IMG/VR virus record: IMGVR_UViG_3300028805_000071
Direction: 5' to 3' (one strand)
DNA length: 64,000 bases
DNA from: an uncultured virus (IMG/VR IMGVR_UViG_3300028805_000071)
Lineage: Duplodnaviria > Heunggongvirae > Uroviricota > Caudoviricetes
Both the position numbers and the translations under genes were made by a program. Numbering within the stretch: position 1 is the stretch's first letter; each line of letters begins with the position of its first letter. A model generated the notes under the pieces. It had not been told where the DNA came from. It made no database searches and saw only the letters and a program-made list of their open reading frames with translations. This document shows, one piece after another, positions 1 through 64,000 of this stretch.

Positions 1-3000
1 CGATATGGCATTTTCTTGGTAGGATTATCAACTATATATTCACCTGCTGGAACTAATACTTTATCTATATTAGCGGCGTCGGTGCTATAATTACCATTTT
101 CATCAACATAGAGATAATAACTCATTACGTATTTATGAATACCAAATACTGCATAGAATGTATAATCATTTACGCCTTCAGTTAATTCAAATGAATTCCA
201 ATTATTATATTGTTGACTTGGTAATAATGCAGCAGAATTGGCATTATTAGTTGTAACTAATAAGCGACCTTGACTAGCTTCATACCAATTATTAGGTAAT
301 GCCGCTACAGCACTTGGACTTAATGGCTGTGTACTCCAACCATAGAAATCGTATGAACTTCTTGTATCATATCTATCTAATTCAGCAGATGATAAAATAC
401 CAGAAGAAGCATCGGTAGGGTCAGGGAATCTTGTTTCACCAGCGCCCAATGTCTTTCTTGCTAATAAATCATATGTGCCGTCATCATTAAGTACGACATA
501 TTTAGCAGCAGGATGTTGTGTAACATTTGCAAAGAATAATTTTAAGTTTGGATAAGCTGAAGCAAGAGTGGTTTGTATTTCAACCTCATCCATTGGAGAT
601 TCATTGTTGATAAATATGATACCACTAATAATTGGAATTTCATAATTAGTTTCTGCTGTACTAATGAAATTGGTAGCGTTCTTTAAATTAAGAAGTAACT
701 GCGCGTCAGTAATTAAATTTTGCTTTGCAGTTAATAAATCTCTATCTAATCGATAAAGTTCGCCATTCTTAATACAAAGATTCCAATTATCATAAGTTGT
801 ATGAGTGTATTCCTTAAATCCATAGTGGCCATCATCAAGCCAATATTCATGATTTGCAGCTGCGTCAGCATCGTACTCAGTTCCAACATCAATTTGTTTA
901 TATGGACTCCAATCAACTTCAGTAATTGTTACTTTAGATGAAGGAGAACCACTACGAGCTTGATAATAATTATTTAATAATACATAACTATCATAACCTA
1001 AGCAATCCCCAATCAATGATAATTGTTCAATCTTGCTAGTATAAGTACCACCTTGTGACGGCTCTGTTAAGCCTGGAATATAAAGTCCAGGGGTTACATC
1101 AACTGGAGGTGTTGCACCGTCCTGTCTAGGCACATATTGAGTAACAATATTATTTAATTTAGTTGCTTCAACTAAATTAAGTGTTTTAATTGTTTCGGGC
1201 AGGTATAATGTTTGTAAAGCTACTCCATCTGCAAATGTTATATTAGTAATATTAGAACCAATTGCTCTAAAATCTTCTAATTTCTCACAACTTGCAAAAT
1301 TATAGGTGGGCGCAGTATCATTAAACTTAATATAAGACATATTAACTTTCTTTAATAATGGCATACCACCGTTATCTGTAGCAGAATTACTTGCGTGAAT
1401 ACCATACATATTGATATTATCATTTGCATAATGGTCACTATTTTCATCAAGACCATCATATCCTAATAATAAATCAGTCATTTTAGTTGCGCTACCTTCA
1501 ATATTAAATTCAGTCCAATAGAGTTTACTCATATCTCCTAAACTCTTCATTTGGTCTAAACCATATACATAGTAGAGTTGTTCATGGTAACCGCCACTAG
1601 TACGAACACCATTCTCAAGGTCTGGTGTTTCAAATTTAACCGGCCCTTCAATATTGGTATATTTTAATGATGGGAAGTTAGCTGTATCAGTACCAACAGT
1701 TACATAAGAATTTCTTACTGGCTCCATCGTAATCCAATATTCACCATCAAACATATGGGTTTTCTTTGTTTTAGTAGAATCTGTCCAATAAGGAACATTA
1801 GTAATTAATGCTGGTTCTGTATTTTTATTTTCTCCCTCAATCCATTTATCAGAGGTGTTAGATGGACTATTAGCAGCAATACGTCCTCTAATAATATTAG
1901 TACCACCACGTTCATAGTTACCTTGATTCAGCCAAGAATCAATATAATTAAAACGATTAGTTAAGAACTGCTGTCTAGATAAGCTTCTATCACCTTGTAA
2001 TGCATAGAAATAAGTACCATTATCATATCCGGTACCACCATTACGGTCTTGATAACCAACAGCGGCATTGGTAATGCTAATATACTTAAAGTACTCATCT
2101 AAGTTGAAAGCAATTAATGGTCTTTCGCCTTTCATAGCAATACTATTGCTAACAGTCGGGTCAGCGAGATACCATTTTTCAATTCTGTCCACGGTTTGAA
2201 GCGGTGCATGAGTTAAAGTACCATAGGTAGATTCTTTGCCTCTTAATTGTCTATATTTTTGAATAATTTGGCTTCTAAAGTTCTTATAAGATTATTCCAA
2301 AGAATACTATCATTTGTTGAGAATGTACCATTTTCAGTAGCATCAACATAATATTCAAATGAAGGAATACCAGTATTATTAATACCTAATTGAGTATCAA
2401 TATCATAGAACATTGGATACCAAATATAATCTCCGCCTTCTTGCTGAGGACCCCAGCTACCAAACATAGCATTTTTACCACGGGAGTCATAACATTCAAA
2501 TACTTCAGTCATAATGAAATAAGTAACTAAATATTCAATATTAAAATGCTTACTTAAATCATTTGTGAATTTAGCATTACGATATTCTTTGGTATCATAA
2601 TTATAAGTACGACCATTATAAGTTACTGGTTCTGCAAGTGGTTGTGCGCCAGAATGCGCTTCATCAGCATTGAAAATAAAATATTCATACTCACTATTAA
2701 ATACTGTATCTGGGTCTAAAACTTTATCTCCTAAAGGAGTAGAAATGTAGAAAGTATTTGGAGCATATACATATTCCTCTCGGTCACAAAGCTTAATAGC
2801 TTCTTTACTATCGCCAGCGCCAGTATAATATGTTTTCTGAGCATCATAATCTTCAGATGTATCTAAAACATAATGACTTTCAGCATCTAAAATATAATAA
2901 GTATCAGGTGCATAAATAGCAACACCAACATCAGCTGCTTCATAAGTACCAGCAGACGGAACTGCATCTTGGTCAGTACTATATACCCAACGAACTGCTC

Positions 3001-6000
3001 TTTCCCAGTTTGAATAAGTATTTAATAAAGCATCATATGCGTTTTGCATACCTTGAGTAAAGTTTGCATACTTACCATCTGGAGCAGTAATAATTGCAGG
3101 GTCTTGTATATCGACGCCCATTTCATCTTGTACTGTTTTAATTGAACCAGCATCGCTAATAGTCGAACTTAAATCATAAATGACATCTAAAGAATCTGCC
3201 TTATCATGATAACGATATTCCCAATAGTCAGCTACAATTGGAGCTCCTTTAGCGGTTAATTGACCAGTATCAAAGAACTTATCATCGGTTCTATTAGTAG
3301 AAGCGTCTCTGAAAGAACAGAAACCACGAGAGTTATTTTCTGCCTCCCAGCATTCAGCAACTTTACTAACCTTAACTGGCTTGCCTTTCTTTGTAACAAA
3401 CTTTTGATAAATTTCGTCTATTGGCTTAAAGCCGTAGGCTTCGTCTGACCCTTTATCTAAAAGCATGTTATAACGACCGATAAATCTAATACCAGTACTA
3501 TTACCTTGCGCATCTGTAGTTTGATGGAATGCTAAAACAGGGAAACCTTGTACAGATGTTCTATAATCATTTAAATAACTAGGTGTTTCAGCTTGTACAT
3601 AAACTGTAGCAGCTGTATACCATTTATTATAGAATTGATTACTTGTATCAGTACATACTTTAGTCTGACCAGCACTCTGCGCATATGCAACAGGGCCTAA
3701 TGCGAAATCTTCTGCACTAGCAATCTTTAATTCATCATCTACCGTATTTTTCCAGTTACCCTTATGATTTACATACCAATAGGTTGTACCATTTTCATAA
3801 GTGGTTGCTTGAGTATATTCGGTTTCTGCTTTTTGGAAAGCACCAGCATCATAATAATCTTTTAATGGGTGATGTGTATAAGCATTCTTTACTAAATTAG
3901 CAAAGCCCATATTATATGTACCAGAAGATTCCATATAATCAATCTTTAAGGTAAATTTAGTAGTACCAACAGTATTATTATCATAATAGAACCAATCAAG
4001 ATGTGATTGTTTCTTTTCAGCTTCATCAGATGAAGCATAAAGTTGTGTGAATGGCCCTCTGTTCATATACATCTGTACAACTTTTGTTTCAGAGGGGTCT
4101 CCTGGTGTTACTGTCTTTGTCTTTGCTTTATAATTTCTACGAGGATAGAACTCAGATGAAGTGCCTTGTACAGACATTTCAACGTGGTCAGCTATCCAAG
4201 ACGGACAGTGATGTATATAATAATCTTCAATAGTAGTATTAGCTCTTTCAGCTAATTCTCCTAATTCGCCGGTTGCATATGCACGCTCAAGACCGGTATT
4301 AACAAACTCAACCTGGACATCCTTAATTTTTTTAGATTTACTATATGGTAAAACATTACCATCAGCATCTTTAGTAGTAAAAATCATATAAGGCATAATA
4401 TATCCATCAGGATGAGCTGCATTATATGCAATCATATTCTCATATTTTAATTGAGATTCATTGATAGAATTATTAACAACTGCCAATTGTGATAAATCAT
4501 ACGCAACGGGGTCTTTTAAATCAACCGTATAGTTAGTTAAAACAGCGGGCAGAGTTAATGGCTGATTATAAACTCTAATTTTATAGAGGTCAAAATCGCA
4601 ATATTTAGAATCAAATACTAATGTTAATTCATTATTGCTGTCGCCAATACTCCATGCTTCATTAACGGTAGAACGAGCAACTCCTGTTAACATACCATTT
4701 AAATAAATAGACATTAATTTGTTGCTACCGCTTTCTTCGCCAGTACCATGAGAATAAACAATTGTTAAATTAATTAATTTATCTTCTACGTATGATACGT
4801 TAACTGTATCAACACCATTTGTGAATAAGGCATCTTGTGCGCCAATACAAATACCGTGTTGACCATCATAATACTTACCAGCTGCATAGGCAGTACTTAA
4901 TAACTTATCAGTTTTACGATATTCAATATCATCATATGAAGGTGGCCAAGTACTATCTGGGAATGCCTCTTTATGAGCTGGTAAATACCATTGTAAGAAA
5001 GCATCGTAGTTATCATACTCTTTACCATTGCTCCATGTTTCATTTAAATAACTTTTATTATTAAAAGTCTGGTATACTTCTTCATCATTCCAACTAGGAT
5101 ATGTTGGATATCTATCATCAGTATTACCTTTATAACGAGTAATATTATGAACAATATTACTATAGTCTTGAACATTACGTACTTTAAACTGGAATTCAAA
5201 AGTATGCGATTGAGCACTATTATTTGAAGTAGCAAATCTAGTTTGGCCAAGAGGCACACTAAATACAGCGCCATTACTTACTCTTAAACAAGTATTACCA
5301 GTATCTTGGTCAATTACCCAACCATTATTATACCAGTTAAAGTTTTCAAATTTAGCTGTGATAGTATTACCATCTTTATTTGTATAACTATATTTAGCTC
5401 TATTTGTACGAGATTCACTATTACTGCGACCGCTAGCGTCAAATAAAAAACGTAATCCAGCCGTAGAAAGTTTCATACCGGCACGATTAGGGTCTTCGAC
5501 AACAGTAAATTGAATATCTTTACGCGTTTCGTTATCTTCTACTCCGCAAGTAATACTATAATGGTTAATTTCATTTAAACTGCCATCAACAATTTCCCAA
5601 GTAGAAAATTGTGTTTGGTCAGTAATAGTTCTTGACCCAATTTTATTACTATCTTTAAATAAAGTAATTTCTGCTCCAAGAGTGGCTGTGGGGTCATAAA
5701 CTCTAAATGGAATTTTTATTGAATCATATTCATAATATTGGGACTGATAATCACCAAGCCAAATAATTGCTTTATTATTACCGGCTTCAGCAACTGCAAT
5801 TTCCATTTCAATAGGAGGAGCTGCTGCATTTAAATCAGCTTTACCATTAATATATTGGTAAAGTTCAATACGCACTTTATGAGAACCATGAGTTGCAAGA
5901 TTAGATGGTACTGTAAAACTTTGTTCTGTAGTTGCGTTTGACCCATTATAGAGAATTACATTTCCTTGAGGATTTAAGCATTCTTCAATACCATTATTTT

Positions 6001-6889
6001 CAAAATAATAATATAATACCTTGTCTGTTGCGCCAACAACAGTGCAATAAATAACAACACCCTCAGGGCTATAGTAATTTACATTACTAAAGTTTGGATG
6101 TTTTAATAATTGCAGTTCAGAGGTAAAGAATTCATACGCAATTTCTCTGCTTTGTTCACTTGCGCTACCCTTAACATACATCTTTAAAATATTATGGGTA
6201 GAAAAACGAGCTTTAGTACCATACTCAAAATGTTCCCAAACAGGGTTTTCCTCATCTGTAGTTCCTACAATGGGGAAATTTCCTTGAGCATATTGTGTTA
6301 TTATACCGGTATCAGCCGCTTGTTCTGAGAGAGTCCAATATACTGTTAATTTTTCATCAAGATAACTTCCATCAAGCATATCTCTACCTGAAATAGCATA
6401 AATATCAATAGAAGCTGTACTTCCATTAATTAAATAATTAGATGTCGGGTCTACTTTATTTAATTTTGCTTTTTCAGAATAGATAACGCCACCGCCACCA
6501 CCACCTGAACCACTAACAGCAATAAGTGTAACAGTAACAAGTGCAGTGTCATCGTTATAACTGATTACTCTGAAGAAACGGCCATCTGAATTAAGGAGCA
6601 AATCATCAGGTTTAGGTGCGACGGGTGTTTCAAATGTTTCTAATGGAATAGTATATAATTTGCTACCCTCTTCATCATCCACTCTGACAACGTCTGCTTC
6701 ACTTGCGTTCGTGTAGTGTATTCCAGAACTACCAGAACCTCCCATGGTATGACGCGTGCCTTCAGCATCAACATAAATATTCCCAGTATCTGTAGCAAAA
6801 TAAACGTATCCATCTGCTACAGCCTGCCGACGTATATTTTCTTCATGACCTCGCACAGGACTGAACGGAATTTTGTTGTTTTCGCTCAT
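1..6889 (-). CDS. Giant virion-associated protein (>2290 aa, runs off the window edge): N-terminal fibre docking motif, CotH-kinase-like domain, LRR-like C-terminal part; single -1 frameshift at ~2288
   Basis: ATG at 6889 with AAAGGAG RBS. Kinase-like motif YDSRGKNAMF...WYPMFYDIDTQLG. Track frame stops at 2243, but the -1 frame (YKNFRSQIIQKYRQLRG...) appears open from 2288 to the window edge and contains LRR-like LEDFRAIGSNITNITFADGVALQTLYLP. Confidence 0.75.
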
Positions 6890-6917
6890 TATGAATGTCT
6901 CCTTTCTTGTTATAATC

Positions 6918-6960
6918 AAAAAAAATCGGGAAGAAAATATAATAATATATTTTCTTCCCG
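6918..6960 (-). terminator. Intrinsic terminator-like hairpin
   Basis: Inverted repeat CGGGAAGAAAATATA / TATATTTTCTTCCCG followed by a T tract on the minus strand. Confidence 0.6.
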
Positions 6961-6983
6961 TAAAAGACTTATATATTATCTTC

Positions 6984-7030
6984 CTAATATAACATTAAAA
7001 AGATAAACTATAAATTAAAGTATGTTGTCC
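6984..7030 (-). promoter_or_regulatory. Candidate phage late promoter motif, copy 1
   Basis: GGNC-N6-CTWT-N2-TT-N14-TTRA-N2-T-N3-AWTAG; same 47-nt geometry as three other intergenic copies. Confidence 0.55.
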
Positions 7031-7038
7031 TTCTAAAA

Positions 7039-8712
7039 TTAGAATGAACCCCAAACAATATCAGCATTAATATTATTTGTGCTAGTATTAACACTCATCT
7101 CAATAGTAGAACCAGTAGAGCTAAGTGAGAAAGTTGCATTATCTTGTAAAACAACCCCGGCAGTATCTTCAACATGAACTGTAGGAGTTACAGTAATTAC
7201 GCTATTATTAATAGCAACTGGTGCGGTAACCTGTAAAGTGTCAGATTTTAAGGTTGTGTCAGTAACTGTTAATTCTTTAGTCTCTACTCCAGTTACATGG
7301 CCAGCGCCATCTACAAATACGTCGCTAACAGCTTTATAAGTAGCGTTACTACCTTTTGTTTGTGTTACAGCGGTTGCAACTACATCAGCGGCTTGTGTAA
7401 TAGTTGTATGATTAACAGTAAGAGTATTATTTTTATTCTCATTAGATGCGCTATCAGATACAGTAATGTATGTACCGTCACCATTAACGACAAGTTTTCC
7501 TGCCTTGCCGCCGCCTTTAGCGACTAATTCGACGCCATTTGTTACAGCGCCAAAATTATACGTAGTATCTACCTCGTCAGCACCTCTAACGATATCCCAT
7601 ACAAGGTCACTTTCAATTCTACCGCTAGAACCTTCAGTACCACGTGCGATAATTAAATCTCCCGGCTCAGCTTTTACAGTTCCATTACTAGTAGTAACAC
7701 TAATTTCATCAACAACTTTATAAGTATCACCAATTTGAGGACGAGTATCAGGAGAACCACTAGCTGGAGCTGTGGTTGTAGGTACTGCTGTAGTAGTACC
7801 ATTAGTAGCTCCAATAGTGCCCTTATATACCATTGCATTGAGTCCAGTTAAGCTGTTATCAATTTCCTCTTTTGTGTAAACAGGTAAATTCATATTACCA
7901 TTTACAAAATGATAATTTGTGCTACTATTATTACCTAATGTAATAGTCGGGTCAATAGTATCATTTGCGCCCTGTCCATTAGCGCCAGTAACAGTAACTT
8001 TAAATCCATTTCCATTACTTGCTACTGGAGCAACATCTACAGCAGAAACGCCACCTTGGTCACCAGTAATTGTAATAGTGCCATTAGCAGCGCTATCTTC
8101 TAATGTAATAGCAGTACCAGCAACAAGTTTAACTTTTCCGCCATCAACAGCTAAAGTGTGCACATCTCCAGTATCAGGATTTAATTGTAATGGAGTTGCT
8201 TCTTTGCTAATAGTTACAGTATCTGTAGCGCTAGATGTAACGTCAATACCAGTGCCAGCAGCAATCTTAAGTGTTGTGTCGGGATGGCCGCCACCCTTTT
8301 TGTTTGCTGTTAATTTAATAGTAGCAGTATCGTTAGTTGCTGTTACTGCAGTTGTTAAGCTTTGTACAGAGTAATCATCGGCTGGCATATTAACTTGTTG
8401 CCACCTTGCGCCGGCGCCATCAGTTACAGAAACTGCAAAAATATTACCCTCTGATACATAAGCAAACTCTCCAATATGGTCAGCTGCATTAGGTAAAGAC
8501 TTTAATTCTTGGATTAAATTAATTCTTTCACCGAGCGGTACCAGCTGGTAATCAGGTGCTACATCAGTACCTTTATTAACTACATTATATAAACGTTCAG
8601 TATCAGTGGTTAAATAGAAAGCTCCTTCATTAGCAGCACTAGGAGTAACATTTGCCTTTAAACTAGCTTCTAAACCACGATAAAATTTTACATATTTCTT
8701 ATTATCAGGCAT
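7039..8712 (-). CDS. Tail fibre / receptor-binding-like protein (557 aa)
   Basis: Thr/Gly/Val-rich beta-type sequence; N-terminal YVKFYRG...GAFYLTTDTERLY fibre motif; RBS GAAGGGAG. Confidence 0.7.
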   Translation of the reverse strand: MPDNKKYVKFYRGLEASLKANVTPSAANEGAFYLTTDTERLYNVVNKGTDVAPDYQLVPLGERINLIQELKSLPNAADHIGEFAYVSEGNIFAVSVTDGAGARWQQVNMPADDYSVQSLTTAVTATNDTATIKLTANKKGGGHPDTTLKIAAGTGIDVTSSATDTVTISKEATPLQLNPDTGDVHTLAVDGGKVKLVAGTAITLEDSAANGTITITGDQGGVSAVDVAPVASNGNGFKVTVTGANGQGANDTIDPTITLGNNSSTNYHFVNGNMNLPVYTKEEIDNSLTGLNAMVYKGTIGATNGTTTAVPTTTAPASGSPDTRPQIGDTYKVVDEISVTTSNGTVKAEPGDLIIARGTEGSSGRIESDLVWDIVRGADEVDTTYNFGAVTNGVELVAKGGGKAGKLVVNGDGTYITVSDSASNENKNNTLTVNHTTITQAADVVATAVTQTKGSNATYKAVSDVFVDGAGHVTGVETKELTVTDTTLKSDTLQVTAPVAINNSVITVTPTVHVEDTAGVVLQDNATFSLSSTGSTIEMSVNTSTNNINADIVWGSF

Positions 8713-8730
8713 TTATTTTATCTCCCTTCA

Positions 8731-9585
8731 TTAATTTCCTTCAGATTCAGAAGGAGTTTCTTCTTCATCTGAAACACCTTGCCATTTCAAACGATTATCA
8801 ATCACATCGATTTGTGATTGTAAATCAGTATCTTTTGCTTGAAGTGCGGCAAGAGCACTTTCAAGGTCTGCAATATCTTGCGTATTATCAATTTGTTGAC
8901 CTTGTAGTGTCGCTAATTCGGTCTCTAAATCAGCCACATCACCTTCAACAATAGTTAATCGATTATTTAAATCGGACGCACTATCTGGATGGTCATTAAT
9001 CCATGCGGCAATTTCTTGTAAGGTATCTAAATCTTCCGGCGCTCCTGCAACAAGAGATGCCACTTCTTCAGCAGCAACCTCGCGCATTGACTTATTGGTA
9101 TCCGACCCAACAATTGCTGTGGTAACAGCTTGTAAATCACTAATATCTTGTCTTAATTGACTGACATCAGCTGAAGGCGGAGTAACCCAAGTGCCATCGC
9201 CTCTTAAAAATTTACCTTCATCTCCTGCAAGGGGTTGTGGAACTAATCCACTTGCTCCATCTGTAGAAGCTGTAGCTCCCGTCATTTCAGAAAAACCGCT
9301 GACGGAGCCAAGGATTTCGCTTAATGGTTTATTAATCCATTTTTCTTGCGTTCCATCATAAATTAATAATGAATTAGCAGTTATATTATTACTTAATAAT
9401 ATATCTTCTAAATCATTCAGCTCATTTGACCCAACAGATGCAATTAAAACATCCCCTAAATACAGTTTACCTAATGTAGCGCCTTCCTCCATTATGAAGT
9501 ATAAGCTATCAGGGTCTTTAACTGCAAGCGCAGTAAACATTGCCGGAGTTCCACGTCTAAACTTTACATATCTCTCTAAAGCCAA
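8731..9585 (-). CDS. Fibre-like protein with C-terminal coiled coil (284 aa)
   Basis: TTG start with GGAGG RBS; YVKFRRG N-terminal motif; GLVPQP..GDEGKFLRGDGTW and GAPEDLDTLQEIA motifs typical of phage fibres. Confidence 0.7.
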   Translation of the reverse strand: MALERYVKFRRGTPAMFTALAVKDPDSLYFIMEEGATLGKLYLGDVLIASVGSNELNDLEDILLSNNITANSLLIYDGTQEKWINKPLSEILGSVSGFSEMTGATASTDGASGLVPQPLAGDEGKFLRGDGTWVTPPSADVSQLRQDISDLQAVTTAIVGSDTNKSMREVAAEEVASLVAGAPEDLDTLQEIAAWINDHPDSASDLNNRLTIVEGDVADLETELATLQGQQIDNTQDIADLESALAALQAKDTDLQSQIDVIDNRLKWQGVSDEEETPSESEGN

Positions 9586-9665
9586 GGTAAGTTTTCCTCC
9601 TTTTTAAATTTTATATATAAAGATTTAATAAAAAGATTTTTTCCAACCCACTCTTTTTATTTACT

Positions 9666-9712
9666 CTATTATAATTTCAATTTTAATCTACATAAAATAA
9701 AGGAGTTTGCCC
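9666..9712 (-). promoter_or_regulatory. Candidate phage late promoter motif, copy 2
   Basis: GGGCAAACTCCTTTATTTT...TTGAAATTATAATAG. Confidence 0.55.
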
Positions 9713-9733
9713 TAAAGCAAACTCCTTTTATTT
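9696..9733. terminator. Intrinsic terminator hairpin
   Basis: AAAGGAGTTTGC / GCAAACTCCTTT immediately after the stop at 9737. Confidence 0.65.
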
Positions 9734-9736
9734 AAC

Positions 9737-12700
9737 TTATGCTCCTTCATCAGGATTCTCTGGGTCTGTTGAAGCAGGATTAACGGTTACGTTAAACGTA
9801 GCAGTCTTTCCATTATATGTTATTGTTACCGGTACATTAGTTGCAGTATCTGTAGTAGTTAATTCTGCGCCATCCGCTGGTGTTGCACTGTATCCAGAAC
9901 CAATAGATTCAGATGGCCAGCCACCACTATAATCAGCTGTTATTACCATACCAGTTAAATTTAATGAATCTCCACTAGTATATGTTGTTTGTGGAAGTGT
10001 AGTAACACGAATTCCAGTTAATTCTTTTGGAGGGGTTAAAGCTGCTTGATTTTGCTCTACTATATAATTAATTACAGTTTCTAAAGTAATTGGATTATGA
10101 TTTATATCTTCACCAACATTAAATGTTTTAATTTGGTCTCAAGTTGGCGCAGCGTTTGCTACAGCTGTAGCAATACGGTCATTCACAGTTGTTAATGTAT
10201 TGTTGCTGTCTTTACCATTATTTAAGAAACGATATAATTTTTGAATAGCTGTATTAATAGTATCTTCAGAAGTAATTCCATAAAGCTGTTGATTAGTATC
10301 TGGTTCAGTAAATCCTGTTAATGGTAATCTTCCTACAGTTGTTTTAGTAGCAGATATAACGCCAGTAGTCGGTGCAATAGATAATGCACTAATTATATCA
10401 GCCCCGTTATCTGTATTATTAGAAACACTAATATCAGGAATCGTTACTCTATGAGAACCATTACCATTTGCATAAATATGTCCTTTATTATCAAATACTA
10501 AATCTACAATTGTAAAACTTCCGCCAAAAGTCGGATTTACATCTGACACAGCTGCAGAAGATACCATATTAGCGTCATCATGCGTAATACTTATCTTATC
10601 AGCGCTAATTGTAGTAGTCAACCAATTATCCCCATTAATCGCCAATGTATCATGAGTTGCGCTTGCCTCAGCAGTTACCCCTGAATTATCTCCAGTAATA
10701 ATACCATAACTATTTGGCATAGTTAATGTTTTAGTATCTAATCCACTATAATGTCCCGCTTCATCAAAACTATATGTTGGAATATTAAATGTAACTGCTG
10801 CAGAAACTCCACTAGATAAGTTTGCTGTAGATGTAGTTGGTGTAACAGAATGAATATCATGTGCGATTGTAATTGAATTATTATTATTATTTGTTGCCGC
10901 ATTAATTCTAATTCATTTATCACCAGAATTAATAGCTAATGTGTCTTGTGTATTATCAGCAATTGTGCTAGTTGATGATAATATCGATGAGGTTGCGCTT
11001 GTATTATTTCCGATACCGTTTGTAGTAATTGTTTTAAAACCATAAGGTAAAGTATATTCATGCGAATGAATACCACTAACATGTCGTTTTTCATCAAATT
11101 CATAATCAGGAATATTAATTATATTAGTCCCGTCATTTAAATTTGTGCTATTTGAATTAGACGTACTTATTGCCGTGGTCGGTGTGATATGTTCAATAGT
11201 AATACTAGGGGTATCATGGTCAGGATTTATCGATAAATTAACTCATTGGTCTCCACCGCCAATACGATTAGGTCTATGTTCAATATCAAGATTATTAATT
11301 GGCGCACTATGCATTCTTCCATAATCATCAATAACAACAGTTTCACCAGCTTTAACCGTAGCAAAATTATTGGTTAAATCTTTTAAAGTATTAATAGCGC
11401 CATGCACTGTATCAGTATCTCTAGTATCATCAGCGCCGAATAATTTATGTGTCTCAAGAAGTAAACCATTTAAAGTATTTTTATCACGAGCATATCCTTC
11501 TAACTCTTCAAATACTTGCTTATCTTTTAACCAGCATAATTGAACACCATCTGGTACATCAATATTAGGATTCCACTCTAAATATTGGGGGAAAATATTA
11601 TTCTCATCAAACATGACGTGTTTATTAAATCTTTCATAATAATGAGTATCATTATTAACCCCATAACTTTCATTACTTAATAAATAAGTTTGCCCATCAT
11701 CACCTGTAATATCGCCATGTTGAGCATCGCGCAAATAATACTCGCCCGGAATATAAAATGAGTATTTTGTCTTCTCTGGGTCTTTTGTTTTAGCAAAATA
11801 AGTCCTATCTGCTGTTTTTATATAACTCTTATCTTTTATGATATCTCCAATAACAGGAGTATCTTCTCCATTCATTTTAATAATTAATGAATTATTATTA
11901 TCTTCTGTTACTATTGGCTTAGATACATAATAATAAGTGCCAGGAGCATATAAACTAATTGGTTGCGTATCTCCCAATGTCCATAATTGTAATGAAATTC
12001 CTTCAATATCAGATAATGTATGTTGAGCAGCCGACCCAGAAGTTCCAGTATCGCTATCATTGCTCCAAATATTTTCATAAATATCAGAAGTTACTCTACT
12101 ATATCTATGACTTGCGGCATCATAAGTATAATATGGACCATCCACATTTAATTTACGCACCCTATGAGTAACATTAATATAAACACTATCTTGACCAAGG
12201 GCATTAGTTTCAATAAGGTATAATTCATAGTGCTGATTACTTTGAGGGTCGGTGACTCATGATGAACTTGTATCTAATATAATTTGCCCAGTAGGTTCAG
12301 GTAAACTTCCATCTTGCGGAGTTGTCATTTCTAACTTATAAAAACGATTCGCTGCAAATCAAATTATGCTAGCTCCATTCGCAACACGCTGCCATGCTGT
12401 CGCTGGTATCTTATAATATTGGCGTCCAGCAGTTGGTAATTCATTTGTATCTAAAATATAATCATCGCCCTCCATATAATAATAGGTGTTCTTCACATAT
12501 CCCTCAGGCGGAACATCTACCTGAGTAAAAGAACTCCTTAAAGTAGGCTGATTTGTCTCAGAATTAATCCATTGATAATACTTTTTATTTTTCTTAAAAT
12601 CCGATACATTTCTAACCAATAAATAATTTTCGCCATATTTATCAAAATAAGTCGCAGGAATTGGTTCATGCACATCTGTTGGCTCAAAATGCGGCAACGG

Positions 12701-14305
12701 ATTTTTATTATTAGACACATTTTCTTCATCATATTGCGGACTATATTCGATACCAACTCTATAATAGCGCTCTCCGACTTCATCATCACTATACCAATAT
12801 ATTTTATCTACATCTGCAGTTTCACTTGCATCAGCACTTTTAAAATTAAAATCATCACTAGTTGCATCTACAACTATCATACCAATTAAATCATGCACCG
12901 TATTAATTGAACCTGCAATTGTATTAACTTCATCTTGAGCATATCCGATACCATGGCCAGTTTCTTTAGTAAGACGAAGTCCGAGCCTATGTTGTGTTGA
13001 CCCAGCATCTTCCCAATTAATATCTAAATTACGTGCTGTGGCCTCCTTGCCCAACACATTTCTTCCGCCATAAACTAAATCCCAAACACTTGCAATTGTA
13101 TCACCAATAGAAGGTAACATAATAGCAACTTCATTGGTATCAGGTTGTGCCGTTCTATTAACACTTCCATCAACGCCATACAATTGACCGCTTATACCAT
13201 TAAGGTCAATTGTAATGTTATCTTCTGGTATGTATTTTCCGGTAGTGTTATCATATTTTCAGACATTTTTTAATTGATGTTCTGCGTCTTCTGCTGCAAC
13301 ATCCCCAGCATATGTAATATATTCTGCATCAAAACCAGCTTTGTTAAAATACATCGCTGCCTTGCGAGCCTTATCTTCAGGCTTCATTGAACCATCATAT
13401 TGTCGTCTTGGGTAATGATAGCTCACATCTGAAGGATAGTTTAAACTCTCTTTTCCAACCTCACTAGTATCATTACTCCACACATCTGTACCAATAGTAA
13501 TATTGCTATCGTATATCGCAGGCTTTATCCATAAACCAGGATTTGATTGTATGTGTAATTTATAATAAACATTAGATGTATCTACGTCAAAATGCGGTGC
13601 TCTTGGTATTACGGTCGGTGCGTCTGCTGTAATTGCCAATGTTGGAACTATTGAATTAAGTTCTGCAACCATTGCAAAATATGGGGCGCCATCGGCGTAC
13701 ATTTTTTGCCATACAGTGCCATCATATCCTCTACCAGCACCAAATTGACGAGTGTCTATTAAATAATTAATTAAATAAGGATTATCTGTGTTTGCTTCAG
13801 AAACTAATTCAAGAGTATTAGTTTCAGTTACAAAATAATAAACAGTATGACGAGCAATAACTTCTGCAAATACCGTTTCTATCATATACTCAGGCTCTTC
13901 AAATGTGCCATCATTAACTACGGTATATAACGTCATATTGTCTTTAACTAAATAAAATTTATTTAAACCGTCGGCGTCTACGACAATACCACTAATATCA
14001 TCAACAACTTCAACTTTATCTAAATTATAATTTAAAGGAACACGGAAAATAACGCCCTGCGTTAAAGTAACCTCATTTTCTTCTCTTTCCGCATCAGTTA
14101 AATTAGAATATATTTTACCTTCCTTTAAGTAATAAGCCTGAAAATTATATACTTCTTTATCATAAGAAACTAAAACAAATCTGCCCGCAAATACAGCATC
14201 AGTACCATTCTCAACAGCCTCAACCATAGCTGAACGGCTACTAAATATTCGGTCAAAATTAAATTGTACTTTTACCGTATTATTAATATTTCCATAAAAG
14301 CCCAT
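9737..14305 (-). CDS. Large tail/fibre protein (1522 aa with TGA=Trp), C-terminal bacterial Ig-like domain
   Basis: Five track ORFs join in frame through TGA at 13259, 12359, 12257, 11243, 10913 and 10139. Ends with an Ig-like ELTGIRVTTLPQTTYTSGDSLNLTGMVITADY...TFNVTV segment. Confidence 0.85.
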
Positions 14306-14309
14306 CTAT

Positions 14310-14732
14310 TTACACCTCCTCTGCCTCATAAATAATATCGATTAATAAATATGCTTCAGTTGTAGGGTTTTCATCATAAGTATCTGAGCCTTTAGAATAA
14401 ACATCATCATAATTAATATCTCGCATTGTTTTTAATGATTGTTTATCTACTCTAATAGATGTAATAACCGACTGGTCATTTAAATCTAATTCAAAAATGC
14501 CAGTCTTACCTATGACAATGGGCTTTCCTACATTTGGGCTATTTATATAAACTTTAGTTCCTGGTATTGCTTGAATGCCCAATTGATAAATAGGTATTCT
14601 TGTAGCAAAAGCAGTGCCAGAAGCTAAATCATTCATTGTTAAATCAGGCGGCATATTTTGGCCGTGAGGAACGGGGTCCGCACCTCCCTGATATGTCTCA
14701 CCGTAGTATCGGTATTGATAAATTTGCCTCAT
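14310..14732 (-). CDS. Conserved tail-region protein (140 aa), paralogue of 14747-15181
   Basis: RBS; shares IYQxRYYG, LxIQ..PG and GxTGI..LDL with its neighbour. Confidence 0.75.
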   Translation of the reverse strand: MRQIYQYRYYGETYQGGADPVPHGQNMPPDLTMNDLASGTAFATRIPIYQLGIQAIPGTKVYINSPNVGKPIVIGKTGIFELDLNDQSVITSIRVDKQSLKTMRDINYDDVYSKGSDTYDENPTTEAYLLIDIIYEAEEV

Positions 14733-14746
14733 GCTCCTTCTCCTCC

Positions 14747-15181
14747 TTAATATGTAACGGTGACTATAATATGAGCATTTCTATTGGTATTGTTTTCTAC
14801 ATCCATAGTATACCCTTCATCTACACTATCTACTGCATTAACTAAATTTAAATTGCGGAGCTGTGGATTTTTTATAAAATCATTTTCAACTGGTCCGATA
14901 TGAACATGAGTTAATTTTTGGTCTGTTTGTAAATCAAGGGAATATATGCCCGTTATTCCTAAAAATAACGGGCCTAATGGTGTTTTACCGTCTATACCAA
15001 TTCAAAATGCCGCGCCTGGGTCACCCTGAATCTCTAAACGAGTTATTCCTTCACTATTAAAAAGAGGTATTAAATCAGTTTTTAAAATATCTGCCGTTAA
15101 ATCAACTGGATAGTTTTTAGGACTCAGCGCTCCAGTCTCAGTATGTGTTCCATAATAACGGCACTGATAAATTTTATCCAT
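14747..15181 (-). CDS. Tail-region protein (144 aa, one TGA=Trp), missed by the ORF track
   Basis: AGGAGG RBS, ATG 15181, MDKIYQCRYYG..., TGA at 15002 aligning with Tyr of the paralogue, TAA at 14747. Confidence 0.8.
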
Positions 15182-15195
15182 TTACTAAACCTCCT

Positions 15196-18100
15196 TTAAT
15201 ATATTCTTTCAACGGCCTTAATAGCCGAAATCGTCATTGTTCCATTATAAGTTAACGGTAAACTAATACGCGAAACAATGTATTCACCGCTAACCTTACT
15301 ATTATCATCTTGAATATAAATTCTTGTATTAGGTTCTAAATGATAAACGGGTACGGCAGTTAATGAAACTGTTTCTGTGCAATAAGAATGTTTAAATAAA
15401 TTCTCATCTAACACATCTTGCGCACATTTACCTTGCGTACTAATAACAAACAAATCTTGGGTATCAAAAGCTCCAAGCTGCATATATACATATCCAGATT
15501 TGCGCTCCTGAGTTTGTATGTCATTTGTAAAAATAACTGTAGGAACTTCTCTAAAATAAATGGCTTTTATTGAGTTGTCATTAACAGATTTTGCCCTATC
15601 TCCAATAGTTTGAATACTGTAATGATTAGCTAAATCACTGCCGTTATCCATCATATCAAACCAGAAATTAAGCGTTTCAGGCGAAGACGTAACAGCTTGA
15701 TTCCACCCAGTTTCGCTATAATCTCCATAAGAGGTAGTTTCTGAAAATGTTAAAACCAAGGTCTCTTTATCGTTATCATATTTATCATTTATAATTAAAT
15801 ATTTATCTATTGTTTCTACTTTGTACCCACCATTATATTTTTTTAACATATCATTATGCTCTTGGTCTAATTGTTCATAGTATTCTTGCAACATTTGCAT
15901 ACGTTCTTCATTAGAAATATCTAAAACAGCAATTTTATCACGATATTGATTTATTTTATCCATCCTCGCCTTTGCATAATTTTGCATATAATTTTCATAA
16001 TCTGCAAGTAAAACCGAGTCTAAATTTATTCTACGCACAGCGTGAACAATTGCTGTTCTTGGTAAATCATCTAGCGTAATTTCTGCCCCGCATGTATAAT
16101 CTTCTTTTCCATTCTCATCCATGGTTGATATAGCTCAATATAATTTACCATCTTGTATAATAGCATCTTTCATATCGCCACCGCCCAGTCCAGGAGGGCA
16201 ATATAATTGACGCCAAAAACCTTCTAAATCAATATAGAACGGCTCGTAACTAGTGATACCATTTGGATAACGCCATTCGCCATTTAAATCTCTGCCATTA
16301 TTTTTGCGTATCTGCACATAAAAGTCATCTTCATGATTATGTTTCCTATAATCTTTAGCCATTTGGTAAATAATTTCACGCCAATCGCAAGAATAAATAA
16401 CTATAACATTTGCACCAAAATTTTTATAATAATCTATTGTTTCTTGTGTTGTCAGCTGATTGACAATAACAGTAACATCCTCTGCTTTAATACGATTTAT
16501 TACTTGTTCATCAGTAATTTCTTCATATTTAACTAATGGAATATCGGGTTTATAAATATAAGCAGTAGTACCAAAACGGCGATAATCAACAAACTCTTGA
16601 TAAAGATGCACACAATTTGGCCCATGTTGATACCATCCAAGAGTGCCATCTGAATTAACATCTAATACGAATATACGACTTCCGCTATATTTTCCAAAAC
16701 CATGCTGATTACCATCATATGTAAATGTCGAAACATTATCTATTCCACCACGCCCTAAGCTCGATGTATAAGTATGTCCAATTATTGGTTCAGGAATCAG
16801 ACTATTTAAATTTGTAAATGTTACTCCTTCTTCTACATAGTCTCCAACTCGACCTTCGGGATATTCCCCCGTAAGTAATTTATAATATTCCGCCCAGTCT
16901 AATACATTTCACCAATCTTCTGATAACTGAACTGCGTTGCGAGTTTTTGTATAACCAGCTTTCTTTCGTTCTTGTTCTTCATAAACTTCTTGTTTCATAG
17001 AAGTTATCATTTCTTCGAAACTATCAGAGCCATCAGCAACTTTTTTTCCGTTTATATAAACTCCTTCGAGATTTTCCGTGGTTCAAACAAGACCTTCATA
17101 TGTTTTATAATAAGTCGGTTTCTTACCAATAGCATAACGCATATGTATTGGCAAGCTAGCGCCACTAACAGATTTACGTTCGCCCCAAAGAGAAAAATCA
17201 TTTTTGATATTTAATAAATCTGGTGTATTAGCAAAAGCAGTAATTAGTTCATTATTATCAAATACCCAAGTATGCGCTGAAGTATAGGCTTGATTTTCTA
17301 CATAGGTGTTTTCTTCCATGTACAAATCATCGCTACCAGCCTCGCTAGATACTATTGGATTAAATTTATGGTCTATAAAGTTCATTTTCTTTTGAAATAC
17401 AAAATGTCCTTCTAAATCATAAAAATATTCAAATTCGCCAAGCATCGTAACAATTTTATCTAAAATACTTGTTAAACTTTCGCCAACATTACCAACTAAA
17501 TCTCCCGCATAAATAATGTCCGTAGTACGATAACCACAGGTTTGTCCATAACTAATTTTCGCTACAGTAAATGCCTGCGTGCCAATAGTTGTCTCGCCAG
17601 TATTAGGATTTGTATCAACCGAATAAAATTCTGTTGGCACATAAGTATCATTACCATAGCCTTGGCGCTGAGTTCTTGTATCTAATTTATATTTTGCATT
17701 AGCATCTTCACTCAAGTCTTCAATCATAATTGTAGTATCTTCATCAACCGGTTTAAGTTTCATTTTACCATCAGCGTTTGGCGCCATTTGCGCACCAATT
17801 ACTTCGCTAGTAGCAGCATCAATAAATAAATACATCGGCGCACCACCAACATATTTTAATAACTCTAACCCCAAATCATCTAAATCATTTACCATAATAT
17901 TACCAAAAGGTTCACCGGCATATTCATGCACAGCTTCTTTAATAATATACTTGACAGGTAATTTAGTGATTGTAGTGTTGCCATTGGCTACGTCGTAGTA
18001 CTCCTCAGTATCAAATGTAATAGATGCAAAGAACGACCCATTAACTTGGCCATTCAATAAGCACATCTTATCTTTTCCCTGTAACGAAATTGTATAATTA

Positions 18101-18516
18101 TTAGTTGTATAAGATACACTAAAATTAGTAAATAAATATAAACCCATAGGGAACCAAATAATATCAGGATAATTTTTATAAGGATAAATATATCTATTTA
18201 CATCATCATCCCAATATTCATAATTTTTTATCATCTCTGGCAACGTAAGGCCAATTTCTAATTTAAATTTATTATTTAATCCCCAATAGTAATCATTAAT
18301 ATTAACATCTTGCGCCACCATACTTAATGAGCAAGAACGACGCATACTAGAAGTTCCGTCTACATTGACAGAACCTCCAGTAACACGACCTTCTACACAC
18401 TCTATTGGGCGCTCATCAAATGTTAACGCAGTCACCCTAGCAAATACCTCCCTATGACGGAAGGAATAGAGTTTCTTAAGAAACTCTGTATCTAATAAAG
18501 GATTAGAGGCGGCCAT
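15196..18516 (-). CDS. Tail tip/baseplate hub-like protein (1106 aa with TGA=Trp)
   Basis: In-frame join through TGA at 17083, 16909 and 16135. N-terminal GSVNVDGTSSMRRSCSLS and C-terminal VPVYHLEPNTRI...GEYIVSRISLPL are typical of phage tail hub proteins. Confidence 0.8.
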
Positions 18517-21500
18517 TATTTATTAACCACTCTGTTAATTCTGCGTCAAGAGTTGTTAAAAATTCTTGATATGCCTGCTCAACTTCATCCTCGCTAGGGT
18601 CTAAAGATTCACCTGTGCTGGCGATATTCGCAGCGTATTCATTAACTTTCTTTTCTCAAGCTTTCTTCTTTCGATATGATTGAGTGCCTTCTGTTGTTTC
18701 AAGATTATAAATTGATGTCTTTAACATATACACAGCCGTAGTTGTTACACCAACGCCAGTAAAGAAATCATGCTCTGGGAAAGCTTGTTTAATAATAATT
18801 TCATCAGTATCTTCTAAGTCTAATATCTGTACATTATCTTCTGAAGGAGTAGCGCCATATTGTCCAACAGCTTTATCTTCAGTTTTATAGCGTTCAACCA
18901 TCGCATCCCATTCGTCATAGTTATAAGCATCTCTATCAAAATCAGCAGCACCTATATCGATATAAACTTTAGTAGAATAATCCTTTTCAAGAATTACTTC
19001 AGTAGTATTGCCGTCTACATAAACGCTGGCAATATCATGCAGTCGACCATCCTCTTCAAAATATAATTGTTTATTTATTTGTTGAGGGTGTGCCATTAAA
19101 ATAATTTTATAAAGTACAGCAGGGTTTAAATTATTACCGCCAACAGTAACGCGTTGTTTTAAATCTCTGTCTAAATATAAATAATTATACATTATATTAT
19201 TTAAGAGAGGATATTTATGGTCAACACTGCTATCTCCAATCACATTACCGCTAATAAAATTATCTACATTATTTAATCCTTCTTCTTCTCAACGAGATTC
19301 TACTACTTCAAAAAATGTGTCTTTAGTATATTCTGATTTATTAATATCTGGGAAATTTACCATATTCCAAAAATATTGTTTAACATCGAAATATAACGGC
19401 TCCATTTCACGTTTATCAAAACGCAATTCTAATAAACGCCAAATACTTCTCTTAAATAAATCAGTATCTGCTCTGCTGGCGCTCGGTAAATAATCTTGCA
19501 ATGCCCAAAGAAGATTAAGATATTTATATTCGGGCTTATTATCTACATATTCAATACCAATATACTGGCCATAAATTTGTTTTACTTGCGCTTCATCAAC
19601 TATAGAATCCTCAATCAACGCAAACACATTTTCAATCGGTTCCTCATATGAGAATATAATATTCGCATTGGTATTGCGCCATGCTTCTATATTATTTACT
19701 ATGCCATTTGGAGTTTCAATTGTTTCTGGGTACGTAATAGATGTAATAATATCTTCTGTTACAAAATGATAATTACCAGTAGACCCAATTCGAATGTATG
19801 TTGGAAGAGGATTTGTAGCTAATTTAATTTCAATCATAGTACCAGGCACAAAATCAATTAAATTAACTTCACTGCATCCGCTTGCGCTATTCTTTAATTT
19901 ACTTAACCAATTACCAGTAATAGCTTCTGCATCAATAATAGGCTGATTATTACTATCTAATATAAGTTTATCATCTTCATCACGCTTATAAAAATCAGAT
20001 ATGGTAACAGTGCTCCATTTGGGTACTGTAGCAATAAAGTCTTTTTTCTGCGTTAAGCCATACTCTTTTAATTTTTCATAACTATATTTCTCAACCTCAT
20101 AAGCCTGAGATGTAAACGTATGTAACATACGACCAACAGTATCATTAGGACTTAATGAAGTATTTAATAAACGCACAATATAATTACCCTCTGCCGGCGA
20201 ACGGAATAATTTAGGCTTACCATTATTTAACCAATCTAATACAGTTAACTTAAACCAGCGCTCAGCCGCAATATTATAATTTAATAAACTCTTATTAGGG
20301 ATATGCGGTATAGTTTCTGTTGCCTCCCAAGCAGTTAGTTCAGGGTGGCTTTGTGTAGAACTTACATAATTTAAATCTACCGCTTCGGTTTGATTTCTAT
20401 GTTGCTTATCAGTTAATAAACGCATTTCTCCTTTAGTCATAAATAATTCTTCGTCGTCTGACCAATAGGAAATTAAACCACTAATTGGAAATTCTTTGTA
20501 ATATACAGCCCCATTTCTAAAAATAAATGGGAACTGACTTCCAATAGTATCAAGTTTACTTTCTAATACGTCAATTTTAAAACTCGAAACTTTTGGATTA
20601 TATTCTATTTTTAATTGGCGAGTTCCGTCAAATAAGAACGCATGTTCAAAATCTGCATAAATAGAATTGCTGGTAATACGTTCTGAATATAATCCGTTAT
20701 CATTATATTGTTGTAAACCATAAATATAAGTTTTACCTTGTTCAATAGTAAAGTCTTTAAAATTAATATCGCTTGGTAAAACTGATTGTAAATTTTGACG
20801 TTGAATTTCTACCCAATGAGTTGGGTCAGATGTATCTAAACGAGTTAATACAAAACCACCAGTAAGCGGTAATGTTGCTGTTGGCGGATTATTTTGCGCT
20901 TCAAGTGCTACATATCCATTGTCATAATCTAATGAAGCAGTTAAAGTAATAGGGATATCCATCGCAGCATTATTTCTCGCTAACACTTTATATTTATAAG
21001 TTTTTAATTGTATATTATTAACAGTATTCACAATATATTGGATATAATGAATACCAGTGTTACTCAAATCATTTAAACATTCTCATTGGTCAGAAGATTG
21101 ATTAGCAGTTACGTCATTGTCAGAACGATGAACGCATGTGCCAGAATCTTCTACGATATTATCGGCACTATCGGTAATAACAAAACGATAAGAATATTCT
21201 TTTTCTGTTGGGTCATCAGGACCGGGCATGTAAGTACCCACGAAACTGTGGTTAAAATTATTAATTTTTAAAGTATCTAAACCTTCAATGGTTATACTTG
21301 GCTTATCGGTATATTTCACCACACCAACAGTAGAATAATACCCAATTACGCCATACGTATCTATATAAGCGATTTGTATTTTATAAAATTGTCCAGCGTT
21401 TAACTTCTCTATGTATTTTGATAAATCAAAAATAACTGATGGGTTAGTGCCACCCCATCTAATTACTCCGTTGTCAATTTCAAATAAAAAGGAATTACTC

Positions 21501-21640
21501 TGAATAGTTTTGACCTTCAGAGTAATTCCACTAACTTCTTGTCGTCCAACGGACCGGTTCATAGAGAAAGGAACTGTTAAAACAGTTCCGTAAAAGGCTG
21601 GAATTGACCCTTCTATACTTGGGGGGTACAATTTAGCCAT
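18503..21640 (-). CDS. Tail-associated (distal tail-like) protein (1045 aa with TGA=Trp)
   Basis: In-frame join through TGA at 21083, 19289 and 18656; ends TAA at 18503 overlapping the next start; WLNNGKPKLFRSPAEGNYIVRL motif. Confidence 0.8.
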
Positions 21641-21658
21641 ACCTTTTCCTCCTTTGTT

Positions 21659-21838
21659 TTATTTTTCCTCTTCTTGAGGTGCTAGCTCTTCAGCGGTAGT
21701 ATTAACATTTACTGAAGCCATGAGTTGCTGTAGAGCTCTTAAAACATCGGCCATAATAATTGTATTTTGGCCTTTCGTGTCAATAGCTTGTAATGCATTA
21801 AAAATCTGTGTTAATACATCGTACTGTGCTTTTGTCAT
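21659..21838 (-). CDS. Small hypothetical protein (59 aa)
   Basis: AAAGGAG RBS, MTKAQYDVLTQIFNALQAIDTKG...EEEK*, fills the gap exactly. Confidence 0.7.
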   Translation of the reverse strand: MTKAQYDVLTQIFNALQAIDTKGQNTIIMADVLRALQQLMASVNVNTTAEELAPQEEEK

Positions 21839-21868
21839 TTTTAGTTCTCCTTTTTCTCTGATTTATTT

Positions 21869-22114
21869 TTAATCGGCTATTTCAAGATTTTGCGCCATAT
21901 CGCCCAAATCAACAGACCCTGTTACAGTATTTTCTTCTTCGGGAATATTTTGTAATTGATTTATCTGTTGTTGATAAACTAAATTATCATATATTTCTTT
22001 TACTTCTGCGGTAGCCATCTTTAAGATATAATACGCTTCAGTAATTTTAATACCCGAATTATTTATTAAATCTCTTAAAGATTCTTCAAATTTTTTACAT
22101 TCTATTTCGCCCAT
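21869..22114 (-). CDS. Hypothetical protein (81 aa)
   Basis: RBS GAAAGG, co-oriented in the operon. Confidence 0.65.
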   Translation of the reverse strand: MGEIECKKFEESLRDLINNSGIKITEAYYILKMATAEVKEIYDNLVYQQQINQLQNIPEEENTVTGSVDLGDMAQNLEIAD

Positions 22115-22130
22115 AAATATTTATACCTTT

Positions 22131-25100
22131 CTAATGTATTATCTTATCATCATTTGTAGCATTATGAACAATCAAGTTGTTTGCAAAATAAGTCTTGTTT
22201 TTTGGAACAACAATATTGTATACTTCATAATTTTCTGCATATGGTTGAGCTATAATTTGTTTAATACGATATGTTTCATTATTTATACTCAATACCTCAT
22301 CTCCAGTATGCAAAAGTTGCGTCCTAACTTTATGCTCTTTATATGCCATCTCTATATTTAATGCTTTTCACCCTTCTGTAGTTAATAAAGGATGGCTACC
22401 AGTTAAACTTAAAATTTTTCCATTTTCCAAACAAATATCATAAATATAATGACTTGGGAATGGTGTAGCTCCGATACTTACAACAGCAGGCTCATAAGCT
22501 TGTGTTTGTTCATTATAAGATAATACTATATCATTATTTTCAATATTTTCAATATTTTTATATGAATAATCCGCCATTAAAATTGGAGTGCCTTTAAGAA
22601 TGCATCCGCTATCGCCACCACCAGAGCCACCTCCACCGGACGAAGGTAATGTTACACCATTACCCCATGCAGTTTCTGAAGTAGACCCATGTTCATATGA
22701 AGCAGACATACCAAACCCATAAATCGTTTTATAAGTAAATCTAGCCTTAGCAGATAATGTATTACCATTAAGCGACAAATCAATTCCTTTAATTATACCT
22801 ACGACATTTGTTGTATCATAATTAACAGGTTGACCACCTAAATATAAATTGTCAGCGTGTACCTTACTACCAATAACAGTACCGCCGCTAATAGTACTAC
22901 CACTAACAGTACTAGCGCTAATGCTGCCAGAAAAAACACCACCACTCGCATATAATATACCATCATTTGTCACTCCAAAGTTAGGACCAATTGTAAATCT
23001 TCATACAGACGCTCCATTATGTCCAGCAATTTGACGGCTAAATACACCAGAAGATAATCTTACGTCGCCACTTTCTGGCGCTTCATTAAAATTACGGCCT
23101 AAAGTACCTGTATATAAACTATTTGCATTAATTTGCCAACCGCCAATTTCGGCAGATGTAGAAGTTAATTTACCTGCTGAAGTAACTTTAAATTTTGGAT
23201 TGGTTGAATTTGGAATATAAATAGTACTACCAGTAATAGTACCAGAGAAATTGCCTTCTTTAGCATATAACTTGCCATTAGTATCTACACCAAAATTCCC
23301 ATGAGAATATAACACTCAACCATTACCAGTTGGGTCATTACCATTTACCCTAAATTTTTTATCATCATCATCTGTATTTAATACATATCCAGTAGATGAA
23401 ATTAATAATGCGCCATCTTTACCGCCCTTAAATGATTTAAAACTTCCATCTTTTAAATCAATCTTAGTACCTTTAGAACCTTCGGTGTATCCTTCGGTTT
23501 GTAAATAATACCCATCATTACCAACATGTAATATTTGTTTTTTTGAATTGCCAGAGCCTCCCGGTGCGACATTCGCGTTAACAAATACTTCCAATAAATG
23601 GCTCGCGTTACCACTCATGGTTATACGATTTATTTTATTGTCCTCAGAGGCTGGATTAATAATATCAATATATGGGGCATCCATCGCAGCGGTGCCGCCT
23701 CGACGTGAAGTAGTCCCAAGAAAGTCAAGTTTCATACCTTTTTTACTATTACTAGTATATCCAGCATTTTGAACTGTGCTTTCTCAAACATCATTTTTAT
23801 CTCCATCTTTTACCCCAGCTTTAAACATTAACTGCGCTTGAGAACTATCGCCTAAATAAGCGGTACCATTAGTATTAATACCAAAAGTATGATGCCCATT
23901 ATGCCTTCCATATAAACCATATCCTGTTTCATAGGATGGGGCTGCATTAGGATTTTTTTGTGGGTCTTCGCCTTGTAACTCGCCCATAATAACACCAGTA
24001 AAACTATTATCCGGCTCCTTTTTACCAGCAAATACAGCGGCTGAAGCAATACGATTTGCTTTAGTATCTATTTGCAGTGAACCATCTCATTGATTAAGGA
24101 ACGTATTAGTAAATACATCACGAGTAATAAGAACTGGTTGTGCCCATAAAGTTTGATGGCCATTAGTATCTGTCATCTTTACTGACATTTTATAATTTAC
24201 ATCCGCATAATACATCGATGGTAAAATTAAAGTCGCTAAATGCTCTCGCTTTTCCTGCTCTGGGCCACCAAGTTTTATATTAGACAAATATGGTAAATCA
24301 CTATATACAACATTTTTATGATTTACTACTGCTACTTCAGGAATTCCATCTGTGGCATCATACACCGCTATAGTTTCTTTATGCTCATAAACGCCTACGT
24401 CATAATCTAAACCATAACTATGTTCTCGGCTTAAAATTTGATATTTATCTTTACTTGAAACTGCAGGCGCCGTATTTGTATAAGTATATACTACGCGTGT
24501 TGTGCCAACACACCCAATATATTTTTCATCAATACGTATTGGTATTAATAAATATTGATTATATTCACTATTGTTATAAGTAGCCGTACATTTTATATAA
24601 GCACCTACTCAGTCATCTTCAGTAATGCTATTTTTGGCACGGCGGTCACTTTTAATCTGTAATCGATATTCATATTTTTTTGGGTCCTCTGAAATCGTTA
24701 CAGTCTCAACCGTAAATATATTCGCATGACTTAAATTACCAGTAAATTGTTCTACGTCCCAAGTATACGTAACTTCCGTTTCTGGTAAAGCGCTATTACG
24801 TTCATCATATAATTGGGCAAATAAAGTAATATAACTATTTTTATCATGCCCGCTTGTCCAAGCCGGCACATCTTTTTCTATCAATAAAGGTGGATTATCA
24901 GCAGCATCAAGCGGCGGATTTGGGTCTTTCCAATATTCATCGCCTAATCGTACAATCAATGAATACTCTGTGCCATTTGTGCCATGGGCTCCAAATGTTA
25001 AATCAACCGATTTTTCATATAATTTACCATCTCGCAAAATTTTGCACATAATGGTATTATTCATAAAATGTTGGTTCCAATACTCTTTAATACGATAAGG

Positions 25101-27359
25101 AATCGAAACTTCCCCGTTCTCTAACTTCTGCCAACCAGTTACATCATTGTCTTTATTATCACTATTAATTTGTGATTCAAAAATATAACATGTGTCTCAA
25201 GTTTCTTTAGAATCAATATCTGTATCACGGCGACCTTCTTCAGGGTCTTTTAATTCTCAACCATTCTTATTTTCATTATATACTGCAATTTTCCCGTTTA
25301 ATGGTTTCCATGTAATCACTGAATTAGATGGTACATAACGTGGGCCTGTTGCAGCCGTACTTCGAACATATCCAGTGAAACACACATCTTTTCAATCTGG
25401 CTCAGAAATCATCGTCTTATTTTTTGGAATGTACCAACGAATTTTATTTCTTGTTAAATCAGTTTTCTTATCTATATAACTTTGAAACCTACCAATAACA
25501 TAACGTTTTACACGAGCATCAGCAGAATTTAACATTTTTGCTTGACCAGATGTTGCAGTATCATAAATTAAATAATTTCCGTTATGACCATCATCATCAA
25601 ATTCTAATTTTAAAGAATTTAATGTATCTAATGAACCTCAAGTTTGGTCATCGCCATTTCTGAAAGTTAAATCAATGCTCCAATAGCGTTGTTCTCTATT
25701 AAAAGCGTCATGGTTATCTAACACTTGCTGCGCTTCTACCTGTTTTTCTTCGGAATAATCTCCGCCGATATTAGCTATTACTGCTTTTGCGCTAGCTACA
25801 TCTGCCTCTGTTGGAGCAGTTCGCCCATCTAGTCCACTATCAAAAAGTATATAAGCGACTTTAAATCTTTCATATCCAGCATCAGCGTCATTTAATCTAT
25901 AAGTACGATTTGTATCAGTATATGCAATGCCATCTTTTTCAACTAACTCATAATCGCCATATTTATTAATTTGCACTACTTTGCCAATATCGCCTTGGTC
26001 AGTAATATCTTCCCAGCCAGACCCGGCACGCCAATCATTTTCTGTACTTAACGGATTATAAACGTACCAACGCACAGTGAACTCTCCTGGTATCGAACCA
26101 GTTTCCATTAATTGTTGGTATACTGAATTATTACCTAAACTATTTAACACATAATGTTTGCCAGCTTTATCAGTATGAATAAACTTAGCAACTAATGTCT
26201 TATCATTAATATCTTCAGGATTTCCATCCTTAACAATAAAATTAGCACTATTTTGGCTATATAAATAAGCGCCCGTGCTTAAATTATCAGCAGTATGCCC
26301 AAAGTAAATAGATAATTCTTGTACAAATAAATTATCTTCTAATGGCGCGGGGTCAATATCTCTTTGATTGATATCGACAAATTTACCAGCCTTCATAGCA
26401 TCAACATTACTTATGAGATTTCTTTTATCGTGCTCATCATAGGTCTGGAAAAAATAAACATCTATATTTTTAATTATAGTAGCACCGGGGTCATTAATTT
26501 CGAACATTTTACTTTGTTCAAAAAACATATCATATCCATAAGGATTACCCCACATATCATCACATTGTAAATATAAATGGTCAGTAGATGGGTCATATTC
26601 CTCAGTTTGACCCCCATTTTCGGTGCCGATTATTTTTTGCTTTACACTATCAATTACCAAATGTAATCCATAATTACCACGCATTATTTCTAATCCAGCA
26701 ACATCTGTTTTAAATTTCGCAGATACGCCAAATGCAGAAAATCCACCGATATCTACAGCACTTGCTTTTGTCATATCGATAGATGCTATTAATATACTAT
26801 CATTTTTATCTACATCAATAACTTCACTGGTTGGTTTGCCTTTGTCGTCTAATTTATAAACTTTAGTAAAATTATTAGTTTTTAAACTATATCTACCCCT
26901 GCTGGTATTCGGAACTATATCTTCTGTAAGTCTTACAAAATTTTCTAAAGGAGAAATGTATACAAAAGAATCTCCGACATCCCCAACTTGTCGGCTAATA
27001 ATTGTTTTTTGATTATTATAATCACCACACGGAATTAAAACCCAAACTCTTTCGCCAGTGCGATAAGCATTCGCCTCGCCTTTAACAAGATATTTGGCAT
27101 CGCCTTCCGAGACATAATAATCCCCAGCTTCAACATTGGTTCAATCAGACTCTAAGATGGTACATAAAACCGTCTTATCTAAATGTGCCTGTTGAATCCT
27201 AGTTGTAACAGTGGTATCGATTGCCTGCAAAAGAGATTCAACATAATCTGGTGTTTCTTTTCGCAAAGGCTTTAATATCTTAGGCTTACTTGGATTTTCG
27301 TCTGTAATAAGACTATTATATCCAGGGTCTGTTATTCCAACCTTAGGTCTTTGTGCCAT
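22131..27359 (-). CDS. Large tail spike/tip protein (1742 aa with TGA=Trp) ending in a Hint domain
   Basis: Nine track ORFs join in frame through 11 TGA (27141, 25638, 25392, 25257, 25197, 24609, 24087, 23784, 23316, 23001, 22368). Gly-rich beta repeats (FGVxxxGxLYA..GxFSGxI). Lies directly downstream of the tape measure gene. Confidence 0.85.
22161..22604 (-). other. Hint (mini-intein / bacterial intein-like) self-processing domain, 148 aa
   Basis: Block A CILKGTPILMAD, block B LTGSHPLLTTEG[TGA=W]K, blocks F/G VYNIVV...YFANNLIVHN; +1 residue is Ala. Confidence 0.85.
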
Positions 27360-27392
27360 AGTTTTTCCTCCTTTTCCTCTTAATATTCTCCT

Positions 27393-27439
27393 CTAATTTT
27401 ATATCAAAAGCAAATAGTATAAATTATAGGAATCAGGCC
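27393..27439 (-). promoter_or_regulatory. Candidate phage late promoter motif, copy 3
   Basis: GGCCTGATTCCTATAATTT...TTGATATAAAATTAG. Confidence 0.55.
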
Positions 27440-27441
27440 AT

Positions 27442-27476
27442 AAAAAAAAGAGGGGAGATTAACTCTCCCCTTTATT
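27442..27476 (-). terminator. Intrinsic terminator after the tape measure gene
   Basis: AGGGGAGA / TCTCCCCT stem plus T tract on the minus strand. Confidence 0.7.
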
Positions 27477-30400
27477 TTATTTGCGTAATAAGTATTGCGC
27501 AGTTCTACCAAGTAAGTTATCAAATGCTTCTTTAATTTCATCGTGATAAACTGCATTTGGAAATTCTGCTGTAATATTAACTACTTGTTCGAATTGAGTA
27601 CCAGCAGCAATACCAGCACTAGCTAATTCACCAAGTCCAGCAGCAGATATACTTGCGTTAGCAGATAATTGTGAAGCAATATCACGAACTGCTTCAACAG
27701 TATTGAGAATATTGGTTGTATCGGTTTTATTAAGAACAAGTTCTTTTTCATGAAGCATCGCCAATCTGCCCTCATTGCCTCATTCACCAGTATAACCACC
27801 TGTATCAAATATGGATAATGTTGCACCAGGATGAGTACGTTGATAATTGGCTGCCCAAGCCTGTGCAGCAGCTAATGTTGAGAATCCTTTCTTTAAAGTG
27901 GTGGTACCAGAACGAACGCCATGCAATCCGCCGCCTCCGTTGGTATTATCATCACCACCGCCTGGTGGATTGCCACCACCGGTACTTCCTCCACCACCGC
28001 CGCCACCTGCGCTGTTTGCGGCAGCAGCGGCTGCTGCCGCAGCTGCTTGAGCTCGTGCGGCTGCTGCTACGGCTCTACTAGCAGAATTTTCTGCGGCTGT
28101 TGCCAACTGACCATATTGCCTAATTAAATTATTAATAGAAGTTACTAATTCAGTATTTTTTGAAATTTGTTCATCTATTTGTGCTTTCCATTTCTTTATA
28201 AATGATTCTAAATTAGTTAAAGCTGGTTTCCAAACTTTTGTTTCTTGGTCTTTAACTTGTTGTTCATATGCATCAACAACATCTTGACCATATCCTATAA
28301 CATTTTCAGACTCTGTTTTAACCTGGTCTCCATAATTGGTAGCATCATCGCCAGCTGTTTTAAGCACTTCTTTCCAATTTGTTTCCCATTGTTGATATAC
28401 CGTGTCTAAATTTGTTACCATAGTTTGTGACGCTGTAACAAAAGTATCTTGCATGTCTTCTAGTGTTTCAAAATTAGTAACCGCAGCAAGCGTTGTCTCG
28501 TCCCAATCATTGATTAAATTATGGTCAATTACGCCAAATTCACCTTCAATCCACTTAGCATCATCTAATGCACCATTTAAAAATACACCATATTGTTGCT
28601 GTAATTGTTCATAATATTGTTGCAACATTTGTGTACGTTCAGCGTCTGTGAGATTTAAGTTAGCAATCTCATCACGATATTGAGCCATATTATCCATAAT
28701 TAAATCTTGTATATTTTTTGAATATTCTTGATTTAATTGTTCTAACTCAAATAACTTATCCTCATAATTTTGTTGAGCATTCGCTGTAGCATCTTCATCA
28801 GCATAATATGTATAACTTCAATCGCCCTCAGAAGTACGAGTCATACGAACCTGATTCTTTGCATTTTGAGCTTCTTCTAGCGCAATCTCAGCCAAACGTA
28901 ATTGATATTTTTTCTCCAAGAATTCAATATTATATTCGGTTAATTTATTACCATCACGCAATCCATCATTAACTTCATCTTGAAGTTCTTTGAGATATTC
29001 CATAGCTTTAACATTATCGGTATTATCCATTGACTTTTGGATATCTCTACCAAGTTTACTTAAGTCATGGATTTTCTGATAATCATCAACATATAAATCA
29101 TTTAGTTTCTTTTGTTTTTCAAAAGCATCTTGTAAATGGTCTAACGTTTTATAAGGACCGCTCATCGCTTTTTCAAAACCTTCAACAATATTTGTTAGAT
29201 GAGTTTGGAATACATTCTCAGCAGCTTCAAGTGCTTCTTCTTCTTTTTGTGCTAAATTTTCAACTGCATTCATTCACCGTTCATCCAATTTATCCATCAT
29301 ATCATTATATTCATCTTCGGTTAATAAACCATTTTTAAACTGGTCAGCAAATGTTTGCCTATCATATTCAATTTCTTCCAATGTTTTTCGAGCAATATCA
29401 ATCTCTCTTAATGCCGTTTGATAAGATGCATCAGCCAATCCTTCTAAAATTTCATCTGTAACTCCAAGAGCATCTTTACCAACAACATCTATTACATTTT
29501 TTAAATGATTTAAACTATTTGAATAAAAATCAACTTTACGAGCTGCTTTATCTGCCTCGTCAGCAAATTTATCTAATGCTTTAGATAATTGGTCCACAGC
29601 CTTTTCACGCATATCATACATGTCTTCATTAATTTCTAATAAAGCACTTGCATATTCGCGTAAATTATCAATTGCTTCTGGAGTTAAATTTAATTTATTA
29701 GCTAATGAATCTATTGAAATCGTTCCATTTAAAAATCCTGTGATATCTTTGCTTGATGCTCCAGCATTTTTTAATAAATCTGTAATAGCCTGCTCATAAT
29801 GTTGAGCCTTTTGACTCATTTGAGTTAACTCTTGATTTAAAAGTCCGATAGTGTCTGCTGCATCGCTACCATCATCATTTAAACGATTTAACATATATTC
29901 AATTAAATCGAGATTATCTTGAATTAAATCATTTTGTTCTTTTAAAGTATCATTAATATTCTTGAGCTGGGTATCATAAGCTTCATTGAGTTTTTCTAAT
30001 TGACTTTGTTTAGCGTCTATATATTTATCTAATGAATCTTCATAATTTTTAATAGCTTCTTCAAATTTCTTTAAGCCATCTTCATCATCTTTTAATTCTT
30101 TAGCCCATTTATTATACCATTCGTCATAATTTTTAATAGTACCGTCAGCATTAAATTGAGCGCCATATGCTGATAAATCAGATTTATCTTGTTGAAGATA
30201 ACGGGCTGCCTCATCTGCTAATTGACCATATAAAGATGCTTCAGTTTTTAAAGCTTCAATATGTTGCTGTACATATTGTTGACGCTCTTTTCCATAAGCG
30301 CGGTCTTCATATGTGGTAATTTCTTTTAACTTTTTAGCTTGCTGGTCTAATTTATCAGTAATCTCATGATAACGCTCAGCTTTTTTAGCTTCTTTTGGTT

Positions 30401-33400
30401 TAGTGCCGGAGCCGCCGCCTCCACCACCTCCACCTCCGCCTTTACCGCCGGATGGTCTATGGCTAGAAATTTGACTAGGTTTACCACGATAAGCTGTTGT
30501 GCTGCCCTTAATGGTTGGAATCCAAACCATAGAATCTTCTTCTAGTTTTGTTTCACCGGTAACTCTTGTCATAGCTCCGGTTTTTTCATCCATCATATAG
30601 GCTTCTGTTTTTGCTGTATCGATACTCTTAGCTGGGACTTGTTTATATTCTACTTCTGGTTCAAATCCTAAACTATTTAAAATATCGGATAATTGAGCTA
30701 CCGTTAAATCGCCATTAGTAAGCATGGTATTTAACGCATCTGTAAATCCGGTATCATCTAATGTAGCACCAACTTCTAAATCAGGCACTGCATCCATTAA
30801 CCCATCTAATTTATTAAGAATTGAATCACTATTTAAAGGATTACCATCCTCATCTTCCAAATGAGTTACAATATCTATAGTTGCATTTTCTCTTAATTGT
30901 AATAATGCATCTACATTACCTTCAGCAGCCTGCCTCATTAATTCAAGATTTTCTGCATTTGTTATAAATCCATCTGATAAATCAGATGTATCCATATCTA
31001 AAATTTTATCGTAATCATCTTTTAACGAAGCTAATACTTGGCCATATTCTTGGGTACCTTTATCCGCATTTTCTAAAGTATCTAAATAATTATCAAAATT
31101 ATTTATAATATCATCAAGACCCTCGTTGAATCGAGTATTTGCATGAGAAATATTTTTTAATTTTTCTTCATATTCTTCAACTTCATCTGAATTATTACCG
31201 TATTCTTTTTTTAAATCTTCTAAATGGTCTACGGTATTCTCATATTCTTCATTAAGATACTTTAAATATTTTGCTTGGGCCTCAGTGTCTTCAGCCTGCT
31301 CTTGTGGCGTAAAATTTTTAGCTCCTTCTTCTAATTCATCAAGAGTATAATTTTTTTGCCATCCAGCGTCTTCTTTATAATTTTTTGCATCGTCTTGTAA
31401 TACTTCTTTAGATTTATTTAAGAAGCCTTCTGCATATGCTTGACCTTCTCTTTCACCGGCCTGCAAAGCAAAATATTCAAACGCCTCATCTCTAATATTA
31501 TTAATATTAAAATCTTCGTCAACCGCAGTATTAAAATCTTTGCCGTAAAAATATTTTGGAGTTCCGCCGCTTTTATCAATAGAATGACCACTAGCTTCTC
31601 AATATTCTTCTAATTGTTCTTGGCTTAATTCAGTAGCGCTATGGTTTTGTTTTCAATCCTCTGTTGCCTGATTAACATAATCACTATATTGATTTTCTAA
31701 TGCGCTTTTTTCTTCTTCACTTAAATCATTTCAAGCTTCGCCATTCTTTTCAGACATCATGCGAGCAAAGTTAGATTGGCGCTGAGCTTCTAAAGCAGTC
31801 GTATTAGTATTAATTGCTTCTGCATTAGTTCGTAATTGTTCGATTAAATTACTATTGCCTTCAATATATTTAATCGTATCTGCATCAAAATCATTAATAG
31901 CATCGCCAAAAATTTTACCACTATCACTAATTTGAAGACTGCCATCTTTTACAGCATCAATAATCGCATTGACCTGCTTGCCTAATTCCGTTGGAGCTCC
32001 AGTATATGTGTTATCCGATTCAGCTTTTTCTTTTGCGGTTGCCTCATATCGAAGGTTATCATCTTTATTTATGGTTTTTTCAATATCTTTTTCAGTTTGT
32101 GCAGATATCAAATTACCCTGTGCTTGACGAGTAGCAAAAGCGGCTAGTTGAGTATCTTCTGCCTGCTGTTTAGCAAAATTTAGTGCCTTTTCCTTACCAC
32201 TTTCACTAAAACGAATTAAACCATTAGAATCAATATGCCAATCAACGCCCTGTTTTAAATCTCCATAAGTAGAAATTAAATCTAAAGCAGATTCATTAGC
32301 TGCATCTATTGCATCGCGCCATTCCTGAGTGCCCAATGTCATTTTATTTATATTTTTATGGGCATCATCTAAACTATCTAATGTAGTTTTTAAATCTTCA
32401 TAAGCAGTTTTAGCTTCTTTAGCAGCAGCTGTTGTATCTGCAACAGACCTAGCTAATCGTTCTTGTTTTTCAGCAGTGGTTTCAATGTTTTTATCTAAAA
32501 TTTTTAAAACCGCTGTAATAGCTACTACAGCACCAACTATTGCAATAGCTCCAAATGGTCCAAATAAGAATTTGGTTATAGCCCCACCACTAACTTCACC
32601 TTGAGCATTGATGATATTTAATTGCTTACCTAATCCTTGCATGCTATTGGCGGCCATGCCAACACCACTTGCTATACCGGTTAAACCAGCAATATAGCTT
32701 TTAATATCTCCATTACCAGACTTAAGAGTTTTATAAAAACCTTCAATAGAAGATGTTGTTAATGTAATACTGCTACCAAGTTGAGCAAATGCTTGCGTAT
32801 ATGCGGCAAAATTAGTTGGTTTCTTTTCTAAATCTTTGCCAAGGTCACCATTTTTCTTCATATTCTCTAAGGTAGCCCTTACAATTTCTGGTGACCCATC
32901 CGCCTTCGTCATTTCTTGAATTAAATCTTCTAACTGTTCTTTAAGGTGGATATATTCTTCTTTTTCTTGAACTAATTTATTATATGCATCATTTCCGAGT
33001 TTTTCACTCCCAGCTGATAACTTTGAATCCGCTTCAGCAATTTTAACCTCAAGGTCAGATATTGTAGTACTTAACTCAGTCTGAAATTGTTGGCGAGTAT
33101 CATGATTTTGCAACCCCTCAATCAATGCAGCTTGGATTTGTTCCCCAGCCGCTTTTGCTTGTGTTTCATTTTCTGAAGCAAATTGCTTTCAAACAGATAT
33201 ATCAGTACCTAAAATTTTAGGTAAATCTACTTTTTGAGGTTGATACTTTTTTTGAGAATTTAAATACGCGTTGTCTCAATCTGACGCATTTTCCATAGGC
33301 TCTTCTGGCTCAGGCTTTATATGCGATTTTCCAACCTCTTTTAAAGCTTCAAAATCAGTATTAAAAATTTGGCCAACTGCGTTATTAATTTTTCCTTGTT

Positions 33401-35192
33401 CTTTATTTGCAGCATCTAATAAATTAACACGTCTTTGCACTAAATCCACTAATTCTTGAGCTTTAGCGATAGAATCACCATCTGTTTTAGATTGCAATTC
33501 AGCAATACGTGTAACAATAGGCTCTAATTCTTGATATTTCTCCGCGAGCTCACCACTATTGGCAGCACGACCAATTAATGTTTTAAATGCATCTGCTTGA
33601 AGAGCAATATTTCTTTGTTGCTGTATCCCCCTTAATTCATCGGCTAATAATCGAATTGATGCAACTAATTCATCAATTTTAGCTTTTAATCCTTCGGGTT
33701 TAATTGTTGCCACCATTGCTATAATACCAGCAATGACACCCTTCATTCCACCAACACCATCAATAATTTTAGTAATAGCGTTAATAATGTCTGCGGCAAC
33801 ATTAGCTAATTTAATAAAGAAATCATCATTAATAATTTGAGAATATAAAGTTTCCCAAGAAGCTTTAATACGTTTATTTGCACCCTCCCAAGAATCTGCA
33901 TATTTATCTTGTTGTACTTGTAAATATCCGTCGGCTTCTTTTGCTTCTGTAACTAATCCTTTAAAGTAATCATAATTATCTAATAATGATATTAAATTAT
34001 TATATTGACGCACGCCACCAACTGTTTGTGCAACAGCTACTTTCTGCGCCTCATTTAAATCATTCCATTTTGCTCCCAACGAATCTAAAATGGTATTCAT
34101 ATCTTTTAGATTACCAGTAGCATCAATAACATCAACGCCAACTTTTTCAAGAGCTTTTGTATACTTAGTTAAATTTACATCATCTTCAAGAGTTTCACCT
34201 AAGCTAACACTTGATAAACGAGCAAATATAGTTTTTAATGAAGTACCTATTTTAGAAGCACTTTGCTGCGTTCTATCAACTAAGGTGGTAAGAGCTGCAG
34301 CTGAATATTCATAACTTAACCCTACAGTTTCAGCCGTAGCAGCGAATGCTTGCATACCTTCAGCGATATCAGCATTACTAGCAGCTGTTGTAGCACCTAA
34401 ATAAGCGATTACATCAGCATAATGCTCGACACTTTCAGAACCCTTATCAAAGTTATTCCAAATAGCTGTCATATATGATGAAATAGTTTCAGCTGATTCG
34501 CCAGAAGCATTAGCCATTTTAATTGTTGTTTCTGTACGCTGAGCAACTTCTTCATCGTTTAAACCCTGTTGATAGTAAATTAAAGCACCTTTAACATATT
34601 CATTTGTTGTGGTGCTTAACTCTTTTGCCGCAGCATTCGCACTTTTAGCAAATGCGGCTAATTGGTCAGCATTTAAATCGCTGACTATAGCAATATCAGT
34701 TAAACCCTTATTTAATTTTTGCGCATATGAAAACGCTCCTTGCAATGCAGATTGAACAGCATGAATAGCATTAGACTGAATAGTCCACATTGCTGTATTT
34801 TTTAAACCAGTAGCAAATTTCTGCAATGTTCCATGAAGGACTTGTGCTTTGGTATTTGCCTGCATAATTTGATTAGTAAATTTACCAAATGCATTTTCAG
34901 CCCCAATAGCTTTTAATGAGCTATAAACATCGCGCATGCTTAAGCCAGATTTCTCTAAACCACGTTGTAATTTTGTAAGGTCAAGCTTGCCAGCCGAATT
35001 GGTCGCGCTTTCTAAAATTCCTCTAAACTCAGCAGCTTGTTGTACCTGTTTATCTAAAGAAAGCCCATTTGCAGTTAAAGGAGCGTTTTGAATCGCTCGA
35101 GATATTTCATCTTTTAATTTAGCAACTTGCCTTGACGCATTACTAGTATCAGCAGTAAATCGTAATCCAACTTCTATGTTCTGTGATGGCAT
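27477..35192 (-). CDS. Tail tape measure protein (2571 aa with TGA=Trp)
   Basis: TP901-type TMP N-terminal core; long helical, Ala/Glu-rich body; C-terminal FDTGGYTGE[W]GNEGRLAMLHEKELVLN. In-frame TGA at 33276, 33189, 31731, 31653, 31599, 29274, 28818 and 27780. Confidence 0.92.
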
Positions 35193-35220
35193 TTCTATTT
35201 ACTCCTTTCTCTCTTTATAC

Positions 35221-35253
35221 AAAAAAATACCCCTACTCAAACGAGTAGGGGTA
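35221..35253 (-). terminator. Terminator-like hairpin upstream of the tape measure gene
   Basis: TACCCCTACTC / GAGTAGGGGTA stem plus T7 on the minus strand. Confidence 0.6.
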
Positions 35254-35275
35254 TACTAATTTTTTAAATTCTACT

Positions 35276-35322
35276 CTATTAATACATTAATTTTGTACCA
35301 ATAGAATGAAAGGTTTTAGCCC
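35276..35322 (-). promoter_or_regulatory. Candidate phage late promoter motif, copy 4
   Basis: GGGCTAAAACCTTTCATT...TTAATGTATTAATAG. Confidence 0.55.
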
Positions 35323-35852
35323 AATTTAGTCATCACATCTTTTAATACAGTAAGAGTATTTGGATTAGATATTTCTTCATTTAATTTTTCAATATCAACT
35401 GTCGTATCAACAAGGTCTTGACTGGCCGCCGTGATAATACCAAGAGCAGAATTTGTGTATTTATAGATATTATTGATGGTTTCTTCTACGATATCCCACC
35501 ATACAAAACGCATATCAGCAGCGCAATCTTTATCTTCTAACAATTTATCTAAAATGCCGTTAAACATAATTTTATCGTATGTGTCAATAGCATTAATCAA
35601 ATTATTGTCATTGATATCAATATTTGTGTAATATTTAACAGTAAGAATTACGCGATATACTTCTAATCTACCAGGATTATAAAACCTTGTTTCTTCATCT
35701 GCTGAAGTATGATTAATAATTTCCTCGGCTAACATAAGTTTTTCCGTCATTGGAAGATAAGTCCTATATGTAATTTCTTGACCATTAATATTAAAGGTTT
35801 TTTCTTCAGTAGTTACTTGAAGATTTAAATCATTAAATAATATTTTTTCCAT
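35316..35852 (-). CDS. Hypothetical protein, possible tail assembly chaperone (178 aa)
   Basis: RBS AAAGGAG; lies immediately upstream of the tape measure gene. Confidence 0.65.
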   Translation of the reverse strand: MEKILFNDLNLQVTTEEKTFNINGQEITYRTYLPMTEKLMLAEEIINHTSADEETRFYNPGRLEVYRVILTVKYYTNIDINDNNLINAIDTYDKIMFNGILDKLLEDKDCAADMRFVWWDIVEETINNIYKYTNSALGIITAASQDLVDTTVDIEKLNEEISNPNTLTVLKDVMTKLG

Positions 35853-35913
35853 CTTTTTTTCTCCTTTTGCTCAAGAAAATTTTACCAGTTTTTTTTAAGA
35901 AAGGCAAAATTTT

Positions 35914-37260
35914 TTAACCATTATTTCAATTTCTAGGAATTTGAGCGGCGTATTTTTGAGTCAATGTATTGTTTGACGTAATTTTTATATTAGAGCTAAC
36001 AGTAATAATACTCTTATGTTTATTGAATAGATATTCAATACGCTCTGGATAAGTAACAAAACCTTGAGGTGTTAATAAATATTGATTTCCTTTATCGGAA
36101 GATAAATGCAAAATTTTAGATAAAACGGTAGCCAAACCATAATTTGCCAATGCATTATAAGAAAAACTAGTTTTTTGTTGCAGTCATTTTCCTTTTGGGT
36201 CTTCATTATTTAAACTTTGTAATAATAAAAACACCTCTTTAATTCCTACCCCGCCTCTTTCAGCTTCTTCTGAAAATTCACTAATTGAAAAATGAGTATT
36301 TACAGATTGGGTATTTCAAGGCAACTGATTAAATCCAGCTTTAGCTTGAATATTCAATGCAGATAAATCCAATAAAGTATTATAACTTGCATCTGTAAGT
36401 TTAATGGTTTTAGTTTTACCAGAGTTTTTTTGTAAATTATCTAAAAATTTACCTAATGGCACCTCTTTAGTCTTTTCGCTACCAACGACCTGATAACGAA
36501 TTGGTATTTTTAATAAATCAGGATTTTTTTTATCAATATTTAATACCATAATATCTTGTATAATTTGTTCTGAGGCACCGGTCTCCTCATTTGTAATTAC
36601 TGATAATGGCCCAGTAGTAATAGTGGTTAAATTTGGTAAGTCTAATAATTGCAATCAAGCGGTTCCAAGTTCTTCTACAAGCTCTCCTTTTATATTATTA
36701 ATATTGCGAAAAAATTCTTCTATCGCCGGAGCGTGCGCATCTTTTAAACCACAACTTTTTATTGCTTTATTTATAAGAGCTAAATCTTTTTTATAAACTG
36801 CGCTATTAATATTCAGTTTGTTTTGAATACCTTTTAATAGGGTTTGCAAACGCGATAAATCTTTTTGTAAATTATCTCATTTAATTTCTACTGTACCTTT
36901 ATCATAACTCCCTTTTTTATGAAAACCAATGTTATTCAAATTTCAAGTTATATTACGTACAGCTCCATTGATACCCTCATTTTCATGTTGTCCAAATTTT
37001 GGAAGGAGGGTATTAATTGCTCCACTTGCAAATCATTGATTTAATTCAATTACGTCCGGGTCTTTTTTATCTTTTAATAAAGCCGCTTCTTGAAACTCGC
37101 GTATTTTTTGTAATTGAAATGCTCGAATAGCTATTATATCTGGGTCTGTAACGGCATTTAATTTACTATAATATGGCCCAGATGGTTTTTTATCTCAAAA
37201 CGGGTCTGTCCCATCATTTTGATATAAATCTATGACTTCATCCATTAAATCTCCAGCCAT
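35914..37260 (-). CDS. Hypothetical protein (448 aa); all 8 Trp encoded by TGA
   Basis: AAAGGAG RBS, ATG 37260; in-frame TGA at 37195, 37033, 36943, 36877, 36655, 36316, 36184 and 35926; TAA at 35914. Confidence 0.8.
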
Positions 37261-37283
37261 AAAAAACTCCTTTCTCGCTATAT

Positions 37284-37316
37284 AAAAAAATAGGGGAGAG
37301 TTTGCACTCTCCCCTT
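37284..37316 (-). terminator. Intrinsic terminator after the major tail gene
   Basis: AGGGGAGAGT / ACTCTCCCCT stem plus T tract. Confidence 0.7.
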
Positions 37317-37327
37317 GTTTTTAAAAA

Positions 37328-38308
37328 TTATTCAAATAAAGATTCGTGGTCAATCACGTGTTCTGTCTGAGTTCTGTGGATATCCATTGAACCAGCAGTA
37401 TCGATAATTTGAATAGCAGCTAATACTTTCTTTGACTTATCAAATCTTGTGTAGTCAGGGAAAGCATCCATTGTGAATGTAAATGTGGAAGGGTCTCCAG
37501 ATGAAGCCATTGTGAATGTGAAGTTTGACTGAATCTTGCAGTTAGGAATGATAAACTCTGCAGGAAGGTCAACTCCGTCCTGATTTCTGAACAGAGTAGA
37601 AGCTTCAAGATAGTAGTTTCCACCAAACTTATCAGGTGTGATTTCAATCTGTTGAACGCCAGATGTCTTTTCTACATAATAATCAACAAGAACACTCTCA
37701 ACATTATCAAATTCTCCAGAAGCAGTATCTGTAATTGCATATGTGCTTTCTGCATCTTCGCCAGCTACATAATCATCATGGCCTTGAATAACAATTAAAA
37801 ATTTACCATCATGCTCTTCGTCGCCAGTAATTTCGCCATGAGTAGGAATATAAGGCTCGCTAGCAGCTTCGCCATTCTTCATAATCATAACATAAGCAAA
37901 GTTTTCTTTCTTGTCAATTGGTAAATAAGGTTGCTTTTCAACCCAAACTTGAAGGGTATTACCATCAACCTTGATATCGTCTGTAGTTTCAACGATATGT
38001 TGATAAATGGGCTTGTTTTCACTTGCCTCAATTAAGCCAGCGCCAGAAAGAATCATGAATCCTTCGGGAGAGATTAAAGCATCTTCCATAGTGAAGGTAA
38101 CAGTTCTTTCACCTTCCCAAGCAACTAATCTGGCATTACCACGTCCGCCCTGAGCGTATACTGTGGTAGCAGCGCCTTCCATGCTTGATGTCTTGAGTGT
38201 ATCAAAGTAAATAACAGGTTCATTCTTATAGAAAATCTTATTTCCTACTTTTTGAGCTGCCTTTGCTTTTAATACAACATTACAAATTTCGCGCACCCCA
38301 AATTTCAT
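37328..38308 (-). CDS. Major tail tube protein (326 aa)
   Basis: Position; GGRGNARLVAWEGERTVTFTMEDAL and FTFTMASSGDPSTFTFTMD motifs; strong RBS; no TGA. Confidence 0.75.
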   Translation of the reverse strand: MKFGVREICNVVLKAKAAQKVGNKIFYKNEPVIYFDTLKTSSMEGAATTVYAQGGRGNARLVAWEGERTVTFTMEDALISPEGFMILSGAGLIEASENKPIYQHIVETTDDIKVDGNTLQVWVEKQPYLPIDKKENFAYVMIMKNGEAASEPYIPTHGEITGDEEHDGKFLIVIQGHDDYVAGEDAESTYAITDTASGEFDNVESVLVDYYVEKTSGVQQIEITPDKFGGNYYLEASTLFRNQDGVDLPAEFIIPNCKIQSNFTFTMASSGDPSTFTFTMDAFPDYTRFDKSKKVLAAIQIIDTAGSMDIHRTQTEHVIDHESLFE

Positions 38309-38333
38309 AATATATGTTCCTCCTTATTTTTCC

Positions 38334-39053
38334 TTAATGAATATTTTTCATCCAGTTGTCTGGAGTTGAATCGGGACTTCCACCCGCCAATCTCTGACGA
38401 ATATCTAAATCCCAACTAGTCCATAGCATGTATCGTTCAATTAAATCATACAATTGAAACATTGTTAAATTCATTAAATCTTGTAAAGACATTGAATTAA
38501 GTCCAATAGTAAGAATTGAAAGATACTGGGTTAAAACACTAGCGTCAAGTTCGCCTTTTTGAGCGGCGACTCTTTGACGTCCGCGCATTAATTTTTCCGC
38601 AATCTTACGAGCGGCTTCATTGGCTGGGTTAAAAGTGTCTTGTGAACTTTTATCTAAACAAAATACCGAACGTAAAATTGCTTGTAAGTCTTCAAAATTA
38701 TTTTCGTCTATAACAATTGAATTTTCTCCATCGATTAATAATAATGTTCTTGGAGTAAGATTAACTTTATATTTTGGAAATAATAATGTTAAAACTTGCA
38801 ACGTTGCTATCTTTTTAGAAACTTCGTTTTTATCAGATAACACCGTCATAAATATTTGAAAATTGTTTGTTTGAGATAGCGTATTTTTGTCCTGAATGTA
38901 AAAATTTTTATCAACACACAATAATTGCGCCCCAATGAAAAAATCTTTCTCCCCAATCATTGCTATCTCACGAATGGTAGGCTGATGAATTGCGGCAGTT
39001 AAACTAGGGATGGGGATGTCCCCACCAGTCATAAGTAATAAACGAATATCCAT
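38334..39053 (-). CDS. Conserved tail-region protein (239 aa)
   Basis: Intact ORF, TAATG-coupled to the upstream gene. Confidence 0.7.
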   Translation of the reverse strand: MDIRLLLMTGGDIPIPSLTAAIHQPTIREIAMIGEKDFFIGAQLLCVDKNFYIQDKNTLSQTNNFQIFMTVLSDKNEVSKKIATLQVLTLLFPKYKVNLTPRTLLLIDGENSIVIDENNFEDLQAILRSVFCLDKSSQDTFNPANEAARKIAEKLMRGRQRVAAQKGELDASVLTQYLSILTIGLNSMSLQDLMNLTMFQLYDLIERYMLWTSWDLDIRQRLAGGSPDSTPDNWMKNIH

Positions 39054-39661
39054 TATTTCTTGTTATACATTTCGTTAAATTCTTTTATAAACTGCTCTTC
39101 ATCTGCCGGATTCAACAACATTCGTTCATCTTTATTATAATTTTTATCTTCGCCACCGTGAATTGCTCTATACATTACTGATAAGCCAGCAAATTCATCA
39201 GTTAATATAATTTGATTAGCTCCCAAAAATTGGAACGTGCCTATACCAGTTAAGTGCTGATTATTAAACATACTATCAAGTTCGGCAGCAATGCGGTAAG
39301 GTCTAAGCTGAAAGTCTTCAAGTTGCCATTGGTCAAAATGACATATAATATCAAACGTTACAATATTGTCACGAAACTGTGGGTTGGAATCGTTAGTAGT
39401 AAAATTATCAAAACTTATAATGATATAAGCTAACACACTTCCATCAACATATATTTTAGGAACTATCTTAATATTTTTACCCAAAAGCTCTTGAGCTTGC
39501 TCACGTGTTAAGCTCGCACATTTCATAGCATTTGGAGTAGTATAATATAATAATTTTTGTAATCTTTTGTTTTGCAGCATCATATCAGTCATTATCGTTA
39601 AATCTTTATCTACCGATAAAAAACTTGACTGCGGTTCTTTAAAAGTTTTTATAAATGCCAT
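39053..39661 (-). CDS. Putative neck/tail completion protein (202 aa)
   Basis: Position between head and tail genes; FDIICH..W...RPYRIAAELD motif. Confidence 0.6.
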   Translation of the reverse strand: MAFIKTFKEPQSSFLSVDKDLTIMTDMMLQNKRLQKLLYYTTPNAMKCASLTREQAQELLGKNIKIVPKIYVDGSVLAYIIISFDNFTTNDSNPQFRDNIVTFDIICHFDQWQLEDFQLRPYRIAAELDSMFNNQHLTGIGTFQFLGANQIILTDEFAGLSVMYRAIHGGEDKNYNKDERMLLNPADEEQFIKEFNEMYNKK

Positions 39662-39680
39662 TTTTCTCTCCTTTTACTCC

Positions 39681-40658
39681 TTAATAGAGAGATTCAACCA
39701 CAATCGTCTTGGTAGAATCGTTGCAGTTTAATTCAAACTGCCCACTATATGATTTAAGCCATACTAATTCTATACTGCGACCATTTACTTTATATGCAAC
39801 AGGATACTTCTCATCAATTGACCAGTGAGGGACGTCAAGTCCTTCATAAGTATACGTTGCTTTGATTTTAGGTTTAATAAATCCTTGCCCTAAAATTAAA
39901 TCGGTAGATGTAGGTTGGTCAATTGGTTTGACTATTAAGCCATCTACAACGCCATTTTCCATGTCGTCTTCCATTTCATTAGCATAATATTCAACCGCAC
40001 TAATTTGCAGCACTCCTGGCATACTAATTGTATCTGTGGCTTCTACTCTCCAGCAAGTATTAACATCGCCATCTTCAATTCCTTTCAAATAAAACTTTGC
40101 ATAACGTCTAAAATACTCTAAAGTAGATTTAGTCTTTGGCATTAAAATATTTAAAGAATAATTTGGCCTGTCAATACTATCGCCCGATTTTTGTATATAA
40201 TTTATTTTAGTTTCTACTGGTCCTCTAACAGCAAGATAAGTAGTTTCTACCTCATTATCGCTATTTATCCAAGAGACTTGATAACTACATTTGCGGATGT
40301 CGCCTCTGAAATAAGCTAATTCGGTTAAATCTTGTAAGTAAATAAGCCATTTGGTTCCAGTATTACATCATTCAAAAATATCGCCGGGCTTAAATCCATG
40401 TTCAAACCCAACTGATACGATTTTATCATCGTAGTCTTGCTTTAATTTATTCGGATTAATTAATGCTCGAATAAATGCTTTCTCATCCGTTTGATTCAAT
40501 CGTTTAATTTTTGCGGCTTGATAAGAATATAATACGGCATGGTCTAAAGACCACCGCTTGTCCTTAATCATCCTATCTTGCTGCGGGGAACCGCCTCTGA
40601 ATCTTAATCGTCTTGCCATAAGACCCAGTGCACTAATATATTTATCTTGGTTATCCAT
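39681..40658 (-). CDS. Putative head-closure/neck protein (325 aa, one TGA=Trp)
   Basis: Track ORFs join through TGA at 40368 (GDIFE[W]CNTGTKWLIY). Confidence 0.75.
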
Positions 40659-40950
40659 GATAAATCCCCCTTAATAAAGATATACATTCGAAAACTGTTT
40701 TACGATAATATACAAACTCTATATCAGTTAAACGCAGCCCCTCTAACTTTGACAGCAGAACTAAATAATCTGCATTAATATTTAAAACTTCATTCATGCC
40801 GGTTAACTCAATAATAAGCGTTTCTAATTGCATATGCCAGTTTTCATTATTTTCACGCATTGGGATTAATTTTCATAACTGATTTGTTAAGCGGTCTATT
40901 GTGACTTTTATAAATGCGGGAGAAATTTCAAATCCGTATTTAGTCTCCAT
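40651..40950 (-). CDS. Hypothetical head-tail region protein (99 aa, one TGA=Trp)
   Basis: ATG 40950 overlaps the upstream gene end; METKYGFEISP...TNQL[W]KLIPMRE with TGA at 40873. Confidence 0.7.
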
Positions 40951-41512
40951 ACGTATTTAATACGCCCCAATTTGACACAAATTTTCCTTCGTCATCAACT
41001 TTTCTACGCTTATATAATCTTTGCATGTGAAATTCTTGTCGATGACATTCAGATAACAAGGTTAATAATTTAGCCAGATGGTTAGCTTGAGAGGTGAACT
41101 TAAAGTCCGAACCACTGTACTTCATACGAACATTCTCGATTGAAGTAACTTGGCGCTGAAGCCAAGCGCACATCATAAGCAAGGCTAAAATATTAATCTC
41201 CTCACTAGTTAAGTCAACGGTAAAATGAGACCGCTCAATAAGAGCTTGAGCTTGCGGATATTCTCCGTCTGAAAGCTCATCCCAAATAATACCAATTACA
41301 AAATCCCCATCCTCGATTTTGTCTTCATCTACTACAAGCGTTTCAAGGACATAATCGCCTATATTTTTTCTAGGAAATTCAAAACCGGGTATTGCGTCTA
41401 TCAATAATTGTCTTAAATCTTTAATAGTCTCTTCTGGAGTTAACTCCATGTACATATCATCTGTTATTTTCCCCAAAAAACGATTGTATACAGCTGTGAA
41501 TGTTGTTCCCAT
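40940..41512 (-). CDS. Putative head-tail connector (190 aa)
   Basis: Position after the capsid genes; DLTSEEINILA...DFKFTSQANHL motif. Confidence 0.6.
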   Translation of the reverse strand: MGTTFTAVYNRFLGKITDDMYMELTPEETIKDLRQLLIDAIPGFEFPRKNIGDYVLETLVVDEDKIEDGDFVIGIIWDELSDGEYPQAQALIERSHFTVDLTSEEINILALLMMCAWLQRQVTSIENVRMKYSGSDFKFTSQANHLAKLLTLLSECHRQEFHMQRLYKRRKVDDEGKFVSNWGVLNTYGD

Positions 41513-41527
41513 CTGTATCGCCCCTTT

Positions 41528-42067
41528 CTACTCCTTTGGTGCGGCTGTAGTAGTTGTTTTTGCTCTACGCTTCTTAACAGGAGGCTTAGGCGCTTCTGCT
41601 TCTTCTGCCTTGTCAGCCTGCTCTAGTTTTATAGCTGCTTCGACATCTAAACCAGTTTTCTCCTTGAGAGCGTGGATTTTATTTAAATCTGTAACTGGAA
41701 GAGAAACACAAAATGTCTTAATTAAATCAACAACTCCAGCAGGAGCAAAATCAAGTGCATCTAAAAATTCATCTTGTGAACCGTTCTTAATTAAATTAAT
41801 TACTTCTTTTTCTCCCCAATTATACTCTAACTCAGGAGCGCCACCATTAACTTCTTCAACGGCTGTAGGGTTATCTAAAATCTGTAAAAAGTTTACGATT
41901 AAAGATTCGCCACCGCGCATATAAGACAGTTTTTCTAACTCGTCCATGCTGATTCTCTTTACCTCTCCTGGATTAAACTCACGTCTTACGCCAAGGTCAG
42001 GTACTTTATAAACGAGACTGCTAGCGCTTCTATTCTTTACTCTTACTAATGTATTTCTATCTATCAT
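41528..42067 (-). CDS. Conserved hypothetical head-region protein (179 aa)
   Basis: RBS AAAGGAG, intact ORF. Confidence 0.7.
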   Translation of the reverse strand: MIDRNTLVRVKNRSASSLVYKVPDLGVRREFNPGEVKRISMDELEKLSYMRGGESLIVNFLQILDNPTAVEEVNGGAPELEYNWGEKEVINLIKNGSQDEFLDALDFAPAGVVDLIKTFCVSLPVTDLNKIHALKEKTGLDVEAAIKLEQADKAEEAEAPKPPVKKRRAKTTTTAAPKE

Positions 42068-42097
42068 TTTTTTAATCTCCTTTTTCTCTAAATAACT

Positions 42098-42137
42098 AAA
42101 AAAGGGGAGCAGGGATTTCCCCCCAAGCTCCCCTTTA
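42098..42137 (-). terminator. Intrinsic terminator after the capsid genes
   Basis: AAAGGGGAGC / GCTCCCCTTT stem plus T tract. Confidence 0.7.
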
Positions 42138-42149
42138 TCCTATTTCATA

Positions 42150-42539
42150 TTAAGCATTTACAAATTCTACTGTAAACTCTTCATCGTTAATAGAAATTGT
42201 CTTTGGTAAATCTTCTGCCTTAGTCCAGAAAATAATATGTCCAGCACCAAGTCCTACAGAAGCAGCTTCATCTACATCATCTTGAGTTAATGTGTAGTTA
42301 GCACCCCATTTAGCACCAACGATTGTCTCAAGTCCAGTATTTAAATCTAAACCAATCCATTTTCCACTACCTTGAGAAGGGTTAGTAGAAGCAAAGCTCT
42401 TTAAGCTGTCCAGGCTACCAGAAATCTTGATGGTTGTACCATCCTGAGCCACTGTCACAGCGTCCTGGTTGAATTGTGAATCAGCCTGATTCACGTCTGC
42501 AGGCGCGGTAGCGAGTTTATTCGCTGTGACGCTCGTTAA
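42150..42539 (-). CDS. -1 frameshift C-terminal extension of the major capsid protein (~129 aa, beta-rich)
   Basis: No RBS before the track GTG. The frame is open back to the slippery heptamer G GGA AAT (42545-42539) just before the capsid TAA. Confidence 0.75.
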   Translation of the reverse strand, partial: LTSVTANKLATAPADVNQADSQFNQDAVTVAQDGTTIKISGSLDSLKSFASTNPSQGSGKWIGLDLNTGLETIVGAKWGANYTLTQDDVDEAASVGLGAGHIIFWTKAEDLPKTISINDEEFTVEFVNA

Positions 42540-43675
42540 TTTCCCGAGCCACCATTGCCGGAATCGCCAGAACCGCTGTTGTCTCCAGAACCGTTGTCAA
42601 CGATAACAACTGTGTTCTGAGCAGTATCCTTGTAATTCCAAACAGTCATATCCTCAAGAGAAGTATCGTGGTATACGCAAATGTTGTTAGTTAACATGCA
42701 AACAACTCCAACTTTCTTGTAAACCTGAATTTCTCTTGACCAGTCTCTGTTGTCTCTCTCAGAAACAAGTGTGCCACCTTCGAAAGCAATCTTAACGGGC
42801 TTTGTATCTCCACCAGCCGGGATAATCCAGCAGTTAGCAGAGTTGATAGCCTTTGTGGTCATTGTTTCATCAGCGAATCCCTGCTTAAGGATAACAACAT
42901 TGTGTCCCTTATATCCAGCAAGTCTTCCAGTTCTATAAAGCTCATCCTTCATAGCTTCGGTGTATCTCCAAGCATCCTGAGGAATCATCTTTACAGCAAA
43001 TTCATATGTGCAATAAATTGTGGGCTCACCATAAGCACTTGCAATGGCAAGTAACTGGTCAAACTTAGCCTCATCAAAATCATTAGCGTTAACCTTGTTA
43101 ACAGCGGGTAACTGATTTAAGGAACTATTAAGAGCTTCACCAACTTCTTTGTAGATAAGCTCATCCATACCTTCCATAACGATAGCAGTAAGTTCAGCGA
43201 AATCTACTCTACCATCGAGGAATTCCTCAAATCCGATTTCAGCAGCTCCGCCGATAGCACTTGTAGGTACTTCGAAGCTTTCAGTAGCCTTACCAAGCTT
43301 GAATACTTCGTATACACCAGCAAGTCCTACTCTGGTAATGAACTGCTTAGCTCTATTTCTTGTGTTTAATTTTCTACGGAAGATTGGCTTGTCTCCCTGA
43401 GCAAATTGCTTAACTTCAGCAAACTGGTTGTAAGCAACTTCTACAACCTGAGGAAGAACTTCGTCTAATGTTTCCTCGATGATGGAGAAAACAAGATTCT
43501 TATTCTCTCTGTAAAGCTGAGGAGTTCCAGCAATTTCATTAAACTCTTGACGAAGAGTTTCATTTAATTCGTCGTAGCTGTAGTCAGTGCCGTTATAGCT
43601 ATAGGCAACAGAAGCACTACGATTAGCGCTAGCGACTTTTTTTGCTAATGCCACTAAATTTTTCTTGTCTAACAT
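42536..43675 (-). CDS. Major capsid protein (379 aa)
   Basis: Size, position after the scaffold and decoration genes, strong RBS, followed by a terminator; no TGA. Confidence 0.8.
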   Translation of the reverse strand: MLDKKNLVALAKKVASANRSASVAYSYNGTDYSYDELNETLRQEFNEIAGTPQLYRENKNLVFSIIEETLDEVLPQVVEVAYNQFAEVKQFAQGDKPIFRRKLNTRNRAKQFITRVGLAGVYEVFKLGKATESFEVPTSAIGGAAEIGFEEFLDGRVDFAELTAIVMEGMDELIYKEVGEALNSSLNQLPAVNKVNANDFDEAKFDQLLAIASAYGEPTIYCTYEFAVKMIPQDAWRYTEAMKDELYRTGRLAGYKGHNVVILKQGFADETMTTKAINSANCWIIPAGGDTKPVKIAFEGGTLVSERDNRDWSREIQVYKKVGVVCMLTNNICVYHDTSLEDMTVWNYKDTAQNTVVIVDNGSGDNSGSGDSGNGGSGN

Positions 43676-43695
43676 CGCGTTCTTCTCCTTTCCTA

Positions 43696-44361
43696 TTATG
43701 CAATACGCATTAACTTAACACCCGGCTGTCCGTCAGGCATTGTATAAACTTTAACTACTTGCCACTTCATATCACCATCAGCCTCTTCAAGAATACCATC
43801 AGCAGCTCTAGGTGAAAGAATCATACCAACTGTAGGCTCTTCTACATCAATTGTATTAGTTGTGAAGATATCGCCAACATTTGTCTTAAATACTCTAGGA
43901 ACCATGCGTGTATTTTCAGGCATGAGCTGCTTTTCAGACGGCATCATATGCCAGAATGGGTCCTCTGTAGAATCTACTTCATAGGGGTCTGCAGGAGTGA
44001 TGATGTCTCTATAATCACGCATTCTGATATCATCCTTCTGAGCTCCACCAGCTGGGCTATAAACTCTAGCCATATAATCTGCTTTTCTCATAGCGAAATC
44101 AGCGTCGCCTAAGAAATCACGATATAATTTAATTTCATTGAATACTAACATCCATTCGCCAGTATTTTCTTGTTCAAAGTCAACTAAACCTTTAGCATAG
44201 TCATACTTTACAAACTGACCGTTTTGCAGCATTTCGATGTCAGGGTCAGCAGGCAGCTGAGCATAAATTTGACCTGTTCTCTGAGCAGAAAGGTGGTTAG
44301 GCTCAACCTGGCCATAGCCGTACTTAACAAACTTTAAGCCGCTTAAATTTTCCTTAGCCAT
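43696..44361 (-). CDS. Putative capsid decoration / structural protein (221 aa)
   Basis: YGQVEPNHLS...YTMPDGQPGVK; lies between scaffold and major capsid gene as in SPbeta-like order. Confidence 0.6.
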   Translation of the reverse strand: MAKENLSGLKFVKYGYGQVEPNHLSAQRTGQIYAQLPADPDIEMLQNGQFVKYDYAKGLVDFEQENTGEWMLVFNEIKLYRDFLGDADFAMRKADYMARVYSPAGGAQKDDIRMRDYRDIITPADPYEVDSTEDPFWHMMPSEKQLMPENTRMVPRVFKTNVGDIFTTNTIDVEEPTVGMILSPRAADGILEEADGDMKWQVVKVYTMPDGQPGVKLMRIA

Positions 44362-44377
44362 TTGTTATATATCCTCC

Positions 44378-45685
44378 TTAATTTTTCTTACTTTTCGCAA
44401 CAGCGTCTACCGCTTTAACCCAATCAGGTACTAGAGCATTAGATGATGTATCTTCCCCGCCCAAATTATACATAATCGGGTCAGTATCCGCATTCTCATC
44501 TTTATCCAGGTCAAAGCTTATTTTGTTACGAACACAAATTATTGAAAGCTTAGCTTCGATATCATCGAGTGAATATGTATCAATATTCTCGATAACATCT
44601 TTCTTATCCTCATCTGAAAGCATATAAAAGCGGTCAATCATGGCCTGCTTTTCCTGTTTTTCTACACCCTGCTTGAAGGCATATAATTCATCAAAGGATG
44701 TCTGTAATGAGTCGAACTTTTCCTGCAGTGCATTATAATCAGCCTCTAATGCGCTGTACTTGTCATTCAGCTCTATATACTCTTGAATTTCTTCAAGATT
44801 ATATTCAATTGGTTTGTCCTCTTCCGGAGCATCTTCTTCTGCGGGTTCCTCTTCAGATTCTTCTTCTTTTTCTTCCTCTTCAGGTTCTTCCTCAACAGGT
44901 TCATCTTCAAGAATTTCCTCTTCTTCTTCGATAGGCTCTTCTTGTGGCTCTTCTGTAGGCTCAAGTTCTTCTTCAACAGAAGTAACTTCTAAATCTTTAT
45001 TATCTTCCACAGATTTTCCTCCTTCACTATTAATTCTATTTACCTGTTCAATTAGTGCAAATAATTTATTTTTAAAATCTTCATCAAATGAAAATTGAAC
45101 CTTAGTAATTTGAGCACCTTCAAAGCAAGGCTCTACATCTTCGCCTAAAATGCACAATTTTGAGATAATAGCTTCATTAATAATAAAAAATTCGTAAAAA
45201 TTATTATCATCTTCTGTCCAAGTTCCTTTTAAAGAATTTGCATCTAATTCCATTGATTGATTGTTTCCTCTTTCGAGGATTCTCTGTGCCTCTGGATATT
45301 GTCCAGTCCAGAGATACCCCTCAGTCATTAAATATTCATGCTCAACGCCGTCGTCCAGGAATTTCTGAAACCAAGCCTTTGCACCTAAATCTACAAACCC
45401 ATATGGCTTTGTTGTATCAATTACATCAAACTTACCATTAGAGATATCAATAATTCTATTATGTTCTTCAAAATCATCCGTCTCTTTATTAAAGAAGCCA
45501 ACGATAGGCGAACCGGGTAAACTGTTCGCCATCTCTTTCGCTACTTCTTTAGTAATAACGCTACCGTTTCTATTAGGCTCTTCGCCAACATAACAAACTT
45601 TAATTTGACATTTACTAATTAAAGGGTTAATAGGTTGTAAATTTATTAATTCACAAGGAGTGTTTAATTTAATACTTGTATGCAT
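44378..45685 (-). CDS. Prohead protease/scaffold protein (435 aa)
   Basis: NRNGS, QSMEL and LCILGEDVEPCFE motifs, then an acidic linker and coiled coil. Confidence 0.75.
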   Translation of the reverse strand: MHTSIKLNTPCELINLQPINPLISKCQIKVCYVGEEPNRNGSVITKEVAKEMANSLPGSPIVGFFNKETDDFEEHNRIIDISNGKFDVIDTTKPYGFVDLGAKAWFQKFLDDGVEHEYLMTEGYLWTGQYPEAQRILERGNNQSMELDANSLKGTWTEDDNNFYEFFIINEAIISKLCILGEDVEPCFEGAQITKVQFSFDEDFKNKLFALIEQVNRINSEGGKSVEDNKDLEVTSVEEELEPTEEPQEEPIEEEEEILEDEPVEEEPEEEEKEEESEEEPAEEDAPEEDKPIEYNLEEIQEYIELNDKYSALEADYNALQEKFDSLQTSFDELYAFKQGVEKQEKQAMIDRFYMLSDEDKKDVIENIDTYSLDDIEAKLSIICVRNKISFDLDKDENADTDPIMYNLGGEDTSSNALVPDWVKAVDAVAKSKKN

Positions 45686-45696
45686 AAATCGCCCTC

Positions 45697-47313
45697 CTAA
45701 TTCTTTGACTCTTCATTAGCCAGAGTTTTATCGCTCTTTTCTGATTGCTCCTTCTCAGGGCGACCAGCAGAGTTCCCCTCTACATTACCTTCAGTTTTAC
45801 CACTAGAAGATTGAGACTTGTTGCCCAAAACATCTGTGCTGGACATAGTAGATGACATAAGAGGTGGAATCATAATCTCACTCAGATGAAGCATATTGTT
45901 TTCAAAGAATGCAGTGTTGATAATATCGCTTTGTGAATGTCCAAGAGCGATTTGCGGTAACATTTTAGAATATCCAATTTGTACTTGCTCTTTGTACATC
46001 TTTGATAATTCTTTATAATTATATTGTGTTGTTTCTAACATATATAATCTAAAGTTAAATTTTTTAGCATACTTTGGTTCAAGATACTCTTGAGTAAGTT
46101 TATCAAAGAAAATTCTAAACTGTAATAATAAATGGCGCATTGAACCTTCATCAGATAATACAGATTTTTCTAACGCAAGATTTCCATCTGTATTGAATAA
46201 GTTCTTTGAAACACCTAATGCATTATATACAGTTCTTTCAACTCTTTCTAATTGGTCATTTGCTTCACTAGCATTTGTATCACTAATATCGATAGATTCT
46301 ACATCTGCAAAAGTAGTTAATACATCTACACCAATAGCACGACTTAACATCATAACCGCATTATTATGAATATCTGCGGCTTCATCAACGTCAAAAATTA
46401 AATCTCCATTTTTATCTCTTGGTAATTTTTGAACTAAAATTTTCATTAACTGTTGTAATTGTTTACGACGGTCAATGTCTTGAGCATCATCTAAATCTAA
46501 AATATTAGGGATGGCGTTTACGAACAATGGTAAATCGTCGTCTCCTCCCATGTCATGCAGAGAGAATTTAATTACAGAACCTGGTTCTAATAAATACCAA
46601 CTACCATATTGAACGCCCCACTCGTCTCTTGGTAATTTACCTTCTTTATATAACATATACCCCTTTGCAAATTCGGGCGGGAACATTTTTAAAACTCTCA
46701 TACGATAAGCAGGGTCGGCAAATTCAGCATCAAATCATTGCATATTAAATTCAACAGCTGGTAAATTACCTACATAATATCTTACTCGACAATAATCAAT
46801 AGGTAATTTTTGCACTAAAAATCCATGATTGCCTTCAAATACATAACCATAATAACATCCGTCTAATATTACATCACGAGAAATCTTATTACATAAATTC
46901 TTTAAATATGAACTGTCTAAATAATTTAACACACGATTAAATTGTTCAATAAGTTTTTCCTCTTTTACCTTTTGGTCATATACCTCTGGCACAATGTACC
47001 AATCCCACCTATACATATTAGCATAATAATCACATACCTTTTGATAAATTCCGTTAACTCTATAAAAATATCTTGAAATTTTTCTTAAAGTAGGTAAATC
47101 TTTTCTTGCTAATGCTCTTAATATAAAATGTTTATCGGCATACATGCGCTCTGGGCCATTAATATATCGATAATAATTACCTAATTGTATTGTCGCATCT
47201 TGTACTGTTTTTACGCCGATTTTAACTTTATTATACTCGGTTGGGAGGGGGCCATCAACTAAATTAAAACCTTTTTCATGGATGGTTTCTTGCTTTGTTT
47301 TTTCTTCGTCCAT
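45697..47313 (-). CDS. Portal protein (538 aa, one TGA=Trp)
   Basis: Track ORFs join via TGA at 46735; lies between terminase and protease; C-terminal PPLMSSTMS...GRP. Confidence 0.8.
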
Positions 47314-47329
47314 CAATTAACCTCCTCAT

Positions 47330-47692
47330 TTAATTATTTCCATAAGCCTTTTGGATAATATAATCATAGGAAATTAAATTATCGTCCCAGTATGGAATTT
47401 CAACTAATGTAATACCGTGCAATGCACAAAATCTTCTTTTCTTATTATCATTAAATTGTTGTTGATACAGGGCTTTTTTACCGCCAAATTTTGTACTTGC
47501 CTCATAATGCTGACGACCTTGATATTCTATTAAAAAATCAATGCGGCCATCGTCATCAAATACGGCAAAGTCAAATCTTAACGGTTTACCATTGCTGGAG
47601 TTTAACCCCTCAAATACATACTCTTCTTTAAAGACTAAATTGGCATCGCGCAAAATCTCTTCAATTAAAATTTCTCCTCTACTAGCTCTCAT
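47330..47692 (-). CDS. PD-(D/E)XK-type endonuclease-like protein (120 aa)
   Basis: SRGE...LRFDFAV...LIEYQGRQHY...D..KR..C....I.LVEIPYW. Confidence 0.7.
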   Translation of the reverse strand: MRASRGEILIEEILRDANLVFKEEYVFEGLNSSNGKPLRFDFAVFDDDGRIDFLIEYQGRQHYEASTKFGGKKALYQQQFNDNKKRRFCALHGITLVEIPYWDDNLISYDYIIQKAYGNN

Positions 47693-47701
47693 TTCATCCC
47701 C

Positions 47702-49429
47702 CTAATTCATAAACATCCAATCTTTTGCATTAAACCGCTTATGTTTTCTATTCTCTTCTTCATGTTTAATATAATATAAACCATATTCCAACGCAGAGAA
47801 TTTATCTTTTCGTATTTTCTTATTTGCCTGTTTTAAATTAATATTTAATCCTTCATTTTCTTCACGCAAATTCAACATTTCTTCTTTTAAAATCGATGTA
47901 AGAGTAAATGGGCGTAAATATTCAGCTCTTTCTTCGGGCGTCATATTCTGGCCCACCTTTGTTCCTAATAATTTATTCTTTGCGTCTTTCTCATCAATTA
48001 AAAATTTAATTTTTCCAGCGTTTAATCTTGCTTGTACATTACTATGAGCGTCGCTGTTGATTGGTGCATTCGCTTTAATAATATATACAGCCTCTTGTTC
48101 AGTCTTTTTTGTCTTATATTTATGATAAGAACCATCATTATCATTATAAATACCAAAATCAGGATATATATCCCCGGTAATAGGGTCTTCTTGCGACATA
48201 ACCATCTCATCAATAAGACCAATACCAAGTCCATTACCATCTATAACCAATCTTCTTGCCTTATATTTATAATATAACTGCTTTAATTTAATCGCTTGAT
48301 ATTTAAAATGCTCATCAGATAGTGTATAAATATTTACAACCGACGCAATTGAGTCTCCCATCGTTTGTGGATTTACTTTGAATACTATAGCAACTGAATC
48401 GCAGTCTTTACGACCAACGTCGACGCCAATAACATAATAACTTTGCGACCCACTGCGTTTAGAATACTCATATTCTGGCTTTTGGAGCTCGCGATTTCGG
48501 TCAAAAGCTTCTGCGCGGAAGAATGCGTCTTCGCTAGAGCCCGACCATTCAGATTCATACTCTCTAGAAAAGGCGGCGTCATTGAAAGAGCCGTCATTTT
48601 TAAGGTCTTGAATGAAATTTTTGCTTTGTAGACCCGTTAAAACAGGAATTCTTCAAGTTCCGCCCATTACAAAAGCTTTATCTGGCTCTGTAACCATCCA
48701 AACTAGGAATTGAATGAGTTTATCATAACTAAAAGTGCCTTTTCAGCCAGCTGTGGTTACAAAAATTTGCGATTTATTTAATGTTTCATCATCGTGACGA
48801 GTTCCATCCATCGCTAAACGTGATACGTTCATAGTTGGTAAGATAACTGTAGATAAAATATCGCCATCTACGCCGACACACTCTTCAATTAAGCCTCCGT
48901 GGAAACGCTTACCACGAGAACGCTCACTTGCGGCAACGTTTGTAAGCATCGAACCGCCCTTAAACATATAAATAACAGTATCTTTAGACTCACGTGTGCG
49001 TCCAGGACGTCTATCTAGCTCATTTTCAAAGGCTGGAATTAATGAACAAATTTCATTAACCTTATCTTTTGCGATACCAGCGGCCTGCTCTTTACCTCCA
49101 GAAGTAATAAACAGCTTACTACGGGGGTATAAAATACAACGGCACATTAAAATCATAATAGATAAGAATGATTTTGAATAGGCTCGAGGGAAAACCCCGT
49201 AGACATACTTATAACGCATGGCCACTCGCAAGAAAATTCGTTGATAAAAATAAAAATGGAAGTTCTGCGGGTTGCCTTGCTCAAGCATAAAGTCTACAAA
49301 TAAATCAGGGTATTCCCGCCAAAACGCAATATATTGACGAATGGCGGGTTTAACCGCTTCAATACGTTCTGGGGAAATACCTATTTTCTTTCGTTTCGTC
49401 GATAAATCTAATAAATCTTGCAGAGCCAT
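47702..49429 (-). CDS. terL: Terminase large subunit (575 aa, two TGA=Trp)
   Basis: Walker A-like FPRAYSKS, Walker B GGLIEE, motif III VTTAG[W]K (TGA 48743), GGT[W]RIP (TGA 48653), nuclease GVDVGR, IDGNGLG and KDKFSA. Confidence 0.9.
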
Positions 49430-50665
49430 TTAAAACACCTCCCCGGTGTCTAATAGCTTCTTTAAATATTCATCGTCAGCAGCTTCTTGCTCTTCTTCAA
49501 AGTCATTAAATTCATTATAATCTTCTTCAGTAATAAATTCAGTGGAGTCCTCGGCAAAGATTTTTTCCTCAAACTCTTCATCGCTGCCCCAAACCTCATC
49601 TTCAGACACATCTTCTTCTTCAGCAGCTTTCTGTTTATCAGCATTAATATCTTGAACAGCTTTTTCAATTAAAGCGCCAAGGTGCGGGTCTTCAGAAATT
49701 AAACGACGAGTATAATTTTGTAAATCTTCTAATACTCTATCCGCCTTATCCTGCGGTCCATCAGTGTAATAACGAGGAATAAAGCCATCTTGTTCGCAAA
49801 TCATAACCAATTCAGAAACAGCATTTGCGTAATCACCATTTTCTGCTTTATTTTGCGCAGCGGTAAACTTGCCCGAACGCATTAATGCGTCATATACTTT
49901 ACTAACCTTTTGGAATCCATCAACATCACCGATATCCAAAAGCTGGTCCATCTTTAAAGAGGCTTTACAAATCTTCTTTAAAGTATCAATATGGCCAGCA
50001 GCTTGAATATCATATGACTCCATCATGTCATTATAAAGCTGTTCCATTTTAACCCATTCTTCGGGTTTATAAAGAGCACCCCATTTTAAACGTAAATAGG
50101 TAACATCTTCATCAGTTAATCCTAAATCATCGGCAGAAGCCTCAGGAAGTTGAGACCAGCGCTCAACGGCATTCCCTGTTTCTTCTTCATCTTCTTCTGG
50201 CTCTTCATCAGGACGAGGCGGCATTTGAGTTCTGCCTTGTTCAATAGCAAGAGCTATGTCAGCAGCGTCGTATCCTTGGCGACGCATCGTGTCTTTAATT
50301 TTCGCATCCGCTAATTCTTGTAAAAATTCTGTATCTTTCCAACGAAAATCTTTATATTGTTTAATTCTCATAGTGGAAATATACCGACCCAAGATAGTTT
50401 TACCGGAAACGTCTCTGCGATTGCGTCCGTATCGACTTAATAATTTATTTCATTGTTCTGGTATATATGGAATATCAAGTTCCTCTAAAACTGGTTTATA
50501 AGTTTCAGGGTCCCAGTTATCGATATGCATCGTAAGACAGTTCTTACATACATTCATAATTCCATCTTCTGGGTATTTTTCAAGATTATTAGAGCGATAG
50601 AAATTATCGGCACTCATTGTTCGATGACATTTGTCGCAATAGTACAATTTTTCATCTAAACCCAT
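49430..50665 (-). CDS. Zn-finger protein, putative terminase small subunit (411 aa, one TGA=Trp)
   Basis: CDKC...CKNC N-terminus, LDIPYIPEQ[W] (TGA 50450); abuts terL. Confidence 0.65.
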
Positions 50666-50717
50666 ATTTTCGCTCCTTTCTTTTTTTTATAAAAAAAGAG
50701 GTTTTTCACCTCTTTTT

Positions 50718-50763
50718 CTATATATTTTGGCTTTTTTTATATGTTTATTGATGTTTTTTGTCC
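50718..50763 (-). promoter_or_regulatory. Degenerate copy of the late promoter motif
   Basis: GGACAAAAAAC...ATATAG, one nt shorter, upstream of the packaging/head operon. Confidence 0.35.
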
Positions 50764-51798
50764 ATTTCTGCAATTTTTACAAATAGAATAAAATCCGTCT
50801 TTACTTGTATTGTTTTTACTGAAGTAACGTGAGTGCGCCAATTTCACTTTACCGCAACGACTGCAGCGTTTATATTTGCCTTTTTCTTTAAAAGTATAAT
50901 ACCAATTAAGAAAATATTCTTGCGATAAGTCTGAAATTAAATTAGGAATTTTCTTGCGCCATAATGAAGAAATATATTCTAAGGAGTGGGTTGTTCCAAA
51001 TTCTTCGTCTAAAACTTCTTGAATGGCTTGATTAGAGAGTCCATCAATTTTTAATTCAGTAATACGTAAAAGTAAAGGATGCGATTGAAGAGCGGCCCAA
51101 GAAATTGTATCAAAATCTTGCATGATACACCATAAATCACTTGTGGGGTGTTCTCACGCATTTTGCTTTAAATTAGAATAATTGCATAAGATACCAGAGC
51201 AACATCTAGGGTCACATAAACTAATCCCGCTCCAGCGCACGGTCCCATCGGCTTCAACCCATTCTTCACTTTCCAGCTTTACTGTGCTGGGAAGGGAGTA
51301 GTGAATTGAATGGGCATGAATTAAATACTCGCTTTTAATTTGATATTGTTGTTTACGAAAGTCAATTAATGCTTTCTTGGCGAGATACTTATTACGACCG
51401 GTCGCAGTTGCAGAAATCTTTTTCCATGCTTCAATGGCTTCTTGCACCTCCCGCATTCCCGGGAGGGTATCAATATCATGCTGTGTAATTTTTTGTTTTG
51501 GTTGGAAAAGGATGTGCTTATTATCATTTTTAATTGCATAAATACCATCTTCGCCATTCTCGAATTTATCAGCTAATGCTTGATAAGATGTTTCGCGTTT
51601 GTTGATGGTTACCATGCGGTTTTCTGTCAGGATTTTTTTCTGTTTGCGTTCTTCCTTTTCCATGCAGAAAATTAGATAGTCAGCTAACACTTCAAGGTCA
51701 TCATTAGTAAGGTCAGGATTCTCAGCGACAATTTGTTCTACATACTCCTTGCGCGCTAAAGAACTTTCTAATGTGTAATCCAATTTTACTGTTATCAT
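50737..51798 (-). CDS. Putative transcription regulator with sigma-region-4-like HTH and C-terminal Zn finger (353 aa, one TGA=Trp)
   Basis: Join via TGA at 51154; LKIDGLSNQAIQEVL...SLEYISSLW HTH-like; CSRC...CKNC. Confidence 0.6.
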
Positions 51799-51818
51799 TC
51801 AACTACCTCCATAGTAGC

Positions 51819-51883
51819 ATTATAGCAAAAAATATTATGTAAAGCAAAAAAATATTGACAAAATTATAAAAATTTGATATAAT
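51819..51883. promoter_or_regulatory. Divergent sigmaA promoter pair
   Basis: Plus: TTGACA(51855)-17-TATAAT(51878). Minus: TTGCTT(51847)-17-TATAAT(51824), with extended -10 TG. Confidence 0.85.
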
Positions 51884-51920
51884 TTATATATAAAAAATAT
51901 ATTGGGATAAAAATAAAATT

Positions 51921-52124
51921 ATGGAATTAATATCAAAAGAAGAATTAATTAAAGAATTAAAAGGCTCGGTATTAATGATGAGAGATATTCCCACCTGGCC
52001 GCCCACATATGAAGATACTAATATTTTTCATATTATAGATAAAATACCAGTTATTGAAGTAGATGAAGATGTAATGCCTCCCTGCGCATGGGGCGACAGT
52101 TGTGCATACTACACTTCAGAGTAA
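51921..52124 (+). CDS. Small hypothetical protein, MxLISK family
   Basis: First gene after the promoter; paralogous N-terminus. Confidence 0.65.
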   Translation: MELISKEELIKELKGSVLMMRDIPTWPPTYEDTNIFHIIDKIPVIEVDEDVMPPCAWGDSCAYYTSE

Positions 52125-52136
52125 GGAGATAGGTAA

Positions 52137-52349
52137 ATGGCAAAACTTAAATTTGATATACAAGAAAGTTCGCCACTTATTAAATTTGGCGCACTACAAG
52201 AAGGTGAAATATTTTTGTATCATAATGCACCTTTTATAAAAGCAAACGATAATCACGTACCTAATTTAGTTAATGGCTGTTGGACGTTAATTGATGATGA
52301 TGAACTTGTTACTTACGTCAAATCTGCTGAATTAAAATTAACGATATAA
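52137..52349 (+). CDS. Small hypothetical protein
   Basis: RBS AAGGAG. Confidence 0.65.
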   Translation: MAKLKFDIQESSPLIKFGALQEGEIFLYHNAPFIKANDNHVPNLVNGCWTLIDDDELVTYVKSAELKLTI

Positions 52350-52361
52350 TAAGAGGAAAAA

Positions 52362-52625
52362 ATGGATTTAATATCAAAAGCTGAGGCAATTAGCGCAATA
52401 GATAATATGAGAGCGCAGCCGGACGAAGATGGATATTTATTAATTTATAAAATGGATGCAGTAGATAATATTAGATGTTTACCAGTACAAGAACCTAAAC
52501 GAGGCTATTGGATAGTCGATAAAGATAATATTGGATGTTCAGAATGTGATACGTGGTATATATCAAAGTACATGACGCACAGGAACTTTTGTCCTAATTG
52601 CGGAGTATTAATGGAGGAAGAATAA
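52362..52625 (+). CDS. Zn-ribbon protein, MxLISK family
   Basis: CSEC...FCPNCG. Confidence 0.7.
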   Translation: MDLISKAEAISAIDNMRAQPDEDGYLLIYKMDAVDNIRCLPVQEPKRGYWIVDKDNIGCSECDTWYISKYMTHRNFCPNCGVLMEEE

Positions 52626-52626
52626 T

Positions 52627-52833
52627 ATGGAAGTAGCAATAAAACCTTGTCCTTATTGCGACGATGCTTGGGTATATGCTTCTGTTGGAGATTATGGAAG
52701 TGGATATGAAAGTTATGGCTATCGAATGCAGTGCAGATGTGGGTTTGCTTGGAAAACTATCAACTGGCATGATAACAAAGATGAGGCGATAAAGGAATGG
52801 AATGCGGAGGTGTCTAATGATAGCAATTCCTAA
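52627..52833 (+). CDS. Lar (restriction alleviation)-like Zn-binding protein
   Basis: IKPCPYC...CRCG...EAIKEWN pattern. Confidence 0.55.
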   Translation: MEVAIKPCPYCDDAWVYASVGDYGSGYESYGYRMQCRCGFAWKTINWHDNKDEAIKEWNAEVSNDSNS

Positions 52834-53116
52834 TATAGATAAGCCGCAGCGTTGTCAAGAATGCCCGGCACATACATTTAACTATGGATATATTCCAGGT
52901 GACAATGGTTGTCGCATTTTGAAACGTGCATTCAATATAGATAAGTTAGATATAAACCCTTTTAATGAAGTTCTTCCCGATTGCCCGTTAATCGACATTG
53001 TAGAATGTTGGGAATGCGAATATTATAGGGGCCATGAAGAATATTGTGATATAGACCAGTTTGCAAGAGAACATGGTTTTTGCTATAGCGGAAAAAGGAG
53101 AAACAATGGCGTATAA
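52817..53116 (+). CDS. Cys-rich hypothetical protein
   Basis: GGAGG RBS before ATG 52817; PQRCQECP...PDCPL. Confidence 0.65.
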   Translation: MIAIPNIDKPQRCQECPAHTFNYGYIPGDNGCRILKRAFNIDKLDINPFNEVLPDCPLIDIVECWECEYYRGHEEYCDIDQFAREHGFCYSGKRRNNGV

Positions 53117-53291
53117 ACAATTATGTGACATTTGTGGGCAGGAAATCCACGAGGTGTATTTCGACCCAAGGAAATTCAAGTACAAGCGAAGAATATTCGG
53201 CACTTATGAAACGGTGGACATCTGTCAAGAATGTGCAGAAGAAATGGAGAAATACATTAGAGAAAGGAAAAAGAATGGCGCAACTGATTAA
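53106..53291 (+). CDS. Zn-binding hypothetical protein
   Basis: AAGGAG RBS; CDICG...DICQEC. Confidence 0.65.
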   Translation: MAYKQLCDICGQEIHEVYFDPRKFKYKRRIFGTYETVDICQECAEEMEKYIRERKKNGATD

Positions 53292-53784
53292 AGCACCGAG
53301 CCAAGAAGAGCCTAAATACATTTCTGTATTTTTAGCAGGAGGTATCACTAACTGTAAGAATTGGCAGAAAGAAGTCGAGAAATATCTCTCTAATATAAAA
53401 AAGATTTCTGTTATTAACCCACGGAACGATAAATTTGATGTTACAAATGAACAAGCATCAAAGAATCAGATACAGTGGGAGTTTGACCGATTGGAAAAGG
53501 CAGACATATTTAGTATGTACTTTTGCAATAGTGACTCGGTTCAGCCCATATGTCTTTATGAACTTGGAAGAAATATAGTCCGTATGCAGCAGAGATTCCC
53601 AAACGATTGGGAGGACAGAATAATTATAAGCGTAGAAAACGGATACTCAAGAGAGTTCGACGTGATTATGCAGACAAAGTTGTGCGCATCAAGGCTATTA
53701 GTATTTACAAATGCTAGTCCTTATTCTCACGCAGTAAAAATAGATGAGAAAGTAACAAAGATAAGGAGCAACGATGATATATAA
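53275..53784 (+). CDS. Nucleoside 2-deoxyribosyltransferase-like protein
   Basis: SVFLAGGITNCKNWQ, INPR, QIQWE and PICLYELG motifs. Confidence 0.8.
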   Translation: MAQLIKAPSQEEPKYISVFLAGGITNCKNWQKEVEKYLSNIKKISVINPRNDKFDVTNEQASKNQIQWEFDRLEKADIFSMYFCNSDSVQPICLYELGRNIVRMQQRFPNDWEDRIIISVENGYSREFDVIMQTKLCASRLLVFTNASPYSHAVKIDEKVTKIRSNDDI

Positions 53785-54052
53785 GAAATACCAGGCAAAC
53801 CACGAAGAAGAGAAAATAGAAACAGACGGGTGTAATGGATGTAAATATATTTTTGTACAGACCTGGGAAGAACCATGCAGACGATGTAAGCGTACCGCAA
53901 AGGACTTATATGAAAGGGCAAGTAATGAGATAAAACAAACGATAGAGGTATCTATTGAATCACTCAATGCTGATAGAGAAACAAATCGTAAAATATTAGA
54001 CGATATTAAATCAGGCAAAGGATTACCGCCGATAAAAATGGAGGGAAGATAA
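53774..54052 (+). CDS. Cys-containing hypothetical protein
   Basis: CNGCKY...EEPCRRCKR. Confidence 0.65.
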   Translation: MIYKKYQANHEEEKIETDGCNGCKYIFVQTWEEPCRRCKRTAKDLYERASNEIKQTIEVSIESLNADRETNRKILDDIKSGKGLPPIKMEGR

Positions 54053-54330
54053 TGAGCTTAATACTTGAAGGCATAGACCTGCCGAAAGGCGAGACAGCAG
54101 AAGTAATAATTCGCATTCAGCCGAATGGAGATATAAAAGATGGGCACGGAATATTATTAACAGAAACAAAAGCCACGCAGATATCCACCCCACACGGAAG
54201 GTTAATAGATGGCGGCAAACTTGACAAACTTGTTCATGAATGGAGTCCCGTCTATACATATGGAAGAAGTGCATTTACCAGAGCGATAGAAAATGCACCC
54301 ACGATATTAAAAGCAGAAGGAGAATGGTGA
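54052..54330 (+). CDS. Hypothetical protein, HG(R/D)LID...NAPTIL family; ends at TGA
   Basis: TAATG start coupling; TGATG overlap with the next gene. Confidence 0.7.
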   Translation: MSLILEGIDLPKGETAEVIIRIQPNGDIKDGHGILLTETKATQISTPHGRLIDGGKLDKLVHEWSPVYTYGRSAFTRAIENAPTILKAEGEW

Positions 54331-54617
54331 TGTCGTTTATAGTAAAGGGCATTGATTTACCAAAGGATAATAATAGTTTAGACATTCATATTTTTAATGG
54401 AAAAGTGGAAGTAGTACATCCGTTAGACGCTTGTGAATTAGCGCATATTAATGGCGAAGCTATCCAGATTCCTAAAGGCCATGGAGATATTAAAGATGTT
54501 AGTAAATTGCGCGTTAGCGAATATGATTGCGAGGGAGAGGTTAGTTGGTACACTATAAGGGCAGTGGATACGTGGGATATTGAGAATGCTCCAACGATAT
54601 TAGAAAGTGAGAAATAA
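54330..54617 (+). CDS. Hypothetical protein, HG(R/D)LID...NAPTIL family
   Basis: MSFIVKGIDLPK, paralogue of its neighbours. Confidence 0.7.
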   Translation: MSFIVKGIDLPKDNNSLDIHIFNGKVEVVHPLDACELAHINGEAIQIPKGHGDIKDVSKLRVSEYDCEGEVSWYTIRAVDTWDIENAPTILESEK

Positions 54618-54618
54618 G

Positions 54619-54912
54619 ATGCAAATAGTAATAGATATACCTAATAGTGATATTACATCAAAACAAAATATTATAAATCTTGATTTGCATTTTATTGATG
54701 GACATATTTGCGAATGCACCTATCCGTTTAAAGAACTACCCAAAGAACATGGAAAGCTGATAGACGCAGATGAAACAAGAAAGCAATATTACCAATGGAT
54801 GGAAGAGTTATTACAATCAACAACCATTAATATGTCCGCAGAGGCGTTGAGTTTATTATGCGGATTCACTTTAATAAATAATGCCCCGGCAGTATTAGAA
54901 GCAGAGGAGTAA
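54619..54912 (+). CDS. Hypothetical protein, HG(R/D)LID...NAPTIL family
   Basis: HGKLIDAD...NAPAVLEAEE. Confidence 0.7.
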   Translation: MQIVIDIPNSDITSKQNIINLDLHFIDGHICECTYPFKELPKEHGKLIDADETRKQYYQWMEELLQSTTINMSAEALSLLCGFTLINNAPAVLEAEE

Positions 54913-54913
54913 A

Positions 54914-55240
54914 ATGAGTTTAGTAATAAAAGGAATTAATAAACCAAAGGAAGGCGAAATGGTCGTTATAGGAATACAAGCGACAGACGCAGTTATTGAT
55001 ACTTGGGAAACCAGCGAAATAGATGGAGAAGACGTATTTGTAAAACGAGAACATATTAAACACGCTGATATTATTCAAATTCCAGAGGAGCATGGAGATA
55101 TTAAAGATATCAATACTTTTGTAAAAGATAAAAGTATATACGAATGCATTGAAAATGATGTATTTAACAAGAAATATACTTATTTGGTTGGTGTAGGTGC
55201 TATATATAATGCGCCAACGATTTTAGAAGCGGAGGAGTAA
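54914..55240 (+). CDS. Hypothetical protein, HG(R/D)LID...NAPTIL family
   Basis: MSLVIKGINKPK...HGDIKD...NAPTILEAEE. Confidence 0.7.
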   Translation: MSLVIKGINKPKEGEMVVIGIQATDAVIDTWETSEIDGEDVFVKREHIKHADIIQIPEEHGDIKDINTFVKDKSIYECIENDVFNKKYTYLVGVGAIYNAPTILEAEE

Positions 55241-55241
55241 T

Positions 55242-55469
55242 ATGGAAGTAACATGTTGTGACATTTGCCGCAAACCTTTAACTCGTAAAGGATATAAAGA
55301 CCAAGACGGCAAGGATTGGAGAGATATAAGTTTTAGAGAACGCAAATATAGTACAAGGATATTCTCATTTGTAAAAAGCGCATTTGATACCGAATATATA
55401 TCCGTGTGCGGATATTGTCGTTCAGAATTAGCAAAACATAATCCTAGGGAAGGACTAAAGGGAGAATAA
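55242..55469 (+). CDS. Zn-binding hypothetical protein
   Basis: CCDIC...CGYC; GGAGG RBS. Confidence 0.65.
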   Translation: MEVTCCDICRKPLTRKGYKDQDGKDWRDISFRERKYSTRIFSFVKSAFDTEYISVCGYCRSELAKHNPREGLKGE

Positions 55470-55765
55470 TGATAGGATTAATATCCAGAGATGAAGCAAT
55501 TAAACAAATAGACGAAGCGTTTGACGTTGGTGGATGTTATTGTGATAAATATGCAATCCGAGGCATATTAAGAAGCCTTCCCACTATAGAAGAACGCAAA
55601 GAGGGGAGATGGGTAAGAATCACTCAAGACGTGGGTGTAGGACCTCATCTATATAAGTGTAGTGAATGTCATAGAGTTATTGAATATAGTAGTTCCGAAC
55701 TCCCCTGCTTGTTGGAGATGAAGTTTCCTTACTGTCATTGCGGAGCAAAGATGAGAGGAGAATAA
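55469..55765 (+). CDS. Zn-ribbon protein, MxLISR family
   Basis: LPTIEERKEGRW...CSEC...CHCGAKM. Confidence 0.7.
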   Translation: MIGLISRDEAIKQIDEAFDVGGCYCDKYAIRGILRSLPTIEERKEGRWVRITQDVGVGPHLYKCSECHRVIEYSSSELPCLLEMKFPYCHCGAKMRGE

Positions 55766-55766
55766 T

Positions 55767-55841
55767 ATGGGAGACAAGTTTTATAAATATTTCTTTTATA
55801 TTATAGGGGTAATGGCAATCTTGAAATTTATATTAGGATAG
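55767..55841 (+). CDS. 24-aa hydrophobic peptide
   Basis: GAGGAG RBS, MGDKFYKYFFYIIGVMAILKFILG*, fills the gap. Confidence 0.5.
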   Translation: MGDKFYKYFFYIIGVMAILKFILG

Positions 55842-55854
55842 ATAGGAGAATAAT

Positions 55855-56127
55855 ATGGAATTAATATCAAGACAAGACGTAAAGGACACGATTAAACGCA
55901 AACCCTTTTCTTTGATTGATGAACGAATACTAATGAATACCATTGATTCTATCCCCACTGTAGAAGAACGGAAAGAAAGTGAATGGATAATCCTTAAAGA
56001 ACCTACCGGGGGACTACCGAAAAGATGGCGAGTTAAATGTCCGATTTGTCGTAAAACATTAAGAATAAGAGATAAAGAATTATGGGAGTTTTGTCCTTGT
56101 TGTGGAACAAGGATGGGGAAAAAATAA
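55855..56127 (+). CDS. Zn-ribbon protein, MxLISR family
   Basis: IPTVEERKESEW...CPIC...FCPCCG. Confidence 0.7.
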   Translation: MELISRQDVKDTIKRKPFSLIDERILMNTIDSIPTVEERKESEWIILKEPTGGLPKRWRVKCPICRKTLRIRDKELWEFCPCCGTRMGKK

Positions 56128-56128
56128 A

Positions 56129-56377
56129 ATGAAAACAATAGAACAAGTACGTGAAGAAACAAAATTAGGCGATGTATTTATAGGCGAAGTATTTACTTTA
56201 GAAGAATTTATGGAAGAGGTAGACCGTGGCAGCATCACCGAATACGACGGCATTGGCTATTTCCATGATGGGGAAAAAGAAACTGCTATTAGCGTGTTTT
56301 CTCCTATATGGTTTAAATACAACAGCGTCGATGAAGTTATAGAACAATTTCCATATGTAATTTGGTATAATAAATAG
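56129..56377 (+). CDS. Hypothetical protein
   Basis: YDGIGYF...YVIWYNK. Confidence 0.65.
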   Translation: MKTIEQVREETKLGDVFIGEVFTLEEFMEEVDRGSITEYDGIGYFHDGEKETAISVFSPIWFKYNSVDEVIEQFPYVIWYNK

Positions 56378-56386
56378 GAGAATGAT

Positions 56387-56581
56387 ATGATAGAAATTTC
56401 AGAATGGGAATTAGCAAGACTTCGAGAGCATGACAAAAGTTATTATGAATTAAAACAAGAAAAGGAAGATTTATGTTCTGCATTAGCTCCTATATTTAAA
56501 CAACTGATTGAAAACTTAGATGATGAAACTTTATATAAGTTAAAAACAGATATGGGCCAGGCGTGTCTATATTATGACTGA
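56387..56581 (+). CDS. Hypothetical protein ending at TGA (in frame with the next gene)
   Basis: AGGAG RBS. Confidence 0.6.
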   Translation: MIEISEWELARLREHDKSYYELKQEKEDLCSALAPIFKQLIENLDDETLYKLKTDMGQACLYYD

Positions 56582-56605
56582 ACAAAAGTAGATAAGGAAA
56601 ATAAT

Positions 56606-56797
56606 ATGGTAAAAGCAAATGACGTAGAAATTTATATAAAATGGTATGGTTCTAATGGGTTTGGCGAATACAATATTTGGACAGACACAGAGGGCCGCAT
56701 TAAAGGCGATTCTGAGTATATGGACAAAGGCGACAAAAAAGATTTTTTGAAAAGTTTATTTGACTCTATTTTAGAGCAGATTGAGATAGTTGGATAA
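56606..56797 (+). CDS. Hypothetical protein
   Basis: AAGGA RBS. Confidence 0.6.
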   Translation: MVKANDVEIYIKWYGSNGFGEYNIWTDTEGRIKGDSEYMDKGDKKDFLKSLFDSILEQIEIVG

Positions 56798-57018
56798 TGG
56801 GAATAATAGACGATATAAATAAATTGCACCAGGTTGGATTACAGAATGGAGTGGAATATAAGACGTTAAGAATTAATAGGGAATTATTGGATAAACTTGA
56901 AGCGGAGATAAATGGGTTCGTGCAGCCGGCGACGCTAGATAATTCGATAGCGACGTTGTTCGGTATGAAAATAGAGCCAGTAGAGGACTCAGACTATTGT
57001 TATATATTGGAGGATTAG
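56797..57018 (+). CDS. Hypothetical protein
   Basis: TAATG coupling. Confidence 0.6.
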   Translation: MGIIDDINKLHQVGLQNGVEYKTLRINRELLDKLEAEINGFVQPATLDNSIATLFGMKIEPVEDSDYCYILED

Positions 57019-57019
57019 T

Positions 57020-57163
57020 ATGGGGATAGCGTTTTTGATGGCGGTAGGGTTTGCGGCTTTCTTCGTGCTGGGGTATACTCTGGGCCATATGGCAGGGTTT
57101 AACCACGGCCATGAGGCAGGTATCGAGGAAGAACGCGACAGGTATTGCCGGATGGGGCCTTGA
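57020..57163 (+). CDS. Small membrane protein (47 aa) ending at TGA
   Basis: GGAGG RBS; MGIAFLMAVGFAAFFVLGY... Confidence 0.6.
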   Translation: MGIAFLMAVGFAAFFVLGYTLGHMAGFNHGHEAGIEEERDRYCRMGP

Positions 57164-57188
57164 CAAAATTAAAAATAAATGTTATAAT
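57160..57188 (+). promoter_or_regulatory. sigmaA promoter
   Basis: TTGACA-17-TATAAT with extended -10 TG. Confidence 0.85.
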
Positions 57189-57217
57189 TTATATATAAAG
57201 TGAAAGGAAAAAAATAA

Positions 57218-57421
57218 ATGGATAACGGAGCAACAGTAGGAAAAATGTTCTATAGAGGCCAAGAGTACGAGGCTCATCTGGACGCAGAAGGAAACTTATT
57301 GGTGCCGTCATTCTTTAAAGATGGCTCTGAGTTAATTGTGTATTATGTGAAGGTGCCGGTGGAGCTCCTGGAGACCATATATACAATGACCAAGCAGAGA
57401 TATGAACTTGAAAATTTATAA
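57218..57421 (+). CDS. Hypothetical protein
   Basis: Own promoter and AAAGGA RBS. Confidence 0.65.
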   Translation: MDNGATVGKMFYRGQEYEAHLDAEGNLLVPSFFKDGSELIVYYVKVPVELLETIYTMTKQRYELENL

Positions 57422-57436
57422 AAAATTTGATATAAT
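57408..57436 (+). promoter_or_regulatory. sigmaA promoter with no downstream ORF
   Basis: TTGAAA-17-TATAAT with extended -10 TG. Confidence 0.7.
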
Positions 57437-57442
57437 ATTAAT

Positions 57443-57555
57443 ATAAAGAAGAGAAAATTTAAATATAAAAAAACCAAACTCTTTACCTTTCTTACACTCT
57501 CTTCTTCCCAGTTGCTGGGAGTTGGGCGGGGCCGCAGGCTCCGCCTTTTTGTTTT
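57443..57555 (+). ncRNA. Candidate small RNA with a pyrimidine-rich anti-RBS tract
   Basis: Bounded by the promoter at 57408 and terminator GGCGGGGCC-GCA-GGCTCCGCC-TTTTT; no ORF or RBS. Confidence 0.45.
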
Positions 57556-57592
57556 GGTAAAACTTGGGGTCGACGGGAGGGGGAGACAATAA

Positions 57593-57606
57593 CGAACACG
57601 CGTTCT
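57593..57606. promoter_or_regulatory. LexA (Cheo/SOS) box
   Basis: CGAACACGCGTTCT versus the Firmicute consensus CGAACRNRYGTTCG. Confidence 0.6.
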
Positions 57607-57699
57607 TTTTTTGTTTTTTTCCCAAAAAACACCCCCCAGTATATACGTAGATATACCGGTGGCTCGCGCGAGCCAGCGAGGTAGGACCCGGGGGGTCGG

Positions 57700-58905
57700 G
57701 CCCTAAACAAACAAACAAGCTAATGACACACAGGACATTAAACAAAATAAATTTTGTTAAAAGATAAGATTAAATACCAAAAGCAAACATAAATCAATTG
57801 TTTAAATAAATAAATAACAATCAATACAATACTATAATGCATAGTCATCCACTACTGCTGCTCTACCCATGGCATGGCACAGTATACCAATAGTAGATGA
57901 CACACAACACACTACTGAGAGCTTGGCGCTGGGGCGGTCACCGTTGACGAGCGTGAAAAGTGCTGATTCGCGCAAGGAGAAGCTTTGCAGAAAAAATCGC
58001 ACAACAACACAACAAATGTAATACAATCATTTATCCTAAAACTCTAATACACCACGACAGTAGGGGCAATGCATGCACACACAGACAGAGGGGCAGCCAG
58101 GCTGGCCAGCCACAGCCAACGAGCAAACAACGAACATACAAAGAACAATAGATTAACACACAAGCAACACACAACACACAACACACACATAATGATATAA
58201 TAATATATATAATATATATACATACACATAGGTATAGGGATGCCATGGGGTAGGGGTAGGGGGCGTGGTGTGGTAGGCACACAGTATAGTAACACAATAA
58301 GATAGATAATAAACATATAATATAATACACAAACAGTAAACAGTATTCTATCTATTGGTTTCAGTATGGGTATGAGATATGTGGTAATGTAGTAATAATA
58401 CCTAGACACGTAAGCTGTAGTGTATAGCTACACAGTACACAAGCAGGACACAACGTGTAACACAAAGGGTGAGACACACATAGATACATACACATACACA
58501 CACAACAACAGACACACAGACAATCAACAACACAAGCAACACATACACAACAACAGATAGATAGATACACAACATACAATAATACATACACACAAAGAGA
58601 TAGATAAGAACAAGACAATAGACAACACAAGCAATCAACCAACAGACAAAGAGAAGATAGAATAAAAGATAAAAGAAAATAAATAGAAATAAGATTTGTT
58701 ATTGTGTTTTAGTTTCAGGTACAGTGTATGGTATAGGTAGTATACCAAGGGGTAGTCTGCAGGTCTACTGGACAGGGTAGGTGCAGTGGGGCATAGACCT
58801 AATGGCCAACAGAGAGACAGAGAGAGAAAGAAGATAAAGAGATAATAAAGTATTAACAACAACACAAAGAATAATAATTGATATTTATATATGATATATT
58901 GCATG
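57700..58905. repeat. Strand-biased low-complexity CA/ACAA/AGAT-rich non-coding tract
   Basis: Imperfect ACAC, ACAA and AGAT runs; no TT dinucleotide on the plus strand between 58362 and 58694. Confidence 0.8.
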
Positions 58906-58990
58906 GCTGTGGGGCTGGGCCTGCCCCCGCGCCGCCCCCGGCCATGGCGGCGCGAGTTTTCGCTGTATACAGCCCGTGCATAAAATTTAA

Positions 58991-59166
58991 CGCTTCACCG
59001 CGGTAAAGTGGTAACGCGGTGAACTCCTGAAATTCAGCACTTTAACGCGGTGAAGTGCGAAAGACTTTAGCGCGGTGAAGCGTTAACGCAGTAAAGCAAA
59101 TTTTTGTTTTTTGCGATAAAAAGCAAAAATTTTACTTTTTCCGCCATGCTTTAGTGAGTTAAAGCG
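58991..59166. promoter_or_regulatory. Cluster of HisR (TrpR-family)-like 20-bp palindromes
   Basis: YRCTTYA-N6-TRAAGYR at 58991, 59038, 59063, 59079 and 59147. Confidence 0.6.
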
Positions 59167-59180
59167 TTGAAGTCCGTCGC

Positions 59181-59198
59181 TTGTTAAAAATTTAACAA
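59181..59198. promoter_or_regulatory. Rex operator
   Basis: TTGTTAA-AAAT-TTAACAA, matching the clostridial Rex consensus TTGTTAA-N4-TTAACAA. Confidence 0.7.
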
Positions 59199-59199
59199 T

Positions 59200-59233
59200 G
59201 TTATAAGTATGCAAAAAAATGTATAAAAAAACT
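59200..59233. promoter_or_regulatory. Tandem ARG-box-like pair
   Basis: GTTATAAGTATGCA-N6-TGTATAAAAAAACT. Confidence 0.4.
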
Positions 59234-59315
59234 TTTAAAAAAAGTATTGACAAATTGCTAAAGGTATGATAATATATAATTACAAAAGGGAGAGAAAACA
59301 AAGAGAGGTAACAAG

Positions 59316-59564
59316 ATGTATACAGTAACAAATGACGCAAAGGCAAAGACAATCAACGAAAACACAAAGTATGTTGCAATCGCACCGCTTCTTGAAACTG
59401 TTATAAATATGTCAAAGGACAAGGCTCCTTACACAGTGCTTACTGTTGGAGCAACACTCGAAGAGGTTGAGATGTTCGCTTCTTCCGATTGGATGATGGC
59501 TCACGCAATCGTTGATGGTTGGTGGACAATCGTAACAATCGATGAAATAACAATCAATAACTAA
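59316..59564 (+). CDS. Early hypothetical protein (82 aa)
   Basis: Promoter, GAGAGG RBS, terminator at 59563-59586. Confidence 0.75.
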   Translation: MYTVTNDAKAKTINENTKYVAIAPLLETVINMSKDKAPYTVLTVGATLEEVEMFASSDWMMAHAIVDGWWTIVTIDEITINN

Positions 59565-59598
59565 AAAAGGCGAAAGCCTTTTTTTATTTGCGTCGTGG

Positions 59599-59612
59599 CG
59601 AACATACGTTCG
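59599..59612. promoter_or_regulatory. LexA (Cheo/SOS) box
   Basis: CGAACATACGTTCG, exact consensus match. Confidence 0.8.
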
Positions 59613-59629
59613 GTTAGTCACCGCTAACC
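59612..59629. promoter_or_regulatory. GGTTAG-N6-CTAACC palindrome, DtxR/MntR-family-like operator
   Basis: GGTTAGTCACCGCTAACC abutting the LexA box. Confidence 0.4.
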
Positions 59630-59660
59630 AATAGGCACATTCCCCTCTTCCATCATCCTC

Positions 59661-59689
59661 ATTATAACATAAAACCGCAAGGCTGTCAA
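59661..59689 (-). promoter_or_regulatory. Minus-strand sigmaA promoter
   Basis: TTGACA-17-TATAAT with TG, reading towards the LexA box. Confidence 0.75.
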
Positions 59690-59782
59690 TAGAAAAAATA
59701 AAAAAAATTTTTTTAAAAAAGTATTGACAAACCCTCTTCAGTGTGCTATCATTATTATAGAAAGAAGAGAGGAGAACAAACA

Positions 59783-60214
59783 ATGAGAATTTGGTTAGAC
59801 ATGGACGGAACAATCGCAGACCTTTACGGAGTAGAAAACTGGCTCCCTATGTTAGAAGCAGAAGACCCTACACCTTACGCAATCGCAAGACCGCTTGTGA
59901 GAATGAACATTCTCGCAAGATTGTTAAATAAGGCACAGAGAAACGGCTATGAAATTTGCATCGTGTCCGCACTCTCAAAGAACGGCTCCGCAGAGTATGG
60001 GCAGAAAGTAATCAACGCAAAGTTAACTTGGTTACAGACCCACCTCGCAAGCGTAAAGTTTGACGAAATCCAGTTCGTATCTTACACCTACACAAAGAAC
60101 AATGTAAATAGTGGAAATGATATTCTTTTCGATGATGAAGAGAGACACCTCACCGCTTGGACGGGTGAAGCCTACAACGCAAGAAACATTTTAGAGGTTT
60201 TAAGAAACCTCTAA
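59783..60214 (+). CDS. HAD-superfamily 5'(3')-nucleotidase-like protein (143 aa)
   Basis: WLDMDGTIAD motif I, K..WL, ILFDD motif IV. Confidence 0.8.
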   Translation: MRIWLDMDGTIADLYGVENWLPMLEAEDPTPYAIARPLVRMNILARLLNKAQRNGYEICIVSALSKNGSAEYGQKVINAKLTWLQTHLASVKFDEIQFVSYTYTKNNVNSGNDILFDDEERHLTAWTGEAYNARNILEVLRNL

Positions 60215-60294
60215 TTTTTTTTATAAAAAAGGCTTGACAGAACACCAAAAGGATGATATAATAAAGGTACAGAAAACGAAAGGAGACCAAAGCA

Positions 60295-60468
60295 ATGAAG
60301 GAAGTTATAGGAATTGTAATCTTAAGTTTAATCGTTTTATTGGTAGTCGCCTCAATCGCATTTTTACTGTGGTTTGGCGTTTCATGGGCTTCGATAATGT
60401 TTCAAAATCTCGACATGGACGAGCCCACGGTATTAAGTTCGTGGAATCTATTTTCATTCATTGGATAG
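60295..60468 (+). CDS. Small membrane protein (57 aa)
   Basis: AAGGAG RBS; MKEVIGIVILSLIVLLVVASIAFLLWFG...; terminator follows. Confidence 0.7.
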   Translation: MKEVIGIVILSLIVLLVVASIAFLLWFGVSWASIMFQNLDMDEPTVLSSWNLFSFIG

Positions 60469-60500
60469 GAAAGAGGGCAAAGCCCTCTTTTTTCTGTTGT

Positions 60501-60617
60501 CGGTCAACTATTCCGAAAATTAATTTTTAGGGAATAGTTGGGCTTTTGGGCTTTTGGCAAGGGTTTTTTCTGTCAAGGAACTATTCCCAAAATTAGTTTT
60601 TAAGGAATAGTTGACCG
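60501..60617. promoter_or_regulatory. Duplicated CodY-box-like palindromic element
   Basis: Two copies of AACTATTCCNAAAATTANTTTT(T)ANGGAATAGTT; 3-4 mismatches to AATTTTCWGAAAATT. Confidence 0.45.
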
Positions 60618-60626
60618 ACCCCAATT

Positions 60627-60646
60627 CACTTTAGCGAATTAAAGCG
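60627..60646. promoter_or_regulatory. HisR-like palindrome
   Basis: CACTTTAGCGAATTAAAGCG. Confidence 0.6.
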
Positions 60647-60728
60647 TGAAAGAAAAAATTTTTAAAAAAGGGCTTGACAAACAAGCCTTTTTCTGTTATA
60701 CTATAATCAGAAAGAGAGGTAAAGACAA

Positions 60729-60899
60729 ATGACTACATTCGCACTTAACATTTTAATCATAACAGTAATACTTTTAATGGGTTTCGCCATTGGAATGATA
60801 ATTATTGAACTAATCAAAACCGCAAAGTTTCGCAAAGAGGTAAAAGCCACAAACGAGGCTTTAAAAGATTACGCAGAACATTGTTTGAAAAAATTTTAA
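60729..60899 (+). CDS. Small membrane protein (56 aa)
   Basis: Promoter plus GAGAGG RBS; MTTFALNILIITVILLMGF... Confidence 0.7.
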   Translation: MTTFALNILIITVILLMGFAIGMIIIELIKTAKFRKEVKATNEALKDYAEHCLKKF

Positions 60900-60970
60900 A
60901 AAAAGGGGTTGACAAACCCTTTTTTTCATGCTATAATAAACTCAAGAAAAGACAAAGAGAGGTAAACAAA

Positions 60971-61111
60971 ATGAAGTATTACACAGTACAGTGGTTCGAC
61001 AAAGAACTTGGAGAAATCTACAACACAATCACAAGCGAAAAGGGAGTTGCTTACATGCAGAAGCACCCCGAAGTGTATGACATTCTTCTGTTAGATATTT
61101 ACACCGAATAA
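60971..61111 (+). CDS. Early hypothetical protein (46 aa)
   Basis: Promoter plus GAGAGG RBS. Confidence 0.7.
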   Translation: MKYYTVQWFDKELGEIYNTITSEKGVAYMQKHPEVYDILLLDIYTE

Positions 61112-61176
61112 AAAAAAGGGGTTGACATTCAACCCCTTTTCTGTTATAATAAAGACAGAAAGAGAGGTAAAGACAA

Positions 61177-61374
61177 ATGACAATCCACAATATTGATAAC
61201 ACATTCTATGACTCAGAAATGAGCGTAAAAGAACTTATTGAATACTTAAAAGAAAACTATGACGAAAATAATAGGGTCACTTGGTTTATGCAAAAGACTC
61301 TTCCAAACAGAGATTTTCATAGAATTTACATTGATTCAGATGATTATTACATTGAAAAAGAAGAAGAGAGGTAA
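61177..61374 (+). CDS. Early hypothetical protein (65 aa)
   Basis: Promoter plus GAGAGG RBS; MSVKELIEYL similar to the gene at 61597. Confidence 0.7.
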   Translation: MTIHNIDNTFYDSEMSVKELIEYLKENYDENNRVTWFMQKTLPNRDFHRIYIDSDDYYIEKEEER

Positions 61375-61379
61375 ATAAA

Positions 61380-61538
61380 ATGACAATTTACGGACTTAAT
61401 AAGAAAGCAACAAAAGGCTTATACATCGTATACACAATAACTGAAGGAAGAAAGTATTTCTTGAGTGCTTGGAGAACAGAAGAAGACGCAAACAAAAGAG
61501 CAAAAAAATATTTTGGAAAAGTTTGGAAAAACTGTTGA
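61380..61538 (+). CDS. Early basic hypothetical protein (52 aa) ending at TGA
   Basis: GAGAGG RBS; MTIYGLNKKAT...KVWKNC; stop lies inside the next TTGACA. Confidence 0.65.
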   Translation: MTIYGLNKKATKGLYIVYTITEGRKYFLSAWRTEEDANKRAKKYFGKVWKNC

Positions 61539-61596
61539 CAAACCCCCAAAAGAGTGATATAATAAAGGTACAAAGAGAGAAAGAGAGGAAATAAAA

Positions 61597-61782
61597 ATGA
61601 CAGTAAAGGAATTAATCACAAGACTTGAAGCAGTAGAAAATAAAGATTTGGATGTAGTCATCAATAGCGATGATTACGGCAATGTAGTTGTTACCTATGT
61701 CTCGGAAATAGAAGTATACTACGGAAGAGATGAGGACACGGGTTGGTACTGTGATACAAGAGAATGTGTTTTACTCGAATAA
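61597..61782 (+). CDS. Early hypothetical protein (61 aa)
   Basis: MTVKELITRLE; promoter plus RBS. Confidence 0.7.
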   Translation: MTVKELITRLEAVENKDLDVVINSDDYGNVVVTYVSEIEVYYGRDEDTGWYCDTRECVLLE

Positions 61783-61859
61783 AAAATTTTAAAAAGGGCT
61801 TGACAGAGCCCTTTTTCTATGATATAATAAAGATAAGAAAAGAGAAAGGAAAGAAAAAA

Positions 61860-62027
61860 ATGTTTATACTTGGAATTTTAGTAGGATGGTTTATAGTTTA
61901 TTTAGGAGCAACAATTTGTTGCAACGCTTTTGATAAGGAAGAGTGGATGTCCTATTGGGTTGTTGGCCCGTTTCTCCCTCTTCATTTAGGAATCGGCTAT
62001 ATATATAATAAGTTAAGAAAAAAATAA
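61860..62027 (+). CDS. Small membrane protein (55 aa)
   Basis: Promoter plus RBS; hydrophobic. Confidence 0.65.
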   Translation: MFILGILVGWFIVYLGATICCNAFDKEEWMSYWVVGPFLPLHLGIGYIYNKLRKK

Positions 62028-62097
62028 AAAAAGGGTTGACAAACCAACAGAAAGATGTTATAATAAACTCAAGAAAAGAGAAAGAGAGGAAAAAACA

Positions 62098-62235
62098 ATG
62101 GACGAAAAAGCAAAAAGACTTGCAGACATTATGTTTGAAGAAGATGAATACAGAGACGCTAATGATATGGAACTGATGTATCACACAAAAGAAGATTTTG
62201 AAGCAGAGAAAAGAGAAAGAGAGGTAAAGAAATGA
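62098..62235 (+). CDS. Acidic hypothetical protein (45 aa) ending at TGA
   Basis: Promoter plus RBS; ATGA overlap with the gene at 62232. Confidence 0.7.
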   Translation: MDEKAKRLADIMFEEDEYRDANDMELMYHTKEDFEAEKREREVKK

Positions 62236-62426
62236 ATCCCAAGAACTTATTTGTAGGCAAGGCGACCGAAGCCATAAACGAAATCGATGAAATGAACAAC
62301 GAGTGCGTTGAAGAGTATGGCGACAAGTATGCGGATTGTTTCCCCGCATTAGCCACCAAGAGGGTAGAAATTGACGGCAAGACCTACAGAATGAAAATCG
62401 AAATCACCCTCACCGAAATAAAGTAA
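62232..62426 (+). CDS. Early hypothetical protein (64 aa)
   Basis: GAGAGG RBS. Confidence 0.7.
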   Translation: MNPKNLFVGKATEAINEIDEMNNECVEEYGDKYADCFPALATKRVEIDGKTYRMKIEITLTEIK

Positions 62427-62483
62427 AAATTACATTTTGACTGTATTTGTTTTCATTTGCCCCCTCAAGCGAGGGGGCTCCTT

Positions 62484-62541
62484 TCTATTTTTATACATTT
62501 GGATGTATAAATATTTATGCATGCGTGTGCATATTCATTCG
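62484..62541. promoter_or_regulatory. Two interleaved tandem ARG-box-like pairs
   Basis: TCTATTTTTATACA-N6-TGTATAAATATTTA and TAAATATTTATGCA-N6-TGCATATTCATTCG. Confidence 0.55.
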
Positions 62542-62704
62542 TGCTTTCACACGGTGAAGTGTGAAAGCAAATTTTTATTTTTTGCGATAAAACGCAAAAT
62601 TTTGCCAATCCCATCAGCCGCGCGCCAGTGGCCCAGGCGAGCGGAGTTTGATTTTTTTGGGGCTTTGGCAAAATTTTACCCTAAAGCGACAGAAAGCGAA
62701 AATT

Positions 62705-62758
62705 TGCTTTAATTCACTAAAGTGCTGAAGTGTTAGCACTCGCACCCAAGAGTGCTAA
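62705..62758. promoter_or_regulatory. HisR-like box followed by a CIRCE-like element
   Basis: TGCTTTAATTCACTAAAGTG (62705), then TTAGCACTC-N8-GAGTGCTAA (62733-62758; perfect arms, spacer one short of the canonical N9). Confidence 0.7.
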
Positions 62759-62866
62759 TAACAAAAAATTTTTTTCGTAAATTTTTAAAAAGTGCTTGCA
62801 TTTGGGTCTGTGATGTGGTAATATACTTATAGAGGGGAACGCAAATAATAGAGAGGAGAAAAGACA

Positions 62867-62989
62867 ATGACATACGAAGAAATCAAGGCTTACATCAACA
62901 ACAAAATCGCCAATGGCGAACCGCTTCACGGATATGCGAGGGAACTCGCTATCGAGTTGGCTCTCAATGAAAAAGAGAGAGCCAACTAA
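62867..62989 (+). CDS. Early hypothetical protein (40 aa)
   Basis: Promoter plus GAGGAG RBS. Confidence 0.65.
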   Translation: MTYEEIKAYINNKIANGEPLHGYARELAIELALNEKERAN

Positions 62990-63089
62990 AAAAGAGAAAA
63001 AAAATTCTCTTTTTTTTAAAAAAGTACTTGCAATCTGCTTTGTAATGTGGTAATATAATATCGGGGGGAACAAGAGAGGAGAAAATAAA

Positions 63090-63494
63090 ATGACTTACTA
63101 CTTCGATATGGACGGCGTACTCGCTAACTTCCACAAGGCATATAAAGAAAACAAGGCAGTTGCACTCGACAAGGACGCAATGGCAAACCTCGAACCTTTT
63201 GAAGAGAATGTGGCTCTCGTAAATAACCTCATCTCTACTGGAATCAAGGTTTACATCCTCACCAAAGCCGCCAACGAAGATGGCAAGGCTGGAAAAATCG
63301 AGTGGCTTGCAAAGTACATCCCCGCTCTTGACCTTGAAAACTTCATTTGCATCGTAGGGGCTGGCAAGAAAATCGACTACATCAGAGAGGATGGAATCCT
63401 CGTTGATGACGATATGAAGAACCTCACCCCTTGGGCAAAGGCTGGCTTCGGCACCTACTTCGTAGAGGAGAAGGGTGCGGTCATCACCTTCTAA
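63090..63494 (+). CDS. HAD-superfamily 5'(3')-nucleotidase-like protein (134 aa)
   Basis: YFDMDGVLAN, KIEWL, ILVDD. Confidence 0.8.
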   Translation: MTYYFDMDGVLANFHKAYKENKAVALDKDAMANLEPFEENVALVNNLISTGIKVYILTKAANEDGKAGKIEWLAKYIPALDLENFICIVGAGKKIDYIREDGILVDDDMKNLTPWAKAGFGTYFVEEKGAVITF

Positions 63495-63520
63495 GGCAAA
63501 CCAACGGACGGGCAACCGTC

Positions 63521-63569
63521 CGTATTTTTATTCATGCTGATGTATAAAAATACAGCGAACATACGTTCG
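63521..63569. promoter_or_regulatory. Tandem ARG boxes abutting a LexA box
   Basis: CGTATTTTTATTCA-N6-TGTATAAAAATACA, then CGAACATACGTTCG (63556-63569). Confidence 0.75.
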
Positions 63570-63721
63570 GAAAATTTTACATTTGTGCGATAAAATGCAA
63601 AATTTTGCCAAAGTCCAGCTCGCCGCCAGCGGCAGCCGGCGGCGAGATTTTTATTTTTTGCGGGATTGCGGAAAAAATTTGCGTTTTTGCGGAAAAAATG
63701 CGAAAAAACGCGATTTCCCAA

Positions 63722-63776
63722 AACTTTCACACACTAAAGCGTTAAAGTGTTAGCACTCACCCCAATCGGGTGCTAA
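63722..63776. promoter_or_regulatory. HisR-like box followed by CIRCE
   Basis: AACTTTCACACACTAAAGCG (63722), then TTAGCACTC-N9-GGGTGCTAA (63750-63776, one mismatch). Confidence 0.7.
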
Positions 63777-63847
63777 CAGAAAAAAATTTTTTAAAAAATT
63801 TTAAAAAAAGTATTGACATTTCCAAGAGAGTATGGTAATATATAATT

Positions 63848-63960
63848 GTTCCAAGGGAGAGAGCGGAAACGAGTACTCCCTCAGGTTTTACAAGGTTAGT
63901 CACCGCGGGTTTTGACTGCAACACAAACCGAAACGATAGAGTGGCCACTCGAAAAATTTT
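63848..63960 (+). ncRNA. Candidate short non-coding transcript
   Basis: Promoter at 63813 is followed by no start codon; stems GGGAG/CTCCC and GAGTGGCCACTC before the next promoter. Confidence 0.35.
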
Positions 63961-64000
63961 TAAAAAACCCTTGACAGATAGCACCAAGTGTGCTACAATA

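Follow-up and report, generated by a model that had tools for sequence, protein, structure and literature searches.

Gene content of the window

The window, a 64,000-nucleotide stretch of phage DNA, carries a block of late genes for packaging, virion structure and tail, four distal fibre-like genes to its left, and an early region to its right (Table 1). Together with an overlapping contig of ~72 kb, it belongs to a genome of at least ~137 kb from a large siphovirus-type phage. The structural model of the capsid protein is of low confidence (pLDDT 53), and 10 of its 12 BFVD matches at E ≤ 0.001 are named capsid proteins. The probable tail tube protein resembles tail tube proteins only weakly in sequence (E 0.04). 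No convincing fold match was found for the product of gene 35914-37260, despite a model pLDDT of 85.5.

Table 1. Features of the window, with the window positions of in-frame TGA codons in parentheses.
Feature	Coordinates	Strand	Product	Trp and TGA codons
Four distal fibre-like genes	3..9585	-	284, 557, 1558 and >729 aa	42 TGG, 0 TGA
Tail fibre-like protein, C-terminal Big_3 domain	9737..14305	-	1522 aa	6 TGA (13261, 12361, 12259, 11245, 10915, 10141)
Small late protein	14747..15181	-	144 aa	1 TGA (15004), 0 TGG
Tail protein (phrog_32343)	15196..18516	-	1106 aa	3 TGA (17085, 16911, 16137)
Tail/baseplate-region protein (phrog_30026)	18503..21640	-	1045 aa	3 TGA (21085, 19291, 18658)
Large tail protein, C-terminal Hint/intein-like domain	22131..27359	-	1742 aa	11 TGA (27143, 25640, 25394, 25259, 25199, 24611, 24089, 23786, 23318, 23003, 22370)
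Tail tape measure protein (PF10145)	27477..35192	-	2571 aa	8 TGA (33278, 33191, 31733, 31655, 31601, 29276, 28820, 27782)
Conserved protein, no assigned function	35914..37260	-	448 aa	8 TGA (37197, 37035, 36945, 36879, 36657, 36318, 36186, 35928), 0 TGG
Virion structural protein (phrog_2729), probable tail tube	37328..38308	-	326 aa	0 TGA
Conserved virion-module protein (phrog_31155)	39681..40658	-	325 aa	1 TGA, codon 97 (40370)
Major capsid protein (HK97-type)	42536..43675	-	379 aa	0 TGA, 4 TGG
Portal protein (phrog_2739)	45697..47316	-	539 aa	1 TGA, codon 194 (46737)
Terminase large subunit	47702..49429	-	575 aa	2 TGA, codons 229 and 259 (48745, 48655)
Conserved late protein (phrog_3314)	49430..50665	-	411 aa	1 TGA, codon 72 (50452)
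Sigma-factor-like late gene (phrog_5767)	50737..51798	-	353 aa	1 TGA, codon 215 (51156)
Early region, small genes behind repeated sigma-70-type promoters	51855..64000	+		Standard-code compatible

Reading frames of the late block

On the minus strand, the late block (9737-51798) contains 46 in-frame TGA codons spread over 12 genes. The first-pass annotation had described readthrough of about 47 TGAs in 13 genes; the readthrough is borne out, the exact tally is not. A count of 48 in 13 genes is reached only if ORF 42150-42680 is given its upstream extension, which was rejected: it shares 145 nt with the end of the capsid gene, and from the shorter start at 42494 no TGA is included.

With TGA as a sense codon, ORFs of at least 100 aa cover 96.5% of the block in 24 ORFs; under code 11 the figure is 78.2% in 41 ORFs, and the controls with TAG or TAA as the sense codon instead gave 81.1% and 84.0%, respectively. 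TAA and TAG are absent from the coding frames, whereas the other two frames contain 0.069 of them per codon. As first described, reading through TGA under code 4 yields full-length products, including the terminase, in which PHROG matches flank the TGAs on both sides, the portal protein, which aligns to positions 60-496 of the 501 in phrog_2739, and the tape measure protein. Each of the 27 late genes whose stop is visible terminates in TAA or TAG (TAG in four), and a Shine-Dalgarno-like motif lies within 22 nt upstream of 22 of the 26 late starts, in agreement with the original description of genes that end in TAA or TAG next to a ribosome-binding site. The in-frame TGAs across the late module are confirmed as real.

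The TGAs are also conserved between strains. Those of the window were found in independent assemblies of two variants, at six of six sites in L007 and two of three in L006. Between L006 and the window, the terminase is 97% identical as protein and 86% as DNA, a sign that purifying selection acts across the TGAs. Exchange with TGG was observed in both directions: L006 has TGG at portal codon 194, and L007 has TGA at codon 300 of gene 39681-40658, where the window reads TGG. A decaying element whose TGAs arose by nonsense mutation or misassembly is scarcely credible. This reading draws on nothing besides the stops themselves; against it, TGA is the only codon that breaks the frames (no TAA and no TAG in 13,384 codons, no frameshifts required), the same TGAs recur between assemblies, and the terminase protein is conserved over diverged DNA. 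Within what sequence can tell, it is refuted.

Amino acid assigned to TGA

Homologue columns were obtained for 37 of the 46 TGA sites, leaving nine without a column, among them the single site of the small late protein 14747-15181. The commonest residue was Trp at 19 sites, Tyr or Phe at six and Gly at one, and ten sites were non-aromatic or variable. The first-pass annotation had read TGA as Trp, an assignment to be abandoned if Gly or another residue dominated the columns, and the counts fall on the side of Trp.

Columns in several genes are uniform or nearly so: Trp occupies 13 of 13 in the phrog_31155 protein, 15 with one gap in the phrog_3314 protein, and 16 against five Tyr at terminase codon 259. 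Among 63 full-length homologues of gene 35914-37260, Trp was found in 59/59, 47/62, 63/63 and 62/63 at four TGA sites. The fibre-like protein 9737-14305 has Trp in 120/120 at site 1131 and 99/120 at site 1021; three other sites are variable, and at site 349 Gly occurs in 69/120 and Trp in two rows, presumably those of the closest two homologues. The sigma-factor-like gene gave W 8, N 2, E 1 and F 1. Other aromatic residues prevail at terminase codon 229 (Y 13, F 6, W 2) and in the portal protein (F 11, W 3, Y 3). In the large tail protein, Trp is commonest at seven of the 11 sites (at the Hint site from PDB alignments alone) and tied at two; with counts pooled across homologues, at least two Trp occur at eight of ten protein-homologue sites, which would follow if both of the closest homologues (54-57% identity) have Trp. 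Coverage was sparser in the tape measure protein (three of eight sites: A 3, L 1; Y 2, F 1, L 1; W 4, N 1), the tail protein 15196-18516 (two of three: Y 2; W 1) and the tail/baseplate-region protein 18503-21640 (one of three: Y 2, D 1).

A tblastn search in which TGA in the query was masked to X gave, over 16 sites in 21 relatives, W 64, Y 27, F 19, 14 other residues and three gaps, the aligned cells being related and hence non-independent sequences. At TGA columns, Trp accounted for 52% of residue cells, as compared with 57% at the TGG columns of the same proteins. By likelihood, Trp led all other residues by a wide margin; the log-likelihoods for TGA as Trp, Tyr and Gly were -208, -362 and -779, respectively. 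Two internal arguments advanced at first pass also hold. The repeat in the fibre-like protein pairs GAT AAA TGA ATT with GAT AAT TGG TTG as described, and the TGA in the Hint motif aligns with a Trp of DnaB mini-inteins in all four PDB alignments listed. Homologue columns, intein alignments, the repeat and the TGA/TGG exchanges between strains agree, and together they support TGA as a Trp codon in the late genes.

An assignment of TGA to Gly (code 25) or to another residue such as Cys or Sec could appeal to fibre site 349 with its Gly in distant homologues. It is nonetheless highly improbable, given Gly in none of the 124 residue cells of the masked search, the far lower log-likelihood for Gly, the position of TGA at the four Trp columns of gene 35914-37260 that were taken as family-invariant, and the exchange of TGA and TGG among strains.

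Uneven distribution of the recoded codon

Recoding is not uniform. TGA accounts for 46 of the 174 Trp codons in the recoded block (26%; TGG 128) and for none of the 42 in the distal fibre genes (Fisher p = 1.5e-5). At the other extreme, all eight Trp codons of gene 35914-37260 are TGA (Fisher p = 1.5e-5 compared with the other genes of the module). A purine follows 40 of the 46 TGA codons and 108 of 170 TGG codons.

The capsid and probable tail tube genes are without TGA. In this phage alone, the three genes for abundant proteins have TGA in 0/9 Trp codons, which is not significant (p = 0.11). In relatives that recode TAG, capsid homologues contain 0.8 in-frame TAG per 1000 aligned cells and probable tail tube homologues 1.3 per 1000, as compared with ~12 in other late genes. 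Avoidance of the recoded codon in these two proteins suggests that suppression is imperfect or costly. As it occurs in TGA- and TAG-recoded lineages alike, suppression may carry a cost in general, beyond a timing switch.

Early genes still stop at TGA. The 24 early ORFs with a Shine-Dalgarno motif end in TAA (17), TGA (5) or TAG (2) and contain 31 TGG codons; the five TGA stops compare with none in the 27 late genes (p = 0.018). In four of the five, TAA or TAG follows 2-7 codons later, and one TGA stop sits within an ATGA start-stop overlap. Within the gene content of the window, outside which the lysis and replication genes lie, recoding is thus confined to late structural genes as against early genes. 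The sigma-70-type promoters and strong Shine-Dalgarno sites of the early region have an indirect bearing on whether the host uses the standard code.

The predicted UGA decoder

No tRNA or tRNA-like RNA was found within the window by ARAGORN or by Rfam at the gathering threshold and at E ≤ 5, and no suppressor tRNA in the 10 kb to its left, in the nearest record, in contigs L024/L025 or in relative G001. Likewise, TrpRS, RF1 and tRNA genes were not found within the 74 kb of this phage examined (under half its genome). A suppressor tRNA was reported in only 35% of code-4 genomes, by the account in the preprint of Borges et al. (bioRxiv 10.1101/2021.08.26.457843).

Relative G009, with a terminase 67% identical to that of the window and two TGAs inside it, encodes a 72-nt tRNA(UCA) identical at 52 of 72 positions to its own tRNA-Trp(CCA). 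In both tRNAs the acceptor stem is topped by an A-U pair, with G next. The tRNA(UCA) lies ~1.1 kb downstream of a GH25+CW_7 endolysin gene that itself contains three TGAs. By analogy, the decoder is probably a phage derivative of tRNA-Trp with anticodon UCA, located ~30 kb past the left end of the window; a position beside the lysis cassette is predicted from synteny with G009. As described by Seki et al. (PMC12636597), a phage TrpRS:tRNA(UCA) pair inserts Trp at UGA experimentally.

Proposed dual reading during infection

The reading we prefer, with a probability of roughly 0.85, is that the genome is decoded in two ways: early genes in the standard code, and late genes with TGA as Trp, so that full translation of the latter requires an efficient UGA decoder. 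Early genes, readable by the host in the standard code, would be translated correctly, some of them terminating at TGA. A phage tRNA(UCA), charged by host or phage TrpRS, would read UGA against release factor 2, and through this competition late-protein synthesis would come to depend on its expression. The hosts of relatives are Firmicutes (Enterococcus, Geobacillus, Alicyclobacillus and Bacillus), and one related contig was binned with a Clostridia MAG.

The host itself might use code 4, as Mycoplasma-like Bacilli do, in which case the phage would follow the host code with no switch in mid-infection. TGA is plainly sense in many genes, the genome is AT-rich (33-38% G+C), and the 74 kb examined contain no suppressor tRNA, all of which would fit. 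We nevertheless consider this unlikely. True code-4 genomes use TGA for 80-90% of Trp codons, by the figures given in the Mgcod preprint, a proportion far from those found in the block and in the distal fibres; early ORFs stop at TGA, once through the ATGA overlap; the nearest TGA-recoded relative has tRNA(UCA) in addition to tRNA-Trp(CCA); and sister lineages recode TAG, which following a code-4 host cannot explain.

Slightly less probable still is a leaky stop, at which near-cognate host tRNA-Trp(CCA) would read TGA inefficiently with no dedicated decoder, the TGAs attenuating expression and most products being truncated. The lack of a decoder in the DNA examined is compatible with this, and the excess of purines after TGA could bear on readthrough. 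Single ORFs in which eight and 11 TGAs occur, several of them where Trp is invariant in an essential virion protein, argue against it, since even 50% readthrough per site would give a calculated <1% of full-length product, and so does the dedicated tRNA(UCA) of G009.

Dual reading would add another well-documented phage whose late proteins hinge on a change of decoding during infection; the principle of stop recoding in late genes is already published, and the case itself is one more instance. For annotation, the late module requires table 4 and the early region table 11; the standard code splits the module into 41 fragments and mis-calls terminase, portal, tape measure and tail proteins. Two features are relevant to the reason for such codes: Trp is spelled solely as TGA in one conserved gene, and the most abundant virion proteins shun the recoded codon in TGA and TAG lineages alike.

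Comparison with known systems

Within the terminase clade of this phage (~64-68% TerL identity), TGA is read as Trp in the window phage and G009 and TAG as Gln in 11 relatives; in four contigs of one lineage in the same clade, TAG is apparently Tyr. We give even chances to the view that this one clade holds three reassignments, with TAG as Tyr branching among phages that read TGA as Trp, and that the code has switched repeatedly among close relatives. No report of TAG as Tyr as a natural phage code was found in the searchable literature.

The window phage shares TGA as Trp with organisms of NCBI table 4 (Mycoplasma, Spiroplasma) and their phages, in which TGA is the main Trp codon genome-wide. 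Here, by contrast, it contributes only 26% of late Trp codons, is dominant neither in the block (46 against 128 TGG) nor in the distal fibres (0 against 42), and ends five of 24 early ORFs.

Phage phAss-1 (OQ749652) has a homologous packaging and virion module, with TerL 44% identical and portal, phrog_3314 and tail proteins that align. As described by Babkin et al. (PMC10607447), it also recodes late genes, has a genome of ~136 kb and a suggested host in Clostridia, but reads TAG as Gln via tRNA-Sup(CTA), whereas the window phage reads TGA as Trp and retains TAG as a stop. The proposed members of Phassvirus are given there as 82.7-86.4% identical to phAss-1 in nucleotide sequence; the window has no megablast match in the phage collection, and its TerL identity and recoded codon likewise set it apart from the genus. 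By sequence comparison, the relation to phAss-1 is distant, below genus-level closeness.

The proposed tRNA-Trp(UCA) acting against release factor 2 resembles the AP1 TrpRS:tRNA(UCA) pair of Seki et al. and the module of TGA-recoded Jade phages, which, according to the legend of Fig. S6 in Borges et al., carry tRNA(UCA), TrpRS and RF1 upstream of their lysis gene cassette. In G009, the tRNA(UCA) also adjoins lysis genes; the window phage differs in that none of the three components was found in the 74 kb examined.

The closest counterparts are gut phages of standard-code hosts that recode TGA to Trp, above all the Agate clade. The first-pass statement that gut phages recoding TGA to Trp were already known is correct, since the preprint of Borges et al. 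describes suppressor tRNAs encoded by phages as well as the recoding of TGA in late genes of large Firmicutes phages. By its description, Agate genomes are 154 ± 27 kb (~127 kb in one lineage) with predicted Firmicutes hosts, mix codes 4, 15 and 11, accumulate TGA in structural and lysis genes, prefer TAA as the stop, are low in G+C, and have a few gene families that favour TGA over TGG. The large genome, the link to Firmicutes, TGA in structural genes, the preference for TAA and the low G+C are all shared with the window phage. Genes that favour TGA are present in both, although they may not be the same ones: here it is 35914-37260, and the Agate examples encode an intron endonuclease and, upstream of the lysis genes, a tail protein. 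Likened in this way to the preprint's description, the window phage is Agate-like and displays a published kind of recoding.

Genome organisation and relatives

Phage DNA extends across the window, which carries one long minus-strand late module and a plus-strand early region (see table). The nearest cultured relatives, as judged by terminase identity, are the large Firmicutes siphoviruses Geobacillus E3 (49%), Enterococcus H1 and VRE9_4 (46%), and Alicyclobacillus KKP_3916 (46%). The terminase of phAss-1, a TAG-recoded gut phage, is 44% identical to that of the window.

An exact 50-base pattern from the left end of the window matched two metagenome contigs (L024 and L025), and the 75,360-bp L025 shares 99.96% identity with the window where they overlap. 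In viral_contigs, no match was found for exact 50-base patterns from either end of the window or for a pattern from the far end of L025. All three assemblies compared stop near 62–64 kb. To the left of the window, the 12.7 kb of L025 covered here has two more TGA-bearing genes, with one and five TGAs, among TGA-free genes, and the recoded region therefore extends past the window.

Features of the window discussed in the text
Feature	Coordinates	Strand	Remarks
Late module	51798 to 1	-	Gene order: sigma-factor-like, phrog_3314, large terminase, portal, head, tail, tape measure (2571 aa), large tail and fibre genes
Recoded block	9737-51798	-	
Capsid-neighbour gene	43696-44361	-	TGA-free
Capsid gene	42536-43675	-	TGA-free
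ORF overlapping the capsid gene	42150-42680		
Gene with a strain swap at codon 300	39681-40658		
Probable tail tube gene	37328-38308	-	TGA-free
Gene for 448-aa conserved protein	35914-37260	-	Between tail tube and chaperone-like genes
Hint/mini-intein-like domain	22134-22652	-	End of 1742-aa tail protein
Four distal fibre-like genes	3-9585		TGG 42, TGA 0
Early region	51.9-64 kb	+	Small genes, repeated sigma-70-type promoters, strong Shine-Dalgarno sites
Promoter-like units	51855-63820	+	More than 12 copies: A/T tract, TTGACA, 17-nt spacer, TATAAT, strong Shine-Dalgarno, small ORF
Early ORF with fifth TGA stop	56387-56581	+	
CA-rich low-complexity tract	58136-58574		ORF-free

In-frame TGA codons in the late genes

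The first-pass annotation proposed that about 47 in-frame TGA codons in 13 late genes are read as Trp. We counted 46 in 12 genes of the recoded block, and the higher figures were approached only with an upstream extension of the ORF overlapping the capsid gene. No in-frame TAA or TAG occurs among the block's 13,384 codons, as compared with 0.069 TAA plus TAG per codon in the other two frames. With TGA as a sense codon (code 4), minus-strand ORFs of at least 100 aa give a cover of 96.5% (24 ORFs) versus 78.2% (41 ORFs) under code 11; control readings by the same measure gave 81.1% with TAG and 84.0% with TAA as sense. As the annotation had stated, the late genes end in TAA or TAG (27 of the 27 with a visible stop); a Shine-Dalgarno-like motif lies upstream of 22 of 26 late starts.

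Independent assemblies of close strain variants have the TGAs in common with the window (6/6 in L007 and 2/3 in L006), and the L006 terminase retains 97% protein identity at 86% DNA identity; therefore, the codons are due neither to errors nor to decay.

The next base is a purine after 40 of the 46 in-frame TGAs (G after 20, A after 20, T after 5 and C after 1) but after only 108 of 170 TGG codons, a context bias (p = 0.002, Fisher test).

Residue encoded by TGA

Every TGA was masked as X before alignment, so that there was no pull towards Trp. A tblastn comparison with 21 relatives covered 16 sites, at which W was found in 64 cells, Y in 27, F in 19, other residues in 14, G in none and gaps in 3. 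The W share of cells is 52% in TGA columns and 57% in TGG-coded Trp columns of the same proteins; thus, TGA columns act like ordinary Trp columns. The log-likelihood was -208 for Trp, -362 for Tyr and -779 for Gly, with substitution frequencies derived from these alignments and cells from related sequences, which are non-independent. A homologue column was obtained for 37 of the 46 sites: W leads at 19 and ties at two, Tyr or Phe leads at six, another or no clear residue at nine, and Gly at one.

The Gly-led column, at site 349 of the 1522-aa fibre, has Gly in 69 of 120 distant homologues and W in two rows, which are presumably the two closest homologues. In the same protein, W occupies site 1131, which lies in the repeat singled out in the first-pass annotation, in 120/120 homologues and site 1021 in 99/120; three further TGA sites are variable. 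In the 1742-aa tail protein, W leads at six of the ten sites covered by protein homologues, including site 1091 (6/6), and ties at two. At most sites of this protein W occurs twice, which fits its two closest homologues (54–57% identity), the rows being pooled over homologues. The TGA in its Hint domain, which had been placed at a position normally occupied by Trp, is opposite Trp of DnaB mini-inteins in all four printed alignments.

The gene for the 448-aa protein has TGA for all eight Trp codons and no TGG (p = 1.5e-5). Among its 63 full-length homologues of 250–455 aa, W was found at four of the TGA sites in 59/59, 47/62, 63/63 and 62/63; residues vary at the remaining four (L/I; T/N/G; Y in 39 and W in 15; mixed). 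TGA and TGG also interchange between strains, which supports Trp: codon 194 of the portal gene is TGA in the window and TGG in L006, and codon 300 of another late gene (see table) is TGG in the window and TGA in L007. Taken together, the homologue columns, the likelihoods, the Hint-domain alignments and the strain swaps bear out the proposed reading, and we conclude that TGA stands for Trp.

The 448-aa protein is conserved, and its predicted model (pLDDT 85.5) comprises an N-terminal helical bundle and an alpha/beta domain. No Pfam or PHROG family was found for the gene; the model had no Foldseek PDB match at E <= 0.001, and VIA-align returned only generic helical bundles (Z about 10), with no convincing known fold. 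Assignment as a PD-(D/E)xK nuclease was a guess from invariant residues that no search supports, and it was rejected.

Distribution of TGA among the late genes

TGA makes up 46 of the 174 Trp codons in the block and is unevenly spread; its absence from the four distal fibre-like genes is significant (p = 1.5e-5). Also TGA-free are the capsid gene, its neighbour and a probable tail tube gene, the last assigned from weak matches. Capsid proteins are the top BFVD matches of the first, whose structure model is poor and of low confidence, and no useful PDB sequence match was found for it. Homologues of these three genes in TAG-recoded relatives (G002–G004 and further loci) contain 0.7 in-frame TAG per 1000 aligned cells versus 12.2 for other late genes; thus, the same abundant proteins are spared in two lineages that differ in their recoded codon. 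In the TGA and TAG lineages alike, the recoded codon is avoided in the most abundant virion proteins, the absence of TGA from the window's own three genes (nine Trp codons in all) being not significant alone (p = 0.11).

The Hint domain, preceded by a Gly/Ser linker, has Cys as its first residue, finishes in an HN motif and matches DnaB mini-inteins (E about 1e-6). Its location is the extreme C-terminus, so self-cleavage is proposed: the domain may cut itself off with no splicing.

Early genes

On the plus strand, 24 ORFs have a Shine-Dalgarno site; they contain 31 TGG codons in total and end in TAA (17), TGA (5) or TAG (2). A TAA or TAG comes 2–7 codons after four of the five TGA stops; one stop lies within an ATGA start-stop overlap, and two fall in the TTGACA box of the promoter unit that follows. 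For the fifth, the alternative is readthrough into the next ORF. This pattern indicates that the early region can be read in both codes, with TGA there acting as a stop, and Borges et al. (bioRxiv 10.1101/2021.08.26.457843) report the same pattern for phages whose code switches during infection.

Minus-strand ORFs that open under code 4 at 58–63 kb were rejected as spurious, having no family matches and a junk-like composition; plus-strand ORFs there match deoxyribonucleotidase-type PHROGs. Neither strand has a convincing gene in the roughly 1.9 kb around the CA-rich tract (57.4–59.3 kb).

Candidate tRNA for TGA decoding

No tRNA was found in the window by ARAGORN, and no tRNA-like RNA by Rfam at the gathering score or at E <= 5 (at 57–64 kb also at E <= 1). 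An ARAGORN scan of 13 loci gave no suppressor tRNA; the 10 kb to the left of the window on L024/L025 gave no tRNA at the Rfam gathering score, and neither did the nearest record, G001 (61 kb, 36% complete), with RF00005.

A TGA-recoded relative, G009 (138 kb), was reached via a homologue of the gene for the 448-aa protein. Its terminase is 67% identical to that of the window and contains two TGAs. ARAGORN found 24 tRNA genes in G009, including tRNA-Trp(CCA), and a 72-nt tRNA with a UCA anticodon is separate from the main array. The latter is identical to the tRNA-Trp of G009 at 52 of 72 positions, and the two share an acceptor stem topped by an A-U pair, with G as the next base. In bacterial tRNA-Trp, G73 serves as an identity element. 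The same base was noted in the phage tRNA(UCA) of Seki et al. (PMC12636597). A GH25+CW_7 endolysin gene with three TGAs is situated about 1.1 kb upstream of the tRNA(UCA) gene, and the distance from the terminase gene to this tRNA is about 79 kb. By synteny, the equivalent place in the window's phage would be about 30 kb to the left of the window, on the 75-kb contig, and the tRNA would be expected there beside a TGA-bearing endolysin gene. By analogy with G009, a phage-encoded tRNA-Trp(UCA) would be the decoder of TGA in the window's phage, a reading to which we assign a probability of about 75%.

Related lineages and the meaning of TAG

In a terminase tree of 23 rows (a quick IQ-TREE run with SH-aLRT as the sole support measure and midpoint rooting), the window grouped with G009 and a tight lineage of four IMG/VR contigs, L008, L009, L022 and L023 (support 91), and the sister group consisted of eleven TAG-recoded relatives (support 100). 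In the latter, in-frame TAG is mostly opposite Gln of the window's proteins. The four contigs have in-frame TAG at 14 distinct columns in five late genes, those for terminase and portal among them. Eight of these are mainly Tyr in other homologues (17/17, 15/15, 13/15, 9/9, 9/9, 9/11, 7/9 and 8/13); of the remainder, one is His 10/Tyr 7, one Phe (16/17), one Trp (12/15), and the last three are non-aromatic. At eight columns, some of the four members have TAG and others Tyr. From these alignments, TAG looks like a Tyr codon in the four contigs, as opposed to Gln in the sister clade. These short contigs carry no tRNA, and no report of TAG as Tyr in a natural phage code was found in the literature searched, preprint supplements apart. 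A phage TyrRS:tRNA(CUA) pair inserts Tyr in vitro, as shown by Seki et al. (PMC12636597).

In several relatives (L067 at 1760–4332, L022, L023 and L020), the terminase match spans 2.0–2.6 kb, not 1.7 kb, which points to a putative insertion (an intron, intein or endonuclease) in the gene. The break in L067 is at residue 233, near the TGA at codon 229 of the window's terminase gene.

Unusually long tRNA(CUA) genes occur in TAG-recoded relatives, such as a 94-nt one in G004 (locus L028, G004:C1, about 47.5 kb) and, in phAss-1, an 88-nt one (OQ749652, 62445–62532) beside a 72-nt one. Lengths near 88–94 nt are typical of bacterial Tyr-, Ser- or Leu-type tRNAs. These phages may therefore contain amber suppressors of more than one type.

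Comparison with known recoded phages

Phage recoding and its confinement to late genes are already described by Borges et al. (bioRxiv 10.1101/2021.08.26.457843), as are recoding in large Firmicutes phages of animal guts, mixed codes within one clade, and the few gene families that favour the recoded codon. Therefore, the window's phage is a further case of published recoding; its extra details are worth recording and leave the overall picture unchanged.

Follow-up and report, generated by a model that had tools for sequence, protein, structure and literature searches.

How a single phage can end some of its genes at TGA and read the same triplet as tryptophan in others is the question raised by this locus. 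The window, by which we mean the entire 64,000-nucleotide stretch of uncultured viral DNA (IMGVR_UViG_3300028805_000071) analysed here, represents about one third of a genome; its nearest record, the near-identical G001, is rated 36% complete. The window probably derives from a large tailed phage whose host is a standard-code Firmicute, probably one of the Clostridia, and belongs to a Firmicute-type, siphovirus-like lineage whose close relatives either keep the standard code or recode TAG and encode amber suppressor tRNAs. The first-pass annotation had proposed two genetic codes, split by strand and timing, with a phage-induced switch between them. Re-annotation of the plus strand from Shine-Dalgarno sites, promoters and a second strain, G002, gave the following early region:

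51921-63494, plus strand: early gene block, 33 small genes, 2642 codons, the majority without known relatives
52627-52833, plus strand: Lar-like protein
53275-53784, plus strand: nucleoside 2-deoxyribosyltransferase-like protein
59783-60214 and 63090-63494, plus strand: two NT5C-like nucleotidases

Throughout these 33 genes tryptophan is always encoded by TGG (51 TGG, no in-frame TGA), as had been noticed at the outset, and TGA is frequent off frame, with 49 and 114 occurrences in the two other frames. The TGA-free character of the block is not circular, because the plus-strand gene set hardly changes when TAA and TAG are the sole stops allowed in ORF calling; on the minus strand the same procedure merges fragments to give ORFs 1045 to 2571 aa long. 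Early genes stop at TAA (25), TAG (3) or TGA (5), and 28 of the 33 proteins are identical under either code, with four others differing by 2-7 C-terminal residues. The block is close to "dual-coded", giving almost the same reading under both codes. The 97%-identical contig L168, which extends 7.4 kb past the window's right end, contributes 18 further early genes with 31 TGG and no TGA, and the strain-specific early genes of G002 are likewise TGA-free. An apparent in-frame TGA in the G002 homologue of 55469-55765 proved to be an alignment artefact, the G002 ORF being intact under code 11, and reading TAG as Gln in the plus-strand block gave no convincing longer genes.

The opposite strand carries the late genes, the principal ones being as follows:

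3-51798, minus strand: late structural block, 29 genes; 47 in-frame TGA in 13 genes against 169 TGG
47702-49429, minus strand: TerL
47330-47692, minus strand: HNH endonuclease
45697-47316, minus strand: portal
35914-37260, minus strand: most strongly recoded gene, 8 of 8 Trp codons being TGA, no TGG
27477-35192, minus strand: tape-measure protein, 2571 aa, 8 TGA
22131-27359, minus strand: tail protein, 11 TGA
9737-14305, minus strand: tail protein, 6 TGA
3-9585, minus strand: four distal tail- or fibre-like genes, 42 TGG and no TGA, without counterpart in G002

In-frame TGA makes up 22% of the late tryptophan codons (47/216), compared with 0/51 in the early block (Fisher p = 2.2e-5; p = 6.7e-8 when the L168 genes are pooled to give 0/82 early). 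Late-block stops are 24 TAA, 4 TAG and no TGA. Thirty-six of the 47 late TGA sites could be aligned to relatives that are standard-coded or recode TAG. The 83 aligned cells opposite TGA hold W in 35, F in 11, Y in 9 and G in 1, W occurs in at least one relative at 16 of the 36 sites, and single alignments continue straight across the TGA codons. As these relatives, under other codes, mostly show Trp opposite TGA and Gly only once, TGA in the late genes is, by alignment, a tryptophan codon; code 25, in which TGA encodes Gly, was rejected on the same single cell in 83. Comparison with G002 points the same way. Between the two strains the late genes show 15 TGA/TGG swaps, with 16 TGA and 104 TGG kept, whereas the early genes show no swap among 44 aligned TGG (Fisher p = 0.024). 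By this strain comparison, TGA and TGG act as synonyms in the late genes only.

The boundary between the two usages lies at 51799-51920, where the coding strand switches. The division is not strictly one of strand, however: 16 of the 29 minus-strand genes lack TGA too, including the entire 3-9585 block, and a TGA-free run covers 43 minus-strand Trp codons at 200-9919. The two-code proposal thus holds in that late TGA reads as Trp and the early genes can be read with the standard code, and has to be relaxed where it made strand the dividing line.

Five early genes end at TGA, and we verified all five coordinates given in the first-pass annotation (54328, 56579, 57161, 61536 and 62233) as well as the start-stop coupling strings reported with them, TGATG at 54328-54332, TAATG at 54050, 55467 and 56795, and ATGA at 62232-62235. 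The stops lie as follows:

54328-54330, plus strand: stop of gene 54052-54330, overlapping the ATG of the next paralogue (TGATG); read-through adds 3 codons, then TAG
56579-56581, plus strand: stop of gene 56387-56581; gene 56606-56797 follows in frame, with a Shine-Dalgarno site and ATG of its own
57161-57163, plus strand: stop of gene 57020-57163, within the TTGACA -35 box of promoter 57160-57188; read-through adds 2 codons
61536-61538, plus strand: stop of gene 61380-61538, within the TTGACA -35 box of promoter 61535-61563; read-through adds 7 codons
62233-62235, plus strand: stop of gene 62098-62235, overlapping the start of gene 62232-62426 (ATGA); read-through adds 6 codons

At 54328, the motif NAP(T/A)(I/V)L, shared with the paralogues 54330-54617, 54607-54912 and 54914-55240, is followed by 4 more residues in these and by 6 in gene 54052-54330; this TGA is kept in G002. 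At 56579, read-through would create a 136-aa fusion of 56387-56581 and 56606-56797, and no protein among 62 database relatives spans the two parts: one of 64 aa stops at the residue where 56387-56581 stops, and one of 63 aa begins at the second ATG. Four of the five TGA stops are common to the window and G002, although this conservation carries little weight because the DNA there is 93-98% identical. TGA terminates 5/33 early genes, 0/28 late genes and 45/215 crude ORFs of a standard-code relative, the excess of early over late having p = 0.056. Paralogues, separate homologues and the second strain agree, and they support the view that the five codons are real gene ends; with TAA or TAG 2-7 codons after four of the five, sequence cannot prove termination in vivo. 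The 64-aa relative of 56387-56581 may itself be a standard-code gene call at a homologous TGA.

The early block is also set apart by its promoters:

51855-63999, plus strand: ten sigma-A-type promoters with a TG-extended -10 box, 8 of 10 with perfect TTGACA-17-TATAAT, starting at 51855, 57160, 60234, 60674, 60909, 61122, 61535, 61800, 62036 and 63971

The same pattern does not occur on either strand of 1-51800, so that consensus sigma-A-type promoters are restricted to the plus-strand block. Matches of 37-80 nt to the window's promoter regions were many, among the matches listed, in genomes of one Clostridia order, and one that we examined has a bacterial tRNA gene immediately downstream. A related phage contig is contained in a Clostridia MAG that carries two class-I release-factor genes. 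In a spacer-like host search of window positions 44001-64000 against 401 genomes of that MAG's order, every match listed was either to a phage-like contig (3 genomes) or to a promoter region. The sigma-A promoters, the codes of the relatives and the release-factor genes of the MAG indirectly favour a standard-code, Clostridia-type host, in line with the earlier preference for a standard-code host over a Mycoplasma-like one.

If the late genes are translated as aligned, something must decode UGA, and we looked for it. Neither ARAGORN nor Rfam finds a tRNA in the window; relaxed and intron modes of ARAGORN gave none at sensible thresholds, and the 42 calls at the lowest threshold, many with very long predicted introns, were treated as junk. 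Nor did the window yield a release factor, in agreement with the first-pass annotation, or a TrpRS. G001 has no tRNA. The relatives G003, G007 and G008 encode 37, 21 and 33 tRNAs, all including Trp-CCA and none Sup-TCA; G008 has Sup-CTA. At 80 loci around a conserved gene adjoining the tRNA arrays we counted 36 Sup-CTA, one Sup-TTA and no Sup-TCA. The right-end extension of L168 holds a tRNA-Tyr and one tRNA-like element, which was rejected as a decoder on account of an "anticodon" arm ending in a 4-nt loop. RF-1 and TrpRS families had matches in 0 of 5 phage records. An exact-pattern scan of viral contigs gave no match to the window's right end, and a 124-kb contig considered as a candidate for the remainder of the genome proved to be a complete phage distinct from this one. 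The tRNA-Trp(UCA), RF1 or TrpRS that the first-pass annotation had proposed to look for elsewhere in the genome was not encountered in G002, in L168's 7.4 kb or in the relatives; the window and G001, in which suppressor tRNA for TGA, RF1 and TrpRS were likewise not found, represent about one third of the genome.

We consider it likely that the early genes are readable by a standard-code host and that the late genes depend on TGA suppression. Host RNA polymerase with sigma-A would transcribe the plus-strand block from its many consensus promoters right after infection, and the unmodified host ribosome would read the TGA-free early genes correctly, with TGA acting as the terminator in five of them. 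Full-length terminase, portal, tape-measure and tail proteins would need efficient decoding of UGA as Trp at the 47 in-frame TGA codons, most likely by a suppressor that the phage supplies from a gene beyond the window, for example a UCA-anticodon tRNA. We infer the code of the host, the existence and origin of a suppressor and the timing of the switch. Of the interpretation first proposed, the need of the late genes for TGA as Trp holds; the phage-induced switch itself and its timing are inferred, and no suppressor was found in the DNA reached.

Other readings have to be weighed against this one. Suppression could be soft or constitutive, with UGA read partly as Trp all through infection, the early block tolerating both outcomes and no hard switch; the early TGA ends would then have no regulatory role. 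The pattern is one that Pfennig et al. describe and for which they propose a "soft switch", and it fits with early proteins of which 28/33 are identical under both codes and four differ by 2-7 residues. We regard it as unlikely, given that one read-through (56579) would join two genes kept apart in each of the 62 relatives, that TGA stops occur early at a rate (5/33) near that of the standard-code relative (45/215) and not at all late, and that TGG-to-TGA swaps number 0/44 early against 15 late. The TGA-free blocks (the early one and 3-9585) could instead reflect history rather than selection, as recent imports from standard-code phages or as regions that have not yet drifted, in which case the pattern would say little about decoding during infection. 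The early region is indeed mosaic between the window and G002, with genes gained and lost, the distal block 3-9585 has no counterpart in that strain, and recoding arises over short evolutionary distances (Borges et al., 10.1101/2021.08.26.457843). Even so, a purely historical origin seems very unlikely: the strain-specific early genes of G002 and all 18 extra L168 genes are free of TGA, and the strains show ongoing TGA/TGG exchange in late genes and none in early ones.

Barely credible is a Mycoplasma-like host that itself uses code 4, so that TGA would mean Trp throughout the phage and the five early genes would run to the next TAA or TAG. Late TGA clearly encodes Trp, and the isolated phages for which table 4 is predicted mostly have Mycoplasma or Spiroplasma as hosts (Cook et al.). 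Bacteria with code 4, however, write 80-90% of their Trp codons as TGA (Mgcod, 10.1101/2022.06.29.495998), as against 0/51 early (0/82 with L168) and only 22% late here. Among close relatives one finds the standard code or TAG recoding accompanied by amber suppressor tRNAs; the TGA positions coincide with the ends of homologues and paralogues, and a Clostridia MAG with two class-I release-factor genes contains a related contig. We accordingly rejected a phage of a Mycoplasma/Spiroplasma-type host, TGA not being the main Trp codon (0/51 early, 47/216 late).

The likely arrangement, with early genes readable by the host and late genes dependent on suppression, follows a model already described for other phages (Borges et al., 10.1101/2021.08.26.457843; Mgcod, 10.1101/2022.06.29.495998). 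The literature already contains both this layout and the proposal that it serves to time late expression, and the window adds a new example, not a new question. Like the Agate phages as Borges et al. describe them, it is large, has a predicted Firmicute host and uses TGA as Trp mainly in structural genes; as in the alternatively coded gut phages of that report, other modules lack in-frame stops and close relatives are standard-coded or recode TAG. Five early TGA gene ends and a putative late regulator gene containing TGA distinguish the window from Agate, which we compared by its description alone. The multiple-code genomes analysed with Mgcod likewise change code where the coding strand changes, with an early block nearly the same under both codes and a late block that needs the alternative one; most, as that account has it, are crAss-like phages of Bacteroidetes, a different lineage from the Firmicute-type, siphovirus-like one studied here.

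Failure to detect a suppressor is common among such phages. In the Agate and other alternatively coded gut phages it often escapes detection, being found in 35% of code-4 genomes (10.1101/2021.08.26.457843); a Sup-TCA tRNA occurs in only 3 of 17 complete genomes in which codes 11 and 4 coexist (Pfennig, Lomsadze and Borodovsky, 10.1101/2022.06.29.495998), and across studies an opal suppressor tRNA is reported in only 15-35% of TGA-recoded phage genomes (Borges; Mgcod; Cook et al.). The code-change module of the Jade phages (Sup-TCA tRNA, TrpRS and RF1, according to Borges) is the kind of machinery that our model requires; 0/3 of its parts were found in the window or the relatives searched.

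Among described phages, phAss-1 (PMC10607447), with a predicted Clostridia host, resembles the window in its large genome and shared late genes, with portal and TerL proteins 40.5% and 44% identical, but recodes TAG with three suppressor tRNAs where the window recodes TGA. Megablast of 51900-62500 against a phage collection gave no match, and there is no nucleotide-level similarity to phAss-1. Membership of the proposed genus Phassvirus, whose listed members are 82.7-86.4% identical (PMC10607447), was rejected for want of a nucleotide-level match, the 40.5% portal identity and the use of TGA rather than TAG. TGA recoding outside code-4 hosts is rare (46 UHGV vOTUs, 0.08%; Cook et al.), and the window provides a clear case, with its own internal control, of block-wise TGA-to-Trp recoding in a large Firmicute-type phage. 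Since other family members use the standard code or TAG recoding, the lineage is useful for studying how phages change code. For annotation, neither table 11 nor table 4 alone yields the right proteins.

The first gene on the minus strand raises a further possibility:

50737-51798, minus strand: first gene of the late strand, matching PHROG 5767 (label "sigma factor", E = 8.8e-47)

With a sigma-A-like promoter of its own (TTGCTT, 17 nt, TGcTATAAT) as well as a terminator-like hairpin, this gene could be transcribed early. Its single in-frame TGA, at codon 215 (51154-51156), falls just before helices resembling sigma region 4 and a C-terminal zinc ribbon, and relatives 87-88% identical appear in the database as truncated 214-aa gene calls. 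Searches of Pfam, NCBIfam and PDB sequences gave no match, and Foldseek comparison of the model with the PDB gave nothing at E <= 0.001; residues 205-297 of the AF2 model (pLDDT 76.5) align to SigH, WhiG and SigB chains with Z 6.5-7.0, values within the range that the tool describes as common for helical proteins. We raise, as a rather improbable idea, that the code switch acts upstream of late transcription, the full-length regulator, and late transcription with it, appearing only once UGA suppression is active. Were this so, recoding would amount to a translational licence for the transcription programme, and read-through at 56579 after the switch would produce a 136-aa late isoform from two early ORFs.

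The window divides at ~52 kb, where GC skew and AT skew both flip, into a phage structural module on the minus strand (3-51798, from PHROGs matches) and a series of small genes on the plus strand from 51921 on. Most of the latter have no known relatives; recognisable products are a Lar-like protein, a nucleoside 2-deoxyribosyltransferase-like protein and two NT5C-like nucleotidases. We refer to the minus-strand genes as late and to the plus-strand block (51921-63494) as early.

Late features assigned by PHROGs matches
47702-49429, minus strand: large terminase
47330-47692, minus strand: HNH endonuclease
45697-47316, minus strand: portal
27477-35192, minus strand: tape-measure protein, 2571 aa
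within 3-51798, minus strand: virion proteins and large tail proteins

In portal sequence, an unannotated 12-kb fragment is the closest GenBank phage (48.7% identity), followed by phAss-1 (40.5%), described as a 136-kb gut phage with TAG recoded. Relatives with 58% portal identity use the standard code, and other relatives are TAG recoded. G001, a viral record almost identical to the window over 2805-64000, has an estimated completeness of 36%, so the window represents about one third of the genome. G002, a second strain, is 82-98% identical over window 11296-61694 and has the same TGA pattern, including in genes that it does not share with the window. The phage is a TGA-to-Trp lineage within a phAss-1-related family of large Firmicute-type phages, a kind that is already known.

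Translation of the minus strand with table 11 yields fragmented ORFs, which join into ORFs of 1522, 1106, 1045, 1742 and 2571 aa when stops are limited to TAA and TAG. The 29 late genes (16,699 codons) contain 47 in-frame TGA and 169 TGG codons; 13 of the 29 carry TGA, and they stop at TAA (24) or TAG (4), never at TGA. These counts omit ORF 42150-42680, which overlaps the end of a capsid-like gene in another frame, and a small minus-strand ORF in the 21641-21868 gap. The 13 TGA-bearing genes were translated with X at every TGA and aligned to relatives using other codes, among them G003 (192 kb, standard code), G008 (182 kb, TAG recoded, with an amber suppressor tRNA) and phAss-1. Single alignments cross the TGA positions, and 36 of the 47 sites could be aligned. 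Opposite TGA, the 83 aligned cells include tryptophan 35 times, phenylalanine 11, tyrosine 9, gaps 5 and glycine once. As judged from these alignments, TGA in the late genes is read by code 4 (Trp) and not by code 25 (Gly).

Three late loci deserve separate mention. Gene 35914-37260 (minus), of unknown function, immediately precedes the tape-measure gene and shows the heaviest recoding in the window, with TGA at 8 of 8 tryptophans and no TGG. The 1742-aa tail protein (22131-27359, minus) has a C-terminal Hint/intein-splicing-like domain at residues 1594-1733, matched by Pfam Intein_splicing at E = 2.5e-6, under the curated cut-off. In ORF 42150-42680 (minus), which overlaps the end of the capsid-like gene 42536-43675, no start codon occurs from codon 45 to codon 62; frameshifting may add this ORF to the capsid protein as a C-terminal extension.

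Early genes were re-annotated from Shine-Dalgarno sites, promoters and the second strain. Two in-frame TAG codons in the G002 version of ORF 53125-53784 place its true start at 53275, and a 61-aa zinc-ribbon gene (53106-53291) occupies the gap left by this start. The first-pass annotation had found no internal TGA in the plus-strand genes and had ended five of them at TGA. Each string it quoted is present at its coordinate, and both observations carry over to the revised set: 33 genes (2642 codons) contain 51 TGG and no in-frame TGA, and stop at TAA (25), TAG (3) or TGA (5). Read in the two alternative frames, these genes hold 49 and 114 TGA. For in-frame TGA/TGG, early against late, Fisher p = 2.2e-5. 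L168, a metagenome contig, matches window 62201-63956 at 97% identity and runs ~7.4 kb beyond the right end; it contributes 18 early genes with 31 TGG, no in-frame TGA and one further TGA stop, giving a combined p = 6.7e-8. Four tandem paralogous early genes with common IDLPK...HG..ID...NAPTILEAE motifs lie at 54052-55240 (plus), and G002 has a fifth copy.

Read-through would extend the genes ending at 54328, 57161, 61536 and 62233 by 3, 2, 7 and 6 codons, and that ending at 56579 by 71. If TGA were a randomly placed sense codon, the chance of the four short-extension codons lying so near ORF ends would be ~4.5e-5. The TGA at 54328 overlaps the ATG of the next paralogue and that at 62233 the next start (ATGA), while those at 57161 and 61536 each fall within the TTGACA -35 box of the next promoter. 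The gene ending at 54328 is itself one of the four paralogues, with 6 residues from its NAP(T/A)(I/V)L motif to the C-terminus, compared with 4 in the other three. At 56579, read-through would join the gene in frame to the ORF that follows. Of 62 relatives retrieved from 1.84 billion representative proteins, none covers both halves. A 64-aa relative has its C-terminus at the same residue, though it too may be a call made at a homologous TGA; a 63-aa relative begins at the second ATG. Free-standing proteins, mostly 70-90 aa long, make up the family of the C-terminal half. G002 covers four of the five sites and has TGA at all four, which counts for little because the flanking DNA is 93-98% identical. 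Its homologue of 52802-53116 ends with TGA-TAA, the window gene with TAA.

Strain comparison and stop usage independently point to different constraints on the two gene sets. Between the window and G002, 10 TGA-to-TGG and 5 TGG-to-TGA swaps were counted in late genes, with 16 TGA and 104 TGG conserved, whereas no swap occurred among 44 aligned TGG in early genes (Fisher p = 0.024). In the standard-code relative G003, TGA ends 45 of 215 crude ORFs (21%). The early frequency (5/33) is similar to this baseline, and the late one (0/28) has a probability of 0.0014 at 21%; compared directly, early and late TGA stops differ at p = 0.056 only.

Ten sigma-A-type promoters with a TG-extended -10 box lie on the plus strand at 51855-63999, eight of them perfect TTGACA-17-TATAAT, and L168 adds 13 of the same type; a scan of both strands of the 51.8-kb late region found none with this pattern. 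Window 44001-64000 was compared with 401 genomes of the order of one Clostridia MAG. The matches listed include hundreds to window promoter regions (37-80 nt, 80-97% identity), one of which, on inspection, immediately precedes a bacterial tRNA gene, and none that would provide a spacer-type host link. The MAG itself carries two class-I release-factor genes and, on one contig, a 65%-identical terminase, and the phAss-1 authors predict a Clostridia host for their phage. The plus-strand block is probably early. On indirect evidence, namely the sigma-A promoters, the release factors of the MAG, the predicted phAss-1 host and the standard- or TAG-code relatives, the host probably uses the standard code.

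The proposed split of codes by strand stands for the early block, which is free of in-frame TGA, but is not strict on the minus strand, where 16 of 29 genes lack TGA. Among the late genes, four distal tail/fibre-like genes (3-9585, minus) contain 42 TGG and no TGA. Their DNA is absent from G002, suggesting an exchanged tail module, and they look like a host-range module of standard-code origin. The related proposal, that early genes are translated in the host standard code and late genes need a phage-induced switch, echoes that of Borges et al. (10.1101/2021.08.26.457843), who report recoded stops concentrated in structural and lysis genes and propose early translation in the host code followed by a switch. 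Pfennig, Lomsadze and Borodovsky (10.1101/2022.06.29.495998) describe a code change that tracks the change of coding strand, with an early block that is usually dual-coded; Peters et al. report validation of code 15 by metaproteomics. In the window, the choice of code leaves 28 of 33 early proteins unchanged and alters four by 2-7 residues, so that the block is dual-coded in the sense of Pfennig et al. It is readable in the standard code, as proposed, but since it is dual-coded, a soft switch fits the sequence as well as a hard one.

The agent of recoding was sought in the window, which covers about a third of the genome, and in related records, and was not seen. ARAGORN, including intron and relaxed modes, found no tRNA in the window, in agreement with the first-pass annotation, which saw no suppressor. 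No Rfam family reached its gathering score across the window, and 57100-59400, searched at E <= 1, gave four weak matches, none to tRNA. None of five phage records searched contained an RF-1 or class-Ib tRNA-synthetase domain. Relatives bear large tRNA arrays: of 80 loci, 36 have amber suppressors and one has an ochre-type anticodon, and no locus carries an opal suppressor; Sup-TCA tRNA has been reported in only 15-35% of TGA-recoded phage genomes. The ochre-type tRNA (anticodon TTA) lies at 1109-1181 of L088, inside the array of a 190-kb relative. Just beyond the right end of the window, L168 1770-3600 has strong consensus promoters followed by tRNA-Tyr and a tRNA-like element (Rfam tRNA, 33.9 bits) with a 4-nt loop at the end of its anticodon arm. 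Several ORF-less GC-rich stretches of 200-300 nt with a common conserved core lie in the same interval, which suggests early-expressed non-coding RNAs. On L084 (1760-4332), a Clostridia MAG contig, the match to the 575-aa terminase is spread over 2.5 kb, and the relative's gene may contain an insertion, for example an intron or homing endonuclease.

A PHROG labelled 'sigma factor' is matched by 50737-51798, the first gene of the minus strand, which is equipped with a sigma-A-like promoter of its own and a terminator-like hairpin. The single TGA of this gene, at codon 215, is W in G003, and database relatives 87-88% identical are truncated calls of 214 aa, indicating that this TGA is conserved in the lineage. 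Searches of Pfam, NCBIfam, PDB sequences and Foldseek gave no match. In an AF2 model (pLDDT 76.5, pTM 0.45), residues 205-297 align to region-3/4 parts of SigH, WhiG and SigB at Z 6.5-7.0, a range that the alignment tool itself regards as common for helical proteins. We consider it improbable that the product is a late regulator through which UGA suppression would license late transcription.

Two non-coding features of the early region complete the description. The sole perfect TTGACA-17-TATAAT promoter on the minus strand (59661-59689) is directed into the bidirectional terminator that follows gene 59316-59564; a short antisense transcript may start from it. At 57422-59250, 1.8 kb of A- and C-rich, low-complexity sequence without a convincing ORF or Rfam match lies within a 97%-identical block common to G002. 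After the A/C-rich stretch, at 58987-59096, come four direct and inverted copies of a ~17-nt motif with core AACGCGGTGAAG; the region may represent an origin, a cluster of binding sites for a regulator or a stretch encoding non-coding RNA.

Follow-up and report, generated by a model that had tools for sequence, protein, structure and literature searches.

The window analysed here, a 64,000-nt stretch of uncultured Caudoviricetes DNA, is part of a large ruminant-gut phage whose host phylum is probably Bacillota. Its early small-gene region contains 13 strong plus-strand promoters between positions 59247 and 63971, five of which come after a long spacer; from their layout, these five spacers appear to be untranscribed gaps running from a terminator to the next sigma-A-type promoter. 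Most early ORFs of the window and of the related 78-kb phage G002 match no known family, the parts seen carry no sign of lysogeny genes, and searches of 34 window early ORFs and 102 ORFs of G002 yielded no homologue of LexA, Rex or HrcA. The predicted lysis genes of G002 (GH25 + CW_7, SH3_3 and a Hol44 holin) indicate a Gram-positive host, and the MAG labels of relatives are mixed, with 8-9 of 12 Bacillota-type and the others Treponema, Bacteroidales and Methanobrevibacter.

Spacer A (58900-59246) begins with a GC-rich island and continues through three CTTYA-N6-TRAAG boxes, a TTTTGCG..GCAAAA element, a fourth such box (58993-59164 for the four, starting at 58993, 59040, 59065 and 59149), a Rex-type box, ATGTATAAA and an A/T UP region to the -35 at 59247. 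Spacer B (59565-59723) consists of a bidirectional terminator, a LexA box, the GTTAG-N6-CTAAC box GTTAGTCACCGCTAAC (59613-59628) and a perfect minus-strand promoter (59689 to 59661), followed by the plus-strand promoter at 59724. Spacer C (60469-60673) holds two AACTATTCC-N16-GGAATAGTT palindromes (60506-60539 and 60579-60612) and one CTTTA-N6-TAAAG box, CTTTAGCGAATTAAAG (60629-60644). In spacer D (62427-62796) a terminator is followed by a TTTATACAT-TTGG-ATGTATAAA palindrome, the box CTTTCACACGGTGAAG (62544-62559), TTTGCGATAAAACGCAAA, a GC-rich island, the box CTTTAATTCACTAAAG (62707-62722) with a trailing TGAAG, an adjoining CIRCE-like element, a UP region and the -35 TTGCAT at 62797. Spacer E (63495-63812) comprises a terminator, TTTATTCAT-GCTG-ATGTATAAA, a LexA box, a GC-rich island, the box CTTTCACACACTAAAG (63724-63739), an adjoining CIRCE, a UP region and the -35 at 63813; its right half is a collinear paralogue of spacer D, and between the two the motif arms are retained while the motif-internal spacers have changed. 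Perfect inverted repeats (arms of at least 6 nt, gap of at most 10) cover 37, 23, 10, 38 and 17% of spacers A to E against 4-8% in shuffles, the value of spacer A being reached by 0 of 300, and recognised motif families cover 28% of the five spacers overall (20 sites).

Three of the site families coincide with host operators. The LexA (Cheo) box CGAACATACGTTCG is perfect at 59599-59612, 15 nt past a terminator stem, and at 63556-63569 in spacer E; a LexA-like box with one mismatch, CGAACACGCGTTCT, lies at 57593-57606, 47 nt past the terminator at 57524-57546. The Rex box TTGTTAAAAATTTAACAA (59181-59198) is perfect to the clostridial consensus TTGTTAA-N4-TTAACAA, as quoted in section 2.13 of PMC5367854. 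The CIRCE-like element TTAGCACTC-N8-GAGTGCTAA (62733-62758) has perfect 9-nt arms and a spacer of 8 nt where 9 is canonical, a change expected to make HrcA bind less well; N8 variants occur in 7 among the 80 viral loci listed. The second CIRCE, TTAGCACTC-N9-GGGTGCTAA (63750-63776), has one arm mismatch and ends 36 nt from the -35. The five spacers (1399 nt) thus contain two perfect LexA boxes, two CIRCE-like elements and one perfect clostridial-type Rex box, and none of 300 first-order Markov shuffles of these 1399 nt gave a perfect LexA box, a perfect Rex box or, with up to two mismatches allowed, a CIRCE (N8 or N9). No perfect LexA, CIRCE or Rex copy was found in the remaining 62.6 kb of the window. 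Copy numbers in the window, for the part seen, are low (3 LexA, 1 Rex, 2 CIRCE). At the level of the motifs, the equality of the LexA, HrcA/CIRCE and clostridial-type Rex sites with host repressor consensus is supported.

The first-pass annotation had described the spacers as packed with operators of Firmicute repressors and built largely from palindromes. The operator assignment is supported for LexA, HrcA and Rex, whose sites exceed the shuffles, and not supported for ArgR, HisR, CodY and DtxR; "built largely" overstates the palindrome content given above. Its identical LexA boxes and its Rex box are literally there, its third LexA box is the one-mismatch copy, its two CIRCE elements are both present with the N8 spacer and the arm mismatch just described, and its GTTAG box starts at 59613, not 59612. 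Using consensus sequences that we take to be those of CodY, the classical ARG box and DtxR, we obtained no match at up to two mismatches in the five spacers: the supposed CodY elements (60501-60617) are the two copies of the AACTATTCC-N16-GGAATAGTT palindrome, which is also present twice in the unrelated contig L023, and the supposed ARG pairs are TTTATWCAT-N4-ATGTATAAA palindromes at 62490 and 63527. The "about nine HisR-like boxes" correspond to eight CTTYM-N6-KRAAG palindromes, the window's full set, all within 58993-63739, and the HisR label is not supported. DnaA boxes are not above chance in the five spacers. The most abundant family, CTTTA-N6-TAAAG with a third half-site (the TAAAG composite), is no more frequent than chance in 201 Clostridia genomes, where it matched 5 times and the reversed control 14 times; it probably does not serve as an operator in many hosts. 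Since the commonest families are not host-type, the arrays are not mere collections of host operators. The CTTTA-N6-TAAAG, GTTAG-N6-CTAAC and AACTATTCC..GGAATAGTT palindromes are classed as specific to the phage group, and their binders are probably phage-encoded.

It had also been claimed that no site overlaps a -35 or -10 element. This is true of the plus-strand promoters, but in spacer B the minus-strand promoter at 59689 is predicted to drive transcription across both the GTTAG box and the LexA box. With its perfect TTGACA-17-TATAAT promoter, about 90 nt and a terminator, this stretch forms a candidate small RNA unit (59560-59689, minus strand; z = -3.07), in which the two palindromes form a nested hairpin. 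Five similar units, each a promoter plus a GTTAGCGG box, are present in the related phage G211, where these boxes lie 8-10 nt past the -10 of five antisense promoters.

The same motif vocabulary is common to a whole group of related phages, where, as the claim of shuffling between spacers had it, the sites recur rearranged, and the relatives are denser. G002 carries 14 GAACATAYGTTC and one GAACGAACGTTC together with 12 Rex-type boxes, of which 9 are perfect; these sites are all confined to 17.1-28.4 kb, with only three further GAAC-N4-GTTC matches outside this interval and reversed-pattern controls of 2 (LexA) and 0 (Rex); 6 of its 11 array-initial LexA boxes lie 15-20 nt past a detected terminator. 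G211, whose capsid-like protein is 69% identical to that of the window, has 12 perfect TTGTGAA-N4-TTCACAA Rex boxes (control 0), also carries CIRCE and, in its first 18 kb, 16 GTTAG boxes, and contains a 536-nt spacer with 13 recognised sites covering 45% of it. Four tandem CIRCE at 49-bp spacing, with GTTAG boxes alternating between them, are found in G212. Three contigs, related or similar to the window, carry perfect parS 16-mers: L015, L082 and G211. What separates the 98% identical L011 from the window is one whole promoter-gene cassette and changes within the N6 of the boxes, whose half-sites are unchanged (the L011 copy of the 60629 box differs at three N6 positions). The motifs are also present in phages with no more than 33-35% identity in the capsid-like protein. 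A module order of terminator, LexA box, GC core, TAAAG box, Rex box, UP and promoter is conserved, while the gap between a site and the -35 ranges between about 24 and more than 200 nt and same-family spacings (49; 54, 56, 44; 21, 28, 14, 34) show no helical phasing. Among 41 sampled Clostridia genomes, perfect GAACATAYGTTC sites number 0-3 per genome, and perfect Rex sites total nine, in 6 of the 41, with at most three per genome; the perfect-consensus copies of the relatives exceed this 0-3, as a decoy would need. The five spacers are genuine, selected, non-random arrays of candidate protein-binding palindromes, whose kinds comprise apparent perfect-consensus LexA, Rex and HrcA (CIRCE) operators, phage-group palindromes and, in relatives, parS.

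The sites are multi-copy, their motifs are conserved while the intervening DNA drifts, and promoter distance is variable. We tentatively propose, with a probability of roughly 0.35, that the arrays are docking sites of maximal affinity for host repressors, mixed with phage-clade-specific operators, and that titration is their likeliest output. The host-type sites would be built for maximal occupancy by host repressors and not for graded control of the adjacent promoter. Most likely, LexA, Rex and HrcA would then be drawn onto the amplifying phage DNA, and host control over the SOS, redox/fermentation and chaperone genes would slacken; a second effect may be local insulation or a roadblock between early cassettes.

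We counted on the side of titration the perfect sites in excess of the shuffles, the many copies in G002, G211 and G212, the half-sites unchanged in L011, the varied -35 distances, the lack of helical phasing, the few perfect sites in Clostridia genomes, the conserved arms of spacers D and E, the lack of a LexA, Rex or HrcA homologue and the Gram-positive-type lysis genes of G002. Counted against it were the low copy numbers in the window, the predominance of families that are not host-type, the conserved module order, the N8 CIRCE, the positions of the G211 CIRCE and GTTAGCGG boxes after the -10, and the mixed MAG labels. LexA and HrcA are autoregulated, by which their titration is buffered.

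It is possible, if somewhat unlikely, that the sites act in cis, so that early cassettes are gated or insulated by the LexA, Rex and HrcA of the host (in relatives also by ParB at parS). The early programme would then run only in a damaged, reduced (high NADH) or proteotoxically stressed host and otherwise idle. LexA, Rex and HrcA are all released by stress signals, which fits such sensing, as do the perfect parS 16-mers; the conserved module order and the LexA boxes near terminators hint at a cis role. One CIRCE of G211 lies 7 nt past a -10 element, the canonical repressing position, and therefore cis control by HrcA is apparently also used in this phage group. The strategy would be that of phi29 with Spo0A and parS, transferred to other regulators, and the Spo0A sites described for the virulent phages phi29 and Nf offer a precedent (PMC2731898). 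Against it, the window sites overlap no plus-strand -35 or -10, leaving 20-50 nt or more between their ends and the -35 downstream, many early promoters have no array (about 12 arrays for about 35 promoters in G002, five of 13 in the window), uniformly perfect-consensus sites make poor graded sensors, and helical phasing was not seen. Titration and sensing in cis are compatible with each other.

We regard as unlikely that phage-encoded regulators, for instance of early shut-off or timing, bind all families, the host likeness being mimicry or convergence. Related phages do differ in the family that dominates at equivalent places of the architecture: L007 has GTTAG, with 35 copies, and L001 has TAAAG, LexA-like and Rex-like sites. 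The TAAAG composite is no motif of host genomes, GTTAGCGG boxes start the antisense units of G211, and most early ORFs lack a known family, one in G002 (L042:3547-3888) giving a weak winged-helix match (E about 4e-4, under the Pfam cut-off). A LexA homologue encoded by GIL01 is described as acting on phage promoters (PMC6182141). Yet the identity with host consensus spans 10-18 specified positions in each of three independent families, the Rex-type box alternates across phages between the known host variants TTGTTAA and TTGTGAA, the parts seen yielded no LexA, Rex or HrcA homologue, and a comparison of 13 loci showed no ORF family that accompanies the TAAAG or GTTAG boxes. Quite improbable is a lack of any dedicated binding function, with the repeats as by-products of cassette duplication and PeSL-like recombination linkers or as small-transcript hairpins: the short spacers are terminator hairpins containing the -35, like the T4-type PeSLs described in PMC2839356 and PMC4122927, L011 differs by a cassette, D and E are paralogous and a small RNA gene is plausible in spacer B, but the arms of the motifs remain perfect where their flanks and internal spacers have diverged, the motifs recur at 33-35% capsid-like identity, minus-strand promoters are rare in G002 arrays (one inside an array at up to one mismatch), and the exact host-operator matches are left unexplained.

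Docking of host repressors with titration is our tentatively preferred reading. Several known systems come close to the arrays. PeSLs are, to our knowledge, not described with arrays of extra operator palindromes, and the long spacers of the window phage form an additional layer. Shared with them are small early ORFs, each flanked by a composite terminator-promoter motif (PMC2839356, PMC4122927), and close relatives distinguished by cassette-level insertions and deletions. As in phi29 and Nf, an apparently lytic Firmicute phage carries early-region sites for host global DNA-binding proteins, with parS in its relatives; the phi29 sites, however, are reported to overlap or adjoin early promoters and origins, the Spo0A sites repressing early promoters and allowing spore entrapment (PMC2731898), whereas here operators of several unrelated repressors form multi-copy arrays whose distance from the promoter downstream is tens to hundreds of bp. 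The T5 injection-stop region is described as large and untranslated, with repeats, palindromes and eight DnaA boxes (bioRxiv 10.1101/866236); it too belongs to a large virulent phage, is non-coding, lies among the earliest genes, is rich in inverted repeats and has ordered host-protein sites, whose binding is proposed there, not shown, but it concerns a single host factor (DnaA), a single locus and two-step injection. LexA boxes are also known from phages and other mobile elements. The temperate phage GIL01 (gp7) likewise has the host LexA operator consensus on its DNA (PMC4551915), with the boxes inside its lysogenic promoter, in contrast to the 3 to 14 consensus LexA boxes found here just past terminators and away from promoters. 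Our literature search found no natural phage decoy for host repressors. Synthetic repeated decoy sites in yeast can sequester their factor and alter target expression (PMC3322331), and the present arrays resemble such decoys, and operator titration by multicopy plasmids, in their repeated sites of presumed high affinity, for which we propose an action in trans.

The five non-coding spacers (A, 58900-59246; B, 59565-59723; C, 60469-60673; D, 62427-62796; E, 63495-63812; 1399 nt in total) hold two perfect LexA boxes, two CIRCE-like elements and one perfect Rex box. LexA sites were scored against the Firmicute consensus (the Cheo/SOS box, a CGAAC-N4-GTTCG palindrome); the perfect copies lie at 59599 and 63556, and a copy with one mismatch is found at 57593. 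For CIRCE, the operator of HrcA, the consensus TTAGCACTC-N9-GAGTGCTAA was used. Both sites proposed in the first-pass annotation were recovered, although the one at 62733 combines perfect arms with an N8 spacer and the one at 63750 keeps N9 with 1 mismatch. The Rex box at 59181, the only one in the window, matches perfectly TTGTTAA-N4-TTAACAA, the consensus used for Clostridium and attributed to Ravcheev et al., 2012 (PMC5367854, section 2.13). Across 300 Markov shuffles, LexA and Rex boxes never appeared in perfect form and CIRCE never came within 2 mismatches, and the remaining 62.6 kb of the window has no perfect copy of any of the three. The literal motifs listed in the first-pass annotation are all present, at the exact position or within 1 base of it.

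Several of the regulator names attached to the other palindromes did not hold up. The consensuses for ARG boxes (TNTGAATWWWWATTCANW) and CodY boxes (AATTTTCWGAAAATT) have 0 matches in the spacers at up to 2 mismatches, and the elements described as ARG-like are TTTATWCAT-N4-ATGTATAAA palindromes. The DtxR/IdeR box is a 19-bp palindrome with one base between GTTAG and CTAAC; here the two halves are 6 nt apart, and the spacers give 0 matches at up to 2 mismatches for this operator as well. Control consensuses for Fur, PerR, cre, TnrA, CtsR, DnaA, Noc and parS were not found above chance in the window spacers. The HisR-like boxes of the first-pass annotation are palindromes of the form CTTYM-N6-KRAAG (TAAAG boxes) and number eight, all within 58993-63739. 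The spacers had been described as built largely from palindromes; perfect inverted repeats cover 10-38% of them vs. 4-8% in shuffles, and recognized families cover 28%, so that they are enriched in palindromes, yet not largely made of them.

Large genes occupy the - strand over 1-52000, with phage structural matches to portal, tape measure and virion proteins and to a sigma-factor-like protein, and small genes run on the + strand from 51855 onward. The portal gene appears split or interrupted, since neighbouring ORFs of 334 and 193 aa (45697-47316, - strand) match the C- and N-terminal parts of phrog_2739, and the two ends of phrog_32343 are likewise matched separately, by 15196-16122 and 17083-18516. 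From 59247 on nearly every gene is served by a consensus promoter of its own (TTGACA-17-TATAAT), in which the -10 is extended and an A/T-rich element lies upstream; a terminator follows most of these genes. Pfam names only four products among the 34 early ORFs: two paralogous NT5C-type 5'-nucleotidases within the early cassettes (59783-60214 and 63090-63494), a nucleoside 2-deoxyribosyltransferase-like protein (53275-53784) and a Lar-like protein (52627-52833), a set that hints at nucleotide-pool remodelling. Searched against Rfam with E values of up to 1 allowed, 51500-64000 returned three sub-threshold chance matches and nothing else.

The nearest record is a 61-kb fragment of the same phage, which adds no sequence to the right of the window, and the relatives are IMG/VR contigs of 78-240 kb. 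A phage GenBank collection contained no real relative, just 60-80-nt promoter-like matches to Staphylococcus myoviruses. The sequence is present in metagenome runs from sheep, goat and other animal guts, and three metatranscriptome runs contain 14-34% of the sampled words from 57000-64000. The lysis genes of the 78-kb relative G002 (GH25 with CW_7, SH3_3 and a Hol44 holin) point to a probable Gram-positive host. The MAG labels of the capsid relatives are in majority Bacillota, yet mixed, and assignment by these labels was rejected as unreliable; with the lysis genes of a relative and mixed labels as its basis, the host is inferred rather than known.

In G002 (locus L001) the long spacers follow a recurrent order: a terminator, GAACATAYGTTC, a GC-rich core (often GGCCGG), CTTTAG-N5-TAAAG plus a third half-site TAAAG, in many cases TTGTTAAAWWTTTAACAA next, in some ATACAT-N4-ATGTAT, and finally an UP region and the promoter. 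Between 17.1 and 28.4 kb lie all of its GAACATAYGTTC copies (14), its single GAACGAACGTTC and its 12 Rex-type boxes, of which 9 are perfect. The composite of a LexA box followed after 5-35 nt by CTTTA-N6-TAAAG recurs in 11 distinct viral contigs, and in the loci L007 and L009 GTTAG-N6-CTAAC (35 and 13 copies) takes the equivalent architectural slots around the same GC core. The relative G211, whose capsid-like protein is 69% identical to that of the window, carries 12 perfect TTGTGAA-N4-TTCACAA boxes, two CIRCE elements and one perfect parS 16-mer; GTTAG boxes number 16 over the first 18 kb, and a single 536-nt spacer has 13 sites. TTGTGAA-N4-TTCACAA is the Rex consensus outside Clostridia and also a Crp/Fnr-like half-site. 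In G212, a further relative, four CIRCE alternate with GTTAG-N6-CTAAC in a 49-bp tandem unit directly upstream of a promoter (L165, 7793-7966). A perfect TGTTTCACGTGAAACA, the Firmicute parS consensus, lies in early-region spacers of three phage contigs (L163 1295-1310, belonging to G211; L015; L082). To judge from the sequences of these relatives, the arrays are a conserved system.

Host chromosomes served as a yardstick. Perfect Rex boxes in 41 Clostridia genomes totalled 9, spread over 6 genomes with at most 3 in any one (control, 2), GAACATAYGTTC occurs 0-3 times per Clostridia genome, and across 201 Clostridia genomes CTTTA-N6-TAAAG-N2-TWAAG, the composite form, stays at chance level (5 vs. 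14 for the control). The arrays therefore mix host-type operators with palindromes specific to the phage group, and the host-type operators are far denser in the arrays than in the sampled host-class chromosomes. A decoy would need high-affinity sites in numbers well above those of the host. Against the 0-3 perfect sites of each Clostridia genome, the relatives do reach such numbers: G002 has 14 boxes of LexA type and 12 of Rex type, G211 has 12 of Rex type, and G212 has 4 CIRCE; the window itself has just 3 LexA, 1 Rex and 2 CIRCE. Taken together, the intergenic gaps contain selected arrays of predicted binding sites of multiple families, conserved across the phage group.

Considering that the consensus is exact in three families, that the Rex variant switches between phages and that no phage homologues of the repressors were seen, we infer that host LexA, Rex and HrcA probably bind the host-type sites. 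LexA boxes and CIRCE are well conserved, so model Firmicutes are usable for tests. Given binding, uniformly perfect sites, present many times and at positions that do not depend on the promoter, would fit maximal occupancy better than graded sensing, and maximal occupancy on a replicating genome would make the titration of low-abundance repressors a near-automatic consequence. On these two grounds the sequestration of host repressors is ranked first among the readings, with a probability of roughly 0.35; the readings considered here are not exclusive and can hold together. A fuller and rather doubtful version makes the phage's own DNA the effector: in large ruminant-gut Bacillota phages, arrays of perfect LexA, Rex and HrcA operators in many copies (plus parS for ParB) would amplify as the genome replicates and titrate the master repressors of the host. 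The SOS, redox/fermentation and chaperone regulons would then be switched on without any phage protein, and the host lineage would be mirrored in the type of Rex box, TTGTTAA or TTGTGAA.

The placement of the sites bears both on sequestration and on its nearest competitor, in which the operators act in cis as sensors or insulators of the adjacent promoters, following the phi29 model. As the first-pass annotation had stated, no site in the window overlaps a + strand -35 or -10. The TAAAG boxes end 22-90 nt before the -35; the Rex box stops 48 nt short of the -35 at 59247 and overlaps no promoter that it might regulate; the CIRCE elements end 36-38 nt upstream of the -35 and so do not sit between promoter and gene start; and no LexA box overlaps or closely follows a + strand promoter in the window. 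LexA boxes lie 15, 33 and 47 nt after terminators in the window, and in 6 of 11 G002 arrays the first one is 15-20 nt from the preceding terminator. Distances from site to promoter vary widely in G002, and the spacings within a family reveal no helical phasing. In G211, a perfect CIRCE starts 7 nt after a -10, the position between promoter and gene that the window elements lack, and five antisense promoters facing against the early genes have a GTTAGCGG-N3-CTAAC box 8-10 nt after the -10. These two arrangements point to cis use in the phage group; as an account of the arrays, cis sensing or insulation is possible, if doubtful, and is ranked second.

Spacer B has a unit homologous to these antisense ones. 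It encodes a candidate small RNA of ~90 nt (59560-59689, - strand; z = -3.07) that would start from a perfect promoter at 59689, cross the GTTAG and LexA boxes and end at a terminator; relative to this promoter, the LexA box at 59599 lies at about +42 to +55. A small-RNA reading of the arrays in general was rejected because - strand promoters are rare in the G002 arrays, and was kept for spacer B alone. The stretch 63813-63970, which shares GGTTAGTCACCGC with spacer B, has a strong promoter, after which ~110 nt pass with no ORF until another promoter is reached; no fold signal was detected in 63848-63956 (z = 0.05). Farther to the left, ~1.5 kb (57440-58900) have no credible ORF. A terminator, a LexA-like box and GC-rich hairpins open this region, and the low-complexity sequence after them is asymmetric between the strands, with runs of ACACAAC and GATAGATA and patches rich in G. 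The related locus L011 is 98% identical here, and in L082 a similar low-complexity patch adjoins a CIRCE and a parS. By analogy with T5, the region may be untranslated DNA at a terminus or with a part in injection.

Binding by phage-encoded proteins, ranked third, is unlikely. Pfam assigned no DNA-binding family to the 34 early window ORFs, and no phage-encoded LexA, Rex or HrcA was seen among these or among 102 of 105 G002 ORFs, the other three lying across locus borders. When the ORFs of 13 loci were compared with one another by BLAST, all against all, no family tracked the TAAAG or GTTAG boxes in its presence. The reading without any binding function is ranked last and is improbable: spacers D and E are collinear paralogues in which box and CIRCE arms are kept and inner spacers and flanks differ. 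The few in-box differences between the window and L011 are located in the N6, none in half-sites, although footprinting against L011 is of little use since 98% identity leaves too little change.

An array is present at just about one third of the early promoters; the others are located in terminator hairpins, and short spacers (e.g., 61112-61150, and those within 60890-62070) are hairpins whose loop contains or adjoins the -35 of the promoter that follows. These short spacers resemble the PeSL of T4-type phages, promoter-terminator cassettes, in the terminator-promoter composite at small early ORFs and in cassette indels between close relatives, and the likeness is confined to them, the long arrays being excluded. 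An indel of this kind is seen in L011 (17800-18340), where the first NT5C gene is followed by one additional promoter-gene-terminator cassette, whose product is a P-loop protein of ~175 aa.

In the full-text literature, with subscription journals outside coverage, neither multi-repressor arrays nor a phage DNA sponge turned up, nor did anything pertinent on phage DNA decoys of host factors or on CIRCE titration. Sites for host factors are known on virulent phages, as for Spo0A on phi29 (PMC2731898) and the DnaA boxes of T5 (bioRxiv 10.1101/866236), and LexA sites are known on phage GIL01 (PMC4551915). The arrays also offer a sequence handle, in the Rex half-site type and the LexA box type, for host inference of uncultured phages. 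The system would be categorically new only if titration in trans holds. In the systems known so far, phages borrow single host regulators (LexA, Spo0A) to time development; here, uncultured large gut phages stack perfect predicted operators for several host master repressors, unrelated to one another, beside those of the phage group itself, in gaps between genes of host-takeover type. If host proteins bind them, the arrays would represent one of two things: a natural DNA sponge that soaks up host repressors without any protein, the first of its kind, or, in a virulent phage, a multi-input sensor of host physiology reading DNA damage, the NADH/NAD+ ratio and protein folding.
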